From assembly GCA_022561875.1 (NCBI GenBank), contig JADFQJ010000007.1, forward strand, positions 3,482 through 67,481: a stretch of DNA of 64,000 bases, read 5' to 3'. Positions 1-64,000 of the stretch are shown here, one piece after another; position 1 is the first letter of the stretch, and each line of letters opens with the position of its first letter. Source of the stretch: Bacteroidota bacterium (GTDB taxonomy: Bacteria > Bacteroidota > Bacteroidia > Bacteroidales > VadinHA17). Under the pieces are notes generated by a model. That model was not told where the DNA came from. It was given only the letters and a program-made list of their open reading frames with translations, and made no database searches. A program made the position numbers and the translations under genes.

Positions 1-151
1 TACCAAAGGTAAAAAATCTCATTTAAATTTACCAGTTTCATTTGAATAGTATTAACCTTTTTAATTACTTTGCGAAACTATATTCTATTTTTACCGGATT
101 GAAATATTTGTTATAATACTCTTCAAATGCTTAATTTAATCATCAGATCAT

Positions 152-2299
152 ATGCGAAAGTTCTTTATTTTTTTCAGGAATAACAAGAAGAAAATATACC
201 AGGCCGGACTTTTCTTAATAACCATTATTTTTATAACATTTTTTTTCCCCAGAGAGGGTAAATTCCGATATGAATTCCAGAAAGGGAAACCATGGATGCA
301 TGAAGATCTGTATGCTGCTTATGATTTCCCGATTTACAAATCTGAAAGCCGGTTAAATGCCGAAAGAGACAGTATTCTTGAAGATTTCAATCCATATTTC
401 CGTTACGACAGTTCTGTTTTTGTTGTCCGGCAGAATGATTTCCTTGAAGTATTTGACCGGAGATGGACAAATTACCTCTCGGAACATTACAGTTTGAATG
501 AGGGACCAGGTGTAAACAAGATTTCTTTCCCTGGAATGATAGAAACCAGGAAGAGATATCTGTCTATTTTTTCCGGTATATTGGAACATCTGTATTTAAC
601 AGGAATTGTTGAAGTGAGTGATATCCTTGAGAGGGTCAGGGATGATGGTGGATTTATTGTCATTATTAAGGGCAATATGGCGGAACAAGCTGAGTATTCG
701 GATGTATTCACACTTAAGTCAGCGTATGAATATATTGTTGGCAAACTCAATTCAATGGCAGATACGGATGAAAATGAAAGAAATGCAGCAGATATTGCTT
801 TTTTTGATGAACTGAATTTATCCAATTTCGTGAGTCCGAATTTGTTCTATGATGAAGAAACATCCGGAATGGTGAAAGAAAGCCTTATAAATGAAATTTC
901 ACATACATTAGGCATGGTTCAGGTTAACCAGTTAATTATCTCGAAAGGAGAAGTGGTCAACAGTGCGAAATTCAGAATACTTGAATCGTTTAGACAAGAA
1001 TACGAATCACGGTTAGGATCCGCGTCTAACTATTACCTTAAGATAATAGGCAGCTCCATATTGGTTATTGTATCAATACTTATGCTATATCTGTTTTTGC
1101 TGCATTTCAGAAGCGAAATCCTTGAGAGCAACATAAGTACATCATTCATACTATTGTTAGTGGTTCTTTTTATTTTTATTTCAGGTATGGTCCACAAAAC
1201 AGGTGCAGTTAGTTTTTATTTTATTCCGTTTGTTTTTGTGCCAATTGTTATTCGTACATTTTACGATGCACGTCTTGCCCTTTTCATCCACCTTGTTATC
1301 GTTCTTTTAGTCGGGTTTTTTGTGCCAAATTCTTTTGAATTTGTTTTTCTGAATATAATCGCCGGGATAGTTGCTATATTTAGTCTTACCAATACTTACC
1401 GAAGAGGTCAGTTTTTCCTGACTTCTCTGCTTGTTTTTATTAGTTATGGTCTGGTATATGCCGGTTTGGGAATAATAACCGAAAGCCATTTCCGGGATAT
1501 TGAATGGATAAACTATGTCTGGTTTGCCGGAAACTCAGCTTTAATACTTCTTACCCTCCCTTCCATATATATTTTTGAGAAGTTATTTGGATTCTTATCA
1601 GATGCTACACTTCTTGAACTTTCTGATACAAATCAACCTTTATTACGTAAGTTAGGTGAAAAAGCGCCAGGCACCTTCCAGCATTCTATGCAGGTTGCCA
1701 GTCTTGCTGAAGAAGCTGCCCGCGTAACTGGTGGTAATGCATTGTTGATAAGAACAGGCGCTTTGTATCATGATATAGGAAAAATGTACAGGCATGAGTA
1801 TTTTATTGAAAATCAGACTGACAATTTTAACCCGCACGACAGACTTGAATTTGATCAAAGCGCAGAGATTGTTATCAACCATGTAGAAAAAGGAGTTGAA
1901 CTTGCAAGGAAAAATAATCTTCCAAAGCAGGTTATAGATTTTATCCGAACTCACCATGGTACTACTAAAGTTCAATATTTTTTAAGGTCATTTATCAGGA
2001 AATATCCTGATAATATAGTTGAAACAGATAAATTTACTTATCCGGGACAAAAACCCTTCTCAAAAGAAACTGCTATCCTGATGATGGCAGATGCGGTTGA
2101 AGCAACATCACGCAGTTTGAAGATTTATACTGAAGGTAAAATAGAAGAACTGGTTGAAAATATTATCAACCAACAGATAGAAGATGAGCAATTTACGGAA
2201 GCCCCTGTTACATTCAATGATATTAACCTGATAAAAGAGACATTTAAGAAGAGACTGATCAATATTTATCACGTACGGATAGAGTATCCGAAAATGTGA
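152..2299 (+). CDS. 7TM-HD membrane phosphohydrolase (HDIG domain, PgpH/YqfF-like; putative cyclic-di-AMP phosphodiesterase)
   Basis: 715-aa ORF. N-terminal anchor plus extracytoplasmic region, block of about 7 hydrophobic helices, C-terminal HD domain with LYHDIGK and RTHHGT motifs. Confidence 0.85.
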   Translation: MRKFFIFFRNNKKKIYQAGLFLITIIFITFFFPREGKFRYEFQKGKPWMHEDLYAAYDFPIYKSESRLNAERDSILEDFNPYFRYDSSVFVVRQNDFLEVFDRRWTNYLSEHYSLNEGPGVNKISFPGMIETRKRYLSIFSGILEHLYLTGIVEVSDILERVRDDGGFIVIIKGNMAEQAEYSDVFTLKSAYEYIVGKLNSMADTDENERNAADIAFFDELNLSNFVSPNLFYDEETSGMVKESLINEISHTLGMVQVNQLIISKGEVVNSAKFRILESFRQEYESRLGSASNYYLKIIGSSILVIVSILMLYLFLLHFRSEILESNISTSFILLLVVLFIFISGMVHKTGAVSFYFIPFVFVPIVIRTFYDARLALFIHLVIVLLVGFFVPNSFEFVFLNIIAGIVAIFSLTNTYRRGQFFLTSLLVFISYGLVYAGLGIITESHFRDIEWINYVWFAGNSALILLTLPSIYIFEKLFGFLSDATLLELSDTNQPLLRKLGEKAPGTFQHSMQVASLAEEAARVTGGNALLIRTGALYHDIGKMYRHEYFIENQTDNFNPHDRLEFDQSAEIVINHVEKGVELARKNNLPKQVIDFIRTHHGTTKVQYFLRSFIRKYPDNIVETDKFTYPGQKPFSKETAILMMADAVEATSRSLKIYTEGKIEELVENIINQQIEDEQFTEAPVTFNDINLIKETFKKRLINIYHVRIEYPKM

Positions 2300-2442
2300 T
2301 GCGGTGTTGAAGAGTTTATAAGTTTAGGAATTTATTAGTTTATGTGTTGCAGTGTTGCTGTTACGTGTTACGGGTTGATGCTTGTTTCTCCTCCATTCGC
2401 CTCTTAGTTCTCTCACTCATTCTCTCTGTTACACTGTTTGCT

Positions 2443-2477
2443 CCTTACTCCTTACTTCTTACTTCTTGCTTCTTCTC
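2443..2477. repeat. 5 x 7-nt tandem array (CCTTACT/TCTTACT; reverse of GTAAGAA) abutting the lolA-like stop codon
   Basis: Read directly: ccttact ccttact tcttact tcttgct tcttctc, then the stop anticodon triplet tca at 2478-2480. Confidence 0.9.
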
Positions 2478-3152
2478 TCACCTCATATCAATAACTTCTA
2501 CATCCGGATGTTTTGCAGGATCGAACCGGAAGTAAGAATCTTCTAATACAATATCATGTTCAAACCGGGTGATGTCGATGATGTAGTGTATACCATCTTT
2601 ACCCATGTAGGTAACTGATTGCAGTAATAAATCATTCTTACTTATAAGAAGCTTTATAGATGAGTATTCTGAGTTCAGGTTCTTTGGAAAAAGATCAATA
2701 TAATATTGAATTCCATTTTTATTGTTCTGCTCATCAACTAATTTATACTTAAAATCTTCTTTATACATTGTAAAAAGGCCGGCAGGATTTGTAAGGAATG
2801 AACTGCCGATGTCAACGTCTTCTGCAGAATTGATATTTACTTCCTGTGCATCAGGAATATAGTTCCATACTGTCGTTTTGTCATAATAGGTAATATTATC
2901 CATTAATTCAAGTTTGAACATACCTTCTTTCAATGCAATATTACCATCAAATACCTCTTTTGTATCCTGTTGCAGATCAATAACAGTAAGTTGAAATGAT
3001 GCTTTTATAGTTTGAAATGATCTGTTCTTTTCAGCAAACTTGTCAAGTATGGCGCCGGCCTGTGGATCCTGCTGAGCATTTGATGATGCGAACAGAAATA
3101 TTGCAATAAGGGCTGTGAATAAAAATTTCATACGGTTTATTCTAAAAGACAT
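2478..3152 (-). CDS. lolA: LolA-like outer-membrane lipoprotein carrier protein
   Basis: 224-aa ORF with signal peptide MKFLFTALIAIFLFASSNAQ (ATG at 3131 is the likelier start). LolA-like N-terminal pattern. Lies directly downstream of ftsK, as is common in Bacteroidota. Confidence 0.7.
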   Translation of the reverse strand: MSFRINRMKFLFTALIAIFLFASSNAQQDPQAGAILDKFAEKNRSFQTIKASFQLTVIDLQQDTKEVFDGNIALKEGMFKLELMDNITYYDKTTVWNYIPDAQEVNINSAEDVDIGSSFLTNPAGLFTMYKEDFKYKLVDEQNNKNGIQYYIDLFPKNLNSEYSSIKLLISKNDLLLQSVTYMGKDGIHYIIDITRFEHDIVLEDSYFRFDPAKHPDVEVIDMR

Positions 3153-3222
3153 TTCGAACAGATTCTTCAGTAAAAAAAACTTTATTTCTCTTCTTATCGC
3201 CCCATCGCTCCATCGCTATATA

Positions 3223-5586
3223 TTACTGTTCAATATTCTTCAAAAACTGTTCCAATGTATATTCATCCGGGATAAGAACTTGTCTTGCCTTACTGCCCTC
3301 ATAAGGTCCGACGATTCTGGCGTTTTCAAGCTGGTCAATTATCCGTCCGGCGCGGTTATAACCAATAGAAAGTTTTCGCTGGATTAATGAGGTGGATCCT
3401 TGTTGGTGCAGAACAACCAGTTTTGCAGCCTCCTCAAAATAGGAATCTCTTTTTGTCAGGTCTGCTTCACCTGGTTCGCCTGTACGTTCATCTATATATT
3501 CAGGGAGGATCAATGCAGTGGGATATCCTTTCTGAGAGCTGATATATTCCGTCACCTTATCAATTTCAGATGTATCCAGATAAGCACATTGGATCCTTAT
3601 CAAATCGCTTCCTGCGGAAAGCAGCATATCTCCACGGCCTATGAGTTGATTGGCTCCGGTACTGTCAAGAATTGTCCTCGAATCAATCATTGATGAAACC
3701 CGGAATGCAATCCTTGCCGGGAAATTAGCTTTAATTACACCTGTAATAATATTGGTTGTAGGACGCTGAGTTGCAATAACCAGGTGTATTCCAATTGCCC
3801 GTCCCATTTGAGCCAGACGTGCCAGTGGGTTTTCTATCTCTTTGCCAGCAGTCATGATAAGGTCGGCAAATTCGTCAATTATCAGAATAAGATAGGGCAG
3901 GTAGCGATGACCTTTTTCCGGGTTAAGTTTTCTGTTTTTGAACTTTCCGTTATATTCCCTGATATTACGTACATGTGCAAGCTTAAGTAAGTCGTACCTT
4001 TGATCCATTTCTAAAGTCAGGGAATTAAGGGTATTAATAACTTTGTGAGTATTTGTTATAATTGGTTCTTCATCATTAGGAAGTTTTGCAAGAAAATGTT
4101 TTTCAATCTTCGAGTATAAAGTCAGTTCAACTTTTTTCGGGTCGATCATTATAAATTTGATCTCAGAAGGATGCTTTTTGTAAAGTAAAGAAGCAATAAT
4201 AACATTCAATCCGACTGATTTTCCCTGACCTGTCGCTCCTGCTATCAACAGGTGAGGCATTCTGGTAAGATCAAAAATATATGGTTCGTTCGAAATAGTT
4301 TTACCAAGAGCTACACCCAGCTCAAATTCCGATTCCCTGAATTTTTTTGAATTGAGCATAGATTTCATCGAAACGATCTCCGGATTCAGATTGGGTACTT
4401 CGATGCCAATGGTTCCTCTTCCCGGGATTGGAGCTATTATCCTGATGCCCAGGGCTGAAAGACTGAGGGCTATATCATCGTCAAGATTTCTGATTTTGGA
4501 TATGCGGATACCAGGAGCAGGAACAATCTCATATAGAGTCACTGTCGGACCGATTGTAGCTTTAATCTTGTCAATCTCGATATTATAGTTTCCCAGGGTT
4601 TCAACAATTTTATTCTTGTTGCTGATAAGTTCATCTTTAGTAACACGAGAATTCCTTGATTCGTAATCTTCAAGCAAGTCGGTACCGGGAATTCTATATG
4701 ATGGAAGATCAAGCGCAGGGTCATATGGCTGAGAGTCTATTTCTCCCAACCACTCATTTTCTGAGGATTTACGTTGTTCAACTGTCAATTCAATATCATC
4801 GGTTGTTCGTTCTGTCTTCTTTTCATTTTCATGCTGATCTTTATGCAGCTCTTTTGTCTGAAATTTGGTCATTTCATCATCATCTTTCCCAATATTGAAT
4901 CCGGAGAGAGGCTTTTCAACAGAATTGCCGCTCTCTAATTCATCCGGAGAGTACATAGCTTCAGTATTCTCATCAGATATTTTTTTCTTACTCCCGAAAA
5001 TATGTATAATGCCGCTGAATGAAAAAACAAAAAAAGCTGTAAGCAGAATTAATAATAAAAAGGCAGTTCCGGCTTTACCAAGAAATGCATTAAGCCAGTT
5101 GCTTATCAGGAATCCGTGCCCGCCTCCTAATCCGCTGCCAAGATAACCCCCTGAGTCACCAAACAGGTAAGAGAGGATAACCGAAAGAAGAATAATTGCA
5201 ATAAGTCCCGTTTTAACAGTTTTCCAAAGAGGGAGGATTTTTAGATTCAGCATCCTTAATCCCATAATAAAAAGTAAAAAGGGAATAAAAAAGGAAGTTA
5301 TACCAAACCATTTGTTAATAAGGAGATTTGAGAAGTATGCTCCTGTTTTACCCGACCAGTTCAACACCCGGATTTCAGAGCTTGAAAATGCTGACGACCA
5401 TTCAAAGCTCTGGTCGGTTTTCCAGGTAAAGAGGAATGAAATAAAAGCAAGGAGAAGGAAAAGTGCAAAGCCAATTAGAAACAAGCCGGATAGCAGTTTT
5501 ACCCTGTTGTCTTTGAAAATCCTTAACCTGGTTTTATTTGATTTTGTTATATCCTTTTTTCTTGAATCTTTATTTCGTTTCACCAT
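3223..5586 (-). CDS. ftsK: DNA translocase FtsK/SpoIIIE
   Basis: 787 aa. N-terminal multi-TM region, acidic linker, motor domain with Walker A GATGQGKS and IIDEFADL, C-terminal gamma winged-helix (LIQRKLSIGYNRAGRIIDQLE). Confidence 0.95.
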   Translation of the reverse strand: MVKRNKDSRKKDITKSNKTRLRIFKDNRVKLLSGLFLIGFALFLLLAFISFLFTWKTDQSFEWSSAFSSSEIRVLNWSGKTGAYFSNLLINKWFGITSFFIPFLLFIMGLRMLNLKILPLWKTVKTGLIAIILLSVILSYLFGDSGGYLGSGLGGGHGFLISNWLNAFLGKAGTAFLLLILLTAFFVFSFSGIIHIFGSKKKISDENTEAMYSPDELESGNSVEKPLSGFNIGKDDDEMTKFQTKELHKDQHENEKKTERTTDDIELTVEQRKSSENEWLGEIDSQPYDPALDLPSYRIPGTDLLEDYESRNSRVTKDELISNKNKIVETLGNYNIEIDKIKATIGPTVTLYEIVPAPGIRISKIRNLDDDIALSLSALGIRIIAPIPGRGTIGIEVPNLNPEIVSMKSMLNSKKFRESEFELGVALGKTISNEPYIFDLTRMPHLLIAGATGQGKSVGLNVIIASLLYKKHPSEIKFIMIDPKKVELTLYSKIEKHFLAKLPNDEEPIITNTHKVINTLNSLTLEMDQRYDLLKLAHVRNIREYNGKFKNRKLNPEKGHRYLPYLILIIDEFADLIMTAGKEIENPLARLAQMGRAIGIHLVIATQRPTTNIITGVIKANFPARIAFRVSSMIDSRTILDSTGANQLIGRGDMLLSAGSDLIRIQCAYLDTSEIDKVTEYISSQKGYPTALILPEYIDERTGEPGEADLTKRDSYFEEAAKLVVLHQQGSTSLIQRKLSIGYNRAGRIIDQLENARIVGPYEGSKARQVLIPDEYTLEQFLKNIEQ

Positions 5587-5684
5587 TAATCATTTTTCCA
5601 ACTCATAAAACAAATACCAGGCGCTCAGCACCCCGGCAACTTAAGTCAATTTATGAGCATCAAATATGGTCAAAGATAAAAAAA

Positions 5685-6404
5685 CTATTCCATGATTTTG
5701 TCAAGGACAGTGGTAATAAATTCTCCTGGCACTCTTTTAAAGTTTGACTTCTTTTTGAATTCTTTAGAGGATATTTGTTTGAAATAAACGTTTTTAGCAG
5801 TAAGTTTCATCTCGATTTTATTGAGGTATAAATAGAATTCCAGTAATACTCCATCGATCTCAGAATAGGGATTGGAAGAATTAGGATTTTTAATGGATAT
5901 TTCCTGTGTATAATAAACTGTAAATGATTTTGTATCTGAGTCGGGAAAGCTTATATCTGCACGTTTACATGCAAAGCCACAAATATCTTTCGTTTCATCC
6001 CTGTATTTAATTATCATTCTGGGCATTTTACTGAATCCGGGAGACACTTCGTTCAAATCTCCCTGGTAGTAATATTTCTTATCAAGCACCTGGAGATAGG
6101 TTAAATTCAATGAGTTTTTATGACTTACGATGTTAGTAATTTTAAAATAACCGAACATCCCGCTTAGTTCGCTGAGAAAATAATCATCTTTAAACTTAAA
6201 AACCAGCTCTTTGGGTAATGATTGGTTGGGTATGCTCAGTATCTTGTTTTCCAGGTACGAGATTTTGTATAAAATTTCCCCTTCTCCTTTCCCATCTTGT
6301 TTCTTGCATGAATTCAAAAGGAGAATTGATAACAATAATACTGATATGCAAAACTTGTTGATTGAAGATTGTGAATTATATGATAGCACCAATTTGAAAA
6401 TCAA
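5685..6404 (-). CDS. hypothetical lipoprotein (distant GLPGLI-family-like pattern, unconfirmed)
   Basis: 239-aa ORF with lipobox LLLNSC. No catalytic motif recognised. The C-terminal segment YYTQEI...IDGVLLEF loosely resembles the GLPGLI family signature. Confidence 0.45.
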   Translation of the reverse strand: MIFKLVLSYNSQSSINKFCISVLLLSILLLNSCKKQDGKGEGEILYKISYLENKILSIPNQSLPKELVFKFKDDYFLSELSGMFGYFKITNIVSHKNSLNLTYLQVLDKKYYYQGDLNEVSPGFSKMPRMIIKYRDETKDICGFACKRADISFPDSDTKSFTVYYTQEISIKNPNSSNPYSEIDGVLLEFYLYLNKIEMKLTAKNVYFKQISSKEFKKKSNFKRVPGEFITTVLDKIME

Positions 6405-6463
6405 TTTTTACAAATGGCAATATACAAATTTATTTAAGGATTAGTTCCTTCAGTTAAAAAATA

Positions 6464-6498
6464 GTGAAACGTGAAATGTGAATCGTGAGTCGTGAATC
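6464..6498. repeat. 5 x 7-nt tandem array GTGAAAC/GTGAAAT/GTGAATC/GTGAGTC/GTGAATC
   Basis: Read directly. Same 7-mer core as the arms of the GTGAAAT hairpin elements. Confidence 0.9.
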
Positions 6499-6606
6499 GA
6501 GCCTGTATCCAGTATCCCGTAATCCGTAACTGCAACACTGCAACACCGCATCACAACTCTTCTGTATAAACAGCAACAATTATGGCGTTGAATTACAAAA
6601 AAATGG

Positions 6607-6614
6607 TAATTTTG
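6607..6614 (+). promoter_or_regulatory. Bacteroidota -7 promoter box upstream of carbamate kinase
   Basis: TAATTTTG about 35 nt upstream of ATG 6649. Confidence 0.45.
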
Positions 6615-6642
6615 TATTTCTATGGTAATGGAGTTTAAATAG

Positions 6643-7605
6643 TTGATTATGAATAAATTAGCTGTTGTTGCGTTAGGTGGGAATGCACTTTTAAGAGGAG
6701 ACCAGGCTGGTACTATTGAAGAACAGGAACAAAATACGGCTGATACGCTGGAAAATCTTGTATATCTGTTAAAAGAGGGATATGATCTTGTAATATCCCA
6801 TGGAAATGGCCCGCAGGTTGGTAATATACTAATGAGAAATGATGCAGGTGAACAAATGTATGGAATAGCTCAAATGCCGCTGGATATTTGTGTTGCTGAT
6901 TCACAGGGGGGAATTGGATACATGATCGAGAGGGTGTTCAGGAATGTTATGAAGAAACATGGCATTGAGAAGGATGTTGTTACACTTGTTACCCAGGTAA
7001 TGGTAGATAAGAATGATACAGCATTTCAGGATCCGCAGAAAAGAGTTGGGAAGATATATTCCAAGCAGGAGGCCGATGATCTTACAGAGAAAAAGGGTTG
7101 GATATTCAAGGAAGAAATAAAGGCTGAAGGAGGATGGAGAAGGGTTGTTCCGTCGCCTCGTCCAATTGGAATAATGAACGAAGGCATAATTGAAAAGCTC
7201 GCCAGGGAAGGTAATATTGTAATCGCCTCCGGAGGGGGAGGGGTGCCTGTTTATATTGATGAGAATAAATATGTAAGACCGGTAGAAGCGGTGATAGATA
7301 AAGACCTTGCTTCTTCATTACTTGCCACCCGGATCAAAGCTGATGAGTTTTATATTCTGACTGATGTTCCATTTGTATATATTAATTTTATGAAGCCGGA
7401 TCAGGAAGTTAAGGAATTTCTGGATCATGCTGATACTATGCGCTACCTTAAGGAAGGTATGTTCGCAAAGGGTAGTATGGCTCCTAAGATCATCGCCTGC
7501 CTTCAGTTTATTGAAAAAGGTGGCTTGAAAAGTGTTATCACGGAAGCGACCAAGCTGGAAGACAAATCATATGGTACGAAAATTACTATGGAATATGATA
7601 AATGA
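6643..7605 (+). CDS. arcC: carbamate kinase
   Basis: 320-aa ORF (TTG at 6643; ATG at 6649 is the likelier start). Motifs VVALGGNAL, HGNGPQVG, ASGGGGVP. Confidence 0.9.
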   Translation: MIMNKLAVVALGGNALLRGDQAGTIEEQEQNTADTLENLVYLLKEGYDLVISHGNGPQVGNILMRNDAGEQMYGIAQMPLDICVADSQGGIGYMIERVFRNVMKKHGIEKDVVTLVTQVMVDKNDTAFQDPQKRVGKIYSKQEADDLTEKKGWIFKEEIKAEGGWRRVVPSPRPIGIMNEGIIEKLAREGNIVIASGGGGVPVYIDENKYVRPVEAVIDKDLASSLLATRIKADEFYILTDVPFVYINFMKPDQEVKEFLDHADTMRYLKEGMFAKGSMAPKIIACLQFIEKGGLKSVITEATKLEDKSYGTKITMEYDK

Positions 7606-7865
7606 AGAAGAGTTGAGTGGTTGAGTAAGTTGAGTGGGTGAGTAGGAAGAGAAAAGGTGAAGAGGGGAAAAGGAGAAAAAAAGATTAATGAATATCGATT
7701 AACGAATTATGAATTTTGAAGCGTTAGGTGTTAAGCGTTACGAGTTTACGGGTTTGAGTTACGGGTTATGGGTTATACTTTGTCCTCAGTAACCAGTGCC
7801 CAGTAACCAGCTGCAATCTCTTAATTCTAAACTCATAAACTTATTAAACTTATAAACAAAAAAGA

Positions 7866-8867
7866 ATGGCTAACAATTTGAAGAACAGAAATTTCCTTAA
7901 GTTACTGGATTTTACTCCAACTGAAATTTCGCACCTGCTTGAGCTGTCTGTTAAGTTGAAGCGGGCAAAATATGCAGGAAACGAGCAACCATATCTGAAA
8001 GGGAAAAATATCGCTTTAATATTTGAGAAATCATCAACTCGTACAAGATGCGCATTTGAAGTTGCTGCACTTGATCAGGGCGCTCATGTAACCTATCTTG
8101 GACCTTCAGGTTCACAAATCGGTCACAAAGAGTCGATGAAAGATACTGCCCGTGTCCTGGGGCGGATGTATGATGGTATTGAATACAGGGGATTTGGACA
8201 GGTGGTGGTTGAGACTCTGGGTAAATACTCAGGTGTGCCTGTTTGGAACGGACTAACTGATGAATTTCATCCTACACAGATACTTGCTGACTTTATGACA
8301 ATGATGGAGCACACAGATAAACCATTGAACAAGATTAGTTTTTGCTATTTGGGTGATGCAGGGAATAATGTGGGCAATTCTCTTCTCTCCGGCGCTGCAA
8401 AAATGGGTATGGACTTCCGGGTTGCTGCCCCTGAGAATTGTCAGCCCAATAATGATCTTGTGAACACCTGTAAAAAAATTGCAAAAGATACAGGTGCCTG
8501 CATAACCATTACAGATGATGTTGAATCTGCTGTAAAAGGAGTAGATTTTCTTTATACAGACGTTTGGGTTTCAATGGGTGAGCCAGACTCAGTGTGGAAA
8601 GAAAGAATATATTTACTGAAACCTTACCAGGTAAATAAGAATGTTTTAGAATTAACCGGTAATCCCGGGGTGAAATTTCTACATTGTTTGCCTGCTTTTC
8701 ATAACAGGGAGACAAAAACAGGAGAAGAAATATTTCAGAAATTCGGTCTGGATGCAATGGAAGTAACTGAAGATGTCTTTGAATCAAACGCCTCTATCGT
8801 TTTTGATGAGGCTGAAAACCGGTTGCATACAATCAAAGCAATAATGGTGGCAACATTAGGCCAATAA
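7866..8867 (+). CDS. argF: ornithine carbamoyltransferase (canonical ArgF/ArgI/ArcB type)
   Basis: 333 aa, collinear with E. coli ArgI along its whole length as recalled. Motifs [28 protein letters not shown]. Confidence 0.92.
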
Positions 8868-8991
8868 TCTGTTATGTGACATGCAATAGGACTAATTAAT
8901 ATTTCAAGGTTTATCCGGAAAATGAACATGTAAATGGAATTATGGAAAGAAAAAAAATATTTGATACATAAATTAGAATATGAAGTAAATA

Positions 8992-9471
8992 TTAGAAAAG
9001 TTCTTTGAAGAAATAATATGTCATCACTCCGGATGCTGCAAGTTTGATCCCGGTGCCAAGTAAGAAACCAACCAACGAGCCAAGTCCGGCCCTGAAGGAT
9101 TTATTAAATTTTTCTCCACGAGCCATCTCGGCAATAACGGCACCTGCCAGAGGCCCAATAATAATACCTATGGGAGGGAAAAAGAAAATACCAACTACAA
9201 GTCCTAAAGTGGCACCCCACACTCCGGCTTTTGAACCTCCGAATTTCTTGGTGCCCCAAACAGGTACTATATAATCGATTATTGTTACTACAACAGCAAC
9301 AGCTCCCATTAATAGCAGGAAATCAGATGTGAAATCCCTGAACCCGGTAAAGTGAAGAAATAACAGCCCGACAAAACTAAGGGGCGGACCGGGGATTATC
9401 GGCAGGATGCATCCAAGAAGTCCCGCTATAATAAAAACAATTCCAGCGGCTACAAGAATATAATCAACCAT
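8992..9471 (-). CDS. DUF456-family membrane protein
   Basis: 159 aa, 4 hydrophobic helices. Family-typical GCILPIIPGPPL and WGTKKFGGSK segments. Confidence 0.7.
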   Translation of the reverse strand: MVDYILVAAGIVFIIAGLLGCILPIIPGPPLSFVGLLFLHFTGFRDFTSDFLLLMGAVAVVVTIIDYIVPVWGTKKFGGSKAGVWGATLGLVVGIFFFPPIGIIIGPLAGAVIAEMARGEKFNKSFRAGLGSLVGFLLGTGIKLAASGVMTYYFFKELF

Positions 9472-9510
9472 ACTTGCTTGTAATTTTGGCTAAACAGGAT
9501 AATATATAGT

Positions 9511-9548
9511 AATACTGGAATACTGGAATATTGGAATAAGGATGAATA
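9511..9548. repeat. 8-nt tandem array AATACTGG/AATATTGG (about 4.5 units)
   Basis: Read directly: aatactgg aatactgg aatattgg aataagg atgaatag. Confidence 0.85.
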
Positions 9549-9695
9549 GTCATTATCATTCCATTTAATACCTGATTATCAGTTTAACTATGCCCAGTAA
9601 AGGATTTTATAGCATTTCCATTTCAATTATCAGTACTGAAAAATCAATCAATCGTTCTTCCAAATCAAATTTATTCATTTCTTTCTTTACTTCTA

Positions 9696-9881
9696 CTAAT
9701 TATTGGATATGCGTTTGTATGTAGACAAAATATCTCTTTTGGCAGAACAGGCTGTGCATGTATTGCAACAACCGGGATTGGCTTGATTTCCCTTATTTGG
9801 CAGGAACAATTTAATTGTATGAAAAAGGATATATACAATAGATAATCCGATTGCCAGGTATGTTATTATTTCTTGTATCAT
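9696..9881 (-). CDS. FeoB-associated Cys-rich small membrane protein
   Basis: 61 aa. One N-terminal TM helix followed by the CCNTCTAC cysteine cluster. Located downstream of feoB on the same strand. Confidence 0.65.
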   Translation of the reverse strand: MIQEIITYLAIGLSIVYILFHTIKLFLPNKGNQANPGCCNTCTACSAKRDILSTYKRISNN

Positions 9882-9885
9882 GCTT

Positions 9886-9918
9886 AAAATTAAAAATTAA
9901 AAATTAAAAATTAAAAAG
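9886..9918. repeat. about 4.5 x 7-nt tandem array AAAATTA just upstream of the small Feo-associated gene start
   Basis: Read directly: aaaatta x4 then aaaagtt. Confidence 0.9.
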
Positions 9919-10033
9919 TTGCTTAACTCGTAATACGTAACACGTAACTCTTTTACTCTTTATACTGCATCACTGCAACACAATTTCTTCACTCTTCCCA
10001 TTCTTCCATCATTCCAATATTCCATTATTCCTC

Positions 10034-12547
10034 TTAAATAAACAGACTTCCGACCCTATAAACTATAAAAGAGAGTATCCACGCAAGACTTGTTGTATAG
10101 GTAATAGTAAAAGCTGCCCATTTCCAGCTGCCTGATTCCTTCTTTATTGCTGCAATAACTGCAACACATGGAAAATAGACCAGGATAAATATTAAGAATG
10201 TAAAAGCTACAAGAGGATTGAAAACAGGGTCACCTTTTCTTTCGCCTTCACTATATCGAATTTCTTTAATTCTTTGTACCAGGGTTTCGGAACCATCATC
10301 TGAATCAATTCCTGCCTGATAAAGGACTGCCATTGTGCTAACAACAATTTCTTTTGCAGCGATCCCGGTGAGAAGACAGACCCCCATTCTCCAGTCAAAT
10401 CCTAATGGTTTGATAACAGGTTCAATGAAATATCCGATTTGTCCAATGTATGATTTTTCCTGATGTTCTGCTTGTTGCTGGAGTTGTAATGTTTTGATCA
10501 TACTGTTTTTTTGCAGTTCAAGTCTTTCTAAGGCTCCTGTTTCAGTGTTGGAAGTCAATGCTTTTTCCTTTTCAGCTTGCTTTATAGTTTCTTCAATCAA
10601 ATTATTATAGTCAATTGAATAGGATACATTCCTTGGGTAATATCCAAGTGCCCATATTATTATTGAAGCTACAAGTATCACTCCCCCTATTTTTTTTAAA
10701 TATTGAAATCCTTTATTCCACATATGTTTGAGAGTAGACTTTATGGTTGGCATTCTATAGGGTGGGAGTTCCATTACAAAAGGCACCTCCTCGGTTTTGA
10801 AAAATATTTTTTTCAGGATAACTGCAATAATTGCAGCCAGGATAACTCCGGTAAAATACATCACAAACAGAATGATTCCGGGATTATCGGGAAAAAAAGC
10901 GCCAATGATAAGAATATAAACGGGGAGTCGTGCACTGCATGACATAAATGGGTTGATAAGAATAGTGAGCAGCCTGTTATTACGGTTTTCGATTGAGCGT
11001 GTAGCCATTATAGCAGGTACATTGCATCCAAATCCCATGATAAGCGGAATAAATGATTTACCATGCAGTCCGATTTTATGCATTACTTTGTCCATAATAA
11101 AAGCAGCCCTTGCCATATAGCCTGTATCTTCCATAAGTGATATGAAGAAGAAAAGGATCAGGATATTAGGTAAGAACACGATAACACTTCCCACGCCGCT
11201 AATAATACCATCTGCCAGAAGGGCTTTTAATGATCCGTCGGGCATAACTACGTTCAACCAGCCGGAGAACCAGCCAATTATTATTTCCAGCCATTGCATT
11301 GGATACTTTCCCAGCTCAAATGTGGAAAAGAACATAATGAACATAACGATGAAAAAGATAGGGAATCCGAACAGCTTATGAGTTATAAAATCATCAATGC
11401 GCTTTGTGATGTTTCTTTCAACTGCCCCGTTTTTGTAAGTTTCTTTCAGTGCACCGGCAATAAACCCATACCTTGCATCCGTAATAAGTGTCTCTATATC
11501 TTCTTTGTATTGGTTTTCAAGACTGGAGATTTCTCTTTCTACAGTATCATTGATCTTTTTGTAGTTGGGCCATCTGGAAAGGGAGAGATGAACGGCCTTA
11601 TCTTTTTCAAGCAGTTTAATTGCATAGAATCGTGAGGATACTTTATCTGTCAGGGTCTTATTTTCCCAGATAATATTCTGTAATATCTTAAGCGAATCTT
11701 CGATCGGTTTCTCGTATTTAATATGTACATGTCTCAAATCAGGATCCCGGTCTTCAAAAACATCAATTACTTTATCGAAGAGTTGTTTGATCCCGGATCC
11801 GCTGGAACTTATTGTAGGTACAATAGGGATCCCTATCATTTTCCCGAGAGAATTGTAATCGAAGCGGTCGCCCCGTTTAAGGTGTTCATCATACATGTTT
11901 AGTGCCATAACAACACGTATATCCATGTCTATCAGTTGAGTGGTAAGAAAAAGATTTCTTTCAAGGTTAGATGCATCAACAACATTGATCACTACGTCCG
12001 GCATCTTTCCGGAAATATGTTTCCTGACAAAAACCTCTTCAGGTGAATAAGCTGATAAAGAATAGGTTCCGGGAAGATCGATAAGTTCAAAAGTATAGTC
12101 GTCACGTTTGAAAGTAGCAATTTTTGAATCAATTGTAACTCCGCCGTAATTTCCTACATGCTCGCGTGAGTGGGAGGCATGGTTGAACAGAGTGGTTTTT
12201 CCGCAGTTGGGATTTCCGATGAGGGCCACGTTTATTTGTTTTCCCTTTGCTCTGGCAGTCCTGACCAGGAATTCTTCAGTTACTGTTCTGTTGGAGCTAA
12301 CGACTCTATTTTTTTTTGCTTCTTCAATTGTAACGATCTCAATAAGTTGTGCCTCGCTACGCCTCAGGGTAACCTCGTATGACATAATGGAATATTCGAT
12401 GGGATCTTTCAGGGGGGCATTCTTAATCACTTTTATTTTTTTCCCTTTAACGAAGCCCATCTCCATTATCCTTTTCCTGAACGCACCACGCCCTTTTACT
12501 TTTGTAATTACACCTTCTTCGTTGTTTTTTAATTGTGATAAATTCAT
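10034..12547 (-). CDS. feoB: ferrous iron transporter, FeoA-FeoB fusion
   Basis: 837 aa. N-terminal FeoA-like domain, G domain (GNPNCGKTTLFN, DLPGTYS), large polytopic membrane domain. Confidence 0.95.
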   Translation of the reverse strand: MNLSQLKNNEEGVITKVKGRGAFRKRIMEMGFVKGKKIKVIKNAPLKDPIEYSIMSYEVTLRRSEAQLIEIVTIEEAKKNRVVSSNRTVTEEFLVRTARAKGKQINVALIGNPNCGKTTLFNHASHSREHVGNYGGVTIDSKIATFKRDDYTFELIDLPGTYSLSAYSPEEVFVRKHISGKMPDVVINVVDASNLERNLFLTTQLIDMDIRVVMALNMYDEHLKRGDRFDYNSLGKMIGIPIVPTISSSGSGIKQLFDKVIDVFEDRDPDLRHVHIKYEKPIEDSLKILQNIIWENKTLTDKVSSRFYAIKLLEKDKAVHLSLSRWPNYKKINDTVEREISSLENQYKEDIETLITDARYGFIAGALKETYKNGAVERNITKRIDDFITHKLFGFPIFFIVMFIMFFSTFELGKYPMQWLEIIIGWFSGWLNVVMPDGSLKALLADGIISGVGSVIVFLPNILILFFFISLMEDTGYMARAAFIMDKVMHKIGLHGKSFIPLIMGFGCNVPAIMATRSIENRNNRLLTILINPFMSCSARLPVYILIIGAFFPDNPGIILFVMYFTGVILAAIIAVILKKIFFKTEEVPFVMELPPYRMPTIKSTLKHMWNKGFQYLKKIGGVILVASIIIWALGYYPRNVSYSIDYNNLIEETIKQAEKEKALTSNTETGALERLELQKNSMIKTLQLQQQAEHQEKSYIGQIGYFIEPVIKPLGFDWRMGVCLLTGIAAKEIVVSTMAVLYQAGIDSDDGSETLVQRIKEIRYSEGERKGDPVFNPLVAFTFLIFILVYFPCVAVIAAIKKESGSWKWAAFTITYTTSLAWILSFIVYRVGSLFI

Positions 12548-12594
12548 TTCAGGAACCGAAGTTGTGGCCTGCCGGTCAGTTTATTTTTTATTTT

Positions 12595-12602
12595 GCAAAT
12601 CT
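12595..12602 (-). promoter_or_regulatory. Bacteroidota -7 promoter box upstream of feoAB
   Basis: Minus strand TAGATTTG about 48 nt upstream of ATG 12547. The adjacent AT-rich ATTATTAATAGT could be a Fur-type site, but this is unverified. Confidence 0.4.
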
Positions 12603-12894
12603 ACTATTAATAATGTTTCTAAACAATACCTTTTTAGAGGAAAGAGCAAAGAACGAAGAGCAGAGAGCTAAAGAAGTATGAAGGATGAAGAAAAAAGAAG
12701 GCTGAAGAACTTATAACTATTTAATTTATAGCCATTTGGAACGATGAAAGTAAAATATTGAGTCCACTACGAATATAAAGGAAGCCACGAATGCACGAAT
12801 ATCAATATTGAAAGAGTCAAATACATATTATAACCAAGTTATATATAATAACTTATCACCCCCGGGATATCGACTTTGTTTGTTTTGATATGAG

Positions 12895-12920
12895 GAAAAC
12901 CCGGCGTAAGACCGGTTTTC
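12895..12920 (-). terminator. hairpin/terminator downstream of the PUR-like gene
   Basis: Minus strand GAAAACCGG tcttac GCCGGGTTTTC (one bulged G), about 10 nt after the stop. Short T-run. Confidence 0.5.
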
Positions 12921-12929
12921 TTGCAATTA

Positions 12930-13364
12930 TTATTCTTTTTTCTCTTCCAGATCCTCAAACTTTACATTGGTATAATCGTTTGAGAGCACTTCATCTTTAG
13001 CGTCGTTTTTGATGTTTTCAGCATCGTTTTTAATGTTTTCATCTTCTGCCGGTACGCCGTTTGGTTGTTTTTCCTTGATAAAACCGAGAGTGGAAACCAG
13101 TGCATCTGAGAATTTATCAAAATCTTCCTTATACAGAAAAACTTTGTGTTTCTCATAAAAAAATTGACCATCTCTGTTAAATCTTTTCTTACTTTCTGTA
13201 ATTGTTAGGTAAAACTCATTTTTTCTGGTTGCCTTTACATCAAAAAAATAAGTTCTTCTTCCAGCTCGCACAACTTCCGAGAAAATTTCTTCCCTGTTGT
13301 TGTTTTTCTGATCATCATTGTTCTCAACTTGTTCATCCTTTTTTTCTTGTCCGTCTTCCATCAT
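12930..13364 (-). CDS. PUR-alpha-like (DUF3276) nucleic-acid-binding protein
   Basis: 144 aa. Core RTYFFDVKATRKNEFYLTITESKK...FYEKHKVFLYKEDF typical of bacterial PUR repeat proteins, flanked by acidic low-complexity ends. Confidence 0.7.
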   Translation of the reverse strand: MMEDGQEKKDEQVENNDDQKNNNREEIFSEVVRAGRRTYFFDVKATRKNEFYLTITESKKRFNRDGQFFYEKHKVFLYKEDFDKFSDALVSTLGFIKEKQPNGVPAEDENIKNDAENIKNDAKDEVLSNDYTNVKFEDLEEKKE

Positions 13365-13516
13365 TAAGAAGTTTTTGAGTTATAGTTAATTAATCAATGT
13401 CCAAATGTAAAAAATATTTTAGGAAATCCTATTATATAAACAACAGTTAAGGGATATATTTCTTTCTAAACGGTTGATTTTAAAAAGAAAAATTATTTTT
13501 TCCAGAAAAAATCGAT

Positions 13517-13524
13517 TACATTTG
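13517..13524 (+). promoter_or_regulatory. Bacteroidota -7 promoter box (TAnnTTTG) upstream of nusB
   Basis: TACATTTG about 30 nt upstream of ATG 13554, in a repeat-free divergent spacer. Confidence 0.5.
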
Positions 13525-13553
13525 TAAAAAATTTAATTAGAGGTTCTTTAAGT

Positions 13554-14513
13554 ATGATTAGCAGAAGGTTGTTGAGAATTAAGGTATTGCAGGTATTATA
13601 TGCTCATTATAAATCAGAAGGAAAATCAATTAATCATTCGGAAAAAGATTTATTTTTCAGTATTGAAAAGACGTATGACCTGTATCACTTATTGCAGCTG
13701 TTAATCATTGACGTCAAGGATGTTGCCAATGAAAAGATTGAACTGGCAAAACTTAAGCAGGTGCCTACCCATGACGATTTGCATCCAAATACCCGTTTCA
13801 TTGAAAATAAGTTGATCCTGCAATTCCAGGAGAATTACCGTTTACATAAATATATTCGTAGCAAAAAACTTTCATGGGGAAACTATCCGGAACTGGTTAA
13901 GAATTTGTTAAGGAAGTTACAAGAATCTAAAGAATATAAAATCTATATGAAAGTGGAAGATAATGATTATGAGGCCGATAAGAAAATAATTATTGATTTC
14001 ATTACCTTCCATATGGTCGATTATGATGATTTTCTACAGGCAATCGAGGAACAAAGTATTTTCTGGAATGATGATGTTGAATTTATTGCCAGCATGTTGA
14101 TTAAGACCATAAAGAAATACAAACCATATCATAATTTCAATGGACCGGTATTTAGATTGTTCAAGAGTGATGAGGATATGAAATTCGTGAAGCATCTGCT
14201 TCGTAAGAGTATTCTTAAAGAAAAAGATTATCGCGGGCTGATTGAAAAATATACAGTTAACTGGGACATTGAAAGAATCGCTTATATGGATATTCTTGTA
14301 ATGCAACTTGCAATATCTGAGTTGATAGAGTTCCCTGAAATTCCTGTTAAAGTAAGTCTGAATGAATATCTTGAGATTGCAAAATTTTACTGTACAGACA
14401 GAAGCAGTAAATTCATAAATGGGATACTCGATAAAATCGTACATGATCTGAGGCGTAGTAAAATAATTGTCAAACGAGGTAAGGGCTTGATTGGTGAAGA
14501 TTCCATTAATTGA
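13554..14513 (+). CDS. nusB: transcription antitermination factor NusB (long Bacteroidota form)
   Basis: 319 aa. N-terminal RRLLRIKVLQVLYA, C-terminal NusB core (ERIAYMDILVMQLAISEL...INGILD). Conserved nusB-yajC-ybbR-coaE order. Confidence 0.85.
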   Translation: MISRRLLRIKVLQVLYAHYKSEGKSINHSEKDLFFSIEKTYDLYHLLQLLIIDVKDVANEKIELAKLKQVPTHDDLHPNTRFIENKLILQFQENYRLHKYIRSKKLSWGNYPELVKNLLRKLQESKEYKIYMKVEDNDYEADKKIIIDFITFHMVDYDDFLQAIEEQSIFWNDDVEFIASMLIKTIKKYKPYHNFNGPVFRLFKSDEDMKFVKHLLRKSILKEKDYRGLIEKYTVNWDIERIAYMDILVMQLAISELIEFPEIPVKVSLNEYLEIAKFYCTDRSSKFINGILDKIVHDLRRSKIIVKRGKGLIGEDSIN

Positions 14514-14597
14514 CAGCTAAATTGGTTGTGTATCAAAATTGTTATTTATTTGCATCAATATTTTTCTAAAAATAATAATTCAAAAAAAAATTAAATT

Positions 14598-14921
14598 ATG
14601 AACAATTTACTCTATGTTTTATTGATGGCACCTAAAACTGAGGATCAAAATCCTATAATGACATTTTTGCCTTTAATATTGATTATTGTAGTTTTTTATT
14701 TTTTCATGATCAGACCACAGGTAAAAAAGCAGAAGGATCTGAAATCGTACAGGGAATCACTTCAGAAAGGTGATAAAATAATAACCACTGGTGGTATTTA
14801 TGGTAAAGTGGTTGATATAAAAGAAAGTGTGATTGTGATTGATGTCGGTGAGCAGATACGGCTCAAGATCGATAAAAGTGCTGTACTTAAGGATGCCCGT
14901 GATCTGGCAAATAAGAGGTAA
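14598..14921 (+). CDS. yajC: preprotein translocase subunit YajC
   Basis: 107 aa. Single TM helix then FFMIRPQVKKQK...GDKIITTGGIYGKV signature. Confidence 0.9.
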   Translation: MNNLLYVLLMAPKTEDQNPIMTFLPLILIIVVFYFFMIRPQVKKQKDLKSYRESLQKGDKIITTGGIYGKVVDIKESVIVIDVGEQIRLKIDKSAVLKDARDLANKR

Positions 14922-15039
14922 TTGAATGTATCGGAATTTACTCACTTCGTTCATGAGATCGCTACGCTAAGTTCAAAATTGTTTATTGATTTGCAACAAG
15001 TTATGTCTATGTAAAGATTCTTAAAACTCTAACCAGGAA

Positions 15040-16041
15040 TTGAAGGACAGGATAATAAAGAATATCAAGGATAAATTTTACCGGGTTAAGTTTAAACCTG
15101 ACAGGAGGGTTTTGGTGTTTTTCTTTTTTCTTGTCTTGTCTGCAATGTTTTGGTTTTTGAATGAATTGAGTAAAGATATCACTACACTTATTGCATATCC
15201 TGTAAAATACAATAATATTCCGGGAAACAAAGTGCTTGTGAGAGAATTGCCAGGTGAATTTGATCTTCTTGTCAGAGCGCCGGGTTTTTCACTTTTAAAG
15301 TATAAACTGGCAGGAAGACTTACACCTATTGTATTTGATATCAGTCACTATTCTTATACTATCTTTTCCGATGGCAGTGCTTCGGAATTTTTCATTCTCA
15401 CATCAAGCGCACTTGCCAGGGTTAACCAGCAGTTCGGTTCGGATCTTAAAGTGCTGGACATCTCACCGGATACACTGGTATTTGAATTTGATAAGCGGAT
15501 CAGGAAAAAAGTACCTGTTAAGGTTAATATTGATGTAGAATTTGAACAGCAGTATATGATCGGCGGTAAAATTACCGCACAACCAGATAGTGTAACAGTG
15601 TCCGGTCCGGGTGTTGTTATTGATACTATCAGATGGGTGGAAACCCAGTTTCAAATGTTCACTTCAGTTGACCGGGACATTGAAAAGAACTTTGGATTGA
15701 TTCCAATTGAAAATGTTGATCTTTCTGCAAGGAAAGTTATTGTCAATGTACCCGTTGAGCGTTTCACCGAAGCCAGGTTATCAATACCTGTCAGACCGGT
15801 TAATATCCCGGATACTCTTGAATTAAAGACATTCCCGGGTTCAATTACTGTTACATGCAGGGTTCCGTTAAGGGATTATGATAAACTGGCTGTAAATCTT
15901 TTTAGAGCAATAGTGGACTATTCAGCTATTAAGGGAAATCCTTCTAATAAGCTTAAGGTTCGATTAACCAGTACACCTGAATATGTCAGTAATATCTATA
16001 TCTATCCGATAAGTGTTGAGTTTATTGTGGAGAAGAAATGA
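15040..16041 (+). CDS. YbbR-like domain protein (CdaR-like)
   Basis: 333 aa (TTG start in the ORF track). N-terminal TM anchor followed by repeated beta-rich YbbR-like modules. 4-nt ATGA overlap with coaE. Confidence 0.6.
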   Translation: MKDRIIKNIKDKFYRVKFKPDRRVLVFFFFLVLSAMFWFLNELSKDITTLIAYPVKYNNIPGNKVLVRELPGEFDLLVRAPGFSLLKYKLAGRLTPIVFDISHYSYTIFSDGSASEFFILTSSALARVNQQFGSDLKVLDISPDTLVFEFDKRIRKKVPVKVNIDVEFEQQYMIGGKITAQPDSVTVSGPGVVIDTIRWVETQFQMFTSVDRDIEKNFGLIPIENVDLSARKVIVNVPVERFTEARLSIPVRPVNIPDTLELKTFPGSITVTCRVPLRDYDKLAVNLFRAIVDYSAIKGNPSNKLKVRLTSTPEYVSNIYIYPISVEFIVEKK

Positions 16042-16625
16042 AAAAGGTTGGAATAACAGGTGGTATTGGTAGCGGAAAATCATTGGTTTGTAATATTTTC
16101 CGTTGCCTCAGTGTCCCTGTGTTTTATGCAGATGATGAAGCAAAACTCCTGTTGGAAACTGACCCTGCAATTAGATCGGCTCTTACCGCATCGTTTGGAG
16201 AAGAACTTTACCGGTCGGGTAAACTCAATAAACAATTGCTGGCCGGTTATATCTTCAATAACAGGAAGAATATGGATATTGTAAATAAAGCCGTTCATCC
16301 GTATGTGTTTGAACGATTTGCAGAATGGCAGAAAGAACAAACCGGATCGGCTTATGTTATTATGGAGGCGGCAATAATTTTCGAAACCGGTGCAGAATGT
16401 TTTCTTGATACAGTGATAAATATTTCAGCTCCTGAAAAAGTAAGGATCGAACGGGTTTGTAAACGGGATAGTGTAAGTAAAGAACAGGTGATAGAAAGGA
16501 TCAGTAACCAATTATCTGAAACGGAAAGAAAAAAGAAGGCGGATATTAATCTGGTGAATGATGGAAAGGTAATGCTGCTTCCCCGGATACTTGAGGTACA
16601 TGAACTTCTTTCAGAAAATGTTTAA
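16038..16625 (+). CDS. coaE: dephospho-CoA kinase
   Basis: 195 aa. P-loop GITGGIGSGKS at the N-terminus, with typical length and layout. Confidence 0.9.
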   Translation: MKKVGITGGIGSGKSLVCNIFRCLSVPVFYADDEAKLLLETDPAIRSALTASFGEELYRSGKLNKQLLAGYIFNNRKNMDIVNKAVHPYVFERFAEWQKEQTGSAYVIMEAAIIFETGAECFLDTVINISAPEKVRIERVCKRDSVSKEQVIERISNQLSETERKKKADINLVNDGKVMLLPRILEVHELLSENV

Positions 16626-16750
16626 TGGTTCATCCGGAAAATGAATAGGTGTCAGATGGAAAAATGGAATAATGGAAAGAAAAAACATTAACAGAGGGTT
16701 TAAACAATTAAGAGTTAGAATCTGTCTATAAACTATTACAACATTGAATT

Positions 16751-17473
16751 ATGGGAAAATTTAGTAAATGGATAGCGGGCGGACTTGGATGGGCGTTTTT
16801 TGGACCTATTGGCGGATTGCTTGGCTTTGCAATCGGGTCGATGATGGATAACCGGTCACAGCAAGCAATGTCAGGTCTGCAGCAAAAAACTACAACAGGA
16901 GCTTATGCTATGAGTCTTCTTGTACTGGTTGCTGCCGTGATGAGGGCTGACGGGAAGGTAGTGCGCGCCGAACTTGATTACGTTAAACAATACTTTGTAA
17001 AGGCTTTTGGATCGGATGCTGCAAGGGAAGCTATCAGAATGCTTGGCGATTTGCTTAAACAGAATATACCACTCAGAGATGTTTCTTTGCAGATAAAACA
17101 AAATCTGGATTACTCCTCACGCCTGCAACTCCTTCATCTTTTATTTGGTATTTCAGCAGCTGATAGTAAAGTGGATCCTGACGAAATTAGGGTAATAGAA
17201 CAGATTGCTTCGTACCTGGGGCTTTCAAAAAAGGATACCGATTCAATTAAGTATATGTTCATAGAGAAAACCGATTCAGTATATAAAATCCTTGAAATTA
17301 ACCCGGATGCAAATGACGAAGATGTGAAAAAGGCTTACCGTAATATGGCGAATAAGTACCATCCTGATAAGGTGAGTCATCTGGGAGAGGATTTTCAGAA
17401 GATTGCTAACGAGAAATTCCAGAAAGTGAACGATGCATACAGGCAAATAAAGAAAGAGAGAAAAATTGCCTGA
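16751..17473 (+). CDS. TerB-like domain plus C-terminal J-domain co-chaperone (DjlA-like)
   Basis: 240 aa. N-terminal hydrophobic segment, TerB-like middle, J domain YKILEINPDANDEDVKKAYRNMANKYHPDK. Confidence 0.8.
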   Translation: MGKFSKWIAGGLGWAFFGPIGGLLGFAIGSMMDNRSQQAMSGLQQKTTTGAYAMSLLVLVAAVMRADGKVVRAELDYVKQYFVKAFGSDAAREAIRMLGDLLKQNIPLRDVSLQIKQNLDYSSRLQLLHLLFGISAADSKVDPDEIRVIEQIASYLGLSKKDTDSIKYMFIEKTDSVYKILEINPDANDEDVKKAYRNMANKYHPDKVSHLGEDFQKIANEKFQKVNDAYRQIKKERKIA

Positions 17474-17604
17474 TTACAGGTGATTAAGGTGAGTTGGTGA
17501 GTGATTTGAGTAAAGTGAGTTGTCTGGAAAGAGAGCCTAAAGATATTAAAGATGGATAAAACTTTTTTTACTTTTGCTTTTTATTTTAAAAACTTAACTC
17601 AATT

Positions 17605-18096
17605 ATGGATTTGAAGGATTTTTTTACTATTTCGGGTAAACCGGGATTATATAAATTTATTTCCAAGGGAAGAAACAACGTCATGATAGTAGAACACCTG
17701 GAAGATAAGAAACGCACTACTGCATTCGCATCTGAAAAGATCAGTTCACTGAATGATATTGTCGTTTTTACTGAAAAAGAAGATATGGCTCTGAAAGATG
17801 TGTTTAAAACTATACATGAAAAAGAGAATGCCAGTGCATCAATAAGCCATAAATCTTCAGGCAATGAACTGAAAAACTACTTTGAAAAGATAATTCCTTC
17901 ATATGACAGGAACAGAGTGTATGTTTCTGATATTAAGAAAGTAGTTTATTGGTATAATATCCTTCAAAAACTGGGTCTTATGGACTTTTCTGAAGATAAA
18001 GATGAAAAAGATGAAAAAGATCCGGAGGAGCAGGATGAAAAACAAAACAAAAGCAAAGATAAAAAACCGGAGAAAGGAAAAAAGAAGACCACCTGA
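17605..18096 (+). CDS. DUF5606-family protein with Lys/Asp/Glu-rich tail
   Basis: 163 aa. N-terminal FFTISGKPGLYKFIS pattern typical of this Bacteroidota family. Charged low-complexity C-terminus. Confidence 0.6.
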   Translation: MDLKDFFTISGKPGLYKFISKGRNNVMIVEHLEDKKRTTAFASEKISSLNDIVVFTEKEDMALKDVFKTIHEKENASASISHKSSGNELKNYFEKIIPSYDRNRVYVSDIKKVVYWYNILQKLGLMDFSEDKDEKDEKDPEEQDEKQNKSKDKKPEKGKKKTT

Positions 18097-18225
18097 TAAC
18101 CACTTTCTCATTCCGGCTCTGCCAGGAACGCCTTCGGCTCACTCTGGCAGGTCTTAACCGATTGTATGACCATTGTTTGACTGTTGTATGACCATTTGTA
18201 TGACTACCGTATGACTACCTAATGC

Positions 18226-18310
18226 CCCCAGTGAAATATGCTCCTTCCCCCGGTGAAATATTTTCGTACCTCAAATTTCACAGTGCAAGCGTCGCATTTC
18301 ACGGGGTAAA
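18226..18310. repeat. GTGAAAT-arm structured repeat element, nested/compound copy
   Basis: ccccaGTGAAATATGCtccttcccccgGTGAAATAttttcgtacctcaAATTTCACagtgcaagcgtcGCATTTCACggggtaaa. Outer and inner inverted repeats were read directly. Confidence 0.85.
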
Positions 18311-19120
18311 CTACTTAATGACTTCTTCCTTCTTTACTTGTTTCCAAACCCTGTCCATTTCAGGCAGGCTCAGATCTTCCAGTTTTTTTCCCTGTTGTGC
18401 AACAATTATTTCCATTTGCCGGAAACGCCGGATGAATTTTTGATTGGTACGTTCAAGAGAATTTTCCGGGTCGATTCCATACAGCCTGGCAGCATTGATA
18501 AGGCTAAAGAACAGATCGCCGAATTCTCCCTCCAGTTTTTCTTTACCATCATTCTCTTTGATATTTTCTTCCGATAGTTTGAGCAATTCTTCTTTTACCT
18601 CACCCATTTCCTCATTTATTTTTTCCCAGATTTCTGAGCGGTCTTTCCAATCGAAACCCACTCCGCGAACCTTTTCCTGCAAACGATTGGCTTTAACCAG
18701 TGCAGGGAGTGATTTGGGAATTCCTTCAAGCACTGATTTTTTTCCTTCACGGAGCTTGATCTTTTCCCAGTTTTCTTTTACCTCTTCTGCATCACTTACT
18801 TCAATATCTCCAAATACATGAGGATGCCGGTTTACCAGTTTTTTATTGATTGAATTCAGGACATCAGTTATATTGAATGTTCCGTTTTCAGAGCCAAGTT
18901 TGGCATAAAATACAATATGGAGCATCAGGTCGCCCAGTTCGTCTTTCACCTCCTCCGAATTTTTTTTCAGGATAGCATCTGCAAGCTCATATGTTTCTTC
19001 AATAGTCAATTTCCGTAAGCTTTCAAATGTTTGTTCACGGTCCCACGGACATTTCTCGCGCAACTTATCCATAATATCCAGCAATTCCTTAAATGCTGTG
19101 AGTCTTGTATCCTTTTTCAT
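18311..19120 (-). CDS. mazG: nucleoside triphosphate pyrophosphohydrolase MazG
   Basis: 269 aa. Two MazG repeats (CPWDREQT...EEAYE-type and ELGDLMLH / EFGDLFFS motifs). Confidence 0.9.
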   Translation of the reverse strand: MKKDTRLTAFKELLDIMDKLREKCPWDREQTFESLRKLTIEETYELADAILKKNSEEVKDELGDLMLHIVFYAKLGSENGTFNITDVLNSINKKLVNRHPHVFGDIEVSDAEEVKENWEKIKLREGKKSVLEGIPKSLPALVKANRLQEKVRGVGFDWKDRSEIWEKINEEMGEVKEELLKLSEENIKENDGKEKLEGEFGDLFFSLINAARLYGIDPENSLERTNQKFIRRFRQMEIIVAQQGKKLEDLSLPEMDRVWKQVKKEEVIK

Positions 19121-19914
19121 ATCTGTTTTTTCTTCTTATCCAGAAAATCCACTCTGATTGTAGATCCGATTGAAAGGTCGAGAAGATCGGCAAGATTTCC
19201 CTTGTTCATAGCTATTTCAAGTAGTCCTAATGAGTTAAACAATGCAAGAAGTTCTCCGACAGACGTTTCCTGGTATGTTCTGTTGATACGTGTTATCTTA
19301 TATTTTCTGCTTTGAATAAAAATTTCAAACTGAAGGTTTTTACCAACTCTGTCGAACAGTTCACTTGTAATATTAGTTATAGCGTTCCTGTATGAGTCGA
19401 TATATATCACACTACCGGTGATTACCTTATCATCAATAGTAGCACGGAGAGGGATTTTAGTAGTGAGTTCGCTTATCTCTTTCCCTAGTTCAGTGATGGA
19501 TCTCCCTTTTGCCAGGTGACATGCAGCTTCAGCAAACAGACTGAGACTGGGGAAAGTAGGATGGCTGACCTTTTTCTTGTTAAGCCGGATGATCTTTTCC
19601 GGCTTTTCTTTGGCGATAAGTGAAAAGATACCATTGTCGCACCCAATAAAAAAATGTCCATTCAATTTGACTGCAACCCAATTATTCTCTTTATCAGGTA
19701 TGGCATCTACTCCGATAATATGAATGGTTCCTTCGGGAAAATGGGTATAGCTGTTTTTAAGAACAAAAGCTGCCTGACTGGTATTAAATGTGGGTATTTG
19801 ATGTGAAATGTCCACAATGCAGGCATCGGGACATTTAGTAAGGATAGTTCCTTTTAATGCGCCTGCATAGAAGTCGTTTTGTTTCCAATCAGTAGTCAGG
19901 GTAATTATTGGCAT
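19117..19914 (-). CDS. SAM hydrolase / SAM-dependent halogenase family protein (DUF62)
   Basis: 265 aa. N-terminal ITLTTDW...VDISH pattern of S-adenosyl-L-methionine hydroxide adenosyltransferase-like proteins. 4-nt overlap with mazG. Confidence 0.75.
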   Translation of the reverse strand: MPIITLTTDWKQNDFYAGALKGTILTKCPDACIVDISHQIPTFNTSQAAFVLKNSYTHFPEGTIHIIGVDAIPDKENNWVAVKLNGHFFIGCDNGIFSLIAKEKPEKIIRLNKKKVSHPTFPSLSLFAEAACHLAKGRSITELGKEISELTTKIPLRATIDDKVITGSVIYIDSYRNAITNITSELFDRVGKNLQFEIFIQSRKYKITRINRTYQETSVGELLALFNSLGLLEIAMNKGNLADLLDLSIGSTIRVDFLDKKKKQI

Positions 19915-20000
19915 AAAGAAAAAACTTCCGTTAAAATTTATTAATCATCGAAAAAATAACCTATTTTGCATTTGTCAAAAGTAATGAATATTCAATAGAA

Positions 20001-20966
20001 TTGATGAGCGAAAAGATTTTATATTTAGAGGATATCGATCCTGTAAACATTTACGGATCCAATAATAGTTTGTTGAATAAAATCATAGGTTCCTTTCCCA
20101 AACTGAAAATAATTGCAAGAGGTAGCGAAATTAAAGTTATTGGTGAGGAATCACTTATTGCTGAATTTGAGGAAAAATTTGAGAGACTTATTGAATTTTA
20201 CCTTAAATATAACAGATTGGAGGAGGCTGATATAGATACATTGTTTTTTGATTCTGCTATGCAGGTACATATAAAAAACGGAGATCTTGATGAAGTATTG
20301 ATATTTGGTAACAGAGGTCAGCCAATAAAGGCAAGGACGGTTAACCAGATAAAACTGGTGAAGGAGTTTTTCCTGAACGATCTGGTAATAGTAATCGGAC
20401 CTGCCGGTACGGGAAAGACTTATCTGGCAATAGCTATGGCTGTCAGGGCGTTACGAAACAAGGAGGTTGAAAAGATAATTCTCACCCGGCCTGCTGTTGA
20501 AGCTGGCGAGCATCTTGGATTTCTTCCGGGAGATGTTATGGAAAAACTGGAACCATATCTTCAGCCCCTGTATGATGCCCTGAAGGATATGATAACTGCA
20601 AAAAAACTGGCTGCCTATATCGATAATGAGATTATTCAAATAGCCCCCCTTGCGTATATGCGTGGAAGGACACTTGAAAATGCTGTTGTTATTTTAGATG
20701 AGGCTCAGAACTCTACGGTAAACCAGTTGAAAATGTTTCTGACAAGGATGGGACAATCGTCAAAATTTATAGTTACAGGTGATATTACGCAGATTGATCT
20801 TCCCGGAAAATCTGATTCAGGTCTGTGGCAGGCAGTAAATCTTCTCAAAGGAATAGATGGTATTTCAATTCTGGAGTTTGATGAACATGATATTGTACGT
20901 CACAAGTTGGTAAAGTCTATTGTGAGAGCTTATGATGAGAAAGAAAGGCAAAAAGGGAACCAGTAA
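20001..20966 (+). CDS. phoH: PhoH-like ATPase
   Basis: 321 aa (TTG at 20001; ATG at 20004 is likelier). Walker A GPAGTGKTYLA, ILDEAQN, GDITQIDLP. Confidence 0.92.
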   Translation: MMSEKILYLEDIDPVNIYGSNNSLLNKIIGSFPKLKIIARGSEIKVIGEESLIAEFEEKFERLIEFYLKYNRLEEADIDTLFFDSAMQVHIKNGDLDEVLIFGNRGQPIKARTVNQIKLVKEFFLNDLVIVIGPAGTGKTYLAIAMAVRALRNKEVEKIILTRPAVEAGEHLGFLPGDVMEKLEPYLQPLYDALKDMITAKKLAAYIDNEIIQIAPLAYMRGRTLENAVVILDEAQNSTVNQLKMFLTRMGQSSKFIVTGDITQIDLPGKSDSGLWQAVNLLKGIDGISILEFDEHDIVRHKLVKSIVRAYDEKERQKGNQ

Positions 20967-21027
20967 CCAGTAACCAGTAACCAGTAACAAGTAACCAGTA
21001 ACCAGTAACCAGTAACAAGTAATCAGT
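20958..21027. repeat. 10 x 7-nt tandem array AACCAGT (variants AACAAGT, AATCAGT); the phoH stop codon lies in unit 1
   Basis: Read directly. Units 1-4 aaccagt, 5 aacaagt, 6-8 aaccagt, 9 aacaagt, 10 aatcagt. Confidence 0.95.
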
Positions 21028-21073
21028 AAAAGCAAACTTATAAACTCATAAATCACAAAACTTATAACATATT

Positions 21074-22021
21074 ATGACAGAGGCTGTTAAAAATACTAAT
21101 TTCATGTTTCCGGGATTAATAAATATATACCATGGGAAAGTTCGTGATCTGTACAATATTAATGATAAGTATCTTGTAATGGTTGCAACCGACCGTATTT
21201 CAGCATTTGATGTGGTTCTTCCTAAGGGAATACCCTACAAAGGCCAGGTATTGAATCAGATCGCGAACAGGTTCCTGGATGCTACTGCTGATATTGTTCC
21301 TAACTGGAAGCTGGCATCACCCGATCCGATGGTTACTGTTGGCTATTTTGCTGAACCGTTTAAAGTGGAGATGGTAATAAGAGGCTACCTGACAGGACAT
21401 GCATGGAGAGAATACCGGTCGGGGAAGCGTGAAATATGCGGGATACCACTGCCGGACGGCATGAAGGAACATCAGAAATTTGATGAACCTATCCTCACAC
21501 CAACAACAAAGGCAACTGAAGGACATGATGAGGATATCTCAAGGGATGAGATCATTTCGCAGGGACTGGTCTCAGGTGAGGATTATGCTAAACTGGAGGA
21601 TTATACTCTGAAGCTATTCAGAAAAGGCACTGAAATGGCTGAAGAAAAGGGCTTGATCCTGGTAGATACCAAGTATGAATTTGGGAAGAAGGATGGGGAA
21701 ATATACCTTATTGATGAGATCCATACACCCGATTCATCCAGGTATTTCTATCTGGACACCTACAGGGAAAGATTTGATAATGGAGAAGAGCAACGCCAGT
21801 TATCCAAAGAGTTTGTGCGTCAGTGGCTGATAGACAAGGGTTTTCAAGGGAAAGAAGGTCAGCAGATGCCGGAAATGCCTGAAGAATTTGTCTCAGAGGT
21901 CTCAGAACGGTATATTGAGCTGTATGAAAAAATAACAGGGGAATCATTCGTCAGGGAAGCAACAAGAGATGTAAAGGAAAGGATCGAAAGAAATATAAGG
22001 GAGTTCCTTGTTTCTGAATAA
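21074..22021 (+). CDS. purC: phosphoribosylaminoimidazole-succinocarboxamide synthase
   Basis: 315 aa, long-type SAICAR synthetase. [24 protein letters not shown] motifs. Confidence 0.92.
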
Positions 22022-22035
22022 AGTATAAGATTATA

Positions 22036-22140
22036 AGCCGGAAGCCGGAAGCCGGAAGTAAGAAGTAAGAAGTAAGAAGTAAGAAGTAAGAAGTAAGAAG
22101 TAAGAAGTAAGAAGTAAGAAGTAGGAAGAAAGAAGTAAGG
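22036..22140. repeat. 15-unit 7-nt tandem array: GGAAGCC x3 then GTAAGAA x9 then 3 degenerate units
   Basis: Read directly. Perfect GTAAGAA units start at 22058 and continue every 7 nt to 22114. Confidence 0.95.
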
Positions 22141-22190
22141 GGCTGAGGTTAAGCCAATTGTGATTCAACCAGTAACCAGCATCGTATTAC

Positions 22191-22260
22191 CACAGTGAAA
22201 TATGCTCCTTCCTCGCATTTCACCACAATGAAATAAAAAGAATTTCATGGGGTAAACGTG
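22191..22260. repeat. GTGAAAT-arm structured repeat element, tandem two-hairpin copy
   Basis: caCAGTGAAATATGCtccttcctcGCATTTCACcacaATGAAATaaaaagaATTTCATggggtaaac. Confidence 0.85.
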
Positions 22261-22284
22261 GCGAACATTTAACGTAATACCTTT

Positions 22285-23625
22285 TTATCCAATTTTTATT
22301 TCGAGAATTTCTGTCGTTGACTTTGTTATCCTGAACCTGTTATCAATACGCCTGCCCACAACCCAAATAATTATATCACCCGAAGTAAGTATCCATAAGT
22401 TTTCCTTTTCAACCAGTGACAGCTTTTCATCGATAAAGAAATCACTGAGTTTTTTTGTGTCCTGCATTCCCAAAGGATGAAAATAATCACCGGCTTTCCA
22501 TTTCCTGAGGATCAAAGGATATTCAATCATTGATGCGTCAATCCAGGCAGTATGCGGGGAAACTGGAATATTTAAGTCGGACTGTACTGAGAATTTCCTG
22601 AATGACAACCGTATGGGTTGAATGATTTTTTCGGTCTTCTTGTCGATATAGCATTTTCCTGTTGTCTCTTTCTTCTGTGGTGTAATAATCAGGTGGTCCC
22701 TGTCTTTAATAAGCCGGTGGGTTGGTGAATAAAATTGTTTGCCTGAAATTCCGTCGAGAGATCCAACAATATCAGGAATTACCTGTGGAGGGAAATGATA
22801 CGGTCTAAGAAATTCATATAGATATGTGGCGCTGTGTGAAAGGCTCCTGAGCTTATATATATCAATCAGGGTTTTATCACCAATCTCAGTAACTGTTTGC
22901 TTTTTTTCCTTTTTAACTGCGATTTCGAATATTTCATAAGATTCTTTTAGCTGGTCGATAGTTTGTGAAAAGGAATTTATAAAATCAGGGTTCAATTCTT
23001 CAAACTCAGGAATAATCTGGTGCCTGATCATGTTTCGTTTATACCTAACCTGGGCATTACTGGAGTCTTCACGGTAAGAAAAATGGTGATCATCTGCATA
23101 TTTGGTTATTTCTTCCCTGGTTGCGAACAGCAGTGGTCTGATAATATTACCGGATTTATTTTTTATTCCGGTAAGACCTTTTAAACCTGTTCCCCTGGCA
23201 ATGTTGAGCAGTACAGTTTCAAGAACATCATTCTTATTATGTGCCAGTGCTATATAATTAAAACCTTCAGCGACCCTGATCTTTTCAAACCATTCGTATC
23301 GGAGGTCCCTTGCTGCCATTTGAATGGAGACCCTCTTTTCTTCAGCATATTTTCCGGTATTGAAACTTTCTGCGTAGAAAGGCGTATTAGAATTTTTAGC
23401 GAATTCACGGACAAATTTTTCATCATTATCTGATTCCGCACTTCTTAACTGAAAATTGCAATGCACAATACCAATATTGTTATCTGTTTTCAGGAAAAGG
23501 TTGGCCATTACCATGCTATCGATTCCCCCGCTAACAGCAAGTAATACCTTATCAGTTCCGGAAAAAAGCTGATTCCGGCTGATAAAGTCAGTAAATAACA
23601 ACAATAGGTTATCAGTGTTCTCCAT
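22285..23625 (-). CDS. tilS: tRNA(Ile)-lysidine synthetase
   Basis: 446 aa. PP-loop AVSGGIDS near the N-terminus, C-terminal TilS substrate-binding region. Confidence 0.9.
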   Translation of the reverse strand: MENTDNLLLLFTDFISRNQLFSGTDKVLLAVSGGIDSMVMANLFLKTDNNIGIVHCNFQLRSAESDNDEKFVREFAKNSNTPFYAESFNTGKYAEEKRVSIQMAARDLRYEWFEKIRVAEGFNYIALAHNKNDVLETVLLNIARGTGLKGLTGIKNKSGNIIRPLLFATREEITKYADDHHFSYREDSSNAQVRYKRNMIRHQIIPEFEELNPDFINSFSQTIDQLKESYEIFEIAVKKEKKQTVTEIGDKTLIDIYKLRSLSHSATYLYEFLRPYHFPPQVIPDIVGSLDGISGKQFYSPTHRLIKDRDHLIITPQKKETTGKCYIDKKTEKIIQPIRLSFRKFSVQSDLNIPVSPHTAWIDASMIEYPLILRKWKAGDYFHPLGMQDTKKLSDFFIDEKLSLVEKENLWILTSGDIIIWVVGRRIDNRFRITKSTTEILEIKIG

Positions 23626-23680
23626 GGAATGCAGAGATTTTAAAGTAAAATACGATTTTTTTTCTGATAATTACAGATCA

Positions 23681-25627
23681 TTACCTGAATTCCAGAATTC
23701 CGGGAGCATTTACATCGAAATCTCTCGGGTCAAATAATCTTTCTCCTGAGATGTGAATAAATTGTTTCGAGAAATCAACCGGCAGCCTTGGATAGAAAGC
23801 CAGGCGGATCTGAAAGGTTTTAAAAACAAGTCTCTCATTTCTGATTCTTAGTCCTACTCCAATAGCTGAATAGAGATCGTTTCTGAAAATATTATACTTG
23901 TTGGACCCGATAAATCCAAAGTCTGTGAAGCCATAGAAAGCAAACCGGAATCCATAAGCATAGAAGGGAGAGAATGCAACGGTTTCAAGACTCATTGTCA
24001 GACGGTGAGTCCCACTGAGACTGTCGCTGCTTAGGCCGCGTATTCCATTTTTATTAGAGATATTGATCTGCTCATCTTCAAACCGCCTGATACCTATTGT
24101 ATAATCGAGAACAATAAATTGTCTGATATGATAGTTTCGAAAAGGAAAGAGGTTTGTAAAATAACTTGACTTGAGATGAAATAATCCCTGCCTGTATTGA
24201 TGTCCTGACAAAAACCCTGCAAATCCAATGGTTGTATGTAAATAGCCCAGTTTCTCGTAATAATTTCCGTGTGAGAATGTTACTCCGGTGTAATAACGAT
24301 TATAGAATTCATTGTCTTCATATCCTCCGGTAAACTCAAGCAGCATACCGTATGGAATATCCTCAGTAGTTCCGTAATTATAGATCAGGCTTGACTTGTA
24401 ATATTTTTGTCTGGAAAATGCAATACTACCCAGGTACAATTGGAAATTGTGAAGATCATAATAAGAATCTTCATCAATTTCCGGCCTTTCATAAATATTA
24501 TTGAATAGAAATCTTCCTGAGACGATCAAGCGTGACCTTGAAGCGTAATTAAGCATGAATGATCTGCCCAGCCAGTAATCCTGGTAGTTGTATATGAAGG
24601 GGGTAGGGCCGGGTAAAGTATCAAGATCCTCATAGGTAGATGTGTTCGTAATATTAATACCTCCTGCATACTTAGTATATGGTGTGAAGAATTTTCTTGA
24701 CAGGTTTATCCCAATTGATTCAGTATTGAAGGCATTTTTGTAATTTAGAATACCTTTAATAAAGCTACCCCTGATATTATCGATCTTGTACACTCCCTCA
24801 TATCCCCTGCTTGGAACTGTATCGTAGTTAAAAAACAATTTAGCTTTCATTTCATGACCGATACCAATGATATTCTTGTCGAATATCTCCAGTTTTCCGG
24901 AATTGATGTCGTAAAATTGCAGATCCAGCCCAAGTGAAAATTTGTCTTTTGTGATCACCAGAACATCAACAATTTCATCCGATACCGGAATAAGTATTAT
25001 CCTGGCATCTTCAATATACGGAAGGTTCCTGATAATTCTTTCATTATCAGCCAGAACATATGGATTAACTTCGTCTCCTCTTTCAATTATCAGGTTATTT
25101 CGTATATACCTTTCCCTGGTTTTGATATGTATTTTGTTCAGGGTTCTGCTAATCCATGCTGTATCAATAATGGATGTATCACGAATCACCGGACCAAAAA
25201 CGTCAAGTTCGAGTATTCTGACATTGCGAATGATTTTTCCTTCATGTTTAACAAACTCCTGCTCACTTTTACTGGTTTTCTCATCATAAATGCCTGCAGG
25301 TGCACTGGTGAACAGCCAGTTATATAATTCACGTGTCCATTCATACTTACCGGCCTTTATTCTTAATGAATCATAAAAACTTCTTGAACGTTTAAGTTTT
25401 GAGGAATCGATCGGAGAGAGTATCTGCTGTTCTAAAAACCTTATGGAGTCTCCGGGAATGTATATAATACTGTCACCGACAAGGAAATATTCTCCCTTGC
25501 GGATTAAAACACTATCCCTGTTGTTATCGGGTTCCTGTCCTGTAACCAAAGAAGTTAGCGCTATAAACACTATTGTTATGAAAACAAATTTATAAATAAC
25601 AATAATATGAGACAGGATTTTTGTCAA
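23681..25627 (-). CDS. putative outer-membrane Omp85/BamA-like beta-barrel protein
   Basis: 648 aa. N-terminal signal/anchor, POTRA-like segment (YIEDARIILIPVSDEIVDVLVITKDK), long alternating aromatic beta-strand pattern to the C-terminus. Confidence 0.5.
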   Translation of the reverse strand: MTKILSHIIVIYKFVFITIVFIALTSLVTGQEPDNNRDSVLIRKGEYFLVGDSIIYIPGDSIRFLEQQILSPIDSSKLKRSRSFYDSLRIKAGKYEWTRELYNWLFTSAPAGIYDEKTSKSEQEFVKHEGKIIRNVRILELDVFGPVIRDTSIIDTAWISRTLNKIHIKTRERYIRNNLIIERGDEVNPYVLADNERIIRNLPYIEDARIILIPVSDEIVDVLVITKDKFSLGLDLQFYDINSGKLEIFDKNIIGIGHEMKAKLFFNYDTVPSRGYEGVYKIDNIRGSFIKGILNYKNAFNTESIGINLSRKFFTPYTKYAGGINITNTSTYEDLDTLPGPTPFIYNYQDYWLGRSFMLNYASRSRLIVSGRFLFNNIYERPEIDEDSYYDLHNFQLYLGSIAFSRQKYYKSSLIYNYGTTEDIPYGMLLEFTGGYEDNEFYNRYYTGVTFSHGNYYEKLGYLHTTIGFAGFLSGHQYRQGLFHLKSSYFTNLFPFRNYHIRQFIVLDYTIGIRRFEDEQINISNKNGIRGLSSDSLSGTHRLTMSLETVAFSPFYAYGFRFAFYGFTDFGFIGSNKYNIFRNDLYSAIGVGLRIRNERLVFKTFQIRLAFYPRLPVDFSKQFIHISGERLFDPRDFDVNAPGILEFR

Positions 25628-25901
25628 TTTATACAGGGTGCTTAAGTTCAGTTTTTAACCAAAGTAAACAATTTTCAGTTAATAAGTTTTGCGACCCTAA
25701 ATTTTAATATAAATATTTTATTCTGCAAAGATAATGTAATGTATTAGTTTGCAAATAACCAAAATTAGTTTAAAATATTAATCAAATATTGCTTTTTTAA
25801 TTACTTTATGAAGCTATGTTTATAAGAAGTGTTTACTTTGTACCGGGTATTATTGATTATGATTTTTTATTGGGTTCCGGAATTCAGAAACAAATTGATT
25901 T

Positions 25902-26339
25902 ATGAATATTCCAAAACCAGGTGTTAATCATAAAACACTTAGTATAGTATCTGCAATTATGTGGGGTGTAGTAGGAATTATGCTAAATTATTTTGCAGTA
26001 AAGTGGTTCAATTTATTTAGTAATATTGAAATTATCCTCGCAATTGCGGGTGGGATTTTTCTGGGAGTCATTGTCGCTTTCACCGGGTTTAGAAAAATTG
26101 CCAGAAAAAATATTTTCAGAATAAAAGACTTGCCTGAAAAAGCATGTGTTTTTGCTTTCCAGTCCTGGAAAAGTTATTTGATTATAATTGTAATGGTAAG
26201 CATGGGAATCTTTCTTAGAAAAACTCCTTATATGCCTAGATTATTTCTTGCTCCTGTGTATATTGGGATCGGACTTGCTTTGTTTGGTTCAAGTTTAGAA
26301 TATTATTATGATCTGGTTATGAAAAAGATAACAAAATAA
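25902..26339 (+). CDS. small integral membrane protein, unknown function
   Basis: 145 aa with 4 hydrophobic helices. No recognisable motif. Confidence 0.5.
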   Translation: MNIPKPGVNHKTLSIVSAIMWGVVGIMLNYFAVKWFNLFSNIEIILAIAGGIFLGVIVAFTGFRKIARKNIFRIKDLPEKACVFAFQSWKSYLIIIVMVSMGIFLRKTPYMPRLFLAPVYIGIGLALFGSSLEYYYDLVMKKITK

Positions 26340-26611
26340 TCAGCCAGCGGCAGGGAATCCCTCCCGGGTGACCTAAGTTATTCAACAGGGCAGGCAGAAA
26401 TAAAAAAGATAACTATTCATTCTCACAAATCAAAACTTAACACTAAAACCTTAGAATTACTTATGTCAGAACTTATGGATAATAGCAGGATCAGGATAAA
26501 TAACTTGCTTGCTTTTTCATCAGGGATTGTTGAAGGTAAAGACGGTTCAGAGAAGAGAATGTTCTTTTCCCTGTTGCACTGGAAACTGTTAATGAAAAAC
26601 ATTGGGACGAA

Positions 26612-27157
26612 ATGGTTGATCAAAGCTATGATATAGGTTTCTCGTTTATTGAAACTCCGGTAAGAGAGAAAAAAATATCCGGTTCTGAAGGAAAGAACAA
26701 GTTTACCGGAGATATGAATGGAGTTTTGGATGTTGTTGATCTTCAGGGCATGAAACTGGACCTGGGCACCGGACAGGTTGATCTGGAACAAATAATAACA
26801 ATGCTTAATTCTCTCCCGGTTGACTTAACATTTGTAGATAAAAATAACAAAGTTATGTTTTTTTCAACTCCGGAACATAGAATATTTACCAGATCGAAAG
26901 CAATAATTGGGAGGGATGTGGAAAATTGCCATCCGCCTGAGAGTGTCCATATTGTAAAAAAAATTATAAAGGCTTTCAGGGCAGGAGAGAAGAAGAAAGC
27001 TAGCTTCCGGATTGAAGCAGGTGGCAAGTTCATTCTGGTACAGTATTTTGCCTTGCATGATAATAAAGGGCAATACCTTGGAGTTTTGGAGGTTAGTCAG
27101 GATGTTACTGAAATTAGAAACTTGAAAGGTGAAAAAAGATTATTGGATTGGGAATGA
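26612..27157 (+). CDS. DUF438/PAS-domain protein (short form)
   Basis: The ORF track gives 181 aa. The conserved part starts near ATG 26714 (LPVDLTFVDKNNKVMFFS...IGRDVENCHPPES...LEVSQDVTEI). The stop overlaps the next start (ATGA at 27154-27157). Confidence 0.7.
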   Translation: MVDQSYDIGFSFIETPVREKKISGSEGKNKFTGDMNGVLDVVDLQGMKLDLGTGQVDLEQIITMLNSLPVDLTFVDKNNKVMFFSTPEHRIFTRSKAIIGRDVENCHPPESVHIVKKIIKAFRAGEKKKASFRIEAGGKFILVQYFALHDNKGQYLGVLEVSQDVTEIRNLKGEKRLLDWE

Positions 27158-27501
27158 TGATAACAAAAACTAAAATTGAGAAACGGACCCTGTTTCTCAT
27201 GATAAAGATTTACTGCAACTATCATCACCATACAAAAGATATATGTGATGATTGTTCCAGTCTTTGTAATTATGCTGTTCTTAGGGCTGATAAATGCCCA
27301 TTCGGGACCAGAAAACCTGTTTGCGCAGCATGCACGATACATTGTTATAATCTTGAAATGAGAGAACGGATCAGGAAAGTTATGAGGTTCTCAGGACCTA
27401 GGATGATTTTCAGGCATCCTGTTTTTGCATTGATCCATCTGTATAGGGAAATAACTGATAAAAAGCATAAAAATCTGAAAGTTTTGCGATACGGCAAATA
27501 A
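27148..27501 (+). CDS. nitrous-oxide-stimulated-promoter family protein (YgbA-like, Cys-rich)
   Basis: About 115 aa (ATG at 27154 likely). Motifs YCNYHHH, CDDCSSLCNYA, KCPFG..KPVCAACTIHCY, RKVMRFSGPRM. Confidence 0.75.
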   Translation: MGMMITKTKIEKRTLFLMIKIYCNYHHHTKDICDDCSSLCNYAVLRADKCPFGTRKPVCAACTIHCYNLEMRERIRKVMRFSGPRMIFRHPVFALIHLYREITDKKHKNLKVLRYGK

Positions 27502-27783
27502 CTATTTTCATGTTTTCCACACTTTTTCAGCAGTCTGGCCGCTTACTGTAAATTAATAATTATTCTTTTTTATGCGATTTTACTTTTAACTTTAACCAAC
27601 TTTTGCTTTTGTCAGACAATAAATGTTTTTGTCTTGCAGTTTTATGCGTAGTCTAAAATTTAATCACGGCATTAGTTACATGATTATTTTTATGAACTTT
27701 GAATAGCCTTGCCGGAACACCGCATTACTGCAACACTGCAACATCGCAACACAATTCCTAAACCACAACTCTTAACCCGTAAC

Positions 27784-27825
27784 CACAGTGAAATATGCTC
27801 CTTCGTCGCATTTCACGTGGCAAGC
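27784..27825. repeat. GTGAAAT-arm structured repeat element, simple copy
   Basis: caCAGTGAAATATGCtccttcgtcGCATTTCACgtggcaagc. Confidence 0.85.
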
Positions 27826-27914
27826 CCGAAACTCTAAACCCGTAATAATTCATCTTCTCCATGAGATTCCCTATCTTACATCAAATTCTCAATAATCAGA
27901 AAAACAATACGTGA

Positions 27915-29351
27915 ATGACTATATCAGGATCAGGCAAAGTTATACCCCACTTGAATTTGCTCACACGTGAACAGAAAGGGGAGATTCATGAGCATTCAAT
28001 AAAAATTCTTTTTTCAACGGGTATCAGGGTGGATTCTCATGAAGCAAGAAAGATTTTCAGGAAAACAGGAACTGCAACTGAAAAGAATGACAGAATTTTT
28101 CTGTCGCGGGAACTGGTTGATTGGGCGATAAAGACAGCTCCTTCTGATTTCACAATATATAACAGATCAGGGAAAGTTGCTTTCGATATAGGTGCGCATC
28201 ATCTTGATAAAACCCGTTTTGGGATTGGAGTAACAAACACTCATTACCAGGAGCCAGGACCCGGTAAAGTCATTAAATTTCTGCGAAAACATATGGAGGT
28301 TTCAACCCGTTTGGGTGATGCTTTACCAAATTTTGACATTATTTCAACTATCGGTATTCCTTCAGATGTTTCCCCGGAATCATCTGATTTATTTGGGGTT
28401 CTGGATATGTATGCTAATACGGAAAAACCTCTTATTATTCTTGTATTGAAAGATAATACAATTTTAAAGGTATTTGATCTCCTGGAACACCTTCACGGAA
28501 ATATTTCCGGTAAACCATTTGTATTGGCTTACGTAAACCCTGTTACTCCCTTAATTATTAACGATAGTACGGTTGAAAAAATGATCGCAACTGTACAAAG
28601 AGGTTTGCCGGTGATTTATTCAAATTATAGTATGTACGGGGCAACAACTCCTTTTTCTTCGGCTGGTACAATAGCATTATTAAATGCTGAATTGCTGGCT
28701 GGACTTGTTTTGAGTCAGCTGATAAAAGAAGGAACCCTTGTTATGCTTGGAAGCCTTCCCGCAGGATTTGAAATGACCACTATGAGCAGTACCTATACTC
28801 CGCAATCATTTCTCATGAATCTTGCATGTGCTGAAATGATGGAATATTATAGTATTCCACACTGTGGCACATCAGGCAGTGGTAATGGCTGGGGACCTGA
28901 CCTGCTTGCAGGCAACGCACTTTGGATGAATCATCTAACCAGTTGCATAGGAAATGTTGGTTTGGCTCCATTTGTTGGAGGTAATTTTGATTCACGTACC
29001 TTTTCACCAACAACAGTAGTTTATGCAGACACAATAATTAAGATGGCAAAGAATTTTGCAAGCGGCTTTTTGCTGGATGAGAAATCAGCAGCACTGGAGG
29101 AGATAAATTCTGTTGGCCCCGGAGGAGATTTTCTAATATCTGAAAGTACTATTAAAAATTACAGAAAAGAGATAGAGAATAATCCGGTGTGGCCTGCTAC
29201 AACCCTCGAAAAGTGGCTTAAAAGCGGTAACCCGAGGGCTATTGATTTATTGGAAGAGCATACACTGGAATTGATAGAGAATTTGAAAACTCCTCCTGAT
29301 TACAACGAGTTAATCAGCCAGGGGGAGGAATTTATTAATAAATTGAGCTAA
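27915..29351 (+). CDS. trimethylamine methyltransferase (MttB) superfamily protein, non-pyrrolysine type
   Basis: 478-aa uninterrupted ORF collinear with MttB/MtgB-type TIM-barrel methyltransferases. No in-frame TAG at the position of the MttB pyrrolysine. Confidence 0.8.
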   Translation: MTISGSGKVIPHLNLLTREQKGEIHEHSIKILFSTGIRVDSHEARKIFRKTGTATEKNDRIFLSRELVDWAIKTAPSDFTIYNRSGKVAFDIGAHHLDKTRFGIGVTNTHYQEPGPGKVIKFLRKHMEVSTRLGDALPNFDIISTIGIPSDVSPESSDLFGVLDMYANTEKPLIILVLKDNTILKVFDLLEHLHGNISGKPFVLAYVNPVTPLIINDSTVEKMIATVQRGLPVIYSNYSMYGATTPFSSAGTIALLNAELLAGLVLSQLIKEGTLVMLGSLPAGFEMTTMSSTYTPQSFLMNLACAEMMEYYSIPHCGTSGSGNGWGPDLLAGNALWMNHLTSCIGNVGLAPFVGGNFDSRTFSPTTVVYADTIIKMAKNFASGFLLDEKSAALEEINSVGPGGDFLISESTIKNYRKEIENNPVWPATTLEKWLKSGNPRAIDLLEEHTLELIENLKTPPDYNELISQGEEFINKLS

Positions 29352-29569
29352 AATGAACTAAATTGACTAAAATGAGCTAAGATGAAAAAGAAATGATATA
29401 ACAAATTCATTATTATTTCTTTACGTTGACTTTATGGAAGATGAAGTCTGTATCTTAAGCACTACATTTTTTAACATTTAAGTTTCTCCGATAGAGTTCT
29501 TCGAACGAATATTTTTTAACCGGGCTTGCGAACTCAACGAAGTCAAATTCCGATATATAATATTTAGGC

Positions 29570-30910
29570 ATGAATAAAAAACCGGGAACAAGTTCAGGGC
29601 AGACTATGGGATTATGGATGAGTACTGCACTTGTTTCAGGGAACATGATCGGATCCGGAATTTTTTTATTACCATCGGCTTTAGCACTTTATGGAGGAAT
29701 TTCGATTATTGGATGGCTCTTTTCGACTGTGGGAGCTATTTTACTTGCTGTTGTGTTTTCACGCTTAAGCAGACTTGTAAAAGGGGTTGGCGGACCATAT
29801 ATATATGCGAGAAGTAGTTTTGGTGATTTTGCCGGTTTTCTGGTGGCATGGGGTTACTGGATTTCAATATGGTCGGGAAATGCTGCAATTTCTGTAGCAG
29901 CAATTGGTTATCTCAGTTATTTCTGCCCGGCAATAGCAGGAAATTATTTCTTGTCAGGATTACTCGCAGTATCAGCTATTTGGCTTTTTACCTGGATTAA
30001 TACCCTCGGTATACGCAAGGTAGGGTTTGTGCAGCTTATTACTACACTCCTTAAGATTATACCACTCATTGCAATTGCAATATTTGGTTTTTTCTATTTT
30101 GATCCGGATAACTTTAAACCATTTAATTTAAGCGGGGAGCCTGCATTTTCTGCAATTGGACGTACTGCAGCCCTTACATTATGGGCTTTTCTTGGTCTTG
30201 AATCGGTTACTATTCCTTCAGACAAAATAAAAGATCCGGAGAGGACCATCCCACGAGCTACAATAATCGGAACATCGTTGGTTGCTTTTATTTATATCAG
30301 TAGCATTGTTGCGGTTATGGGTATTATTTCCCCTCAGTTACTTGCAAATTCTGCTGCCCCATTTGCTGATGCAGCAAAGAGTATCTGGAATTCATGGGCT
30401 GGTTATGCAATTTCAGGTGGAGCTGTTATTGCGTGTTTTGGAGCGCTGAACGGATGGACACTTCTTCAGGGACAGATACCGATGGCTGCCGCAAAAAATA
30501 ATATTTTTCCAAAGATATTCAGAAAAACCTCAAAAAAGAATATACCAATATATGGACTGGTTATTTCAAGTATACTGGCAACAGTGCTTATTTTTATGAA
30601 TTATACACGGGGATTGGTTGAAATGTTCACCTTTATCATTATGATGGCTACTTTTGCAACCCTTTTACCTTATCTGCTGTCAACAGCATCTGAACTGGTA
30701 ATATACTATCGCAATCAAAAAAAATATAATCAAAAACAGTTAATTGGAAAATCGATTATTTCCATCCTGGCATTTCTGTTTTCAATTTGGGCAGTAGTTA
30801 GTTTAGGACTGGAGATAATTGGTTTGGGATTATTGCTTCTTCTTGCCGGTGTCCCGTTTTATCTTTGGCTAAAGAAAGGTTTTCTTTCTGGCAATAAAAA
30901 CAAGTCCTGA
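29570..30910 (+). CDS. APC-superfamily basic amino acid/polyamine antiporter (AdiC/PotE/CadB-like)
   Basis: 446 aa, 12 predicted TM helices. N-terminal SGNMIGSGIFLLP and overall collinearity with E. coli AdiC as recalled. Confidence 0.8.
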   Translation: MNKKPGTSSGQTMGLWMSTALVSGNMIGSGIFLLPSALALYGGISIIGWLFSTVGAILLAVVFSRLSRLVKGVGGPYIYARSSFGDFAGFLVAWGYWISIWSGNAAISVAAIGYLSYFCPAIAGNYFLSGLLAVSAIWLFTWINTLGIRKVGFVQLITTLLKIIPLIAIAIFGFFYFDPDNFKPFNLSGEPAFSAIGRTAALTLWAFLGLESVTIPSDKIKDPERTIPRATIIGTSLVAFIYISSIVAVMGIISPQLLANSAAPFADAAKSIWNSWAGYAISGGAVIACFGALNGWTLLQGQIPMAAAKNNIFPKIFRKTSKKNIPIYGLVISSILATVLIFMNYTRGLVEMFTFIIMMATFATLLPYLLSTASELVIYYRNQKKYNQKQLIGKSIISILAFLFSIWAVVSLGLEIIGLGLLLLLAGVPFYLWLKKGFLSGNKNKS

Positions 30911-31066
30911 TCTGTACCAAGCAACCGGTAACCAGTAACCATTTGGAACGATGGACGATGATTGTTGAAGGATGAAGAAAAATATAAAAAGCTTAATTCA
31001 TAACTTTTAACCTGCAACCAGCATCCAGTAACTTTGTTATTAATGCATTATTCTCAGCTCTTTTTG

Positions 31067-32542
31067 TTAATATGCTATGGCAAAAACAACCCTTTTGTTT
31101 GATGGTTTACCTGTATAGATGCATTTTCCTTTTTCTTGTTTTCCGTCAAGCGGGATACACCTTATTGTAGCTTTGGTTTCTTTGCTTATTTTTTTCTCAG
31201 TTTCGGAAGTGCCATCCCAGTGGGCGAGAATGAATCCTCCTTTCTCCCTGAGAATTCTTTTAAAATCTTCATAAGTATCCACTTTATGGGTGTTTTCATC
31301 TCTGAATTTCCTTGCTTTAATAAAGATGCCTGCCTGGATGTCTTTCAGCAGGTTTACTATATGGTCAGTGATATTTTCCTGCCTGATCACTTCTTTTGTT
31401 AATATATCCCTGCGTGCAATTTCAACTGTACCATTGGCAATATCCCTCGGACCCACAGCAATTCTTACAGGGACTCCCTTTAGCTCATACTCAGCAAATT
31501 TCCACCCGGGTTTTTGAGTGTCTCTGTCATCGTATTTTACCGAGATGCCATTTTTAGTCAGGTTTTCTTTAATTTGTTCAGCTACACCAGAGATCTTTTC
31601 CAGTTCATCGTTGCCTTTATATATAGGAACAATTACAACCTGGATTGGGGCAAGATTAGGAGGCAGGATAAGTCCGTTATCATCAGAGTGTGCCATAACC
31701 AGAGCGCCAACCAGCCTTGAAGAAACCCCCCAGGAAGTAGCCCAGACCAGATGCTGTTTACCATTCTTATCAGTAAATTTAACATCAAAGGCCCTGGCGA
31801 AGTTTTGACCAAGAAAATGGGATGTTCCGGCTTGTAATGCCTTACCGTCCTGCATCAGGGTTTCAATAGCATATGTATCAACTGCTCCGGCAAATTTCTC
31901 ATTCTCCGATTTTAATCCTTTGATAACCGGTATTCCCATATAGTTTTCAATAAAATCAGTGTAAAGGTTAACAATCTTCTCTGTTTCTTCAATTGCTTCT
32001 TCTCTTGTTGCATGGGCCGTATGACCTTCCTGCCATAGAAATTCGGAAGTTCTCAGAAAAAGCCGTGTTCTCATTTCCCATCTGACCACATTAGCCCATT
32101 GATTAATAAGCAGCGGAAGATCACGATAAGACTGTATCCAGTTTTTGAAAGTGTGCCAGATAATAGTTTCGGATGTTGGACGGATAATTAATTCTTCCTC
32201 AAGTTTGGCATTTTCATCAACAATCAACCCCTTTCCGTCAGGATCTTTCTTTAACCTGTAATGGGTAACAATTGCACATTCTTTGGCAAATTCTTTGACA
32301 TGCTCGGCTTCCCTGCTGAAAAAGGATTTTGGTATAAACAAAGGAAAATAGGCATTACTATGGCCGGTAGCCTTTAACATTCTGTCGAGTTCGGCTTGTA
32401 TTTTTTCCCAGATCGCGTATCCGTATGGTTTTATTATCATGCATCCACGAACAGGTGAGTTCTCGGCAAGATCAGCTTTTATCACTAAGTCGTTGTACCA
32501 CTGTGCGTAATTATCTTCTCTCTTTGTTAATACTTTTGCCAT
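31067..32542 (-). CDS. proS: prolyl-tRNA synthetase (archaeal/eukaryote-like type)
   Basis: 491 aa. Class II aaRS motifs, C-terminal zinc-binding-like extension ending in ...FAIAY. Confidence 0.93.
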
Positions 32543-32649
32543 GATCTTTTTTGGTATGGAATTTGCCTTATTATTTTCAAAGGATTTAAAAAGTCTTGCA
32601 AAGTAAATAAAATCTATCAGATTAATAAAACAGAAACAGGAGGTAAGTC

Positions 32650-33684
32650 ATGAAAACAAAAGTAAAAATATACATTATAGCTGCAAGCCTGGGATTTTTA
32701 AATGCACAGGCATTTACAGCTTCCTCCGGTTTAGACCAGAGAGACCATTTCCGGTTTGACAGAATTAATCCTGCCGGTCAGGACATAATTATTGAGAATA
32801 ACTATTATTACGGAGATGGAGATTATATCTACGATTATTACTATGCTTCCAGAATAAGAAGGTTTCACAGACCTTATGTTTCTTATTCTTATTATAATTC
32901 ATATTATACTGATTGTTACTGGTATACTTATGAACCCATATTCTGGGGTATGAGTATCTATCTTGGATCAATGTGGAATCCCGTAGGGTTAACTATCTCA
33001 TTTGGATCTCCTTTCAGGTCATACTATAGATCATATTATTATGATTCGTATCCTTTGTATCCTGTATATAATATAGTGTACAGACCCAGGATCGTAAACA
33101 GGTATTATTTCAATACCTGGTATGGAAACAGGATCCGTTATGCCAGACCATTTTACGCAAACAGATACGGTTATCATTATAATACCTGGAATAGTAATTA
33201 TGGTCATTACTCACACTCTGATAGCTATGCATATAATTACCGGGCAAGTGACAGTTACAGGGGAAACAGGGTTGTACCTTCACAAACCTCGAAAAAAAAC
33301 GCAAACACCAGAACAGTTACCAATACCAGGAGATATACCCCGGCATCTAATTATGATCGCAGTAATACCAAATCTCAATACAAACCAGAAACGAGGAGAA
33401 GTAACTATGTGCCACGCAGGAATGAAACTGGCCGTTCAGTGTATAAGGCTCCTCAAAAGAACAGTACCAGGTCAAGAGTTTCATCACCTGTAGATAACAG
33501 ACGTTCACAGAGTTATCGTTCATCGACACCCAAAAACAGGAGCAGTGTGAAAGCGACCAAATCAGGGAGAAGCAGTTCGTCTAAAAAAGTAACCAAATCT
33601 TCCCGAAGCAGCAGGTCAAAGGCATCAAAGTCGAGATCAGGTGGCAGATCTTCTTCGAAAAAATCTTCAGGCAGGAAACGATAA
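32650..33684 (+). CDS. exported Tyr-rich / Ser-Arg-rich low-complexity protein (paralog 1)
   Basis: 344 aa. Signal peptide ending LNAQA, Tyr-dense core (NNYYYGDGDYIYDYYYASRIRRFHRPY...), strongly basic S/R/K/T/N tail. AGGAGG lies 7 nt upstream of the ATG. Followed by terminator 33693-33717. Confidence 0.75.
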   Translation: MKTKVKIYIIAASLGFLNAQAFTASSGLDQRDHFRFDRINPAGQDIIIENNYYYGDGDYIYDYYYASRIRRFHRPYVSYSYYNSYYTDCYWYTYEPIFWGMSIYLGSMWNPVGLTISFGSPFRSYYRSYYYDSYPLYPVYNIVYRPRIVNRYYFNTWYGNRIRYARPFYANRYGYHYNTWNSNYGHYSHSDSYAYNYRASDSYRGNRVVPSQTSKKNANTRTVTNTRRYTPASNYDRSNTKSQYKPETRRSNYVPRRNETGRSVYKAPQKNSTRSRVSSPVDNRRSQSYRSSTPKNRSSVKATKSGRSSSSKKVTKSSRSSRSKASKSRSGGRSSSKKSSGRKR

Positions 33685-33692
33685 TTAATTTT

Positions 33693-33717
33693 AAAACCCG
33701 GACAAACCGGGTTTTTT
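33693..33717 (+). terminator. rho-independent terminator after Tyr-rich paralog 1
   Basis: AAAACCCGG acaa ACCGGGTTTTTT, followed by further T residues, 9 nt after the stop. Confidence 0.8.
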
Positions 33718-33926
33718 CTTTTTTTTAGTTTGTTTGAATTTATTACATTTGTTAGTGTTTATGAAATTTTTCAGAGTTATTTCACACAGGTAATTGTTAC
33801 AAGGAAAGATAAAAGCAGAAAAATAAAGGTAATAATGCAGGTTAGGTAAGTTTATTGAAATAATGTTCTGTTTGGTATAAAATTTGTTTATTTATAAATT
33901 AAAGAAACTTATCAGGAGGTTACAAT

Positions 33927-35171
33927 ATGAAAACCAGGTTATACATAATCATTTTAGCATCGGGTTTACTTGGGGCTTGTTCAGGAAGCATGATGCTGTC
34001 GACGGGGTATGATGATATATATTATACTCCGGGAGATGAACCAGGCCAAGCAGTTATTAAAAAGTCTGCAGCTTCATTGGATAATGCTTACAGGGCGATG
34101 GACTTTTCTGATGCTGGTACAACTGAAAAAGGATTAAATGTTTACCAGACAGATACACTTCAGGCTGACGCCTATTATGAAGCAGGTGACAGTTTAATGA
34201 TAGTTAATAACTATTATGAAAATGAAGGGTACGATTACTATTCCGGGATACCTTATTCTTCACGAATCAGGAGATTTTACAGGTATTCACCTTCATTTAG
34301 CTACTATAGTCCCTATTATAGTTCATTCTATGATCCATTCCGGGGTGATCCTTTCTATTTCGGGTTTAATTCAGGATATAACATGTTTAATCGCGGATAT
34401 TATGGGAGTTCGTATTATGGTTATAGTCCGTATTATAATGATTGGTACTACCCGGGTTCATTTTATTATGGATCATACGGGTCAGGATTCTGGTCACCAT
34501 ATTCTTCTTACTCCTATTGGGGAAGTCCCTATTATTACAATTCCGGAGTATATTACAGGAGTACAGGAAGATCGGATGATATTTATGTAGGACATCGCAG
34601 GTCAAATATGACAAACAGGAATGTTATAAGTACCTCTAACCGGTCAAAAAGCAATTATGCAAATTATAGAGATGCAAATAGAAGAACTAATACGAATTCT
34701 TCAGGAAGGACACCCGGTCAGGTGACCACAAGCAGGAATACCCGAACTGTTAACAATACCAGCACCATAAACAGAAGAACAGGAACTGCTTCAAACAGGG
34801 TTACTACTACCAGGGTTCCTCAAAAGAATTCGACTGTTAACACGAACAGGAGATCGTCAACTTACATACCCAGATATTCCAGACCAAAGGTCACTTCCAA
34901 ACCGACCTACAATCGTAGTACAAGAACTTATCAGGGCAGGAGTTCCGGCAGTTCATCAGGATCGTCAAAGTCGGTTTATTCAAGACCACGGTCTACCGGT
35001 AAGTCAACTTACTCAAGACCGGTAAATCGAAGTTCCAGATCGGGTGGAACATCGTACTCAGGGTCGGGTCGCAGCAGTTCATCTTCATATAGCCGGGGTT
35101 CAAGCTCGTCTGGTTCAAGGAGTTCAGGTTCATCAGGAAGAAGCTCCGGCGGATCAGGACGCAGAAGATAA
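33927..35171 (+). CDS. Tyr-rich / Ser-Arg-rich low-complexity lipoprotein (paralog 2)
   Basis: 414 aa. Lipobox LLGAC. Shares the NNYY...SRIRRF(Y/H)R...SYYSPYY core with paralog 1. Long S/R/T/N/G tail ending GGSGRRR. AGGAGG upstream of the ATG. Confidence 0.75.
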   Translation: MKTRLYIIILASGLLGACSGSMMLSTGYDDIYYTPGDEPGQAVIKKSAASLDNAYRAMDFSDAGTTEKGLNVYQTDTLQADAYYEAGDSLMIVNNYYENEGYDYYSGIPYSSRIRRFYRYSPSFSYYSPYYSSFYDPFRGDPFYFGFNSGYNMFNRGYYGSSYYGYSPYYNDWYYPGSFYYGSYGSGFWSPYSSYSYWGSPYYYNSGVYYRSTGRSDDIYVGHRRSNMTNRNVISTSNRSKSNYANYRDANRRTNTNSSGRTPGQVTTSRNTRTVNNTSTINRRTGTASNRVTTTRVPQKNSTVNTNRRSSTYIPRYSRPKVTSKPTYNRSTRTYQGRSSGSSSGSSKSVYSRPRSTGKSTYSRPVNRSSRSGGTSYSGSGRSSSSSYSRGSSSSGSRSSGSSGRSSGGSGRRR

Positions 35172-35272
35172 AAACTGGTTTTATTAAAATTTTCGTTGAT
35201 TTGAATACGAAAATAATAACCGGATCGAATTCCGGAAAGGGAAAAGAACACTGAATTTTATACTTAAACATC

Positions 35273-36763
35273 ATGAAAAGAATATATTTAGCAATAATTA
35301 TAACTGTAGCATCAGGTGTATCAGGGTTTGCCCAGGGCGAACTTGATGCTCTCAGGTATTCTCAAAACTTTAATGGTGGCTCTGCGAGATTCACCGGTAT
35401 GGGTGGTGCATTTGGTGCACTGGGAGGCGACTTTTCAGCTTTGTCTGTTAACCCCGCAGGTTTAGGTGTTTTTCGCAGTAGTGAATTTAGTATTACACCA
35501 TCGATACGATATGATATGGTTCAGACAAATTTTACCGGTAATGTAAATAATGAGTTTAATTATAATTTCAATCTTGATCAGGCAGGATTTGTATCATCAT
35601 TTGATTTAGGAAACAGTGAGGGCTGGACAAATATTAATATTGCTATCGGATATAATAGAATAAACAATTTTAACAGAAATATGATAATCGAAGGTGTTAA
35701 CAACTCAAATTCAATGCTTGACTATTTTGCCAATTCTTCTGATGGAAAACTGCCGGAGGAATTGAATAGCTTCATAGAATTTCTTGCATATGACACATGG
35801 CTTATAGATACAGTGACTAACATGGGTTTCTCAAATTATGAAACTATTCTCTCAAATTACGGTGATGAGACAAATTCAACATATGGACAGGTTCAGCAGA
35901 GGACTTTAAGAAGTACCGGGACTTTGGGAGAATATTTGTTCAGTATTGGTGCAAACTACGGAAACAGTCTGTATATCGGGGCATCGTTTGGTATACAAAA
36001 ACTGAATTACTACGAGAAGAATGAGCATATAGAGTATGATCCTGATGATCATATTTATGATTTTAACAGTTTTACATATTATCAGGATCTCCATACACGG
36101 GGGAGGGGTTATACATTTAAAATGGGAGCTATTTTTAAACCTGTTCAGATGTTGAGGTTAGGTGTTGCTTTTCACCTGCCAACTTTTTTCAAACTTGAGG
36201 ATGAATACTATTCTTATATCGATGCCTCGTTTGATAACGTTGATGCTGATGGAGTTAAAGATTACAGTTCTGATTCCCCTGATCTATTCTATCAGTATGA
36301 ATTGACAACTCCTTTTAAAGCCGTTGGAAGTGTGGCTTACCAGTTTGGGAAACGGGCGCTTTTAAGTATTGATTATGAATTTGTTGATTATTCCGTGGCA
36401 CGCCTCAGAAAAGGAGAGGATGGCTATAATTTTAACGATGAGAACAATGCCATTGAAGATGCTTACAGGAAAACAGGTAATTTCAGAGCAGGTGGAGAAT
36501 ACAGGCTGGGAGCTATTTCCCTGAGAGGAGGTTACGCTTTCTATGGTAGTCCGTATGCTGAATCTGAGGCTAATAAGGATGCAAGTTACTCGCTGATTTC
36601 TGCAGGTATCGGATTCAGTCAAAAGAAATTTTATATGGACCTTGGTTATTCACATATGATGCATGAAGAACAGTATTTTATGTATCCTTCTGCAAATGTA
36701 GCGCCCTCGGTAAACGAGTCAAATACTAACAAGTTCCTGGCTACTTTTGGATTTAAATTCTAA
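35273..36763 (+). CDS. FadL/TodX-like outer-membrane beta-barrel protein
   Basis: 496 aa. Signal peptide ending GFAQG, N-terminal DALRYSQ...ARFTGMGGAFGALGGD motif, alternating beta-strand pattern, C-terminal aromatic signal FGFKF. Confidence 0.6.
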   Translation: MKRIYLAIIITVASGVSGFAQGELDALRYSQNFNGGSARFTGMGGAFGALGGDFSALSVNPAGLGVFRSSEFSITPSIRYDMVQTNFTGNVNNEFNYNFNLDQAGFVSSFDLGNSEGWTNINIAIGYNRINNFNRNMIIEGVNNSNSMLDYFANSSDGKLPEELNSFIEFLAYDTWLIDTVTNMGFSNYETILSNYGDETNSTYGQVQQRTLRSTGTLGEYLFSIGANYGNSLYIGASFGIQKLNYYEKNEHIEYDPDDHIYDFNSFTYYQDLHTRGRGYTFKMGAIFKPVQMLRLGVAFHLPTFFKLEDEYYSYIDASFDNVDADGVKDYSSDSPDLFYQYELTTPFKAVGSVAYQFGKRALLSIDYEFVDYSVARLRKGEDGYNFNDENNAIEDAYRKTGNFRAGGEYRLGAISLRGGYAFYGSPYAESEANKDASYSLISAGIGFSQKKFYMDLGYSHMMHEEQYFMYPSANVAPSVNESNTNKFLATFGFKF

Positions 36764-37426
36764 TCATATAACGGTATCTTTACCAGTAGTGATTATTGAT
36801 TTCTTCAACAATTCCGCACTCCCCGGACCTAAATTAAATAGCAGATCGAGAATACTCAGATTTGGAATAAAACCATGTTTTGGGCTGAATACCTGTGTGT
36901 ATTCAAGATTCTTAAAGAAAGGATCTCTGAAAGTTTTTTTAGGGTGTATTTTCTCCCTGAAATCAAGCAGTTTTGAAGGATATTGTTTTATGAAAGATTT
37001 AGTAAAAGAAAAACCCTGTTTAATTTCAAGGTGGCGTAACAAAATTTTCATAAGAGAAGTGTTATAGTCGATCAGATAACGGATTTTTTGCTGATAACAG
37101 GGAATTAAATCGTCAATATAAAACTCAAAAAATGGGGCGGATTTATATGATGAAATAATTGAACGCAAGTGATTTGCCTGCCAGTCAGTAACATAATCGA
37201 TCTCGAGTTCATTAATAGCTGTTTTATGAAAACTTCCCCGTTGTACCGGTACTGCAAGAGTTAAAGGACCATTAGCGCCGTATATTACGCATCTGTTGCG
37301 GTAAGATTGTTTTAGATAGTTTTCGTTTTTTTCGATCAGAACAGGGTATGGCAGAAAAAACCTGGAGTAGTAACAGATTGGACCAAGATAGGCTGTGGAA
37401 AGAATTATAGATTCTTTTTCTGGCAT
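36764..37426 (-). CDS. WbqC-family protein
   Basis: 220 aa. N-terminal ILSTAYLGPICYYS...EKNENYLKQSYRNRC pattern of the WbqC family. Confidence 0.75.
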   Translation of the reverse strand: MPEKESIILSTAYLGPICYYSRFFLPYPVLIEKNENYLKQSYRNRCVIYGANGPLTLAVPVQRGSFHKTAINELEIDYVTDWQANHLRSIISSYKSAPFFEFYIDDLIPCYQQKIRYLIDYNTSLMKILLRHLEIKQGFSFTKSFIKQYPSKLLDFREKIHPKKTFRDPFFKNLEYTQVFSPKHGFIPNLSILDLLFNLGPGSAELLKKSIITTGKDTVI

Positions 37427-37583
37427 TGATTACTGGTTACTTGATACTTGTTACTGGTTACTGGTTTGCCACATTTCACAGTGGTCACTAGTCTTTGAAC
37501 CTTGAACTTTTCATTCTTCTTTACTCAACTACTCACCTTACTCACCTACTTACCTCTCTTCTCCTCTTTTGCCTTGACACTAG

Positions 37584-38330
37584 TTATAATTTATTTATCA
37601 TACTTGCATTGAAACCGGCACCAAATCCATTATCAATATTCACTACCGATACCCCGTTGGCACAACTTGTAAGCATAGCAAGAAGTGCTGAAACGCCCTG
37701 AAAATTAGCGCCATAACCCACGCTTGTTGGCACGGCGATGATGGGTTTGTTAATCAGACCACCAACAATACTTGCCAGGGCGCCTTCCATTCCCGCAATC
37801 ACAACTACGACCCTGGCCTGACGCAAGACAGATATATTGTCAACAAGGCGATGCAAACCGGCAACTCCTGCATCAAATATCCTTTCTACCTTGTTTCCGA
37901 GCAGCTCGGCTGTAACAGCAGCTTCTTCAGCAACAGGAATATCAGCGGTTCCGGCAGTTATGATTGCTATATATGTTTCACCTGTTTTAACCTTTCGTTG
38001 TTGCACACTTATTATCCGGGCAATATTATAATATTTGGCTGATGGAATTGTTTTTTTTAAGGTATCAAATATTTTCTGGTTTGCACGTGTGGCTATTACA
38101 TTCCCACCCTTTTCATACATATGTTCTGATATCTTTACTATCTGGTCAATGGTTTTTCCTTGACAAAAGATGATCTCAGGATATCCTGTTCGTATTTCCC
38201 GGTGGTGATCGATCTTTGCAAATCCAAGATCAGAATAGGGAAAATCTTCCAGTTTCCGTAGAGCATCATCAACTTCCAGTTTTTGTTCCTGTACCTGCGT
38301 TAATATTTTTTTTAATTCCTCTGAGTTCAT
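37584..38330 (-). CDS. larB: nickel-pincer cofactor biosynthesis protein LarB (PurE-like carboxylase/hydrolase)
   Basis: 248 aa. N-terminal helical extension, then PurE-like fold (ITAGTADIPVAEEA...IAGMEGALASIVGG...PTSVGYG). Confidence 0.85.
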   Translation of the reverse strand: MNSEELKKILTQVQEQKLEVDDALRKLEDFPYSDLGFAKIDHHREIRTGYPEIIFCQGKTIDQIVKISEHMYEKGGNVIATRANQKIFDTLKKTIPSAKYYNIARIISVQQRKVKTGETYIAIITAGTADIPVAEEAAVTAELLGNKVERIFDAGVAGLHRLVDNISVLRQARVVVVIAGMEGALASIVGGLINKPIIAVPTSVGYGANFQGVSALLAMLTSCANGVSVVNIDNGFGAGFNASMINKL

Positions 38331-38819
38331 AATGGTTATTGTTAATTAGTTATGATTATTTTTCTTGCATCGATCATGTTTTAAAAGTAAACGGGCATTT
38401 GTACAGAAGAATAATGGAACAGTCGAAGAATGGAATAATCTGGCTATATCATCATTCCATTATTCCAACATTCCTTTATGTACTTTATTAACTAATCAAA
38501 AATAGTATCACTGCAACACTGCCCATACTCTCCAGGACATGAATCAGTTTTTTGTATTTTTCTGTATGTGCCATTTACTTCATTACCTCATTATTAATTT
38601 TCATAGCAACACTGGTTACTGGCTTGCCCAGTGAAACGCGACGATAGGAGCTGTTTCACCGGGGTTGCTGGGTGCAGGTTTTTAACTTCAAACATTTTTC
38701 AAGCCTCAAAGACAAGGCATGCCTTGTCTCTTCAAGCATTTTCACACTTGAAACTAATTCTCACTTACTTCTTCCTACTCACCTTACTCAACCACTTAAC
38801 TTACTCAACTACTTACCTC

Positions 38820-38859
38820 CCTTTTGCCTTCTGCCTTCTGCCTTTTGCCTTCTGTCTTC
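38820..38859. repeat. about 5.7 x 7-nt tandem array CCTTTTG/CCTTCTG abutting the larC stop codon
   Basis: Read directly. The array ends at the nucleotide before the larC stop triplet (38860-38862). Confidence 0.9.
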
Positions 38860-40026
38860 CTACAGTAGTTTATTTATTTCATTCATTACTTCGTGCAGCG
38901 AGATATTGTGTTTTCGGGCAATTTCTTTGCAGTCGTCGTATTCAGGTTTGCTATGAATCTTCGCTCCGTTCAGCCATGATGATTTTATTCTTACTTTCCC
39001 CCACTTAGTATCGATATCTGAAAACTTCCTTTCAAGGCTTGTTTTATTTACTTCATAATCTCTTATTCCAATTGATGTAGTTTCAGTAAGAAGCGTTTTT
39101 TTAATTACTTTAAGATCTCTTGTTCTGCATAATACATTGATCTTTATTCCGGGTCTGCTTTTTTTCATAAGAATAGAGGTAAGAAACACGTCTACAGCTC
39201 CGGCTTCATATAATTTTTCGATAACATGTTCATAATACTCAGGATTCATATCATCGATATTGCACTCGATCATATGATTTGTATAACCCTTTTCAGGCAG
39301 AGCGGATTCCTCCATCAATTCACCCAGGTAAACCCTCAGCAGATTTGGGATCTTTCCCTTTTTATGGCCCACCCCGTAACCTGTCTTACGGATATTGATA
39401 AAGGGTTTATCCGTAAATTCATTTACAGTGGCTGCAATGATTGCTGCTCCCGTAGGGGTGGTTGCTTCAAAATCTACGGTTCCCATCCTAACAGGTATCC
39501 CCTTTAGTATTTCTGCAGTTGCAGGTGCGGGAACAGGTAATGTGCCATGTGAACATTTAACAAAACCACCACCAACTTCAATGCCGGAGGCAATTATTTT
39601 ATCGGGTTTGAAATAATTCATCGCTATGGCTGCCCCCACAATATCAACAATTGAATCAACAGCGCCTACTTCATGGAAATGGACCTTTTCAACTGGCGTA
39701 TTATGGACTTTTGCTTCTGCAATGGCAATTTTTCTGAAGATAAGCAGGCTTAATTCCTTAATTTCATCATTAAGGGTGCTTGACCTGATTATATTCTCAA
39801 TGTCAGACATATGGCGGTGAACATCGGTCTTTCCCATAATAACATCTACTTTTGTCCCGAAAATTCCATGTCTGTGATCCCTGGTTATCTGTAATTCATA
39901 TTTGTCAACATCTAATCTGTCCAGTTCATTTTTGAGATATTCAGGATCAAGGCCAAGGTCAATCATGGCACCCAGGTTCATATCTCCGCTTATTCCTGCA
40001 AAGCAATCGTAATACAGTATCTTCAT
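38860..40026 (-). CDS. larC: nickel insertion protein LarC (DUF111)
   Basis: 388 aa. N-terminal YYDCFAGISGDMNLGAMIDLG, HFHEVGAVDSIVDIVG, C-terminal nickel-binding-domain-like region. Confidence 0.88.
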   Translation of the reverse strand: MKILYYDCFAGISGDMNLGAMIDLGLDPEYLKNELDRLDVDKYELQITRDHRHGIFGTKVDVIMGKTDVHRHMSDIENIIRSSTLNDEIKELSLLIFRKIAIAEAKVHNTPVEKVHFHEVGAVDSIVDIVGAAIAMNYFKPDKIIASGIEVGGGFVKCSHGTLPVPAPATAEILKGIPVRMGTVDFEATTPTGAAIIAATVNEFTDKPFINIRKTGYGVGHKKGKIPNLLRVYLGELMEESALPEKGYTNHMIECNIDDMNPEYYEHVIEKLYEAGAVDVFLTSILMKKSRPGIKINVLCRTRDLKVIKKTLLTETTSIGIRDYEVNKTSLERKFSDIDTKWGKVRIKSSWLNGAKIHSKPEYDDCKEIARKHNISLHEVMNEINKLL

Positions 40027-40180
40027 AGTTTTAAGTTAATTATAAAGAGATATGGGTACAACCAACAAATCCATCTCTTAATTAATATTTTTTTTAATGT
40101 ACTTTGTTATATTAAAAATCTAAATAACAAAAATAATGCATATTTTTATCAAATTTTTTACAAATTAAAACTTCGAGATC

Positions 40181-41104
40181 ATGAAAAGAAGAGAGTTTTT
40201 CAGAAAGTCGATGGGTGCCGGAGTGGCTGCTGGTGCGGCTTTAACTTTCGGGTCAATTGACAACTTATTTGGAAGAGCGCCTTTGCCATATTCGCCGGCT
40301 GACCTTGTTGCAGTGAAAGGAGGAAGTCCTGGTCAGATGTTCGATCTGGGTATTGAAGCTTTGGGAGGGATTGAGAAGTTTGTAAAACCAAACCAGACAG
40401 TTGTAGTGAAGCCAAATATTGGATGGGACAGAAGCCCTGAGCAAGGTGCAAATACCAATCCTCTGCTTGTGAAAAGAATAGTTGAACATTGCATTAAGGC
40501 AGGTGCTAAAAAGGTGTTGGTATTTGATCATACCTGTGATGTCTGGACGAAAACATATAAGAATTCAGGAATTGAAAAAGCTGTTAAAGATGCGGGCGGA
40601 AAGATTGTTCCGGGAAATACCGCAGGATATTATCATGCGGTAAATATTCCAAAAGGTGTAAAGCTTACTTCAGCAAGGGTGCATGAATTGATTCTTGAAT
40701 CAGATGTATTCATTAACGTTCCGGTTTTAAAACATCATAGTTCATCCCGGCTTACAGCTTCGATGAAAAACCTTATGGGTATTGTGTGGGACCGGCGTTT
40801 TTGGCATCGAAATGATCTTCAACAGTGTATTGCTGATTTTGCCACATATGAGCGTAAACCAGATCTGAATGTTATAGATGCTTATAATGTTATGATGAGA
40901 AATGGCCCGCAGGGTGTTTCTGTTTCAGATGTTGTTAATATGAAAACACAGATACTTACCACCGATATGGTTGCTGCTGATGCTGCTGCAGCTAAGTTTT
41001 TCGGAAGCAATCCTTCAGATGTACCCCATATTCGCAAGGCTAATGAAATGGGTGTTGGTGAAATGGATCTCGAAAAACTATCTATAAAAAGAATAATGAT
41101 CTGA
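40181..41104 (+). CDS. Tat-exported DUF362-domain protein
   Basis: 307 aa. Twin-arginine leader MKRREFFRKSMGAGVAAGAAL, DUF362-like core (VVKPNIGW..., VPVLKHH). Confidence 0.75.
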   Translation: MKRREFFRKSMGAGVAAGAALTFGSIDNLFGRAPLPYSPADLVAVKGGSPGQMFDLGIEALGGIEKFVKPNQTVVVKPNIGWDRSPEQGANTNPLLVKRIVEHCIKAGAKKVLVFDHTCDVWTKTYKNSGIEKAVKDAGGKIVPGNTAGYYHAVNIPKGVKLTSARVHELILESDVFINVPVLKHHSSSRLTASMKNLMGIVWDRRFWHRNDLQQCIADFATYERKPDLNVIDAYNVMMRNGPQGVSVSDVVNMKTQILTTDMVAADAAAAKFFGSNPSDVPHIRKANEMGVGEMDLEKLSIKRIMI

Positions 41105-41109
41105 TTTTC

Positions 41110-42723
41110 ATGAAATACACTTCTCTTAAGAAACTAAGGATTGTCATTTCGCTTTTATTTTTTGTTTTGATAACCCTGGTTTTTATTGATTACCGGAATA
41201 TTTTACCCGAAAAATTTGCCAGGGGAGTACTGTACCTGCAATTCATCCCTTCTTTGATTAAGTTTATAAATGTATTATCCATTTCAGTAGTTGGATTTAT
41301 AGTTGTTCTGATACTCACTCTTTTATTTGGCAGAGTATATTGCTCATCGATCTGCCCGCTTGGAGTTTTTATGGATATTGTTTCATTTATTTCGCGGAAA
41401 CTGAAAAAAAAGAAACGGTTCAGGTACAAAGAGCCACATAACCTGCTCAGATATTTTTTACTGACTGTAACTATTATTTTTTTCGTTTCAGGTAGCATAT
41501 ATTTCATTCTGTTACTTGATCCGTATAGTAATTTTGGCCGCATAATAACCTATTTCGCAGAGCCGGTTGTGATCCTGGTAAACAACGATGTAGCAGGTCT
41601 TCTGGAAAATCTTAATGTTTACACAATTTTCCCCGTAGAAGTCAGAACTATGAGGTTTGAATTGTGGATATATCCCGTGTTGTTCCTTATCCTGGTAACA
41701 TGGATGTCTTTTATTGACGGAAGATTATTTTGTAATACTATATGTCCTGTGGGAACTCTGCTTGGACTGCTCTCAAGATTTTCCCTGTTCAAAATACGGT
41801 TTGATGAGGAGAATTGTACATTATGTGGTCATTGTACGCGTGTATGTAAATCAGACTGCCTGGATTTTAAAACACAAATGGTAGATTATTCCAGATGTGT
41901 GGAATGTTTCAATTGTTTACCTGTATGTCCTTCGGATGCTATTAAATACACTCATAAGAAAACAGGAGATCATAATACCGGTGATACAATGATAAAAGTC
42001 AACAGTCTGCAAACCGATTACGATAAAAATAAAAGAAAACTTATAGCCCTTTTATTATCAGTTTTAGCAGGAGGGACATTAAGTAGTTTTGGACAGAATA
42101 CAGATGAAGAATATAAGGATTCAACTGTACCGGAAGAGAAGGAATTTCCTGTATCACCACCGGGTTCGCTTAGTATCAGAAACTTTACTCATAATTGCAC
42201 TGCCTGTGCCTTATGTGTCAGCGCTTGTCCCTCAAACGTATTACTACCTTCGTTCAAGGAATACGGACTTACAGGCATGATGCAGCCGCATATGGATTAC
42301 CATGCCGGATATTGTAATTACGAATGTATCAGGTGTAGCGAGGTATGTCCTACAGGTGCTATACTTCCTGTGCCGGAGGAGGAAAAAAAACGGATTCAGA
42401 CGGGAATAGCAAAGTTCGTAAAAGATAATTGTATTGTCCATACTGAAAAAACTGACTGTGGAGCATGCTCAGAACATTGTCCCACCAAAGCCGTAAAAAT
42501 GGTGCCTTACGAAGGTGATTTGTTAACTCCTTATGAAGGTGATTTGTTAATCCCTGAAGTAACAGATGACATTTGTGTTGGTTGTGGCGCATGCGAATTT
42601 GCATGCCCAACAACACCGTATAAAGCAATTTATATCGATGGGAATTTAATACATGAAATAGCAAAAGAACCTGAGGAAAAGGAGCTTGAGAAACCTGTGG
42701 GGGAGGAGGAGTTTCCTTTTTAG
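41110..42723 (+). CDS. membrane-bound polyferredoxin (NapH/MauN-like N-terminus plus multiple 4Fe-4S motifs)
   Basis: 537 aa. TM helices with CSSICPLG and CNTICPVG motifs, and six CxxCxxCxxxCP-type clusters. Starts 5 nt after the DUF362 gene. Confidence 0.8.
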   Translation: MKYTSLKKLRIVISLLFFVLITLVFIDYRNILPEKFARGVLYLQFIPSLIKFINVLSISVVGFIVVLILTLLFGRVYCSSICPLGVFMDIVSFISRKLKKKKRFRYKEPHNLLRYFLLTVTIIFFVSGSIYFILLLDPYSNFGRIITYFAEPVVILVNNDVAGLLENLNVYTIFPVEVRTMRFELWIYPVLFLILVTWMSFIDGRLFCNTICPVGTLLGLLSRFSLFKIRFDEENCTLCGHCTRVCKSDCLDFKTQMVDYSRCVECFNCLPVCPSDAIKYTHKKTGDHNTGDTMIKVNSLQTDYDKNKRKLIALLLSVLAGGTLSSFGQNTDEEYKDSTVPEEKEFPVSPPGSLSIRNFTHNCTACALCVSACPSNVLLPSFKEYGLTGMMQPHMDYHAGYCNYECIRCSEVCPTGAILPVPEEEKKRIQTGIAKFVKDNCIVHTEKTDCGACSEHCPTKAVKMVPYEGDLLTPYEGDLLIPEVTDDICVGCGACEFACPTTPYKAIYIDGNLIHEIAKEPEEKELEKPVGEEEFPF

Positions 42724-42727
42724 TAAA

Positions 42728-44110
42728 TCACCTGATAATTTTAAACAATCTGTACCATCTAATCTTGCCAAGAAACTTCTTATCCTTATCAAGTGATAAC
42801 CAAATAATTACCGGCCTTCCAACTATATGGTCTTCGGGTACAAATCCCCAGAACCTGGAGTCGGCGGAATTATGCCGGTTGTCACCCATCAGCCAGTAGT
42901 AATCCATTTTAAAAGTATATTCACTGGCAGGATTTCCATTAATAAGAATTTGATCTTTGTTTACTTCCAGATCATTTCCTTCATACGCATCAATAATCCT
43001 TTCGTACAGAGGGAGTGTTTTAAGTGTTAACTGCACTGTGGTACCTTTAGCCGGTATGGTAAGGGGTCCGAAATTGTCCTCATTCCAGGGATACATGGGA
43101 TCATGCGGGAAAATATATTTAGCATATTCCCCCGGTTCTTTCAGGATTTTTTGTAAAGATTTAACATTACTGAACTCCTTCAGTTTGTCGGCATTATTCT
43201 TTGTCAGTGGTAAAATATATAAATTAGCAGAGAATGAATGGCGGTCGGACAGAGCAATATCAAGACGGTCGAAGGCTTTGGGGTTTATTCTTGAAGTGGT
43301 ATTGACCATGTAATTTAATTGCTGATATTCAAATGGACCCTGTTCATTTCCATTAATAATCAGTTTCCCTTCTTTGATCTCTAAAATATCGCCCGGAATT
43401 CCAACACATCTTTTAATATAGTTATCTCTCCGGTCAACCGGACGGTAAACAATAGTTTTATTTTCCAGAATCTTCTGCCTGGCCCGGTTCCAGTAATAAT
43501 CGTCCTGCCTGGTTGAATCATGCTGGCTTTTTTCAAGTTCTTTTAATCCTGAAGCTTCAGACCTGATGATAGAATAATAACTTTGTGCCTGGTTTTCAAT
43601 TACAACAGTATCGCCGGCAGGGAAATTGAATACAACAATATCATTATTTTTAATTTTACTGAAACCGGCAAGACGCTTGTATGGCCATTTAATCCATTCA
43701 AGGTACGATTTAGACTTTACTAAAGGAAGGGTATGCTGGGTAAAAGGGAAGGAGAGGGGGGTGTTGGGCAGGCGTGGGCCATAACTCAATTTACTTACGA
43801 ACAGATGGTCGCCAATAAGCAGTGATTTTTCCATCGATCCTGTAGGTATCCTGAAATTTTGGAAAAAGAATATGTTAATAAGAGTTACAGCAATTATCGC
43901 AAATATCAGGGCATCAAGCCATTCAATAAAGGCGCTGTTTTCCTCGTTCCTTTTTTTCCAGAACGCCCAGTTTACTTTTTTTGTAACGTAAATGTCGAAT
44001 ATTATTCCAAGTCCGATAAGCAACCAAAAGTTACCAACCCAAATCACCCAAAGAATGTAAAATATCGCAGCTATGCCAAATTTGAAATAATTATTTTTCA
44101 GAATATTCAT
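42728..44110 (-). CDS. lepB: signal peptidase I (long Bacteroidota form)
   Basis: 460 aa. TM anchors, catalytic PTGSMEKSL box, GDNRHNSADSRFWGFVP box. Confidence 0.9.
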   Translation of the reverse strand: MNILKNNYFKFGIAAIFYILWVIWVGNFWLLIGLGIIFDIYVTKKVNWAFWKKRNEENSAFIEWLDALIFAIIAVTLINIFFFQNFRIPTGSMEKSLLIGDHLFVSKLSYGPRLPNTPLSFPFTQHTLPLVKSKSYLEWIKWPYKRLAGFSKIKNNDIVVFNFPAGDTVVIENQAQSYYSIIRSEASGLKELEKSQHDSTRQDDYYWNRARQKILENKTIVYRPVDRRDNYIKRCVGIPGDILEIKEGKLIINGNEQGPFEYQQLNYMVNTTSRINPKAFDRLDIALSDRHSFSANLYILPLTKNNADKLKEFSNVKSLQKILKEPGEYAKYIFPHDPMYPWNEDNFGPLTIPAKGTTVQLTLKTLPLYERIIDAYEGNDLEVNKDQILINGNPASEYTFKMDYYWLMGDNRHNSADSRFWGFVPEDHIVGRPVIIWLSLDKDKKFLGKIRWYRLFKIIR

Positions 44111-44379
44111 ATATCATAATTTTTATCTGGCAAATGTAATATTTAACCTGAAGAATTCATAACTTTTAGAATACAGAACAGAGACAAATAGTTTGGGAGT
44201 TTATAAGTTTATGAGTTTAGGAGTTAAAAAATTGTGATGCAGTGTTGCAGTGAAGAAGGCTGTTATTAAGTAGTAGTCATTACCTTCAAGCATCAAGTTT
44301 AATCCTTCAAAGAGGTCTAAGGTTTCCAGTTGAAGGTTATTTTCATCCTTCAACAATCATCCTTCATCCTTCAGAAGGG

Positions 44380-45096
44380 TTAAATACCCAGAACATCTTT
44401 CATTTCATAAACCCCTTTCTTATTTCTTATAAACTCTGCTGCTATAATTGCCCCGTGAGCAAATCCTTCCCGGCTATTTGCCTCATGTTTCAGTTCAATA
44501 CAATCGACAAGGGAATTATATCTAATAATATGAGTGCCAGGCACAGTGTCTTTTCTTTCAGAAAGTATACTGATTGTATGTTTGTTTGCAGTTTGTTCAT
44601 TTTCCCACTCCTTTTTTCTCTCCATGTTTTTTATAATACTGTCAGCCAGTATAATTGCTGTGCCACTGGGGGAGTCAAGTTTTGTGGTATGATGTATCTC
44701 ATTTATTTCAACGTCATATTGCCCGAAATTATCCATGATATTTGCAAGCGTAGCATTGAGATAAAACAAAATGTTGACACCTACGCTGAAATTTGAAGCG
44801 TACAGAAAAGATCCGTTCGTCTTTTTACAGAAATCAGCTGCTTCATTGTACTTTGCCAGCCACCCGGTAGTACCTGATACTACAGGTGTTTTTGCTTTTA
44901 AGCATTTCATGATATTTCCGAATGCAGCCGAAGGCCGGGTGAATTCGATGGCCACATCAATCTTCTGCAGATTATCGTCATTAAGTTCTTCCGTGTTATT
45001 CTTATCGATAATAAAACCTGTTGAGTGGCCCCTTTTTTGAGCGGATTTTTCAATTTCCCGTCCCATTTTCCCATATCCGATTATTCCTATATGCAT
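44380..45096 (-). CDS. dapB: 4-hydroxy-tetrahydrodipicolinate reductase
   Basis: 238 aa. N-terminal GYGKMG Rossmann motif, EIHHTTKLDSPSGTA substrate-binding motif. Confidence 0.9.
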   Translation of the reverse strand: MHIGIIGYGKMGREIEKSAQKRGHSTGFIIDKNNTEELNDDNLQKIDVAIEFTRPSAAFGNIMKCLKAKTPVVSGTTGWLAKYNEAADFCKKTNGSFLYASNFSVGVNILFYLNATLANIMDNFGQYDVEINEIHHTTKLDSPSGTAIILADSIIKNMERKKEWENEQTANKHTISILSERKDTVPGTHIIRYNSLVDCIELKHEANSREGFAHGAIIAAEFIRNKKGVYEMKDVLGI

Positions 45097-45216
45097 GATC
45101 TGTGGCTTTATTAGTGTATTAGAATATTAATGTTTATGGCTTGATAGTGTCAAATTTCATTATACTTCGCATTTTTTAAATCAATTTGCGAAGCTATGTT
45201 TTTAATTATATAAAGA

Positions 45217-45247
45217 TAAAAAAAATGGGAAGTCTTGCTGACTTCCC
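45217..45247 (-). terminator. rho-independent terminator after rplT
   Basis: On the minus strand: GGGAAGTC agcaa GACTTCCC followed by ATTTTTTTT. Confidence 0.8.
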
Positions 45248-45275
45248 ATAACATACTAAGTAGGATGCAAATGAT

Positions 45276-45629
45276 TTATTTCACATCTTTCACTTTATTT
45301 ACAACTGCTTCAAAAGCTTTTGGATGATTCATTGCAAGATCGGCAAGTACTTTGCGGTTAAGCAATATTCCTTTTTTATTGATCTTTCCTAAGAATTCGG
45401 AATAGGACATATCATATTGGCGTACAGCAGCATTAATTCGCTGTATCCAAAGTGATCTGAAATTCCTTTTCTTCTTTTTCCTGTCATAATAGGCATACTG
45501 AAGACCTTTTTCCATGGCATTCCTGGCAACAGAGTAAACATTTTTTCTGCGTCCAAACTGCCCTTTGGTCTGTTTTAATACTTTTTTTCTTCTTTTTTTT
45601 GAGGCTACCTGGTTTGTTGCTCTTGGCAT
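45276..45629 (-). CDS. rplT: 50S ribosomal protein L20
   Basis: 117 aa, [23 protein letters not shown]... typical of L20. Confidence 0.97.
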
Positions 45630-45735
45630 AGCTTTTAATTTTTAAATGGTTAGCGGTCTGTTGAAGACTCTTTACGGCTAATTCATTCTGTTTATAAATA
45701 ATGATAATTTAACGCTCTTACGGTGGGAGTCATTC

Positions 45736-45933
45736 CTATTTCATTCCTAATAACAGCTTGATATTTTTCTCGTCTGCGTGGTGAACTTCACCAAAATAAC
45801 CAAGATTCCTTTTTCTTTTTTTGTGTTTCTTGGTTAGATTATGACTTTTAAAGGCATGTTTCCTCTTTATTTTTCCCGATCCGGTTATTGAAAATCTCTT
45901 TTTTGCACCCGGATTTGTCTTCATCTTAGGCAT
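45736..45933 (-). CDS. rpmI: 50S ribosomal protein L35
   Basis: 65 aa, [14 protein letters not shown]... typical of L35. Confidence 0.97.
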
Positions 45934-45964
45934 TTTTATATGCTTTTTATGTTATTGATTAATA

Positions 45965-46531
45965 TTAGTTCTTTTTTCTCTGAGTTTTTGGCGAAATGAA
46001 TATTGTCATTCTTTTTCCTTCAAGCTTTGGCAATTGTTCAATAGTTCCCACTTCCTCTAGATCTTGTGCTAACCGAAGAAGAAGGATCTCACCTTTTTCT
46101 TTAAATAGTATCGAGCGACCTTTGAAAAAAACAAATGCTTTGACTTTAGAGCCATCTTTGAGGAACTTTTCAGCATGCTTCAGTTTAAAGTTGTAATCAT
46201 GATCATCCGTATTGGGGCCAAACCGCAATTCCTTAACAACCACTTTGATCGTTTTGGCTTTGATGGCCTTTTGTTTTTTTTTCAACTGATAAAGAAACTT
46301 CTGATAATCAAGTATTTTGCACACTGGCGGATCTTCATGAGATGAAATCTCAACAAGATCAAGGTTCAATTCATCAGCCATTTTCAGGGCTTCTTCAATA
46401 GAATAAATACTTTCCCCTTCATCAATATTATCGCCAACAACTCTTACTGTTCCCGCTCTGATGTGTTCATTTATCCGGTGTTGAGGCTGATTTTTTCTTT
46501 TTGATCCTCTTTGAAAATAAGGTCTGGCTAT
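45965..46531 (-). CDS. infC: translation initiation factor IF-3, probable non-AUG (ATA) start
   Basis: The track ORF begins at Met 46381. The frame stays open upstream to a stop at 46547-46549 and encodes the conserved IF-3 N-domain ([17 protein letters not shown]...). The only near-cognate start in that interval is ATA at 46531-46529. Confidence 0.85.
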
Positions 46532-46560
46532 AGCTGAACCCTCCTTTTATTAATTTATAA

Positions 46561-48492
46561 TTAATTAATTTTTACTTTCTCAGTGATAAATTCAGCGAAT
46601 TCCTTTAATTTCATATTCCCCTGGTCCCCTTCACCTTGTTTTCTCACTGATACTGTTTCTTTATTCATTTCTTTCTCACCTACAATAAGCAGATAAGGGA
46701 TACGCTTTAATTCGTTATCCCTTATTTTCTTGCCAATCTTTTCATTACGGTCGTCAACCAGGGTGCGAATATCGTAATTATTTAGGAAATTAAAAACTTT
46801 TTTCGCGTAATCATTGAATTTTTCACTGATTGGCAGAATGACAACCTGGTCTGGAGTTAACCAGAGAGGAAATTTCCCTTTTGTATGTTCAATAAGTAGC
46901 GCTATAAAGCGTTCCATTGAACCAAAAGGAGCTCTGTGGATCATAACAGGTCTGTGCTTTTTATCATCAGCGCCTATATATTCCAGGTCAAATCTTTCAG
47001 GTAGATTATAGTCAACCTGAATTGTGCCAAGCTGCCATTCTCTTCCGATAACATCGTTAACCATGAAATCAAGTTTGGGGCCGTAAAATGCTGCTTCACC
47101 CTTAACTATTTTTGCATTAAGTCTTTTGTCCTCACATGCTTCGAGAATTGCCTTTTCAGCTTTTTCCCAATTTTCATCGCTCCCGATATATTTCTTTTTG
47201 TCCTCAGGATCCCGTAATGAAATTTGTGTAGTAAAGTTATGAAAGTCCAATGCGTTGAAAATACGAAAGACAATATCAATTACTTTGATAAACTCCTCCT
47301 TCAATTGGTCGGGACGGCAAAATATATGTGCATCGTCCTGTGTAAATCCACGCACTCTTGTTAATCCATGCAATTCGCCACTCTGCTCATAGCGGTACAC
47401 AGTTCCAAACTCAGCGTATCTGATCGGAAGGTCCTTATATGAGTGTGGTTTAGCCAAGTAAATTTCACAATGATGCGGGCAGTTCATTGGCTTAAGCAGG
47501 AATTCCTCTTTTTTATCCGGAGTATGAATGGGTTGAAACGAATCTTTTCCATACTTGTCATAATGCCCTGAAATGACGTAAAGTTCTTTTAGGCCAATAT
47601 GAGGAGTGATAACCGGTTCGTATCCGTATTCCACCTGTACTTTCTTCAGGAAATTCTCTAATCTTTCTCTTAACTTAGCTCCATTTGGCAACCATAACGG
47701 AAGTCCCTGGCCAACCCTGGGGCTGAAAGTAAACAGTTCAAGTTCCCTGCCAATCTTACGGTGATCCCTCTTTTTTGCTTCTTCAAGCATCTCGAGGTGA
47801 TCATCAAGCAATTTCTTTTTTGGAAATGAAACTCCGTATATCCTGGTTAGCTGTTTTCTGTTCTCATCACCTCTCCAGTAGGCTCCTGCAATACTCAGCA
47901 ATTTTATCGCTTTAATGGATTCCGTAGAAGGCAGATGTGGTCCCCTGCAAAGATCAGTGAAGTTTCCATGTGTATATAAAGTGATTTTATTATCATCCAG
48001 TTCTCCGATCAATTCCTGCTTATATTCATCTCCCTTTTTTGTATATCTTTCCAGCGCTTCCTTCTTGCTGGTTTCCTTTTTTGTGAATTTATTTTTTTGC
48101 CTGGCCAGTTCAATCATTTTCTGTTCGATCTTTGGCAGATCTTTTTCAGCAATAACAGTATCCCCGGGTGGATCAACATCGTAATAAAATCCTTGTTTGA
48201 TCGCCGGACCAATACCGAATTTTATCCCGGGATACAGAGTTTCAAGCGCTTCAGCCATCAAATGTGCTGATGAATGCCAAAAAGCATGCCTGCCTTCAGG
48301 ATTATCCCACTTGTTGAGCATTATTGCTGCATCATCGTTGATAGGACTGGTCAAATCCCGGATATCCTCATTAACAGTTATTGAAAATACTTCCTTTGCA
48401 AGCCCGGGACTTATGCTTTTTGCAATCTCGATGCCCGTAATACCTTCAGGAAATTTTTTTACAGACTTATCAGGAAATGTAATTTTTATCAT
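46561..48492 (-). CDS. thrS: threonyl-tRNA synthetase
   Basis: 643 aa. TGS domain, editing-domain HSSAHLMA motif, class II catalytic core, anticodon-binding domain. Confidence 0.96.
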
Positions 48493-48540
48493 ATACTCTG
48501 CTTTTTTGCTTTTGCTGAAACAGTTTGCAAAGGTAATATA

Positions 48541-48609
48541 AAATGACCAAAATGACTAAAATTGTAAATGACTAAAATGACTAAAATGACTAAAATTATA
48601 AATGACTCA
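48541..48609. repeat. 9-nt-period array AAATGACTA (about 7 units, imperfect)
   Basis: Read directly. A related word set occurs at 29345-29400. Confidence 0.85.
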
Positions 48610-49007
48610 GTTTTAACCGGATTTTAAAGGGTGCAAAAGGATTTTGCGAGCGCACCCTGACCAGAGTATCATGGGGAGTGAAGCGACTCTTGCCCTCCGT
48701 AACACAGTGAAGGTGGGACGCAAACTCCCAAAAACAATCAGAATGCCAATATAAAATGGACTGTCATGAGCTTTACGAAAAGCCATTAAAGATTACTTCA
48801 CTTCATTCGCAATATTTCGTGTACTTATTATGCTTTAACCAGTAACCAGTAATTTCACTAAATTGCTTGTGATCCCTGATTTTATAAGTAAAAGACTGTC
48901 AGAGTATTATGATGTATTACCAAAGGGCTCAGATAAAAAAGTTATAATACATACAGATTGGCATCAAATTTGAATTTTAATAAACAGAACCCATTAAATC
49001 AAGAGTT

Positions 49008-49685
49008 ATGCAACGTTTAGCAATTATAATTTCAGTTATACCACTATTATTTTCGGCATGTGTTGAAAGACCTGAAGCAGGATTTTTTACTTCAAATGTT
49101 GTGATCGAGGTAGGAGAACCGGTCTATTTTACAAATAATTCATTTGATGCTGTTTATTTTGAATGGGATTTTGGTGACGGTTCTTTTACTGATGAGCCTA
49201 ACCCAATTCATTATTATGATGCATCAGGCACTTTTAATGTAACTTTGAGCGCCTGGTCAAAAAATGATTATGTTGATAGAGCTTATCAGGATATTACCGT
49301 GCTTTTTCCAACAACGCTTGAGGTAATCGTTCAGGAGTATTATGATGAATATTTAGTGCAAGGTGCTAATGTAAGGCTATATCCAACGTATGAAGACTGG
49401 CTTGATGAAACAAATATGGTTGCTGAAGGAAACACTAACCAGAATGGTAAAGTGATTTTCTCAAGATTACAACCTGTTGTCTATTATGCCGATGTATGGG
49501 AATCGGAACACAATAACTTTACATTAGCCGACGAAGATGTGGATTGGATTAGGATTCCCCGGTTAGTAGCAAACGATATAAATAGTTTTGTTGCCTGGGT
49601 TGATTATGTTCCTAATAAAGGTATTGAACGTGACAGGAATAGTAAGATACCGGCAAAAAACAGAAAATTCTTCGAAAAAAGGTAA
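49008..49685 (+). CDS. PKD-domain lipoprotein
   Basis: 225 aa. Lipobox LLFSAC, PKD signature FEWDFGDGSFTDEPNPIHYYDASGTFNVTL, second beta-sandwich-like half. Confidence 0.7.
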   Translation: MQRLAIIISVIPLLFSACVERPEAGFFTSNVVIEVGEPVYFTNNSFDAVYFEWDFGDGSFTDEPNPIHYYDASGTFNVTLSAWSKNDYVDRAYQDITVLFPTTLEVIVQEYYDEYLVQGANVRLYPTYEDWLDETNMVAEGNTNQNGKVIFSRLQPVVYYADVWESEHNNFTLADEDVDWIRIPRLVANDINSFVAWVDYVPNKGIERDRNSKIPAKNRKFFEKR

Positions 49686-49701
49686 TGTATAATCAAAAAT
49701 G

Positions 49702-50772
49702 TTAGTATTTCTTTGTTGCTGCCGGAGTAAGGGACAGGACAAATTTACGAACCCATTCCTGGATAATTAAGAGTTCCTTAAAAGGTCTGCGGTAAAAGAC
49801 TTTCTTTTCCCTGATTTCAATAAGATTTTCTTTCTGTCCGGGCATGAAGTCCAGTTCTGTTTTTGTGACTCCAAGTATTAATGGAAGCTCTTCAAAAGCA
49901 AAGCCATATAATTGTTTTAGTATTTTTTCTTTTTTATATTCAATATTTAGTTGAATTATTGAAGAATTGAACTTCTTTGAATCTGCAAACCCTCGTTCTC
50001 TTTTGTAGTAAAGTTTTTTTCTTTTAAAAAAATCTTCGATATGCATTGGATTTACTACCCTTGCCATATCGAGGATAAATTCAATAAACCGGTTATACAA
50101 ATAATCCGTATTCCCGGTCATTTCAGGTTCATGATATGCCAGGTTAGCTGAAGTCCGGTACCATTTTCTTTCTCTTTTGATATGATCAAATCTGTCGGTA
50201 CAGGGTTGAATATAATTCCTGGCATTATCAAGAAGCTTTCTGGCATATTCATAATTCCGGTTCACAATATGGAGATCGGCTAGTTTGATCAGTATATTGT
50301 ATTGATGATGTGTAAGGGTATCCATATCCAGGACACCGGAAAGATAGTGAATGGCTTCATCGGTTTCAGAACTGTTGAGATGATCAGCCATTGTAATATG
50401 CAGATTCAGAAAATAGGGCTCATTAGAAGGTACTTTATCTATAATATCTGCAAGATAATCAAGGGTTCCTTTGTATGACACAGAAGGTTCTTTACGCATA
50501 TAGGGAATCAGTTTGTTCAGGCAGCTAACCAGGGCCGTATTGCCTTCGCGCAGATATGTTGCTGCAATATCCTGCAAAAAAGTGATAGCCCCGGAGTAAC
50601 CCTTTTCACGTTTTATTTTCGTAGCCAGTACCATAAGTTTGTGAACATCTGCATCAGGATGCGTTACCCTGGTTTTATAACCTTTAAATTCCTCGAATTG
50701 AATACGGAACTCACCAGAGTCTTCCGTTTTTTTCTTTCCTGGATAAAAGAGGCGCCTGAAGAATGATATCAT
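49702..50772 (-). CDS. hypothetical protein (helical, TPR-like by composition)
   Basis: 356-aa ORF with no signal peptide and no recognisable motif. Coding-like composition. Confidence 0.45.
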   Translation of the reverse strand: MISFFRRLFYPGKKKTEDSGEFRIQFEEFKGYKTRVTHPDADVHKLMVLATKIKREKGYSGAITFLQDIAATYLREGNTALVSCLNKLIPYMRKEPSVSYKGTLDYLADIIDKVPSNEPYFLNLHITMADHLNSSETDEAIHYLSGVLDMDTLTHHQYNILIKLADLHIVNRNYEYARKLLDNARNYIQPCTDRFDHIKRERKWYRTSANLAYHEPEMTGNTDYLYNRFIEFILDMARVVNPMHIEDFFKRKKLYYKRERGFADSKKFNSSIIQLNIEYKKEKILKQLYGFAFEELPLILGVTKTELDFMPGQKENLIEIREKKVFYRRPFKELLIIQEWVRKFVLSLTPAATKKY

Positions 50773-50887
50773 ATCCGGTTTGTTGAGTTACTGATTCGAA
50801 TATCCTTTAAAACAGAAAAATACGAATTAATTCTCGAAATATCAAGACAGTATTATTTTTACTATTTCCACTTTGTTTTTTTTCTAT

Positions 50888-50895
50888 TATATTTG
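50888..50895 (+). promoter_or_regulatory. Bacteroidota -7 promoter box upstream of the LysM gene
   Basis: TATATTTG about 39 nt upstream of ATG 50934. Confidence 0.45.
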
Positions 50896-50921
50896 TAAAA
50901 CCCATTATTATTTATAAATAT

Positions 50922-52886
50922 TTGACAAACAGAATGTTTAGAAGCGCTTTATCATATTTGTCAGTTTATCTTTTTTTTCTTGTATTTGTTACAAGCGGGT
51001 TTGCACAGGAAAATGTGGTAAAGGTCGAACGGTCGACGGATAAAATCCTTCTTGAAGGGAAGGCATATTATATACATATTGTAAAAAAGGGACAGACACT
51101 TTATTCTATTAGCAAAGTATACCAGGTTTCTCAAAAGGAGATCTCAAAAGAGAATCCAACTGTAGCATTTGGCTTAAGACCGGGTCAGCCGTTGAAAATC
51201 CCGGTTTATCCCTGGAAGCCGGAACCCAAAGCGCCGGGAGAAACTGAAGATTATATTTTCCATGAAATTGAATCCGGGCAGACTTTATATTCCCTTGCAA
51301 AAGAATATGAAGTTACTGTTGACGAGATAATGGATCATAACACCGGTATCAGTATAGATGACATTGCTATTGGAACCATAATAAAAATACCTAAAAGAAA
51401 ATACCAGATCAGGGAAGAAAAATTCGAGTTTGCTGAACAGGATTATATTTTCCACAGGATAAAAAGGAAAGAGACACTTTATTCCTTGTCGAGGAAATAC
51501 AATGTTTCAGTGAGGGAATTAAAGAAAGCTAATGAAGGATTGCGTTGGGGATTAAAAAACGGGCAGTATCTCAGAATCCCGGTTGCCGGTGAGTTACCGG
51601 ATTCAGTACAACTTATTGTGGAAGATACAGAATATAAGGAAGATACTGCAGATATTTTTTGTGAATCCCTGGTAAATATCTCTAATCGTACTCTGAAGAT
51701 TGCACTTCTTTTGCCGTTTTATCTGGATAAAAACAGTGAAAGATCCTATATAGACTCATCTGAAGTGGATTATCAGGGCGAAAAGATCATGGAGGTTATT
51801 GAAAGGGATGAAACATGGGTCTTTCCGCAAAGTATATTTTTTCTGGATTTCATGATGGGAGTGAGAATAGCTCTTAATTCTCTGAAAAAGGAAGGAATAT
51901 CTGTTGAACTTTTTTGTTTTGATACAGAAGCCGATACCGCAGTTGTCAGAGAAATTGTTGAAATGGATGATTTATGGGATATGGACCTTATAATCGGACC
52001 GGTTTATCATCATAATTTGTCTATAGTTGGACCTTATGCAATAAAGTATCAGATCCCACTGGTTTCACCTTTATCATCCAAAGGCAATCTTACTGAATCC
52101 AACCCTTACCTTTTTCAAATTGTACCATCCATTGATGCTGAATTTGAACAACTTGCAAACTATGTTTCTCAGTATCACGGTAGCAATATTGTATTGATAC
52201 ATTCAGGAGATTTGCGCGAAGAGGAAAGAATTTTTACACTAAAGAGAAATTTGTTCAGGTATTTTGCTTATCGTACTATCTTCGATGAGGTAATTTTCAA
52301 AGAAATTATTTATAATGAAAGTTTTACTGCAAACGATGCTATAAACAGTATTGAGCACTCACTTTCAAAGCAGGTTGAGAACCTGATTATTGTTCCATCC
52401 GGTCAGGAAACTTTTACAAGTGAAATATTAGCTCGTTTACATCCTCTTTCTCAGGATTATACAATTACAGTTCTTGGCTATCCAACCTGGGTAAAATTCA
52501 GGAATGTAGAATTAAAATATTATTATGACCTTGGTGTACAGATATTTACGCCTTTTTACATTGACTATAATAATGACAGGGTTAAGGATTTTCTCAGGAA
52601 ATACAGAAAAAGTTTTAATACTGAACCTTATCAGTTCAGTTATGCATGGAAAGGATATGATATAGCTTATTATTTTATAAGCGGATTATCAAGGTATGGT
52701 GATCATTTTCTCACATGTTACAAGAATCATCAGCCTCAGCTGCTTGAAACTGATTTTGAATTCAACAGGGTGAATTCACACGGAGGATATATGAACAATC
52801 ATTTCCGTATGCTAAAATATACTCCGGATTACGAAATCCTGGATATTAACAGCAGTAAGGCAGAAGCAAAATTACCGAAAAAGTAG
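50922..52886 (+). CDS. LysM-repeat protein fused to a type-1 periplasmic-binding-protein-like domain
   Basis: 654 aa in the track (TTG). ATG at 50934 gives the signal peptide MFRSALSYLSVYLFFLVFVTSGFAQ. Three LysM repeats (GQTLYSISK..., GQTLYSLAK..., KETLYSLSR...) then a PBP1-like region. Confidence 0.8.
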   Translation: MTNRMFRSALSYLSVYLFFLVFVTSGFAQENVVKVERSTDKILLEGKAYYIHIVKKGQTLYSISKVYQVSQKEISKENPTVAFGLRPGQPLKIPVYPWKPEPKAPGETEDYIFHEIESGQTLYSLAKEYEVTVDEIMDHNTGISIDDIAIGTIIKIPKRKYQIREEKFEFAEQDYIFHRIKRKETLYSLSRKYNVSVRELKKANEGLRWGLKNGQYLRIPVAGELPDSVQLIVEDTEYKEDTADIFCESLVNISNRTLKIALLLPFYLDKNSERSYIDSSEVDYQGEKIMEVIERDETWVFPQSIFFLDFMMGVRIALNSLKKEGISVELFCFDTEADTAVVREIVEMDDLWDMDLIIGPVYHHNLSIVGPYAIKYQIPLVSPLSSKGNLTESNPYLFQIVPSIDAEFEQLANYVSQYHGSNIVLIHSGDLREEERIFTLKRNLFRYFAYRTIFDEVIFKEIIYNESFTANDAINSIEHSLSKQVENLIIVPSGQETFTSEILARLHPLSQDYTITVLGYPTWVKFRNVELKYYYDLGVQIFTPFYIDYNNDRVKDFLRKYRKSFNTEPYQFSYAWKGYDIAYYFISGLSRYGDHFLTCYKNHQPQLLETDFEFNRVNSHGGYMNNHFRMLKYTPDYEILDINSSKAEAKLPKK

Positions 52887-52937
52887 TTTGCCCTGTATTA
52901 TTCAGGATTTAATGAATTGATCAGGTTACAATCTGCA

Positions 52938-53783
52938 TCAAACTACTTCACCATTTGCCAGTGTAATTGCTGCTCCTATCACCGTAGCAAAATCTGCATT
53001 TTCAGGTATGATAAATTTTGTTTTGTGAAGGTCTGCCACACGATTGAGAATGTCTTTAAAAGGTTTGATACCTGCTAACCTGCCAGTCAGAATTATTGTT
53101 TTTAAATTGTTTGCATGCGCAGCAGCAATACCCAATATTCCTATGGTTTGTCCAACAAGATTTAAAATTGCCAGCGCAATGTCTTTGTTGGTAGCTTCAT
53201 CAGCCATTTTCCCAAAGTTTGAAGCAGTAGTGGAAGCTGGCAGATTGTTTATTGATCTGCCGGCAATATCTCCTACTGTCAGGTCCACGCGGTTGAGATT
53301 TCCTTTGGATGCCATATCAACCAATGTTTTGATATTGGTAATATTGAGCATTTTTCTTGCTAAACCCAGCAGTGTTCCACCACCTACACCACTGCCACCC
53401 CAGTGTTTAATTTCCTTGCCGTTAACAATGACAATTGCAGTTCCTGTCCCCATGCTTATTACCACCGCTTTGCTAAAACCTGATAAAAACGAACCTGCTG
53501 TTCCAATTGCCGTAAATTCATCGACTTTTACGACAGGAATGCCAAATAACTTGCTCTGTACTTTATTGGCCCCCACTCCGGTAGCAGCAATAGTAGTTAC
53601 TTCACTCAACGAGGCGCCTATAGCTTCCAGGAACTTCCCAAGGGCTCCTGCTGCTGAAGTAACAGGGTCATCTGCTTTGACTGTCAGTGGATTAATTATT
53701 TTCGATCCCTTTAATCCCACAATATCCGTTGTTGTTCCGCCAATATCTATTCCTATTATCATGGTGTTATCAATTTGATCCAA
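52938..53783 (-). CDS. type II pantothenate kinase-like ASKHA kinase (CoaW/fumble family)
   Basis: 281 aa. IGIDIGGTTTD phosphate-1 motif, SMGTGTAIV, GGSGVGGGTLLGLARKML, VDLTVGDIAG...ASNFG. This matches the pattern of Staphylococcus/eukaryotic type II PanK. Confidence 0.65.
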   Translation of the reverse strand: MDQIDNTMIIGIDIGGTTTDIVGLKGSKIINPLTVKADDPVTSAAGALGKFLEAIGASLSEVTTIAATGVGANKVQSKLFGIPVVKVDEFTAIGTAGSFLSGFSKAVVISMGTGTAIVIVNGKEIKHWGGSGVGGGTLLGLARKMLNITNIKTLVDMASKGNLNRVDLTVGDIAGRSINNLPASTTASNFGKMADEATNKDIALAILNLVGQTIGILGIAAAHANNLKTIILTGRLAGIKPFKDILNRVADLHKTKFIIPENADFATVIGAAITLANGEVV

Positions 53784-53816
53784 AGATAGGAATTAATTAA
53801 AGGTTAAGGCTAATAA

Positions 53817-55334
53817 TTACTTCCCCCGGAATTTGTCATCAATATTGGTCTTTACTTCTTGTTTTGGGGGCGGCAGAATGGTCATGATCATATCTGCAGC
53901 TTGCCTCAAAGCATTCATGCATAATCCTGTTGTGTAGTCAGTAAGGAATTTTCCGGCATCTTCAGGATCTTTGTTGTAAAGTTTTATCGCCCAGTCTTCC
54001 ACGGAAGGTTGAAGAGTAAGATTAATTTTTTCAAATTTCTTCCACCTGGGCAGAACTATGTCTATACGTTCATTATAATTTCCAATTACAAGGTCAGACA
54101 GTCCCCTGAAAACGCTGAATGCAGTTCTTTTATCTTCGCGTTTTCCTGAGTAAACTTCAGGTATTTTGTTAATACCGAAATAAAAAGGCACATATGGGGT
54201 AGCGAATGGGCGGCTTAAACCGGTCCATATTATTGCACCTATTTCAACAGTCAATTCACCCCGCAGTTGAATTACATCAGTGTGGACACATTTTGAGGAT
54301 GCGATCATCCTTTCGCCCGGACTTTTTCCTGTTTCAGGATAGCCGTCAAATTTTGTTCCCTGGTAATGATCTCTCAAAATGGAAAAAAGTTTTTCAACAT
54401 TTATTTTTTCATCTGGTTTGAAAAACATTTGGAAATCTCTGCCTTCCGGATCGGGGTTAAGGGATGGACTCAGGATTGAAATTCCACGCCATTCCCGGCG
54501 GCTGTTATAAAAAGGATTTTTTGAAGAATAAACTCTGCCGCCAAATGCCTTTCTGAAATTGAACGGTCCCATTCCGGGGTCCCACAATCCCTTCTTTTTA
54601 CAGAATTCCGGCAACCCGGGAGAAGTGATAACATTGGCAGTGTCATCGATGTTAATATTCCCGATCCTGTAGCCGTTTGCCTGTACCCAGTAACAACTGT
54701 CAGGCACGCGGACAGCTGCCCATGTACTTCCGCCGCCTGTTTCCAGGTACCATATCTCTTTCGGATCGGCAATACCGACCCCGGACGGATAAGCAATACC
54801 GTATTTATTGTATAAATCTCCAATCAATTCAACACACTGGCGCGCTGTTTTTGTTTGTTGCAGTGCAATATATCGCACACCGCCGGGTAACCCGTTCTTA
54901 ACCAGTGGATCAGTCACCCTGGCTTTCACGTTTCTGTCACTTATCAAAGATACACCACCGGCAATAGCAACCTGGTATTCATTCACTGCTACTGCATCTC
55001 CCTCTTTATATCCGTTCCTGATACGCAGAACCATCCATTCACAGGTAAAAGATGCATTTGGTATGGTAAGACCGTTTGAGAACCGAATGCTATCTTCGTA
55101 AGTATGTTTCTGTTTTGGAATTTTTTCACAAAATGATATCTCAGTTCCTGTAAGATCATTGTTATGAGCAACCAGTACAGATCCATCTGTTGTAGCATCT
55201 TTACCTGCCAGGATCATGTAACATTCCCTGTCACTATTTCTGTTTTCCGGAACCTGTGAAAAGGCATTAAATATTCCGGTAATGAGCAAGAATTGTACAA
55301 AAAAAAGAATGAAAGCTCTATGATTGTTATTCAT
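53817..55334 (-). CDS. secreted C69-family (Ntn-hydrolase) dipeptidase
   Basis: 505 aa. Signal peptide, then the candidate nucleophile Cys in RECYMILAGKDATTDGSVLVAHNND, typical of peptidase C69. Confidence 0.8.
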   Translation of the reverse strand: MNNNHRAFILFFVQFLLITGIFNAFSQVPENRNSDRECYMILAGKDATTDGSVLVAHNNDLTGTEISFCEKIPKQKHTYEDSIRFSNGLTIPNASFTCEWMVLRIRNGYKEGDAVAVNEYQVAIAGGVSLISDRNVKARVTDPLVKNGLPGGVRYIALQQTKTARQCVELIGDLYNKYGIAYPSGVGIADPKEIWYLETGGGSTWAAVRVPDSCYWVQANGYRIGNINIDDTANVITSPGLPEFCKKKGLWDPGMGPFNFRKAFGGRVYSSKNPFYNSRREWRGISILSPSLNPDPEGRDFQMFFKPDEKINVEKLFSILRDHYQGTKFDGYPETGKSPGERMIASSKCVHTDVIQLRGELTVEIGAIIWTGLSRPFATPYVPFYFGINKIPEVYSGKREDKRTAFSVFRGLSDLVIGNYNERIDIVLPRWKKFEKINLTLQPSVEDWAIKLYNKDPEDAGKFLTDYTTGLCMNALRQAADMIMTILPPPKQEVKTNIDDKFRGK

Positions 55335-55660
55335 GTAGTTTCCTTGTTTTCATTATCCCTTATCTCGACTCTTAGTTTTGTCGTAACCACCATAGCATCA
55401 AATAATTGAACTAATCTGCCAAGAGTAAGATTCCTGTCTCCCCGTTCCAGTTTGGATATCTCTGATTTTTCCACGCCAATCAGCCTGCTAAGCTGTTTCT
55501 GGGTCAGTTTCTTATGCTTTCGCAGTGCCTTTACAAGTGCAGCCATAGACTCGGCATCCAGTTCTGATTCAAATACATCAATAGTCGGGGGGTTGCCGTA
55601 CCCGGTAAAAGCCTTGTCTCTTACCATGATGTGCTTGATTTTCCCGGTTTCTTTGCTCAT
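55331..55660 (-). CDS. XRE-family helix-turn-helix transcriptional regulator
   Basis: 109 aa. HTH LTQKQLSRLIGVEKSEISKLERGDRNLTLGRL. Its TGA overlaps the ATG of the C69 gene (ATGA at 55334-55331). Confidence 0.8.
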   Translation of the reverse strand: MSKETGKIKHIMVRDKAFTGYGNPPTIDVFESELDAESMAALVKALRKHKKLTQKQLSRLIGVEKSEISKLERGDRNLTLGRLVQLFDAMVVTTKLRVEIRDNENKETT

Positions 55661-55711
55661 TGCAGTTCAATTATTTAAATCGTTTTGGCAGAATAGTCTG
55701 CCTGGGTTCAA

Positions 55712-56425
55712 TTACTTGTTTTCTTCCTCAATTTTTCCACACTCCCGGACATTATTTCCTGTTCGTTCCTGCAGGTCATCTCCAAGGTCTGTCCGGGCTT
55801 TTTCAGCCAGGGCTTGCAGTTCTTTTACAATCTCAGGATAAATTTCTTTTACATCATATCTTTCTCCAGCATCACGTCGCAGATTATAGAGAGCAAATTC
55901 TGCGGCGTCTTGTGCATAAGGTCCCGGCCAGCCGTCATTTCCCGGCAGCGCTCCTTCATACGACCTGGTGGGATGGGGGAAAATGAGTTTCCATTTATCT
56001 TTCCTAAGAGGAAGCTTTGGATACTTTGCTTTCCATGATCTCGAAGAGGTGTCGGTGACCGGTGTACCGTCATAATCCACAGGCCACATGTCGTTGGAAT
56101 AGGGAATACCAATATACTCATCAAACCCATGCTGCAGGGGAAGGAATTTTTCATGGTGTCCCAGGTGCCATTTTCCGAATATTGCTGTTGCATAACCCTT
56201 TTCTTTCAATAATTCCGCAATAGTTACCTCCTGTTCATTAATACCGTTTTCTGACCAGGGCATAAGTGCTCCGTGTATTCCGATACGATTTGGATAACAA
56301 CCTGTTAGCAATGCTGCTCTTGAAGCGCTGCATACAGCCTGGGCAGAATAAAAATGTGTAAAATGCATTCCTGAGACATAGTCAAGACTTCCATTTGAAA
56401 CTGGAAATTGGGACGACATAAACAT
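55712..56425 (-). pseudogene. arylsulfatase remnant (N-terminal truncation plus internal deletion)
   Basis: 237-aa ORF. It retains the formylglycine motif CSASRAALLTG and the GKWHLG box, then jumps to the sulfatase C-terminal region (KWKLIF...LYNLRRDAGERYDV). It lacks the signal peptide, the metal-binding N-terminus, and about 200 aa of catalytic core. Confidence 0.75.
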
Positions 56426-56461
56426 TTACAATAATAGCAATCCGAATTTCAAATTTCTTGG

Positions 56462-58750
56462 TTATTCAATTTCTGTATCCTCATGAGCATTCACAAACAG
56501 TATATTACCCACTTTATCATATCCCATAAATAACTTTTTCTTGTCATGTTTTAATTGTTCACCACGAAAACCTACCACGGTAAGACCGGCATTTTCTGAA
56601 TATTTATTGATCATCTCTTTATTACTGATCTCCTCTTCCCTTTTCAGGATTTTGATGTTTTTAGTTGAAATAGGCAACCGCCCTTTATTAATTAACTCAA
56701 CCAGTTCTTTTCGGGTTTTTTCTAATTCGTTCTCATCACAAATTTCAAAAATCTTAATACTGCTTTTTTTCCAGTCGGGATGACTCAGAATTACGTAGCT
56801 AAGCAGGATCATCAGATTTGCATTTTCATAATCTGACCTTCTGATCCAGATATGGATCCCATCACTGAAATTAATGGGTTTAAGTACACTCCCCAGTATG
56901 CATATATCGTAATTCCCTGAGCGGCACAGAGAATAATTGTCAATGATTTGATTAAGATTCTCAGGGTTATTCTTGTCAAATTCAAATAAAATAGTATTGT
57001 TTTCCATTCCGGATATACCTGGAAGCTGGATTATCTGGGCAATAGCCGAAGTGAATGAGGGTGATATAATGGTATCAATGTAGAACTTATTATTCCGGAT
57101 ATTTGCTTTCTTTATCAATTTTTCCAGTATCTCTTTTGCATTTTGTTGCGATGCATGTGAATAATAATCCTTTATCAGATGTATGTAAGTTCCGAAACCA
57201 TGCTTGTAAGACACCCAGTTTAACAGACTGAAAGCAGTTTCCCTTTCAAATGAGTCGTGCGAAACACATACTACTGAAGGTCTCCACTTGCGTGTACTTT
57301 CCAGTTTTCTCGACTTCTGTAAATAAACCTGGAGACTATGGCTTATTTGGAAAAACACACTCAGAAAGATAGACTCCAGGCCTTCACGGTCTTTGTGAAA
57401 GTTCCTTATATAAAGATAAACGACGATCATCAGTCCAATAGCCAAAATGGTGTAAATTGTACTTATCATAAACATCATCAACAAACTCATAAGAAAGCCG
57501 ATCAGAGAAATATACCATCTTGAACGGAATACCGGACGGTAAGAGGGATCAGCTCCAAAATGATAAAGAAAAGAAATAAGACAGAGCGCCCCGTATGTAA
57601 CCATGAAAAACATGGTAATGATCTTTGCAACACTGTTCACATCACCAAGGGCTACAAATACAAATGCTAAAACGCAGGTAATCAAGGTTCCGTTAAAGGG
57701 TTCATTTGTTTCTCCCTTTCCTTTGGCTACAAAATTATTGAACTTCTCTGACGGGAAAGACTTGTCCGCTCCAAGGGCTTGTATCTTGCGTGGTGCAGCC
57801 AAAATGGCTCCAAGAGCTGATGAGAAAGTTGATGCTGCCAGTCCCAGAGGGATGAATATTCTTCCTGCAACTGCAATCTTACTCATAACCAGCTGATCAT
57901 TTGCGAGATCTTCAGGACTTGCAGATATACTTAGTTTCCAGGTAATAAATAGATATATGACCATCCCTAAAACGGTGGCAGAAATAGTTCCGAGAGGTAT
58001 TGATTTTGCGGGGTTCTTCAAGTCTCCTGATAGTCCGACACCGGCAGATAAACCTGTGAAGGCAGGGAAGAGGATAGCAAATACAATGAAGAACTGATCC
58101 ATGTTCTTAAACGCGCCGGGAGGAAAGCCGCGAGAGGCCGATTCACTGAATTCGGTTGAACCAAGAAAAAACAAAGCGATTGAAAGAAATAATACTCCTA
58201 CAACAACATAGAGCACTTTCATGCCCACTTTGGCACCACGTTTAAGGATAACCGCAGAAAGAAGTGCCATAGCAGGCAGACTGATCGCCTGACGTGGCAA
58301 TTCAAAATCAAAAGTTTCTTTTATCCAAAAGAACAGGGGTGTAAATGCTTCAGTGAAAGCAATTACATAAAATGCGACACTAATGGATTGAGAAAGGTAT
58401 AGTGAAAAACCTATGGTAGCCCCAATATTCAGCCCGAATGAACGGCTGATAATGAAATATTCACCACCCCCTTCAACCCGACGGTTTGTTGCTATCTCTG
58501 AAATGGCCAGAGCCGTAGGGATGGTTACTAAATGTGCAAGAATAATGACCAGGATAGTTCCGAATGGCCCTATTGTCCCTACAGAAAATCCAAACCGCAG
58601 GAATAAAATGGCACCCAGAATTGTAGCAATGCTGGTAAAAAATACAGGGGCTGTCCCGAACGACTTTTTGTTCTGTTGCATCAGGATGGAGAAATCAGTT
58701 AAACCGGGTTTAAAGATAATATTTTTAATTATTGAAAATATTTTGTTCAT
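56462..58750 (-). CDS. APC-superfamily transporter with SLC12-like (cation-chloride cotransporter) C-terminal domain
   Basis: 762 aa. About 12 TM helices of amino-acid-permease type followed by a cytoplasmic domain of about 280 aa. Confidence 0.65.
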   Translation of the reverse strand: MNKIFSIIKNIIFKPGLTDFSILMQQNKKSFGTAPVFFTSIATILGAILFLRFGFSVGTIGPFGTILVIILAHLVTIPTALAISEIATNRRVEGGGEYFIISRSFGLNIGATIGFSLYLSQSISVAFYVIAFTEAFTPLFFWIKETFDFELPRQAISLPAMALLSAVILKRGAKVGMKVLYVVVGVLFLSIALFFLGSTEFSESASRGFPPGAFKNMDQFFIVFAILFPAFTGLSAGVGLSGDLKNPAKSIPLGTISATVLGMVIYLFITWKLSISASPEDLANDQLVMSKIAVAGRIFIPLGLAASTFSSALGAILAAPRKIQALGADKSFPSEKFNNFVAKGKGETNEPFNGTLITCVLAFVFVALGDVNSVAKIITMFFMVTYGALCLISFLYHFGADPSYRPVFRSRWYISLIGFLMSLLMMFMISTIYTILAIGLMIVVYLYIRNFHKDREGLESIFLSVFFQISHSLQVYLQKSRKLESTRKWRPSVVCVSHDSFERETAFSLLNWVSYKHGFGTYIHLIKDYYSHASQQNAKEILEKLIKKANIRNNKFYIDTIISPSFTSAIAQIIQLPGISGMENNTILFEFDKNNPENLNQIIDNYSLCRSGNYDICILGSVLKPINFSDGIHIWIRRSDYENANLMILLSYVILSHPDWKKSSIKIFEICDENELEKTRKELVELINKGRLPISTKNIKILKREEEISNKEMINKYSENAGLTVVGFRGEQLKHDKKKLFMGYDKVGNILFVNAHEDTEIE

Positions 58751-58764
58751 GTTTTTTTGAATAT

Positions 58765-58806
58765 AACCAGTAACCAGTAACTTGTACCCGAAACCCGAAA
58801 CCCGTA
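58765..58806. repeat. 6 x 7-nt phased units (AACCAGT x2, AACTTGT, ACCCGAA x2, ACCCGTA) running exactly up to the ATG at 58807
   Basis: Read directly. Occupies 42 of the 56 bp between two divergent start codons. Confidence 0.9.
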
Positions 58807-61038
58807 ATGAATTTCTCTCCTCAGAAAATACCGGTGGAAAAACAGATCATCCTGAAGTTACTTGATTGTAAACCGGGGAGTAATGCGTTTAAGATTGTCG
58901 ATTCTGTTTATGAAGCGGTACTGAATAAGGCATATGCTTTAGCCCAACCCAGGGGGATTATTAAAACAGGAAAAATCCCAGAGGGTATTAATCTTAGGAA
59001 AAAGGAAAATTTCCGGAATGGAATATTCTGTCTTGCAACTTTGGGTAACCGGATATCCAAGAAGTCTTCATCCTTATTCTCTTCCGGTGAATATATTGAA
59101 GGATTACTGCTCGATACTATTGCCGACCAGATGCTTGTTAACCTTACAACCTTGATGTACCGGGAAATAATTATACCCTTTGTAAGGATAAGAGAAGTTG
59201 GTCTTAGTTACCGCTATATCCCAGGGAGTCAGGGCGTTCCAATGGAATATCAAAAACATATCCTGAACCTGGTTGGATTAGAAGCTAAAGCTGAAATATC
59301 TATTACAGAAGGAATGATGCTTAACCCGGTTAAATCAACTGCATATTTTTATGTTATGGACAGATCAATGCCCAGGAGGAAAATCGACCGTGACTGCAGG
59401 AGATGTGATATGAAAGATTGTAAATACAGGAGTATTTCATGTGCAGAAATTACAATTGTAGCAGGTGAGAAAAAGAAAAAAGTCATCCTTCTGAAAGAGA
59501 TGACCTTATTGGAAGGGTTACGTGAACAAGGATGGGGAGTGGAAGCACATTGCAACGGGGCAGGTTATTGTGGAAAATGTAAAGTTTTACTTTCGGGAGA
59601 GGCGCCCGGACCGGGATCGAATGAAAAAGAGGTGATTTCACAAAAGGAATTACAAAAAGGAACCAGGCTTGCATGCAGAGTAAATCCCGTTGATGGAATG
59701 ATTATCCATCTGCCGGAAAAAGCTACCGCCGGTTTTCAGATTGAACAGGGTTATAAATACCGAAAGGATAGCAGGAGGAGCGAATTGCTTGTGAGATCAG
59801 ATTCTGCATTGTATATAAAAGAAAAGGATAGAGGTACTGCCTGTGGACTTGCTGTTGATATTGGTACTACGACCGTAGTAATTGTACTGGTTAACCTGAT
59901 AACAGGAAAAACGATCGGAACATCTTCATTCCTTAATCCTCAAAGGGAGTATGGAGATGATGTCATAACCCGGATTCAATTTACTTCGACCAAAAATACG
60001 GATATTTTAACCAAACTGATAAGGGAGTCATTATCCAGGGCAATTAAAGAGCTGTCTCATATAAATAAAATTAGAGCAGAACAAATACAAAAATTAACTG
60101 TGGCAGGAAATACCACTATGATCCATCTGTTTCTTGGATTGCCGGTCAAATCACTCGCTGTAAGCCCCTTTACCCCTGTTTCCCTCGATCCTGTTATTTC
60201 ACCGGCAGAGAATTTTCTCAAAGATTGTTTTTTATCTGCTGAAATGCGGATATTTCCGGGTGTATCTGCATATATCGGTCCTGATATAGTATCAGGTATA
60301 TATAATAGAAGTTTTGAATGTCTGGATGAGGTTACTTTGTTTATCGATATGGGGACTAACGGAGAGATTGTTATAGGTGACAGGGAGAAGATCCTTTGTG
60401 CTGCAACTGCAGCAGGACCGGCTTTTGAGGGGGCACGTATCAGTTGTGGAGTGGGAAGTATTACAGGAGCCATATCTTTTGCAGGTATCAGAAAAGGCAA
60501 AGTATGGTATAGTACCATTGGACAACAACCAGCTGTAGGATTATGTGGTTCCGGACTGGTTGACCTGGTGGCTGCTTGTCTTGATACCGGAATAATCAAC
60601 GGTACCGGGTTAATGAAACCTGAATATTTTGAAGAAGGCTTATTGATAGGTACGGATGCAAATGGTAGTGAAATGCGATTGACACAAAAGGATATTCGTG
60701 AGCTGCAGCTTGCAAAATCAGCTATCCGGGCTGGATTAGAGATATTGATCAAAGAATTTGATGTGACATACAATGATATTGGAAAGGTTTACCTGGCAGG
60801 GGGGTTTGGCAATAATATAAATGCTGATAGTGCGGTGAGAATTGGGTTGTTACCTGAAAAGCTTAAGGGATGTATCGAGTTGGCAGCCAACAGTTCATTA
60901 GGTGGAGCAGTGGATTATCTTTTTCATAAAGAGGCAGAAGACAAAATAGCAATGGTGCTTGATAAGGTCCGTTATATAGAATTATCATCTAATCAGGATT
61001 TTAATGATTATTTTGCTGAGTACATGTTGTTTCGCTAA
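58807..61038 (+). CDS. corrinoid reductive activase (RACo/RamA-like): MetH-activation-like domain + 2Fe-2S ferredoxin + ASKHA ATPase (DUF4445)
   Basis: 743 aa. N-terminal region ending YIPGSQGVPMEYQKHILNLV...LNPVKSTAYF (B12-dependent methionine synthase activation-domain pattern). CNGAGYCGKCKV...LACRV 2Fe-2S motif. ASKHA motifs AVDIGTTTV, VAGNTTM, DMGTNGE, AAGPAFEG. Confidence 0.8.
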   Translation: MNFSPQKIPVEKQIILKLLDCKPGSNAFKIVDSVYEAVLNKAYALAQPRGIIKTGKIPEGINLRKKENFRNGIFCLATLGNRISKKSSSLFSSGEYIEGLLLDTIADQMLVNLTTLMYREIIIPFVRIREVGLSYRYIPGSQGVPMEYQKHILNLVGLEAKAEISITEGMMLNPVKSTAYFYVMDRSMPRRKIDRDCRRCDMKDCKYRSISCAEITIVAGEKKKKVILLKEMTLLEGLREQGWGVEAHCNGAGYCGKCKVLLSGEAPGPGSNEKEVISQKELQKGTRLACRVNPVDGMIIHLPEKATAGFQIEQGYKYRKDSRRSELLVRSDSALYIKEKDRGTACGLAVDIGTTTVVIVLVNLITGKTIGTSSFLNPQREYGDDVITRIQFTSTKNTDILTKLIRESLSRAIKELSHINKIRAEQIQKLTVAGNTTMIHLFLGLPVKSLAVSPFTPVSLDPVISPAENFLKDCFLSAEMRIFPGVSAYIGPDIVSGIYNRSFECLDEVTLFIDMGTNGEIVIGDREKILCAATAAGPAFEGARISCGVGSITGAISFAGIRKGKVWYSTIGQQPAVGLCGSGLVDLVAACLDTGIINGTGLMKPEYFEEGLLIGTDANGSEMRLTQKDIRELQLAKSAIRAGLEILIKEFDVTYNDIGKVYLAGGFGNNINADSAVRIGLLPEKLKGCIELAANSSLGGAVDYLFHKEAEDKIAMVLDKVRYIELSSNQDFNDYFAEYMLFR

Positions 61039-61137
61039 CCGGTATTAAATGTCTGTTTAATAATTCACAGGTTACAGCGCTTTTGTTTGTAAATTTCCAG
61101 GGTAAATTGGCACATCTGATTATTTTCTTTTTCGTTT

Positions 61138-62319
61138 TTATAGATTATCTGAGTACAATGCCCGTGGCAGATCCCGAAGGTTGTACCGTGATGCCATTGT
61201 TTCTCCATAAGCTCCTGCAGAACGGATACAAAGCAAATCGTTTCTGTTGGTTTCAGGTAGTAAGATATATTTACCAAAAGTATCTGACGATTCGCAGATT
61301 GGTCCGACAATGGTATAATATTCCTGCTTTCCGGTTGATGTAAAATTTTCTATTTTGTGATATGCCTGGTAAAGTGCAGGCCGGATGAGATCAGTCATAC
61401 CCGCATCTACAATAGCAAACTTGGTGTTTATTCCTTTCTTTATATATAATACTTTGGTTATCAGGCTTCCACATTGTGCAACCAGGGAACGCCCTAATTC
61501 AAAATGCACCTTTTGTCCGGGACCAATATCGAGAAACCTGTTGAATAATTTGAAATAATTTGGGAAATCACTAACCGGATGATTATCCGGATCGTTATAA
61601 TCTACTCCAAACCCTCCGCCAACATTTATATGGTTAACTATTATCTGATGGTTATGGAACCATTCCTGTATTTGGTTCACACGTATGCATAATCGTTTAA
61701 ATGTATTCAGATCGGTAATCTGAGAGCCAATATGAAAGTGCAGCCCTACAAATTTGAGATTAGGACAAAGTGCTAACGTATCCATTATTATTTCTAATTC
61801 CCCCGGGTGGATACCGAATTTATTTTCTTCCACTCCTGTTGTTATATATTCATGTGCTCCTGCCCGGAAATTCGGATTGATCCGTAGAGCAATATTTACT
61901 GTTTTGCCTGCTTTCCCGGCAAGTGAATTAATTACTTTTATTTCGGCAATAGATTCACAATTAAAGCAAAATATGTTTGTTTCCATTGCTAATTCAATCT
62001 CCCAGTCAGTTTTTCCAACACCCGCGTAAACAATTCCTTCAGGATCAAACCCTATTTCAATTACTTTTTTTATCTCATTACCACTAACACAATCGGCATC
62101 AATTCCATGGTGCCTGATAATCTTTAATATCCGGTCGTTTGCATTGGCTTTTACCGCGTAATGGATAATAAAATTATATTTATCAGCTTCTTTTTTTGCT
62201 GTTGCCAGAGTATGATTCAACAGATCAAGATCATAATAATAAAAAGGAGTCCTTTCTTTTTGTATAGGTTCAGGTATTTTGAATTTTGCTATGCTGTCCA
62301 TTTTATTTTGTAATTTCAA
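61138..62319 (-). CDS. lysA: diaminopimelate decarboxylase
   Basis: 393 aa (start may be Met at 62301). PLP lysine motif YAVKAN, HIGSQ, GGGFG, ESSD. Confidence 0.9.
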   Translation of the reverse strand: MKLQNKMDSIAKFKIPEPIQKERTPFYYYDLDLLNHTLATAKKEADKYNFIIHYAVKANANDRILKIIRHHGIDADCVSGNEIKKVIEIGFDPEGIVYAGVGKTDWEIELAMETNIFCFNCESIAEIKVINSLAGKAGKTVNIALRINPNFRAGAHEYITTGVEENKFGIHPGELEIIMDTLALCPNLKFVGLHFHIGSQITDLNTFKRLCIRVNQIQEWFHNHQIIVNHINVGGGFGVDYNDPDNHPVSDFPNYFKLFNRFLDIGPGQKVHFELGRSLVAQCGSLITKVLYIKKGINTKFAIVDAGMTDLIRPALYQAYHKIENFTSTGKQEYYTIVGPICESSDTFGKYILLPETNRNDLLCIRSAGAYGETMASRYNLRDLPRALYSDNL

Positions 62320-63625
62320 ATAGTTCCTTATTCAATAAATTAAGCGCTTTTATTTTGTAATCGCTTTTTACCAGTACCGAAATATTATGTGAACTTCCAC
62401 CATATGAGATCATTCTCAGGGGAATTTCGCGAATTGCTTCCAATATCTTTACCGCTACGCCATTTTTTTCAGCAATAAAATCACCCACTATACAAATGAT
62501 TGAATTATCATAAACAATTTCTACAATACCAAATTTTTCCAGTTCCTTTTTTATCTCTTCCAGATGTTCAGTATTGTCAATAGTTAGTGAAACAGTAACT
62601 TCCGAAGTTGCGATCATGTCGATAGGGGTCCGATAGATCTCGAACACCTCGAATATTTTTCTTAAGAATCCATATGCAAGCAGCATACGGGCCGATATTA
62701 TTTTAATTGCAGTAATCCTGTCCTTTGCCGCGACTGCTTTAATTCCGTTAAGTGTAATTTGATTGGTAATAATAGTACCGGGATCATCAGGGTTCATGAA
62801 ATTTTTTAGGCGTACCGGGATATTTGATTCTTTGCATGGCTGAATGCTGTTAGGATGGAGTATCTTCGCACCGAAATATGCAAGCTCAGCAGCTTCGTTA
62901 AATGAAAGCTCTCTCAATATGCGGGTTTCAGTAACGTACCTGGGATCATTGTTCTGAAAACCATTGATATCAGTCCATATCTGTATTTCCTCCGAGTGGA
63001 TAGCTGCTCCAATAAGCGAAGCTGAATAATCACTTCCTCCACGTTTCAGATTATCTACCGCACCATATGCGTTCCGGCAAATATAACCTTGTGTAATAAT
63101 GACCTGGTTTTTTTTGTGTTTTATTAATTCCCGGTTCAGGTTTTCCTTTATATAGAAATTATCAGGTTCCCCTTCTTTATCAATGCGCATGAAACTGAGA
63201 GCGGATAAAAGACCTGAATTGATTCCCTGTTCTTTCAGCATTTGGTGGAATAGGACTGAAGTGATAAGTTCTCCCTGTGCAAGAATGGCTTTTTCCTGGA
63301 GCTTGGTGAGAACTTCCTGTGTGAATCCCAGTATATCTTGAAAGTGATCTTCAATCAACTTTATACCGGTATCAATATATACCTGGCTATCAAATAGTTC
63401 TTCGGCAGTATGTTTGTAATGATCCTCCAGTTCACAGATCTTTTTCTTTGCTTCCATTTTCCTGTTCTGATTAAGCAAATTGATTATTTCAACAAGAGTA
63501 TCTGTTGTTCCTGACATAGCAGAAAGTACTACAATAATCTGCTTCTCAGATGTTATCAAAGGTATAAGGGCTTTCATTCTTGATGAAGAGCCCAATGAAG
63601 TTCCGCCGAATTTTAAGACTTTCAT
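62303..63625 (-). CDS. lysC: aspartate kinase (monofunctional, with C-terminal ACT domains)
   Basis: 440 aa. MKVLKFGGTSLGS N-terminus, GGSDYSA motif, two ACT-like repeats. Confidence 0.9.
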   Translation of the reverse strand: MKVLKFGGTSLGSSSRMKALIPLITSEKQIIVVLSAMSGTTDTLVEIINLLNQNRKMEAKKKICELEDHYKHTAEELFDSQVYIDTGIKLIEDHFQDILGFTQEVLTKLQEKAILAQGELITSVLFHQMLKEQGINSGLLSALSFMRIDKEGEPDNFYIKENLNRELIKHKKNQVIITQGYICRNAYGAVDNLKRGGSDYSASLIGAAIHSEEIQIWTDINGFQNNDPRYVTETRILRELSFNEAAELAYFGAKILHPNSIQPCKESNIPVRLKNFMNPDDPGTIITNQITLNGIKAVAAKDRITAIKIISARMLLAYGFLRKIFEVFEIYRTPIDMIATSEVTVSLTIDNTEHLEEIKKELEKFGIVEIVYDNSIICIVGDFIAEKNGVAVKILEAIREIPLRMISYGGSSHNISVLVKSDYKIKALNLLNKELFEITK

Positions 63626-63649
63626 TTTTCAGGTTAATAGATTAGTAAG

Positions 63650-63676
63650 AAAAAAAAGCCTGCAGAAATTGCAGGC
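63650..63676 (-). terminator. terminator-like hairpin inside the lysC leader (candidate attenuator)
   Basis: Minus strand GCCTGCA atttc TGCAGGC followed by TTTTTTTT, ending about 25 nt upstream of the lysC ATG. Confidence 0.6.
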
Positions 63677-63939
63677 CCGGATACAAATTTTTGCCTTTTT
63701 TCTGTTGCTTCTGTCAGAAAATAATACGTTTCATCATAAATTTATAATTATGTCTGAAATACAATGCCATCTGTATAAGATTTCGATTTAGCTGGTAAAA
63801 ATATAAAAAAGATCATATAATTAATTAAAGAAATTTAATATTTTTGTATCCCATAAAAGAAAGTATGAATTATGAGTGATGAATGATGAAAAAAGAGATG
63901 CTTGAAATTTCTTTAAAACTTCATACATAATCCTTCAAC

Positions 63940-64000
63940 CACAGTGAAATATGCTCCTTCCCCAGTGAAATACTTTCGTACCTCAAATTTCACGGGGCAA
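63940..64000. repeat. GTGAAAT-arm structured repeat element, copy truncated by the window end
   Basis: caCAGTGAAATATGCtccttccccaGTGAAATActttcgtacctcaAATTTCACggggcaa. The inner hairpin is nearly identical to that of the 18226 copy. Confidence 0.8.

Follow-up and report, generated by a model that had tools for sequence, protein, structure and literature searches.

Intergenic spacers built from shared 7- and 8-nt repeat words in an uncultured Bacteroidales bacterium

In a 64-kb window of the genome of an uncultured Bacteroidales bacterium (the window being the whole stretch of DNA analyzed here, and the part of this genome that was sampled), many gaps between genes look as if they had been put together from the same few short words. 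What are these words, how did they come to be shared, and do they serve the genes that they separate?

Repeat words and their order

The construction of spacers from shared words is real. Period-7/8 tandem arrays occur in 17 of the 43 spacers and cover 1111 nt; dinucleotide shuffles (n = 100) yield such arrays in a mean of 1.19 spacers (maximum 5) and 22.6 nt (maximum 101). Tandem arrays (42 arrays) make up 14.1% of intergenic versus 0.84% of coding bases, a split that rests on ORF-based gene calls; some of the counted spacers contain a small gene or part of one (rpmI, the beginning of infC, and an ORF of 61 aa at 9696-9881). Tandem Repeats Finder places arrays in nearly all spacers named in a preliminary description of the sequence; the words listed there are present at or near their assigned positions, some being 5-20 nt off, and its "about half" of all spacers comes to 17-21 of 43. 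Period 7, which it took as dominant, is abundant (17 arrays), but period 8, a component it overlooked, is about equal (13 arrays; together 30 of 42).

The claim that the spacers concatenate shared words irrespective of strand is supported. At least two spacers have in common 170 12-mers, compared with 31.8 ± 7.4 in shuffles. The words were also described as non-coding, which holds; their density in spacers is 4-60 times that in genes. Nine spacers share 19 occurrences of AACCAGT, six share 8 of CTGCAACA, and five contain CTTATAAAC; GAGTAAG words are present (38331-38859), and GAGTGG, listed with them, is by itself not enriched. Exact-consensus units recur only inside the window, the few units common to other genomes being of low complexity and A-rich. 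The word-bearing sites are as follows.

2300-2477, minus: convergent spacer; in minus-strand order an AAGAAGT/AAGGAGT array, AACCCGT/AACACGT, CTGCAACA and AAACTTAT-type words; matches 6516-6546 over 31 nt at 90% and the array at 22055 over 31 nt
3196-3217, minus: (ATCGCTCC) x2.8, 5 nt past the stop of an ftsK-like gene
6459-6556, plus: divergent spacer with GTGAAWC words, CCGTAAY words and (ACTGCAAC) x3
7606-7865, plus: same-strand gene junction filled from stop to start with GAGTTGAGTGG, AAGCGTT and TTACGGG arrays, AACCAGT words and a TAAACTYA array
9511-9538 and 9998-10031, inverted: GGAATAWT arrays at both ends of 9511-10031
9511-10031, interior: (AAAATTA) x4.6 at 9886-9917, ACGTAAC words at 9924-9948, CTGCAAC words at about 9965-9985
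9696-9881, minus: the 61-aa ORF, enclosed by the words and arrays of 9511-10031
12636-12750, no strand assigned: (AGAGCAA) x5.4, a GAAGGATGAAG word and the shared 15-mer CCATTTGGAACGATG
16656-16685, plus: (ATGGAAWA) x3, 30 nt past the coaE stop
17471-17530, plus: TGATTACAGG / GGTGAGT-type words from the djlA stop codon on
18161-18219, plus: period-11 array
18226-18247 and 18290-18310, plus: hairpin A, following the period-11 array and interrupted by nested hairpin B (18248-18290)
20958-21052, plus: phoH-purC junction, (AACCAGT) x10 then AAACTTATAAACTCATAAA words
22035-22257, plus: purC/tilS convergent spacer, (AAGCCGG) x3.4, (GAAGTAA) x12, then AACCAGT words at 22166-22179
22190-22223 and 22221-22257, plus: hairpins A and E of the purC/tilS spacer
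27712-27850, plus: (CYGCAACA) x5, CCGTAAC words, hairpin A (27783-27825), further CCGTAA-type words
29339-29385, plus: (TAAAATGAGC) period-10 array overlapping the stop of an MTTB-family gene; word family shared with 48539-48607
30923-30985, plus: AACCAGT words, the shared 15-mer CCATTTGGAACGATG and GATGATTGTTGAAGGATGAAG, beginning 12 nt past a permease stop
37430-37583, minus: 154-nt module between AIRC-family (purE-like) and wbqC genes, with GGTGAGTAAG words, a hairpin remnant and (AACCAGT) x5
38331-38859, minus: spacer of 529 nt; in minus-strand order (CAGAAGG) x5.7 immediately past the stop, GAGTAAG words, divergent hairpin A (38622-38663), AACCAGT and CTGCAACA words, inverted GGAATAATGG arrays
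44190-44373, minus: in minus-strand order (GAAGGAT) x4.6, six nt past the dapB stop, CTGCAACA words, an AAACTYAT array
48539-48607, plus: (TAAAATGAC) x8 array
about 48700, plus: hairpin-like remnant in spacer 48539-48852
48836-48852, plus: (TAACCAG) x2.4
58764-58804, plus: (TAACCAG) x2.6 and (ACCCGAA) x2.7, nearly all of a 56-nt divergent spacer
63865-63999, plus: (ATGAATG) x3.7 followed by hairpin A (63939-63960) and nested hairpin B (63960-63999), truncated at the window end

The same words recur on either strand, and their order is fixed in part, as had been proposed: purine words are followed by AACCAGT/AACCCGT words, CTGCAACA words and AAACTYAT words. The 15-mer CCATTTGGAACGATG is indeed identical at 12732 and 30939, and the sharing noted between 30955-30980 and the reverse of 44341-44374 resolves into a 20-mer, GATGATTGTTGAAGGATGAA, that stands at 30957 and, without mismatch, in reverse at 44342; a 17-mer, GAGTTTATAAGTTTAGG, is exact at 2312 alone and similar at 44195, where a second copy had been reported. 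AACAAGT variants stand in the same order at 20972 and 37430, a 36-mer is shared at 89% identity between 37521 and 38784, and the site at 18161-18310 has a 94% identical composite counterpart at 63942-63993. Such identical imperfect strings and recurring module order in distant spacers argue for copying rather than independent birth.

Arrays often begin 0-13 nt past a stop codon and, in the window, tend to have a sense strand rich in purines or in A; the array at 20958 encodes the last codons of phoH and its stop codon. The biases of arrays in strand (A>T on the sense strand in 46, the opposite in 29) and position (46 nearer the stop, 31 nearer the start) are mild, like those of the hairpins described below.

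Differences among strains and species

Conspecific contigs, 98-99.9% identical to the window over about 64 kb compared, differ from it by indels of at least 7 nt exclusively in spacers, and eight of these are whole-unit changes: AACCAGT -2 (at 20958, in L001), AAGCCGG +1 and GAAGTAA -2 and -6 (the purC/tilS spacer gaining one unit in L001 and losing two in L002), ATCGCTCC +3 and +4 (at 3196-3217, L092 being longer by 24 nt and L093/L094 by 32 nt), AAAGATA +1, and AAAATTA -1 (at 9886, -7 nt in L095, a Logan contig and so weak). Some of these differences stem from assemblies made with short k (Logan, perhaps also SPAdes), in which perfect arrays can collapse, only the MEGAHIT k141 contigs (L001, L093) being safe in this respect.

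Whole modules vary too, even between strains with identical flanking proteins, a recent, strain-variable insertion that the preliminary description did not notice. The 154-nt module at 37430-37583 is missing from two conspecific contigs, in which the spacer is 3 nt long (TAA-TCA-ATG), and L088 lacks 38460-38858 (399 nt) and 38375-38395 (21 nt). The 154-nt and 399-nt indels are all-or-none and include non-repetitive segments and hairpin remnants. Neither has terminal inverted repeats, and a duplication, if present at all, is ambiguous and limited to 3 nt (TAA); classical transposition is thus unproven.

In a sister species (L007; PurC 86% identical), word-bearing spacers are far shorter than in the window (13 vs 107 nt at phoH-purC, 7 vs 263 nt at purC/tilS, 39 vs 214 nt, and 40 vs 156 nt for the spacer holding 30923-30985), while word-free spacers have equal lengths (189/189, 84/86, 86/85, 55/55). 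The spacers 13365-13553, 25628-25901 and 40027-40180 are word-free, as described, and in the sister species retain the same length, along with visibly much of the sequence. The site orthologous to 16656-16685 carries other, GGAATAATGG-type words there. Across Bacteroidales, phoH and purC are adjacent in 67 of 80 loci, with most gaps below about 50 nt (as read from the list), which points to a short spacer as the ancestral state; in other lineages this spacer is also enlarged, with entirely different words. At most sites the polarity, insertion and not deletion, is an inference, best supported at phoH/purC.

Hairpin mini-elements within the arrays

The preliminary description also passed over hairpins of about 45 nt (GTGAAAT...ATTTCAC), of the form CCX-CAGTGAAAT...ATTTCAC-GYGG-CARGC, in five window spacers. 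The pattern GTGAAA-N6-36-TTTCAC has 6 matches in the window, 5 of them intergenic, versus 0.29 expected, and nhmmer finds copies of hairpins A, B and E in 5 spacers. The same element occurs at 75 metagenome loci; on these contigs, several from other Bacteroidales, the core is near-identical, usually lies within heptamer arrays, and is kept even where protein identity between lineages is as low as 50-75%. Arrays of 6-8 nt adjoin 56 of 86 hairpin copies, compared with 16.5% of random positions. Paired change keeps the stem: 16 copies have CCC/GGGG, 14 have CCA/GTGG and 2 are mismatched. Hairpins are placed between units of ACC-type arrays and nested in one another, in sense orientation in 25 cases and antisense in 12; they are best read as a second layer of small elements.

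Proposed origin of the modules and comparable known repeats

We favor, at a probability of about 0.6, the reading that the words are building blocks of lineage-specific, dispersed mosaic intergenic modules of about 50-400 nt, whose arrays lengthen and shorten by slippage and which are most likely selfish or near-neutral. Whole modules would be copied, in either orientation, into new spacers, landing preferentially 0-13 nt past stop codons, in convergent spacers and at same-strand junctions. The outcome of copying is seen directly; its route might be a trans-mobilized non-autonomous element, possibly built around the hairpins, or else template switching or ectopic conversion between arrays. No mobilizing enzyme is found among the window genes examined, all of them housekeeping. 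Within modules, the 7-/8-nt arrays gain and lose whole units, the signature expected of replication slippage; point mutation of units followed by renewed slippage could then raise new arrays beside old ones, which would explain the mutationally connected word families (AACCAGT, AACAAGT, AACCCGT, AACACGT and AACACTGC; AAGAAGT, AAGGAGT and AAGCCGG). To judge by their distribution, selection would clear copies that disturb promoters, so that length-conserved spacers remain word-free; on the best reading, modules are tolerated mainly just past stop codons.

A role of the arrays as functional cis-elements in mRNA is unlikely, although such roles have been proposed for related repeats (PMC4679880, PMC3733652). 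It would fit the array starts behind stop codons, the purine- and A-rich sense strands, the mild orientation skew of the hairpins and their near-identical core in divergent lineages. Yet the strand biases are weak, the words lie in both orientations and in all spacer types (convergent, divergent, same-strand) beside unrelated housekeeping genes, copy number differs among strains, modules come and go next to identical proteins and are missing from the sister species, and the phoH-purC spacer is expanded elsewhere with wholly different words. The strand and position biases of arrays and hairpins leave room for some RNA-level role. That the arrays are contingency loci whose length changes switch neighboring genes is very improbable: strains do differ in array length, and arrays lie just upstream of starts at 37430-37466, 58786-58804 and 7828-7857, but the neighbors are housekeeping genes (purC, tilS, proS, feoB, dapB, phoH), not surface or restriction genes, most arrays lie past stop codons or in convergent spacers, the 7-8-nt units are outside reading frames, and about 40-50% of all spacers are affected.

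Birth of each array in place by slippage is also an unlikely alternative; here nothing would be copied from spacer to spacer, and the shared words would reflect only a mutational or compositional bias particular to this genome. Slippage is active, as unit-number polymorphism attests, the same spacer carries different words in different lineages, and heptamers are the favored long-SSR unit in many bacteria, as far as Mrazek 2007 is relayed in PMC4679880; against this stand identical imperfect multi-unit strings and non-periodic junctions in distant spacers, conserved module order, all-or-none indels holding non-repetitive segments, and the excess of shared 12-mers over shuffles. An assembly or scaffolding artefact is scarcely credible. 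In scaffold L087 an N run coincides exactly with the 37433-37517 arrays, arrays form the ends of some contigs (L089), and short-k assemblers can miscount units; but contigs from at least four other samples, made by three assemblers (MEGAHIT, SPAdes, Logan), reproduce the arrays, words and hairpins, which excludes this origin, every array is shorter than a typical read, and related arrays are present in many other genomes and metagenomes.

The mosaic modules that we favor have their nearest precedents in cyanobacterial STRR and "long SSR" heptamers, together with small, dispersed hairpin-forming repeats, and in heptamer assemblages of a few Bacteroidetes. STRR, reportedly described by Mazel and co-workers in 1990, are said to be short tandemly repeated repetitive heptamers of cyanobacteria. 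The likeness of the window to STRR and long SSR lies in head-to-tail 7-nt intergenic arrays, few units reused at many loci, abutting different arrays, strain-variable length and slippage as the proposed driver; the host is neither a cyanobacterium nor a proteobacterium, 8-nt units are nearly as frequent as 7-nt ones, the order of words is to some extent fixed from spacer to spacer, and the units differ from CCCCAGT, TTGGTCA, CAACAGT, GGGAATC and TAACTGA, none of which is tandem in the window. The small dispersed repeats (SDR) of Nostoc punctiforme go back to Elhai and co-workers in 2008 (Genome Res 18:1484), as cited in PMC3116915. These SDR are reportedly very small hairpin-forming elements (21-27 nt), near-identical, nested, within tandem heptamer repeats, missing at relatives' orthologous sites, and without terminal inverted repeats or an encoded protein. 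The window hairpins resemble them in every one of these respects except size (about 45 nt), phylum and, apparently, sequence.

Intergenic heptanucleotide arrays are an already described class, contrary to the earlier statement that no repeat family matches: 5-11-nt "long SSR" go back to Mrazek 2007, as relayed by PMC4679880 and PMC4692102, and heptamer arrays of Xanthomonas and Nostoc lie near the end of the upstream ORF, as in the window (PMC4692102). Within the same phylum, MacGregor 2015 covers Gramella forsetii, Aequorivita sublithincola, Elizabethkingia anophelis and Flexibacter litoralis; single spacers of Gramella, Aequorivita and Elizabethkingia hold several different heptamer direct repeats, spacers of close relatives are shorter and repeat-free, and contigs break in repeats (PMC4679880). 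That study tracked TAACTGA only, at few loci per genome, whereas the window has about 40-50% of spacers affected, different words and embedded hairpins.

The comparison with BOX/BIME mosaics fits: BIME/REP are likewise intergenic mosaics of a palindromic unit and short linking motifs, mostly downstream of genes and uneven among strains, and GTAG/CGTC-tagged REPs are mobilized by RAYT transposases (PMC3116915, PMC3733652). Hairpin A, by contrast, has no terminal GTAG/CGTC tag (CGTC is only in the loop), its copies stand singly or as direct tandems and not as inverted doublets, the mosaic interior is microsatellite-like, and no RAYT gene is seen in the window. BrickBuilt, a Porphyromonas gingivalis MITE with a minisatellite, shares the Bacteroidales host, the multicopy, strictly intergenic composite structure and a tandem-repeat interior of variable unit number (PMC4596501); its single 23-nt unit, its leader and tail subunits and its small inverted-repeat ends set it apart from the window, which has many 7-8-nt units and two boundary-known modules without inverted ends.

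Changes to untranslated-region length and spacer geometry are most likely side effects and not a dedicated regulatory code; in this bacterium some 40-50% of the gaps between genes would be padded with recently inserted, strain-variable repeats of 7-8 bases.

Repeat words in the intergenic spacers

The intergenic spacers of the window (64 kb, GC ~38%, coding ~87%) contain short tandem repeat words, a genuine and statistically strong finding. The preliminary description had reported that about half of the spacers are built from one shared vocabulary, and Tandem Repeats Finder recovers arrays in nearly all of those it named. With ORF-based gene calls, arrays account for 14.1% of the bases between genes and 0.84% of those in coding sequence. 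Among the 42 intergenic arrays, 30 have period 7 (17) or period 8 (13), with up to 12 copies; period 7 is common, as had been claimed, but does not dominate, period 8 being nearly as frequent. Period-7/8 arrays are present in 17 of 43 spacers, some of the intervals counted as spacers including small genes, and cover 1111 nt; 100 dinucleotide shuffles gave a mean of 1.19 spacers (maximum 5) and 22.6 nt, which upholds the proposed excess over shuffled sequence. About 40-50% of the spacers in the window are affected. The array densities per 100 kb are 29.7 (period 7) and 20.3 (period 8) in the window versus 5.3 and 4.4 in other Bacteroidales loci. The density of the words in spacers also exceeds that in genes 4-60-fold, as expected from the first reading, with the exception of GAGTGG, which by itself is not enriched in spacers.

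The vocabulary is reused across the window. AACCAGT occurs in nine spacers and forms arrays in five, and arrays of AAGAAGT and of AAACTTAT are found in two spacers each. Recurrence of units with the exact consensus is confined to the window; among the other genomes few units recur from one to another, and these are low-complexity and A-rich. The units fall into mutationally connected families, one comprising AACCAGT, AACAAGT, AACCCGT, AACACGT and AACACTGC, another AAGAAGT, AAGGAGT, AAGCCGG and GAGTAAG, and a third AAACTTAT and AAACTCAT. The suggestion that word order is partly conserved holds: in at least six spacers, oriented either way with respect to the genes, purine words are followed by AACC-type words, these by CTGCAACA words and these by AAACTYAT words, and the modules thus share with BIME/BOX-type elements a recurring order at many intergenic sites. 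Spacers have 170 12-mers in common between two or more of them, compared with 32 +/- 7 in shuffles. Spacers far apart have imperfect strings and junctions without periodicity in common, identical over a 20-mer, a 15-mer and an 18-mer and at 89-95% identity over 31-37-mers. The identical 15-mer and 20-mer of the preliminary description were both found as reported, whereas the second site of a supposedly identical 17-mer is similar only.

Arrays in the window typically start 0-13 nt past the upstream stop codon (at 2313, 2444, 3196, 7611, 9998, 17471, 20958, 22035, 29339, 30923, 38820 and 44342), and the 70-190 nt preceding the next start codon stay array-free. The window taken together with 75 listed metagenome loci displays weak biases in the placement of arrays (nearer stop than start, 46 versus 31), their strand composition (A>T on the sense strand, 46 versus 29) and the orientation of hairpin A, a mini-element considered below (sense 25, antisense 12). 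The heptamers of Xanthomonas and Nostoc likewise lie near the upstream ORF (Rehm et al., PMC4692102). The 56-nt divergent spacer at 58751-58806, which separates a permease gene from a Fer2/RACo-family gene, is almost wholly made of two heptamer arrays, which leave no obvious space for two promoters; the start codons or promoters may therefore be elsewhere.

The genes examined in the window are housekeeping genes, namely ftsK, argB-like, OTCase, feoB, nusB, yajC, coaE, phoH, purC, tilS, proS, thrS-infC-rpmI-rplT, dapB and others; no tRNA or tmRNA gene was found in the window. DUF3276, DUF5606/DUF6852 and an archaeal-type ProRS C-terminal domain, families known mainly from Bacteroidota, are represented. 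A PurC scan with one genome per species returned solely Bacteroidales-type records: the closest is L007, a MAG of a sister species (PurC 86% identical, genes at ~80-87% DNA identity), followed by Prolixibacteraceae, Marinilabiliaceae and Marinifilaceae at ~72-76%. Two ORFs stand apart:

33927-35171, plus strand: 414 aa, comprising a lipoprotein-like signal peptide and a low-complexity body extremely rich in Tyr, Ser, Arg and Gly; no Pfam match; residues 1-367 matched by tblastn in conspecific contigs; the source collection calls small ORFs only in this region.
9696-9881, minus strand: a 61-aa ORF beside feoB, hydrophobic at its N-terminus and containing the Cys-rich motif GCCNTCTAC, below the 100-aa cut-off used for gene calls and flanked on both sides by inverted GGAATAWT arrays.

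For the latter, an identity as a FeoB-associated Cys-rich protein gained no support from Pfam, in which the ORF has no match.

Differences between strains and species

The possibility that the arrays are assembly artefacts, raised at the outset, is ruled out by their reproduction in 98-99.9% identical conspecific contigs, which stem from four or more other samples and were assembled with MEGAHIT, SPAdes or Logan. Indels of at least 7 nt between these contigs and the window all lie in spacers.

Whole-unit and module differences between the window and conspecific contigs
3204: ATCGCTCC array, +3 units in L092
3209: ATCGCTCC array, +4 units in L093 and L094
9886: AAAATTA array, -1 unit in L095
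20990: AACCAGT array, -2 units in L001
22034: AAGCCGG array, +1 unit in L001
22055: GAAGTAA array, -2 units in L002
22055: GAAGTAA array, -6 units in L003
33804: AAAGATA array, +1 unit in L088
37430-37583: 154-nt module, missing from L090 and L091
38375-38395: 21-nt segment, missing from L088
38460-38858: 399-nt module, missing from L088

Arrays change by whole units, with eight such changes at six arrays; perfect arrays can collapse in Logan (k=31) and perhaps SPAdes contigs, while the MEGAHIT k141 contigs (L001, L093) are immune. The 154-nt and 399-nt indels are not graph artefacts, because no long k-mer is common across their boundaries. In L090 and L091, the junction from the AIRC-family (purE-like) gene to wbqC consists of TAA-TCA-ATG only. 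The next spacer holds a longer paralogue of the 154-nt module, whose parts come in the same order.

An apparent 85-nt deletion in the conspecific contig L087 (window 37433-37517) proved to be a scaffold gap, a run of N, and was discarded. This gap and the end of another conspecific contig, L089 (window 37432), coincide exactly with repeat modules; the modules break short-read assemblies of this species. The low-coverage SPAdes contig L002 has G>T and C>A differences densely clustered at window 14006-14155, 25547-25555 and 27285-27374, which look like sequencing or assembly errors and not true variation; nusB is split into two calls there, and an adjacent gene is uncalled.

Comparison with the sister species shows that the modules are extra DNA at the species level as well.

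Spacer lengths in the window and in L007
phoH to purC: window 107 nt, L007 13 nt
purC to tilS: window 263 nt, L007 7 nt
DUF5606 to mazG: window 214 nt, L007 39 nt
permease to proS: window 156 nt, L007 40 nt
word-free spacers: window 189, 84, 86 and 55 nt, L007 189, 86, 85 and 55 nt, respectively

The word-free spacers also retain visible sequence conservation. phoH is next to purC in 67 of 80 Bacteroidales loci, with gaps that, read off the list, are mostly below ~50 nt; a short spacer is thus ancestral and that of the window an expansion. Five loci of other Bacteroidales lineages (L064, L079, L055, L046 and L047) have an expanded phoH-purC spacer too, each with its own, different short-period arrays. 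Several Marinilabiliales-type loci carry arrays as well. In the window, the last codons of phoH and its TAA stop come from the AACCAGT array (20952-20966), and PhoH ends in …ERQKGNQ, versus …KEKKKS in L007.

Hairpin mini-elements among the words

Set among the repeat words, and absent from the preliminary description, are mini-elements of ~45 nt with the pattern GTGAAAT...ATTTCAC, some nested in one another. They are found in five spacers; the pattern has six matches in the window, five of them intergenic, against 0.29 expected. The hairpin consensus is CCX-CAGTGAAATATGCTCCTTCGTCGCATTTCAC-GYGG-CARGC.

Hairpins located by nhmmer
18226-18247 and 18290-18310: hairpin A, split by hairpin B (18248-18290) nested in it
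22190-22223: hairpin A
22221-22257: hairpin E, abutting the preceding hairpin A
27783-27825: hairpin A
38622-38663, minus strand: divergent hairpin A, its stem kept via a T>C / A>G double change
63939-63960: hairpin A, with hairpin B (63960-63999) nested in it

Rfam gave no hit in the window at gathering score, and in 18100-28000 neither hairpins nor arrays had a match even at E <= 5. No transposase or reverse transcriptase that could serve as a mobilising gene was seen among the genes examined in the 64-kb window. The hairpin elements are missing from the orthologous spacers of L007. A truncated hairpin A (…ATGCTCCTTCGTCGCATTTCACAGGGGAAAC) follows a GAGAAGAT array in the feoB/DUF3276 spacer of this species (L007 2093-2150), and the hairpin family is therefore older than the split of the two lineages, or found its way into both.

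A 19-mer taken from hairpin A matched more than 120 stretches in a metagenome scan; ~45 of the listed matches represent an unrelated coding match in human-gut contigs and were left out. The same element, with a near-identical core, is present at no fewer than 75 metagenome loci. Outside the search word, the core is identical in 30 of 37 non-redundant simple copies among the matches listed. The outer stem comes in two versions, CCC...GGGG in 16 listed copies and CCA...GTGG in 14, and is mismatched in two copies. Fourteen hairpin-bearing contigs could be placed by tblastn, their proteins being 50-75% identical to Bacteroidales reference loci, and L124 matches multiple genes of the window lineage; a Pfam scan of the hairpin-bearing contigs was uninformative on taxonomy. 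With host proteins just 50-75% identical, the hairpin core is conserved far better than they are. The 19-mer had no match in IMG/VR viral contigs, and a phage vehicle was rejected.

Hairpin copies lie between heptamer units, with the same word on either side (e.g., ACCCAGT, AACCAGG, AACCGAA, AACGAAC or ATAACGT); in the metagenome contig L180 this is AACCAGT, the word of the window. A 6-8-nt array is found within -60 to +140 nt of 56 of 86 listed copies versus 16.5% of random positions. Array densities in hairpin-bearing contigs, partly inflated by contig selection, reach 32.6 (period 7) and 17.0 (period 8) per 100 kb. Metagenome hairpins also nest, B inside A, and include types C, D and E; direct tandems of a hairpin plus one heptamer unit occur in L122, L158 and L205, and the syntax of ACC-type words followed by AAACTNN words recurs in other genomes, e.g., L106, L206 and L211. 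The 10-nt flanks of hairpin A match at 7.66 of 10 positions within a copy versus 5.26 of 10 between copies, which insertion into an existing array explains as well as a 7-nt target duplication does. A candidate filled/empty pair, L116 and L211, was rejected: the two contigs agree at ~99% identity as far as nucleotide 18 of hairpin A and are unrelated past it, the divergence being a rearrangement breakpoint or an assembly-graph branch and not an empty site.

A second dispersed repeat, GTAGAGCCGAATTGTATTCGGCTGG, which looks REP-like in having a hairpin behind a GTAG tag, occurs 20 times in hairpin-bearing metagenome contigs (L106, L108, L117, L122, L124, L131, L144, L153, L163, L169, L172, L184, L194, L197 and L216), often directly beside arrays or hairpin A, e.g., just upstream of position 10157 in L117; there is none in the window.

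Known repeat kinds and possible origin

The arrays belong to a described kind of bacterial repeat, the 'long SSR' or STRR-type class: they consist of head-to-tail 5-11-nt units with heptamers prominent, are intergenic and in excess over chance, reuse units at many loci and vary in unit number between strains (some of the contigs compared being short-k). STRRs in the strict sense are known from the heterocystous cyanobacteria Calothrix, Anabaena and Nostoc, with units CCCCAGT, TTGGTCA and CAACAGT (STRR1-3). None of these three forms a tandem dimer in the window, whose gene content and nearest genomes are Bacteroidales and not cyanobacterial; a cyanobacterial origin, to which the heptamers might have pointed, was rejected on these grounds. 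Neither GGGAATC nor GGGGATT is tandem in the window. TAACTGA, described as direct repeats mostly just upstream of start codons (MacGregor, 2015, PMC4679880), is present as 14 single occurrences with no tandem dimer; the same work reports that a few spacers in Bacteroidetes hold mixtures of heptamers not present in close relatives.

Hairpins A, B and E, in five spacers, share with REP/REPIN-RAYT elements the many-copy, imperfect palindrome of 20-40 nt, but their consensus has no terminal GTAG and carries CGTC inside the loop, in contrast to the terminal GTAG/CGTC tag of that class, and they occur singly, nested or as direct tandems separated by one heptamer unit, rather than as the inverted doublets of REPINs (PMC3733652). 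BrickBuilt is a composite intergenic element of Bacteroidales with a tandem-repeat interior of one 23-nt unit and inverted ends (PMC4596501). A MITE reading, BrickBuilt included, was rejected for the two modules with known boundaries, of 154 and 399 nt, neither of which has ends that are inverted repeats of each other. The TAA/TTA flanking the 154-nt insert may be a duplication of 3 nt or may reflect ambiguity in the alignment; around the 399-nt insert, nothing clear was seen. Unlike contingency or phase-variable SSR loci, which lie within a reading frame or the core promoter of surface, restriction-modification or virulence genes, the arrays here have housekeeping neighbours and are mostly past stop codons. 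The small dispersed repeats (SDR) of Nostoc, attributed to Elhai in 2008 and cited in PMC3116915, are reportedly very small hairpins nested mutually and in heptamer arrays, and absent at the orthologous sites of relatives; the hairpins described here are alike in nesting, array residence and absence from the orthologous L007 spacers.

Pieces common to several spacers bear on the origin of the modules. The shared imperfect strings, junctions and module order go beyond what independent slippage would produce and point to copying between spacers. Modules would be copied into dispensable intergenic positions, where their arrays would lengthen, shorten and mutate through slippage, and selection would keep the promoter regions clear. 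A dedicated regulatory role for the modules is unlikely, since some strains have them and others lack them although the flanking proteins are identical, their orientation is free and the same site carries different words in other lineages.

That hairpins and ACC-type arrays constitute one undescribed, protein-less mobile element, which may even generate the heptamer arrays, strikes us as rather improbable. Such a mini-element, to whose family the AAACTNN arrays that often follow ACC-type arrays may also belong, may have passed between lineages of Bacteroidales while its core stayed near-identical, inserting between heptamer units, with neither terminal inverted repeats nor a GTAG tag. In the strongest version, the element itself may make the arrays, e.g., from 7-nt target duplications or insertion/excision footprints amplified by slippage; if true, this would account mechanistically for the 'why seven' of heptamer repeats in bacteria.

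Copying into dispensable sites followed by slippage, our preferred account, concerns a repeat class that is new here in its host group, its density (~40-50% of spacers), its mixture of 7- and 8-nt units, combined with a recurring module order, and its link to a highly conserved, nested hairpin family in several Bacteroidales lineages. The literature found on the little-described intergenic repeats of Bacteroidales amounts to the BrickBuilt paper (PMC4596501) and passing remarks (PMC4679880). The cyanobacteria-style pairing of heptamer arrays and nested mini-hairpins is now extended to this order. With sites filled in one strain and empty in a near-identical one, a sister species that lacks the modules at these sites and dozens of hairpins residing in arrays, unusually clean natural material is at hand for two questions, the birth of such arrays and the way in which they are copied. 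In practice, the modules inflate spacer lengths and can rewrite gene ends, as in the array-supplied stop codon of phoH, and they could act as strain-typing markers.

Follow-up and report, generated by a model that had tools for sequence, protein, structure and literature searches.

A seemingly undescribed family of REP-like DNA hairpin modules nesting at exact sites in sediment Bacteroidota

The window analysed here is a stretch of 64,000 nucleotides (64 kb) of a Bacteroidota chromosome, low in GC content (0.35-0.40) and carrying the housekeeping genes DUF5606/DUF6852, MazG, PhoH, SAICAR synthase and TilS. It represents a metagenomic population: identical proteins occur on contigs from ENA and Logan, a good many of these contigs stopping within the repeats. 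The window contains five members, plus one remnant, of a DNA hairpin family whose units are small and modular. A 19-mer of the family, CAGTGAAATATGCTCCTTC, is found exactly at positions 18229, 22193, 27786 and 63942, always on the plus strand, against 0.02 occurrences expected, and none of 100 dinucleotide-preserving shuffles reached four. The four clear copies reported by a first-pass annotation are confirmed by these exact matches. Bit scores given below come from a covariance model trained on 28 distinct copies and run over the window.

The simplest copy (27783-27825, plus strand; 74.8 bits) is an unoccupied module of 43 nt, designated module A, with the layout C-CAC-A-GTGAAAT-AT-GC-tccttcgtc-GC-ATTTCAC-GTGG-CAAGC. 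Its foot has 4 bp and is followed by a bulged A and an upper stem of 7 bp; next come a small internal loop, two further pairs and a loop of 9 nt, and the tail, CAAGC, measures 5 nt. Array units CCGTAAC and CCGAAAC lie on either side of it, and its sequence is identical to the consensus of at least eight other species genomes. At 18226, a second module, B, occupies the loop of a module A, as the first-pass annotation had proposed in reading this copy as one unit inside another. The 5′ half of A (18226-18247, plus strand) consists of a CCCC foot, the bulged A, the GTGAAAT arm, ATGC and the loop start TCCTTC; B follows (18248-18290, plus strand; CCCCGGTGAAATA-ttttcgtacctca-AATTTCAC-AGTG-CAAGC; 36.7 bits), with a degenerate foot, and the 3′ half of A (18291-18311, plus strand) resumes with GTCGC-ATTTCAC-GGGG and a TAAAC tail. 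The first C of this copy can be assigned neither to the element nor to the flank. Its last position, 18311, is shared with the stop codon of the converging MazG gene (18311-19120, minus strand), and a host tandem array of ~11-nt units (TGTATGACCAT / GTATGACTACC) lies upstream (18161-18219, plus strand). The same A+B architecture recurs at the window end, in agreement with the earlier observation that the second hairpin is repeated there. The 5′ half of A (63939-63960, plus strand; matching CAGTGAAATATGCTCCTTC) leads into a module B (about 63961-64000, plus strand; 36.7 bits) that is interrupted by the end of the window; the composite extends 23 nt further and was completed from L127 as ...GGGGCAAGC-GTCGCATTTAACGTGGCTGGC.

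The copy at 22190 had been described as two hairpins in tandem and is instead a module A holding a module F between GCATTTCAC and its foot GTGG. Module A runs up to its 3′ shoulder (22190-22223, plus strand; CCAC-A-GTGAAATATGC-tccttcctc-GCATTTCAC; 40.4 bits for the A core at 22194), F is inserted there (22224-22257, plus strand; CACA-ATGAAAT-aaaaaga-ATTTCAT-GGGG with a TAAAC tail; 16.5 bits), and the remainder of A, GTGG and the tail CGAAC, follows (22258-22266, plus strand). A host heptamer array, AACCAGT AACCAGC ATCGTATTA-C, precedes it (22167-22189, plus strand). The string GGGGTAAAC, in which two copies had been said to end, is indeed the foot and tail of A at 18303-18311; at 22249-22257 it is the foot and tail of the nested F. 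Among the weaker relatives listed earlier, the one on the minus strand at 38622-38664 is a true, diverged module A (CCCC-G-GTGAAAC-agctcctatcgtcgc-GTTTCAC-TGGG-CAAGC; 51.7 bits) that sits within CCAGCAAC/CAGTAAC arrays and shows a compensatory T:A to C:G change in its arms. The sequence at 37464-37484 (minus strand; CCACTGTGAAATGTGGCAAAC; 11.7 bits, E 0.99), followed by CAGTAAC units, is at best a weak, possibly centrally deleted remnant, and 48700-48735 gives no match to the covariance model and is not a family member.

Further copies were sought by scanning a species-genome collection with one 18-mer, which yielded at least 101 loci. Among the matches listed, ~89 are true copies, from 20 species-level uncultured metagenome-assembled genomes (MAGs; at least 20 species of sediment Bacteroidota), and 13 loci are chance matches in the coding DNA of unrelated bacteria. 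The carrier MAGs, which include the CSMAG series, C2.bin.40, binchicken bins and SM23_62_1, bear in nearly all cases the label Bacteroidota, Bacteroidetes, 'Rikenellaceae' or 'Bacteroides sp.'; a bin assigned to Neomarinimicrobiota accounts for two loci. The repeats break short-read assemblies of carrier genomes, whose contigs end within modules. At least eight species have the exact 43-nt A consensus, although identity in genes syntenic with those of the window reaches only 80-89%, which implies constraint by a recognising machinery. BLAST searches with the A+B composite found no match in plasmid and phage collections, exact scans for A and B found none in viral contigs, and a full-text literature search with the module sequences returned no matching paper. 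Rfam 15 gave no match at gathering score over the whole window and none at E ≤ 1 in two regions, one of them 18100-18400.

Modules A to F, together with the rarer G, H and J, share a common plan in which a stem of the form CC...GG is followed by a single-stranded 5-nt YRRRC tail (variants CAAGC, CAGGC, TGAAC and TAAAC). They range in size from 33 to 56 nt, and A, B and F have one bulged base in the 5′ arm. The feet of module A are CCAC, CCCC or CCAT, and the 3′ foot GTGG covaries with them to GGGG or ATGG. In the A stem, 96.7% of cells are paired, falling to 21-49% in slid controls, and three pairs change on both sides (A:U 18 / C:G 9; C:G 22 / U:A 3; U:A 27 / C:G 1), with none of 500 shuffles reaching as high a covariation score. 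Arms also differ between modules in a compensatory manner, from GTGAAAT/ATTTCAC in A and B to ATGAAAT/ATTTCAT in F and GTGAAAC/GTTTCAC in D and the 38622 copy. As single-stranded DNA, module A is predicted to fold at -8.1 kcal/mol (z = -2.8), and the predicted DNA fold of composites is one of nested hairpins (z -3.6 to -3.9). These predictions and substitutions support a hairpin structure that matters, be it as DNA or as RNA. The first-pass annotation had named a lack of further copies, a lack of covariation and a match to a known family as grounds against its proposal; all three were examined and none was observed.

The combinations in which modules occur follow a strict grammar. Among the matches listed, A stands alone in 32 cases, as A+B in 31 and as A+B+C in 14, with rarer A+B+C+D (3), A+B+D (2) and A+B+E (2) states and further combinations involving F; two loci (L041, L091) reach five nesting levels, A > B > (D, C > J > G). 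Module B (42-43 nt; CCTGGTGAAATA-ttttcgtacctca-AATTTCAC-AGGG-CAGGC) lies within the loop of A in 57 of 57 cases among the matches listed, directly 3′ of TATGCTCCTTC, its target in the loop being CTCCTTC (general form CTCCT(T/A)C). Modules C, D and E are seen only at the 3′ shoulder of B, after AAATTT(C/T/A)AC, or after the tail of D, and the target word they have in common with F is ATTT(C/T/A)AC. In the genome scan, five of six F copies follow GCATTTCAC of an A-type host and the sixth lies in B after AAATTTAAC. An independent scan of metagenome contigs was keyed on F, a key chosen to escape the bias of the first search, and placed F after GCATTTCAC of an A-type host in 14/14 copies, for a total of 19/20 at the A 3′ shoulder over the two scans. 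It also revealed a host subfamily beyond the reach of the first key, A″, in which CCCCTGTAGAAATArCTCCTAC is joined to GTCGCATTTCACAGGGCAGGC.

The base directly 5′ of every module is a C, and module and host have the same orientation. The shoulder sites, for C, D and E in B and for F in A, belong to the 3′ strand, and the bulged base faces them exactly across the stem. When the insert is removed the host is restored, with no duplicated bases beyond one ambiguous C across more than 90 nested insertions. Module tails also serve as landing sites, as when D is followed by C or H by another module. The inner part of D and of G is found in either orientation within an unchanged palindromic stem. Among the copies examined, modules occur singly, nested in the orientation of their host, or as direct tandems (L021, L113), and none forms an inverted pair; B, C, D and E are always inside a host and never outside one among the parsed copies.

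The sites occupied by module A itself are equally regular. In 79 copies, the base at -1 is C in 76, that at -2 is A in 56 (C in 16) and that at -3 is A or G in 70, defining a target after (A/G)(A/C)C. The heptads before and after A share an ..AAC pattern in these copies, and the upstream and downstream units differ by at most two mismatches in 68/79, against 15.6 expected under random pairing. This match places A in register between the units of NNNN(A/G)AC heptamer arrays, whose host units include CAGTAAC, TTTTG(A/C)C, CGAGAAC, CCAGCAC and ACTCATC. Arrays of period 7 or 8 make up ~13% of the intergenic DNA of the window versus 0.2% of its coding DNA, and they differ in copy number among near-identical strains. 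A connection between hairpins and heptamers had been drawn previously through the arm 7-mer, which is also the unit of the array at 6464-6498 (GTGAAAC GTGAAAT GTGAATC ...); that array is one among many in the window, and the real link is the in-register position of A within arrays.

Copies are nearly all intergenic, as had been noted, and six calls inside an ORF are contig-edge or start-extension artefacts. The location at gene 3′ ends reported for three of the four clear copies is not a general rule: among the 64 copies that have a gene on both sides, the neighbours are convergent in 21, divergent in 13 and tandem in 30. The strand of the upstream gene relative to the module is random (same in 38, opposite in 35), so that neither a gene 3′-end preference (64 copies) nor a sense-strand preference (73 copies) was detected. 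Replication-strand preference, as gauged over 79 loci from local GC skew within at most 8 kb, a weak and noisy proxy, was not apparent either (34 on the G-rich, plus, strand and 45 on the C-rich, minus, strand). Within the window, where cumulative GC skew is rising, four copies are on the plus strand and one on the minus strand; given the lack of GC-skew preference across the 79 loci, this 4:1 excess is probably due to chance.

Comparison of related loci reveals presence/absence polymorphism at these exact, oriented and duplication-free insertion sites. Two loci from different species (L064 and L089) agree in their flanks and in their A, and only one of them contains F. Three loci (L053, L010 and L029) carry elements in intergenic regions whose syntenic counterparts in the window have no element, and in L053 the 18226 element is absent and its GTATGAC array is kept. 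Several occupancy states exist side by side in one genome, and occupancy by B is independent of the foot of A (CCAC, 38 with B and 25 without; CCCC, 10 and 4; CCAT, 2 and 2). In two loci (L052, L087), deletion derivatives have their junctions exactly at tail or target sites. Across near-identical contigs no insertion polymorphism was observed at 18226, 22190 or 63939, where the differences amount to one SNP and one change in array copy number. On these comparisons of sequence, mobility of the hairpin modules is well supported.

Shoulders of B reading TTT(T/A)AC in place of TTTCAC make up 13/23 of the occupied and 3/28 of the empty ones (p = 0.0007), and five of six D-bearing composites share a TTTTAC shoulder. 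With this bias and the shared shoulder, the cases in which an inner module is proven to have inserted site-specifically are fewer than the counts suggest. Many composites are probably clonal lineages that spread as whole units, and independent nested events are fewer than the raw counts, with at least three for F.

The reading we favour, at a probability of roughly 0.55, is that the modules are non-autonomous hairpin elements of DNA, REP-like and mobilised in trans by an HUH/Y1-type enzyme acting on single strands. Such an endonuclease, encoded elsewhere, would bind the folded, bulged hairpin and cut on the 3′ side of two C residues, the one at the left border and the one ending the tail. It would then paste the strand on the 3′ side of a similar '..AC' site where DNA is single-stranded and exposed, for which array units, hairpin loops, shoulders and the tails of other modules are candidates. 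Intact outer A ends would be enough to keep a composite mobile, and because of this the inner modules would be free to decay. Any cellular role, such as stabilisation of RNA ends or protein binding, would be secondary. The lack of target duplication and of terminal inverted repeats (TIRs), a bulged hairpin with adjacent cut sites and AT-rich targets ending in AC are what an HUH/Y1 enzyme that cuts and pastes single strands would lead one to expect, in line with the logic of REP/RAYT and IS200/IS605 (PMC6006769), and this reading fits better than any double-strand transposase, recombinase or retro-element. Insertion by a tyrosine or serine recombinase was rejected for want of a duplicated core, retro-insertion because truncations and A-tails are missing, and integron attC sites because there are no cassettes and no R″/R′ core pairs. 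The likeness of CACAGTG to the V(D)J heptamer was considered and given no significance.

The search for an enzyme confirmed the earlier statement that the window holds no RAYT or other Y1 transposase (HUH regular expression and RayT phmmer searches). An HUH...Y regular expression applied to ~0.7 Mb of carrier DNA found no Y1/HUH gene next to any module, and no cognate RAYT flanked by repeats was found in the window or in these carrier loci. With E. coli RayT as phmmer query, 1536 carrier-locus ORFs gave only an antisense artefact, in L055. The sole real Y1 gene found (L079, 3472-3943, minus strand) lies 3 kb from an A+B element, matches PF01797 (1.5e-27) and the IS200/IS605 model NF033573, and has motifs (DH[IV]H / WQ / Y---Q--HH-like) that are those of subclass 1.2 of Quentin et al. 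(PMC6006769). This subclass is limited to Cyanobacteria and Bacteroidetes and has been reported without cognate repeats; the Bacteroidetes Y1 subclasses are 1.2, 2.4, associated with 'double foot' REPs, and 2.6, associated with 'atypical secondary structures' such as GCTAG with a GC-rich stem (PMC6006769). The REP tables of that work contain no GTGAAAT or ATTTCAC repeats and nothing like the module sequences. The L079 gene is not claimed as the mobiliser of the modules: it is flanked by different small hairpins of its own (AACTCCnnnnGGAGTT, AACCCCnnnnGGGGTT), its family is very large in Bacteroidota (at least 7971 relatives), and relatives 93% identical to it lie in loci without modules. For these reasons the gene was left unassigned to the modules.

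The most serious alternative holds that only the outer A is mobile. Nested insertions would have occurred once or a few times, and the observed states would stem from amplification of whole composites, from ectopic gene conversion or recombination among hundreds of dispersed A copies and from hairpin-mediated deletion, the inner modules having no insertion specificity of their own. Several observations agree with this scheme. B, C, D and E were not observed outside a host, the D-bearing composites and the occupied and empty shoulders behave as described above, the GATGAAATG...CAAGC variant of B tends to go with A copies having a CCCC foot, and the feet of inner B modules are decayed more often when B is occupied (9/23 vs 4/28, p = 0.06). 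Yet F is found in three hosts, namely A, the distinct A″ subfamily and B, and modules also land behind the tails of other modules; the homology available for converting B would amount to just ~21 nt per side; and the CC...GG and YRRRC ends common to all modules 3′ of a C would go unexplained if A were the sole substrate. An enzyme for A would still be needed, which makes the proposal a refinement of the trans-mobilised hairpin model and not a replacement for it. We regard it as possible, if on the whole unlikely.

A broader and more speculative reading would make the modules and the heptamer arrays two products of one single-strand cut-and-join enzyme whose site is '..(A/G)AC', with the cut after the C. 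By cutting at the ends of array units, at module tails and at hairpin shoulders, such an enzyme could cause arrays to grow or shrink by whole units and hairpins to stack, a genome-wide sculpting of intergenic DNA that would be shared, perhaps through horizontal transfer, by sediment Bacteroidota, heterocystous cyanobacteria (with STRR and SDR repeats) and Beggiatoaceae (with TAACTGA repeats). One candidate would be a Y1 subclass restricted to Cyanobacteria and Bacteroidetes. We consider this reading improbable.

Alternatively, the hairpins might be conserved for a function in RNA, as 3′-end stabilisers or terminators like REP RNA or as small regulatory RNAs. Stem covariation, stable predicted folds, the extreme conservation of sequence across species and the position of several window copies behind gene ends speak in favour of a structured RNA family. 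Covariation, however, is equally expected of a DNA hairpin recognised by a protein. Against the proposal, the orientation to the upstream gene is random and 13/64 copies lie between divergent genes, the hairpins have no T-run and match nothing in Rfam, be it at gathering score or at E ≤ 1, the modules are present or absent at orthologous loci, and nested insertions disrupt the inner hairpin. Intrinsic terminators were rejected on the same orientation and gene-context counts, CAAGC and array units following the hairpins where a T-run would be looked for. Random orientation and the lack of a T-run and of an Rfam match speak against a terminator or a sense-specific RNA element being the main explanation, to which we accord a low probability.

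Least credible of all is the classical MITE, a cut-and-paste derivative of a DDE-transposase insertion sequence with TIRs, for which the flanking heptamers would be 7-bp target-site duplications; the halves of A are inverted repeats and the 7-8 nt on either side of A are identical in 16/79 copies and within one mismatch in 51/79, but these flanking units are parts of longer arrays extending on both sides, none of the nested insertions shows a duplication beyond the one ambiguous C, the 5-nt tail at one end only breaks the inverted-repeat symmetry, modules of 34-56 nt are far below MITE size, and no transposase with matching ends was found. The REP/MITE-like label of the first-pass annotation therefore stands in its first half: the modules are REP-like and, lacking a target-site duplication and having a tail at one end, are not classical MITEs.

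If the trans-mobilised hairpin reading is true, the family would provide a natural record of target choice by very small mobile hairpins. Since the landing point of a module on another is fixed to the nucleotide, dozens of filled and empty sites define borders and target without experiment. The reading would also extend REP-like mobile DNA to an uncultured clade of sediment Bacteroidota, offer a concrete substrate for finding the function of orphan Bacteroidetes Y1/HUH subclasses and link the intergenic heptamer arrays, for which an explanation has long been missing, to a definite register of landing. An end architecture of CC...GG with YRRRC and without GTAG would, in that case, have been overlooked by existing REP finders. 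The modules could be of use as strain markers.

Among the closest known systems are REP sequences and their BIME and REPIN arrangements: they are short (20-65 nt), imperfect, extragenic palindromes with a bulged stem and many copies, highly conserved across species, inserted with no target duplication and able to cluster, and in E. coli and Pseudomonas they are thought to be moved in trans by RAYT (TnpA-REP), an HUH enzyme that reads the folded hairpin (PMC6006769, PMC3116915, PMC3733652). The modules are likewise short extragenic multicopy palindromes (33-56 nt; five copies in 64 kb). Unlike REPs, they have no 5′ GT[AG]G or CGTC tag on either strand, CGTC occurring only within the A loop, and in place of a tag they have a covarying foot, CC(A/C)(C/T), and a conserved 3′ YRRRC tail. 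They form no inverted doublets of the BIME/REPIN kind, different modules nest strictly at single-nucleotide-exact sites up to five deep, and they are set in heptamer arrays, with no cognate RAYT found in the window or the ~0.7 Mb of carrier loci.

With IS200/IS605 elements and PATEs, their derivatives without genes, whose general mechanism is described in PMC6006769, the modules have in common the lack of TIRs and of target duplication. They further resemble IS200/IS605 elements in being inserted in fixed orientation 3′ of AT-rich ..AC words (TTCAC, TTTAC, TTAAC, GTAAC) and in having a right end cut a few bases 3′ of the hairpin. The target word of IS608 is TTAC, and elements of its type favour the lagging-strand template, whereas no strand bias of the modules was detected by the GC-skew proxy, a weak one (34/45). 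The modules differ in that the two halves of each form one single hairpin, where IS200/IS605 elements have separate hairpins at either end, and in a left border that falls at the hairpin foot itself; no transposase-bearing parent element was seen.

The nearest analogue in behaviour, and in behaviour only, is reportedly the SDR and STRR repeats of Nostoc. Work attributed to Elhai and colleagues in 2008 is said to have described, in Nostoc/Anabaena, elements SDR4-6 of some tens of nucleotides that appear as precise insertions with no known enzyme, within hairpin-forming host repeats and within one another, in intergenic DNA reportedly rich in STRR tandem heptamers with a CAGT core; the Nostocaceae SDR1-8 are said to be sequence families of 21-27 nt. 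The present family differs in belonging to another phylum, in having unrelated sequences and in consisting of complete hairpins of 33-56 nt built on the common CC...GG and tail plan. A parallel on the side of the arrays is offered by TAACTGA, an intergenic heptamer direct repeat of Beggiatoaceae, Cyanobacteria and a few Bacteroidetes, described without a mechanism (MacGregor 2015, PMC4679880). Those arrays are similar in being tandem heptamers that end in ..TAAC in the same register, in being intergenic and in their patchy spread, which includes Bacteroidetes; they have been described as arrays only, with no hairpin modules, whereas the arrays reported here are landing sites of module A (PMC4679880). 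The family thus works like REP/RAYT and IS200/IS605 systems and yet is a member of neither, since the absence of a 5′ tag and of doublets sets it apart from REPs and the absence of two-hairpin ends from derivatives of IS200/IS605; it looks like a seemingly undescribed relative of the REP-type mobile hairpins.

Tandem arrays with a period of 7 or 8 crowd the intergenic DNA throughout the window, and their content as measured with TRF amounts to approximately 1.2 kb in the 9.6 kb of intergenic sequence, against 0.1 kb in the 54 kb of coding sequence. Representative arrays lie at 7611-7857, 20958-21029, 22035-22139 and 38775-38859, and in the retrieved locus L121 at 2460-2560. Most of their units read NNNN(A/G)AC on one strand, and a single spacer is often split, with units on the minus strand at its left and on the plus strand at its right. 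Copy number differs even between near-identical strains, AAGCCGG being present three times in the window and four times in L121. Short-read contigs from the window's own population (L105-L107, L122-L126, L128-L131) terminate within or beside these arrays or the small hairpin repeats, or modules, and both kinds of element break up assemblies of this clade.

Two composites, in which one module carries others, lack internal segments, with junctions located exactly at a module tail (the 5-nt YRRRC following the stem) or at a known insertion site. Both deletions are on the minus strand: in L052 (~3050-3200) the tail of module B is fused to the flank, and in L087 (~4180-4300) the tail of module E is fused to the foot, or stem base, of module A. 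These junctions fall where they would be expected if tails and insertion sites were the cut sites of an enzyme.

Two elements consisting of module A with module B in its loop occur on contigs L022 and L079 of CSMAG_1237, a metagenome bin labelled Candidatus Neomarinimicrobiota, and both sit in CAGTAAC arrays. Either the bin contains misassigned contigs, or the family has been transferred beyond Bacteroidota.

Upstream of the gene at 49008 is a non-coding stretch (48610-48840) that contains GC-rich stems and shares 85% identity with L049 36-154, a sequence from a different species; between the two, conservation does not extend into the spacer DNA around it. The stretch returned no Rfam match at E<=1 and may represent an RNA or leader that has yet to be described. 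The 27-nt motif TTTTTAATTACTTTGCGAAnCTATRTT occurs three times in the window (58-84, 25794-25820 and 45174-45200), each time just upstream of a gene, and may be a promoter-type signal. Directly downstream of the composite at 63939, on the reverse complement of L127 and ~150-500 nt past window position 64000, lie two putative tRNA genes (GCCCAGATGGCGGAATTGGTAGACGCG...), recognized by sequence appearance and separated by ATGAATG-type arrays.

The 3000-4300 region of L079 contains an IS200-like Y1 transposase gene with subclass 1.2 motifs and small conserved hairpins on both sides, AACTCCnnnnGGAGTT upstream and AACCCCnnnnGGGGTT downstream, which are also found in the regions around Y1 genes in L132-L138. 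In L079 the gene is additionally embedded in repeats of ~200-380 nt, and its flanks turn up again in a different organism, beside a gas-vesicle cluster. Cognate repeats have been reported absent from subclass 1.2 (PMC6006769); the subclass may have REP-like partners of its own.

Follow-up and report, generated by a model that had tools for sequence, protein, structure and literature searches.

A conserved Bacteroidota module pairing a predicted disordered, tyrosine-rich lipoprotein with a FadL-fold outer-membrane barrel

[quoted passage not shown] In the window analyzed here (the whole 64,000-nt stretch of a Bacteroidota contig), a lipoprotein gene (p2) is followed by a FadL-fold barrel gene (p3), and the two constitute an outer-membrane module that is conserved across Bacteroidota next to the proline-tRNA ligase gene, with BamH tail binding by BamG as the precedent for the proposed docking of p2 on p3. 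The module is uncharacterized in the phylum, as had been supposed when the locus was first annotated: no characterized family was matched by p2 or by its Tyr-rich neighbor p1, and no paper characterizing the module was found in the literature search, a Flavobacterium johnsoniae gene pair being mentioned in passing by one paper.

Three open reading frames, all on the + strand, were located where the earlier note had placed them: p1 (32650-33684), p2 (33927-35171) and p3 (35273-36763). It is very probable that these genes are real and that p2-p3 represents a conserved functional pair. The proposed link between the Tyr-rich gene and the barrel held in both directions in a neighborhood survey. Among barrel-anchored loci with enough upstream DNA to be usable, such a lipoprotein was encoded immediately 5' of the barrel gene in approximately 72 of 72 cases, the preceding gene lying on the same strand and encoding 400-670 residues (the length range of the lipoprotein across loci), with 8-15% Tyr, 60-92% S/R/T/N/K/G in the last 120 residues and, in most cases, a lipobox. 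When metagenome loci were anchored on the lipoprotein, the barrel was directly 3' in 37/39; it was not directly downstream of the short lipoprotein variants L133 and L138. A divergent proS, present in the window on the - strand (31067-32542, from its translation), was found in every barrel-anchored locus whose upstream sequence extended far enough, as well as in 36/37 lipoprotein-anchored loci; Pfam ProRS domains were found in related loci, and identical gene order was observed in seven neighborhood look-ups, Fulvivirga among them. The lipoprotein-barrel gap (median 81 nt across loci) is 101 nt in the window, and no + strand terminator-like site was detected between p2 and p3, in agreement with the initial description of a 101-nt gap without a strong terminator. 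Since a strong intrinsic terminator lies 3' of p1 (33693-33725, + strand; 9-bp stem AAAACCCGG/CCGGGTTTT at 33693-33715, then a T-run), p1 was regarded as its own transcription unit and p2-p3 as the operon. Of the trio originally proposed, the lipoprotein-barrel pair is conserved, whereas the first Tyr-rich protein, whose gene has its own terminator, is a lineage-specific duplicate, a second, upstream Tyr-rich paralog being present in 24/76 loci.

The barrel p3 (496 aa) carries a signal peptide, an N-terminal hatch (aa 21-70; 35333-35482, + strand) and the C-terminal end ...FGFKF, and at least 2912 full-length homologs with 40-50% identity were retrieved. Its earlier assignment as a FadL/TodX-like beta-barrel was borne out by a match to Pfam Toluene_X (PF03349; 40.6 bits, cut-off 29.7, E = 1.5e-10), by an AF2 model (pLDDT 90, pTM 0.84) with a 14-strand barrel and short helices in the hatch, and by Foldseek matches to FadL, BamG and TodX (E 1e-16 to 1e-11, 11-14% identity); a sequence-profile search against PDB chains yielded none at E < 0.01. 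Only the fold is held in common with FadL (12-14% identity), and p3 is, as modeled, a distinct subfamily of this fold with 14 strands and a conserved N-terminal hatch. Conservation within the family peaks at the N-terminus, with invariant or near-invariant hatch columns at Q21, D25, A26, L27, R28, Y29, S30, Q31, R39, F47, G51, D53, N60, P61, A62, G63 and R68, including a FadL-type NPA motif (N60-P61-A62; 35450-35458) in which N60-P61 is invariant and A62 is at least 90% conserved. Mutant work on FadL has established that the NPA hatch motif is required for transport, and NPA mutant structures of FadL were among the Foldseek matches of p3. Given this motif and the conserved hatch, a functional channel for hydrophobic substrates is no less plausible than a passive platform. 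On the basis of its Toluene_X match, FadL fold and retained NPA motif, p3 could be an ordinary transporter of the FadL type that imports or exports a hydrophobic compound, such as a fatty acid or a lipid specific to Bacteroidota, with the lipoprotein only assisting from the periplasm (hand-off, gating, stability) or being unrelated and merely co-located; induction upon loss of TamL or LolA1, which are lipid/protein-trafficking factors, would also fit a role in lipid homeostasis. We consider this explanation unlikely, however, since no such partner lies beside canonical FadL and TodX genes, sequence identity to FadL is so low, and a pair retained in different classes of the phylum, together with an N-terminal motif in fixed register, is hard to explain without direct interaction.

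The lipoprotein p2 (414 aa), preceded by a Shine-Dalgarno-like box AGGAGGT read from the sequence (33914-33920, + strand, ending 6 nt before the ATG), has a lipobox LGAC with lipid Cys18 and a composition of 13.0% Tyr (54 Y), 20% Ser, 10% Arg and 10% Gly. It is predicted to be disordered end to end, the AF2 model (81-sequence alignment; mean pLDDT 46, pTM 0.21) being without secondary structure past the signal peptide. None of its 123 homologs contained a Pfam domain, a profile search gave 293 clusters at E ≤ 1e-30 and 2241 at E ≤ 1e-10, and no relative of the family was found in Pfam, NCBIfam or PDB. The family shows a defined order of blocks: lipid cysteine, 10-residue spacer, YDD(L/I)YYxP(S)D, acidic linker, NNYY..YDYY..SRLRRFY core, neutral Tyr/Gly/Pro block and a polycationic tail of Ser, Arg, Thr and Asn with GRR at its end. 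In p2, all on the + strand, these correspond to the motif YDDIYYTPGD (aa 28-37; 34008-34037; motif counts and position logo), the core in common with p1 (aa 89-169, SLMIVNNYYENEGYDYYSGIPYSSRIRRFYRY...; 34191-34433; BLASTP and hhalign) and, by composition, a neutral Tyr/Gly/Ser/Pro/Trp-rich block (aa ~120-215; 34284-34571) and the S/R/T/N tail (aa 221-414; 34587-35168). Residues 121-220 include 28 Tyr, 40 aromatic and only 3 aliphatic residues, and the tail contains short conserved motifs (YGRR-type, P.Y..R.YTP.Y..PR..TRPSYN-type and SYS.PRSS) before its end, GRRR. Tyr28 sits exactly 10 residues past Cys18. Across the family, the nearly invariant consensus YDD(L/I)YY was represented in 60/76 proximal lipoproteins, at a spacing from the cysteine of 10 in 46/55 (9-14 in the remainder), and the motif was retained in members with a type-I signal peptide and no lipobox (L003, L023, L069 and L075). 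The C-terminus was GRR or RRR in 47/76 proximal lipoproteins, and median net charge was -10 for residues 21-110 and +16 for the last 150 residues.

The secreted, non-lipidated paralog p1 (344 aa) is likewise preceded by AGGAGGT (32638-32644, + strand, read from the sequence, ending 5 nt before the ATG). A type-I-like signal peptide (..LNAQA), without a lipobox, is followed by the core (aa 45-134, IIIENNYYYGDGDYIYDYYYASRIRRFHRP...WGMSIYLGSMWNPVGLTISFG...; 32782-33051, + strand; hhalign and A4 alignment), a Tyr-rich region to approximately aa 200 and a basic S/R/K/T/N tail, the whole comprising 14.0% Tyr (48 Y), 16% Ser and 12% Arg. The two proteins thus carry the export signals attributed to them, a signal peptide in p1 and a lipobox in p2. 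The core motif said to be shared by them (NNYY..DYY..SRIRRF) is real (BLASTP E = 3e-8), and profile-profile alignment of p1 45-134 with p2 89-169 (hhalign; 99.6% probability, E = 1.1e-24) indicates by sequence that they are truly paralogous over a core of 77 columns, in which many columns of p1 are invariant or near-invariant in the A4 alignment. All 36 relatives of p1 were annotated as hypothetical. Among the upstream paralogs from the 24 loci, none had a lipobox or the YDD motif and all had SRIRRF; p1 is a lineage-specific duplicated copy in which the core, Tyr block and basic tail have been retained, whereas the N-terminal motif has been lost.

Regarding composition, p1 and p2 ranked as the top two in Tyr content among the 44 long open reading frames of the window (mean 4.5% Tyr; binomial probability approximately 5e-12 each), with 9-13 Tyr per forty residues in their cores, and their tails (221-344 and 221-414, respectively) were 70-72% S/R/T/N/K with net charges of +33 and +38; the extreme Tyr-rich cores and Ser/Arg-rich basic tails of the first description were therefore confirmed. 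The likeness drawn to FUS-type proteins stood in part, since the layout of Tyr block and Arg tail resembles FUS sticker grammar in composition, while the surface adhesion read from it is disfavored (see below). An amyloid-like fiber, also suggested, found no support. Such a fiber would require the barrel, encoded downstream, to export Tyr-rich proteins that polymerize outside the cell like curli or Fap, and aromatic-rich, low-complexity sequences can form cross-beta fibers; yet the imperfect repeats of curli and Fap are absent from p1 and p2, no repeat units being found at the DNA level, there is no homology to CsgA, FapC, CsgG or FapF, the main protein is lipid-anchored and the barrel is predicted to have a plugged FadL architecture, all of which renders this explanation highly improbable.

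The same gene order as in the window was found in F. johnsoniae, where Fjoh_4939 is proS, Fjoh_4940 an SPII lipoprotein without a domain, listed as periplasm-facing, and Fjoh_4941 a 55-kDa FadL homolog. Two Fjoh_4941 peptides aligned, in the correct order, with conserved sites in the HMM of the p3 family, scoring above all 200 shuffles; the putative orthology of Fjoh_4940 to the Tyr-rich family is based on gene order, signal type, absence of a listed domain and the barrel peptides. Both products occur in membrane and outer-membrane proteomes, Fjoh_4940 with spectral counts (mean ~46) comparable to those of BamG. Upon TamL depletion the barrel rose 5.6-fold and the lipoprotein 2.6-fold; the barrel was 2.68-fold up in the lolA1 mutant outer membrane, and in the same supplementary dataset, which covers outer membranes of lolA1 and lolB1 mutants, the lipoprotein was at 0.5-fold.

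[quoted passage not shown] These residues (+1 to +6) were absent in 70/71 family members, and p1 lacks a lipid anchor as well as the C-terminal domain of type-IX substrates; a periplasmic position of the disordered chain is therefore the most likely, an orientation to which we give slightly better than even confidence. The surface matrix or adhesive put forward in the earlier note is disfavored because of this missing signal and the periplasm-facing listing of the syntenic F. johnsoniae lipoprotein. In that scenario, the barrel would take the chain to the surface, threaded through the lumen or a lateral opening, where the Tyr/Arg region would act as an adhesive, matrix former or binder of extracellular DNA or polyanions. 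The tight operon linkage, the adhesive- or condensate-like Tyr-plus-Arg composition, the p3 model strands of 22-26 residues extending far past the membrane, and the lateral opening of FadL barrels, through which BamG threads its own N-terminus (PMC12578637, PMC12611786), speak for it, and passage of the lipoprotein through its own barrel to the surface is still conceivable. Nevertheless, no known surface route is available to p1, and the conserved hatch would, as modeled, block a 400-residue chain, so that surface display appears improbable.

The reading we tentatively prefer is an outer-membrane barrel-lipoprotein complex with a sticky polycationic periplasmic tether. By analogy with BamG and BamH, a physical complex of barrel and lipoprotein is probable, and of the two functions suggested for the barrel in the earlier note, dedicated conduit or anchor, the second is favored by the closest precedent, BamG holding the BamH tail: p3 would be a platform in the membrane and not a pore for secretion. 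Docking on it would involve the lipidated N-terminal segment of p2, with the YDD motif in its fixed register, and the disordered chain would hang in the periplasm, where the Tyr block and Arg-rich tail may serve as multivalent stickers, via Tyr-Arg and Arg-polyanion contacts, for peptidoglycan or other anionic envelope polymers, for one another and for the soluble paralog. Such an arrangement would work as a flexible scaffold or tether that aids outer-membrane and envelope homeostasis; the specific role as a polyanion or cell-wall tether is possible but doubtful. A covalent link like that of Lpp is unlikely, since the lipoprotein contains no peptidoglycan-binding domain and its C-terminal residue is Arg instead of Lys.

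A BamG/BamH-like accessory module associated with BAM, TamL or Lol, in which the Tyr-rich chain serves as a holdase to client barrels or lipoproteins that are unfolded, would share the barrel-plus-lipoprotein logic of the BamG2/BamH2 operon and be in line with BtBamG, PgBamG and FjBamG among the top Foldseek matches of p3 and with the up-regulation of the module when TamL is depleted or lolA1 is mutated. The chain has been likened here to EL3 of Bacteroidota BamA, a flexible Tyr/Gly/Asn-rich loop without an explained role. However, the p3 profile matched no BamG chain even at E = 10, such proteins were recovered in neither BAM purification (PMC12578637, PMC12611786), Fjoh_4941 drops when BamA or BamG is depleted, as a BAM client would, and the essentiality column is blank for Fjoh_4940 and Fjoh_4941 (supplementary table, PMC11885536), whereas BamG is essential; this role is accordingly judged quite improbable. 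On the far side of the preferred barrel-lipoprotein pair, a WbqC-like gene (36764-37426, - strand; Pfam PF08889, E = 1e-31) is convergent with the barrel, and such a gene was found downstream of it in roughly half of the loci, being frequent, not universal.

The three open reading frames that an earlier note had placed at 32650-36763 were recovered exactly, all on the + strand: p1, the upstream Tyr-rich paralog (32650-33684, 344 aa, MCH7657301), p2, the Tyr-rich lipoprotein (33927-35171, 414 aa, MCH7657302), and p3, the FadL-like barrel (35273-36763, 496 aa, MCH7657303). In the NCBI annotation, whose source is a Bacteroidota MAG, the first two are named hypothetical and the third 'outer membrane protein transport protein'. 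A strong intrinsic terminator was found directly 3' of p1 on the + strand (33693-33725; hairpin at 33693-33715, then a T-run), and an AT-rich spacer (242 nt) leads from p1 and its terminator to p2. As the note had read it, the 101-nt gap from p2 to p3 contained no + strand terminator, so that the transcription units would be p1 alone and p2-p3 jointly. Identical AGGAGGT Shine-Dalgarno-like boxes precede p1 (32638-32644) and p2 (33914-33920) on the + strand, ending 5 and 6 nt before the ATG, respectively, and no box of this type was read at the start of p3. Strong Shine-Dalgarno sequences are uncommon in Bacteroidota, and their presence at p1 and p2 but not at p3 may reflect high translation of the disordered proteins relative to the barrel. 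No RNA family was detected by an Rfam scan of 32400-37000.

Tyr made up 14.0% of p1 (48 residues) and 13.0% of p2 (54 residues), the two highest values among the 44 long ORFs of the window (mean 4.5%; binomial tail probability ~5e-12 for each), with 9-13 Tyr per 40-residue window in the cores. The tails (residues 221-344 of p1 and 221-414 of p2) were 70-72% Ser/Arg/Thr/Asn/Lys and carried net charges of +33 and +38, respectively, and the first 220 residues of p2 were acidic to neutral. The two proteins matched each other by BLASTP (E=3e-8), and comparison of their family profiles aligned residues 45-134 of p1 with 89-169 of p2 (99.6% probability, E=1.1e-24), indicating that they are paralogs through a common core and not mere compositional look-alikes. 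The lipobox of p2 is LGAC (residues 15-18, lipid Cys18), and p1 has a type-I-like signal peptide and lacks a lipobox. The extreme Tyr-rich cores with basic tails, the shared core motif and the export signals described from the sequence alone were all confirmed. At family level, the lipobox ([LVI..][ASGT]C) was present in 69 of 76 barrel-proximal members and in none of the 24 distal, p1-type ones.

In a first search 123 homologs of p2 were retrieved (400-600 aa), all annotated as hypothetical and none with a Pfam domain, and when 1.84 billion cluster representatives were searched with a profile, 293 clusters matched at E<=1e-30, rising to 2241 at E<=1e-10, for the most part over the full length; the p1 family was smaller (36 members). 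Neither p1 nor p2 matched Pfam or NCBIfam at E<=1, and against the PDB the p1-family profile gave only a chance match (0.3). The sole PDB match of the p2-family profile (A3) was between its tail (259-436) and 8xi2_U, the RS-rich region of a eukaryotic CWF21-domain splicing protein (E=9e-4), a match read as purely compositional, which shows an apparent close mimicry of eukaryotic RS domains by the tail. The profile searches thus left both proteins without a family match. Modelling of p2 with AF2 (81-sequence alignment) gave a mean pLDDT of 46, a pTM of 0.21 and no secondary structure beyond the signal peptide, and the protein is predicted to be disordered along its whole length.

Gene neighbourhoods were surveyed from both ends of the p2-p3 pair. 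Anchored on the barrel, with one genome per species, the survey found at least 577 relatives. The best 80 were retained, mostly Bacteroidales MAGs together with Marinifilum, Labilibaculum, Perlabentimonas and one bin labelled Chlorobiota. Among these best 80 of at least 577, the same-strand gene before the barrel was of the Tyr-rich type in about 72 of about 72 loci with enough upstream DNA (400-670 aa, 8-15% Tyr, 60-92% S/R/T/N/K/G in the last 120 residues), usually with a lipobox and a GRR end, and proS lay divergently upstream in every one. A second, p1-type copy occurred further upstream in 24 of 76 loci. Anchored on the lipoprotein, with a motif taken from an 8-sequence alignment, the survey of metagenomes yielded 78 loci; the barrel followed directly in 37 of the 39 in which the gene was complete and the downstream sequence reached 600 nt or more, and proS was divergent in 36 of the 37 with enough upstream DNA. 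The gap between the two genes had a median of 81 nt, and seven neighbourhood look-ups, including a Fulvivirga genome (Cytophagales), showed the same order. The pairing therefore holds in both directions, and the conserved unit is lipoprotein plus barrel beside proS (the module), to which the window adds a lineage-specific duplicate. The trio proposed in the earlier note stands as three adjacent genes but not as a unit, p1 being that duplicate, with its own terminator.

The two exceptions, L133 (2832-3512) and L138 (93-776), encode a 226-aa miniature lipoprotein that keeps the lipobox, EYDDIYY, NNYYY..SRLRRFY, the Tyr block, the basic tail and GRRR; no barrel comes after it, and the downstream ORFs look unrelated. 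To judge from its sequence, this variant may be a minimal functional protein or may mark a lineage in which the pair was split. The full proS-lipoprotein-barrel order was also present in L017 (JAADFW010000255.1), a MAG labelled Chlorobiota: either the module reaches beyond Bacteroidota or the bin is mislabelled.

The module is a conserved operon of a FadL-fold barrel and a predicted-disordered lipoprotein that carries a fixed-register motif and acidic, aromatic and polycationic blocks. In the alignment of 76 barrel-proximal lipoproteins, the motif (E)YDD(L/I)YYxP(S)D placed its Tyr exactly 10 residues past the lipid Cys in 46 of 55 members, and 9-14 residues past it in the rest. Further motifs were DTL, the core NNYY..YDYY..SY..RLRRFY, a neutral Tyr/Gly/Pro/Trp block, YGRR, P.Y...R.YTPSY.NPR..TRPSYN, SYS.PRSS, poly-Ser and a C-terminal GRR or RRR (47 of 76 members), and the median net charge was -10 over residues 21-110 and +16 over the last 150 residues. 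In four loci (L003, L023, L069 and L075) a type-I signal peptide replaces the lipobox and the YDD motif is kept near the mature N-terminus, so that the motif would be an independent binding element rather than a signal for lipoprotein sorting. No p1-type protein had a lipobox or YDD motif, and all had the SRIRRF core. O-glycosylation of the Ser-rich tail was considered and rejected, as only 0-2 D[ST][AILVMT] sites were found, none of them in the tail.

[quoted passage not shown] Positions +1 to +6 held no acidic residue in 70 of 71 family members (C-SGSMML in p2) and a single one in the remaining member, and the family thus lacks this canonical signal. Display of the Tyr-rich chain at the cell surface, with a role in adhesion, is on this evidence unlikely.

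The barrel p3 matched Pfam PF03349 (Toluene_X) over residues 268-473, above threshold (40.6 bits, cut-off 29.7; E=1.5e-10), and no NCBIfam family of any kind at E<=1. Its AF2 model (42-sequence alignment; pLDDT 90, pTM 0.84) is a 14-strand barrel with several strands of 22-26 residues and a 50-residue N-terminal hatch of short helices, and its C-terminus reads ...FGFKF, the kind of sequence in which outer-membrane barrels end. Foldseek against the PDB matched the model to FadL of Escherichia coli and Pseudomonas aeruginosa, TodX, TbuX and CymD, and also to BamG of the BAM complexes of B. thetaiotaomicron, P. gingivalis and F. johnsoniae. The top matches (both FadL proteins, TodX and TbuX) had E values of 1e-16 to 1e-12 and TM scores of 0.58-0.67; overall, the range was 1e-16 to 1e-11 at 11-14% identity, with no clear closest structure. 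The FadL/TodX-like assignment made at first reading is therefore sound at the level of Pfam and fold. The p3-family profile matched none of the PDB chains (including 9hiv_F, 9hjm_F and 9n2d_B) at E<=0.01, the only hit being 3dwo at E=0.098, and this fold match in the absence of a sequence match makes p3 a separate, new subfamily of a known fold, with at least 2912 full-length matches at 40-50% identity across Bacteroidota.

Conservation within this subfamily is highest in the mature N-terminus and the hatch: N60 and P61 were invariant and A62 was at least 90% conserved in 42 sequences, a triplet that we take to be the NPA motif that defines FadL hatches; NPA mutant structures appear among the Foldseek matches. 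Thus p3 shares with FadL/TodX/OmpP1 (PF03349) the fold, the N-terminal hatch, the NPA motif and the Pfam match, yet it is ~70 residues longer than E. coli FadL, its NPA lies ~7 residues further from the mature N-terminus, and it is obligately paired with a disordered lipoprotein. An ordinary channel for hydrophobic substrates with p2 as an accessory would suit the intact NPA hatch; weighed against the obligate pairing, we regard it as improbable. PorV, the type IX shuttle, is likewise a Bacteroidota FadL-like barrel and binds proteins rather than transporting lipids, but p1 and p2 have no type-IX C-terminal domain. Identity of p3 with PorV was rejected, given that p3 had no match in NCBIfam, which presumably includes a PorV model, and that PorV was not among the 50 Foldseek matches listed.

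The closest precedent for the pairing is BamG, a FadL-like barrel within the Bacteroidota BAM complex. The surface lipoprotein BamH has a conserved, lipidated N-terminal tail that is gripped by the extracellular groove of BamG and by its N-terminus, likewise conserved; one operon encodes a paralogous pair, BamG2-BamH2, and BamA carries a flexible Tyr/Gly/Asn-rich loop (PMC12578637, PMC12611786). Both systems, specific to Bacteroidota and their relatives, pair a lipoprotein with a FadL-fold barrel of 14 strands whose N-terminus is highly conserved. However, the p3 profile matched no BamG chain and p3, at 12-14% identity to the structures, was no closer to BamG than to E. coli FadL, and the two were therefore not equated. 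BamH, moreover, is folded, crescent-shaped and surface-located with an acidic export signal, whereas p2 is predicted to be fully disordered and lacks that signal. In F. johnsoniae BamG is Fjoh_1412, and the module, assigned by synteny to Fjoh_4940/4941, is additional to it and is not known to associate with BamA; BamG is essential, whereas the essentiality column is blank for Fjoh_4941, as it is for Fjoh_4940 (PMC11885536, supplementary table). An accessory of outer-membrane biogenesis akin to BamG/H would account for the shared fold and partner, but in view of these differences is quite unlikely.

In that organism the gene order of the window is repeated by Fjoh_4939 (proline-tRNA ligase), Fjoh_4940 (UniProt A5FA28), an SPII lipoprotein that is classed as 'periplasm-facing' and for which no domain is listed, and Fjoh_4941 (UniProt A5FA29), a 55-kDa FadL homolog. 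We infer that Fjoh_4940 belongs to the Tyr-rich family, on the basis of its position, its signal type and the absence of a listed domain. Two peptides of Fjoh_4941, SGLISLDYSIK and LDLAYSYLER, align in the right order to conserved p3-HMM positions (361-367 and 454-462), in a weak test in which only 2 of 6 peptides scored above all 200 shuffles. The syntenic genes are expressed and respond to envelope stress: upon TamL depletion the barrel rose 5.6-fold and the lipoprotein 2.6-fold, the authors mentioning a possible functional link, and mean spectral counts of Fjoh_4940 (~46) were similar to those of BamG (PMC12045153). In the outer membrane of the lolA1 mutant the barrel was 2.68-fold up, and the lipoprotein is listed at 0.5-fold in the same lolA1/lolB1 supplementary dataset (PMC11885536). 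Depletion of BamA or BamG lowers Fjoh_4941, as expected of a BAM client. The responses to loss of TamL and LolA1 point to outer-membrane homeostasis. No characterisation of the module was found in the literature searched, in line with its first description as a trio not known as a system; Fjoh_4940/4941 were mentioned only in passing, and no other FadL paralogs were covered in the supplementary material of the BAM study on B. thetaiotaomicron.

By analogy with BamH on BamG, the lipidated N-terminal segment of p2 would dock on p3. The remaining chain would face the periplasm, to judge from the missing export signal and from a paralog with neither lipid anchor nor type-IX C-terminal domain, and its Tyr block and Arg-rich tail could bind one another, the soluble paralog and anionic envelope polymers in a multivalent manner, resulting in a flexible tether or scaffold. 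For a 400-residue coil, standard polymer scaling gives an estimated end-to-end distance of roughly 15 nm, enough for the cell-wall layer. We put forward this sequence of steps, from docking to tether or scaffold, as a tentative reading.

Partial parallels exist in other envelopes. In Proteobacteria, RcsF, threaded through OmpA/C/F, and LpoB, which passes through peptidoglycan, are outer-membrane lipoproteins whose disordered segment spans or probes the envelope, in RcsF also in association with a barrel; their linkers, however, measure tens of residues and end in a folded domain, whereas the 400-670 residues of the p2 family are disordered throughout, by prediction, with none folded. Lpp is also an abundant periplasm-facing outer-membrane lipoprotein with a basic C-terminus, but it is a short helical trimer attached covalently via a C-terminal Lys, whereas p2 is predicted to be disordered and ends in Arg-Arg. 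A covalent tether of the Lpp type was rejected, as the C-terminus is Arg (GRR, RRR, HRR, SRR or TRR in 59 of 76 members, Lys being rare), and any attachment to the cell wall would accordingly be non-covalent. Bacteroidota are not known to have Lpp.

Members of the FUS family, eukaryotic condensate formers with low-complexity plus RGG/RS regions, likewise have an uncharged Tyr-rich block followed by an Arg-rich one, but there is no homology, and p2 prefers YY pairs and Pro and is exported, lipid-anchored and bacterial. Motif counts in p2 were 5 [GS]Y[GS], 14 YY, 9 RG/GR and 21 RS/SR (family medians 5.5, 11.5, 5 and 18), so that p2 would resemble FUS-type domains in composition without their canonical motif density. 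As to the amyloid-like fibre role suggested in the earlier note, searches for tandem and long direct repeats in the DNA found only short TAT-rich matches and no repeat architecture, on which ground the amyloid-repeat idea was rejected, and neither imperfect repeats nor Pfam, NCBIfam or PDB relatives tied the proteins to curli (CsgA/CsgG) or Fap components. Secretion of a fibre through the barrel is accordingly very improbable.

Recent work (2025) has shown that the Bacteroidota outer membrane is built differently from that of E. coli, with FadL-like barrels as platforms for lipoproteins (PMC12578637, PMC12611786). The barrel-lipoprotein pairing is thus an already known theme in the phylum, of which the module is a second, conserved and expressed case, but the p2-type partner, an abundant, conserved lipoprotein predicted to be disordered over hundreds of residues, Tyr/Arg-rich with invariant short motifs and no family model, has no described counterpart. 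It is possible, if doubtful, that the module represents a new class of envelope component: a phylum-wide, abundant, wholly disordered lipoprotein whose Tyr block and Arg tail engage in multivalent, condensate-like or polyelectrolyte interactions in the periplasm or at the outer membrane, anchored by a dedicated FadL-fold barrel via a fixed-register N-terminal peptide. If so, it would be either the Bacteroidota's own outer-membrane-to-cell-wall tether, of a kind thought lacking in the phylum, or a new type of envelope scaffold. Its study could show by what means a phylum apparently without Braun's lipoprotein links or organises its envelope, and whether sticker-type disordered proteins operate in the bacterial periplasm. 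F. johnsoniae is directly suited to such tests, because the genes are not flagged as essential and genetic tools exist. The lipoprotein family merits a family model of its own: for now its members go by 'hypothetical protein' alone, and the barrel is labelled a generic transporter.

Regarding the flanking genes, a WbqC-like gene (36764-37426, - strand) is convergent to the barrel, an arrangement that recurs, without being universal, in roughly half of loci L005-L084. Beyond it, on the - strand, lie LarB-like (AIRC, 37584-38330) and LarC-like (Ni_insertion, 38860-40026) genes; the ~529 nt between them hold no long ORF, and in two related loci (L001 and L086) this position is occupied by a LarE-like PP-loop gene, suggesting that the latter was lost or decayed in the window. 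On the other side, TilS (22285-23625) and an uncharacterised, barrel-looking protein of 648 aa (23681-25627) are separated from proS by a PAS-domain gene (26612-27157), an MttB-family methyltransferase (27915-29351) and an amino-acid permease (29570-30910). In L001, L002 and L086, TilS, a 607-649-aa gene and a 230-aa gene, the last two with no Pfam match, directly adjoin proS, and by this comparison the region 22285-30910 looks like an insertion or rearrangement.
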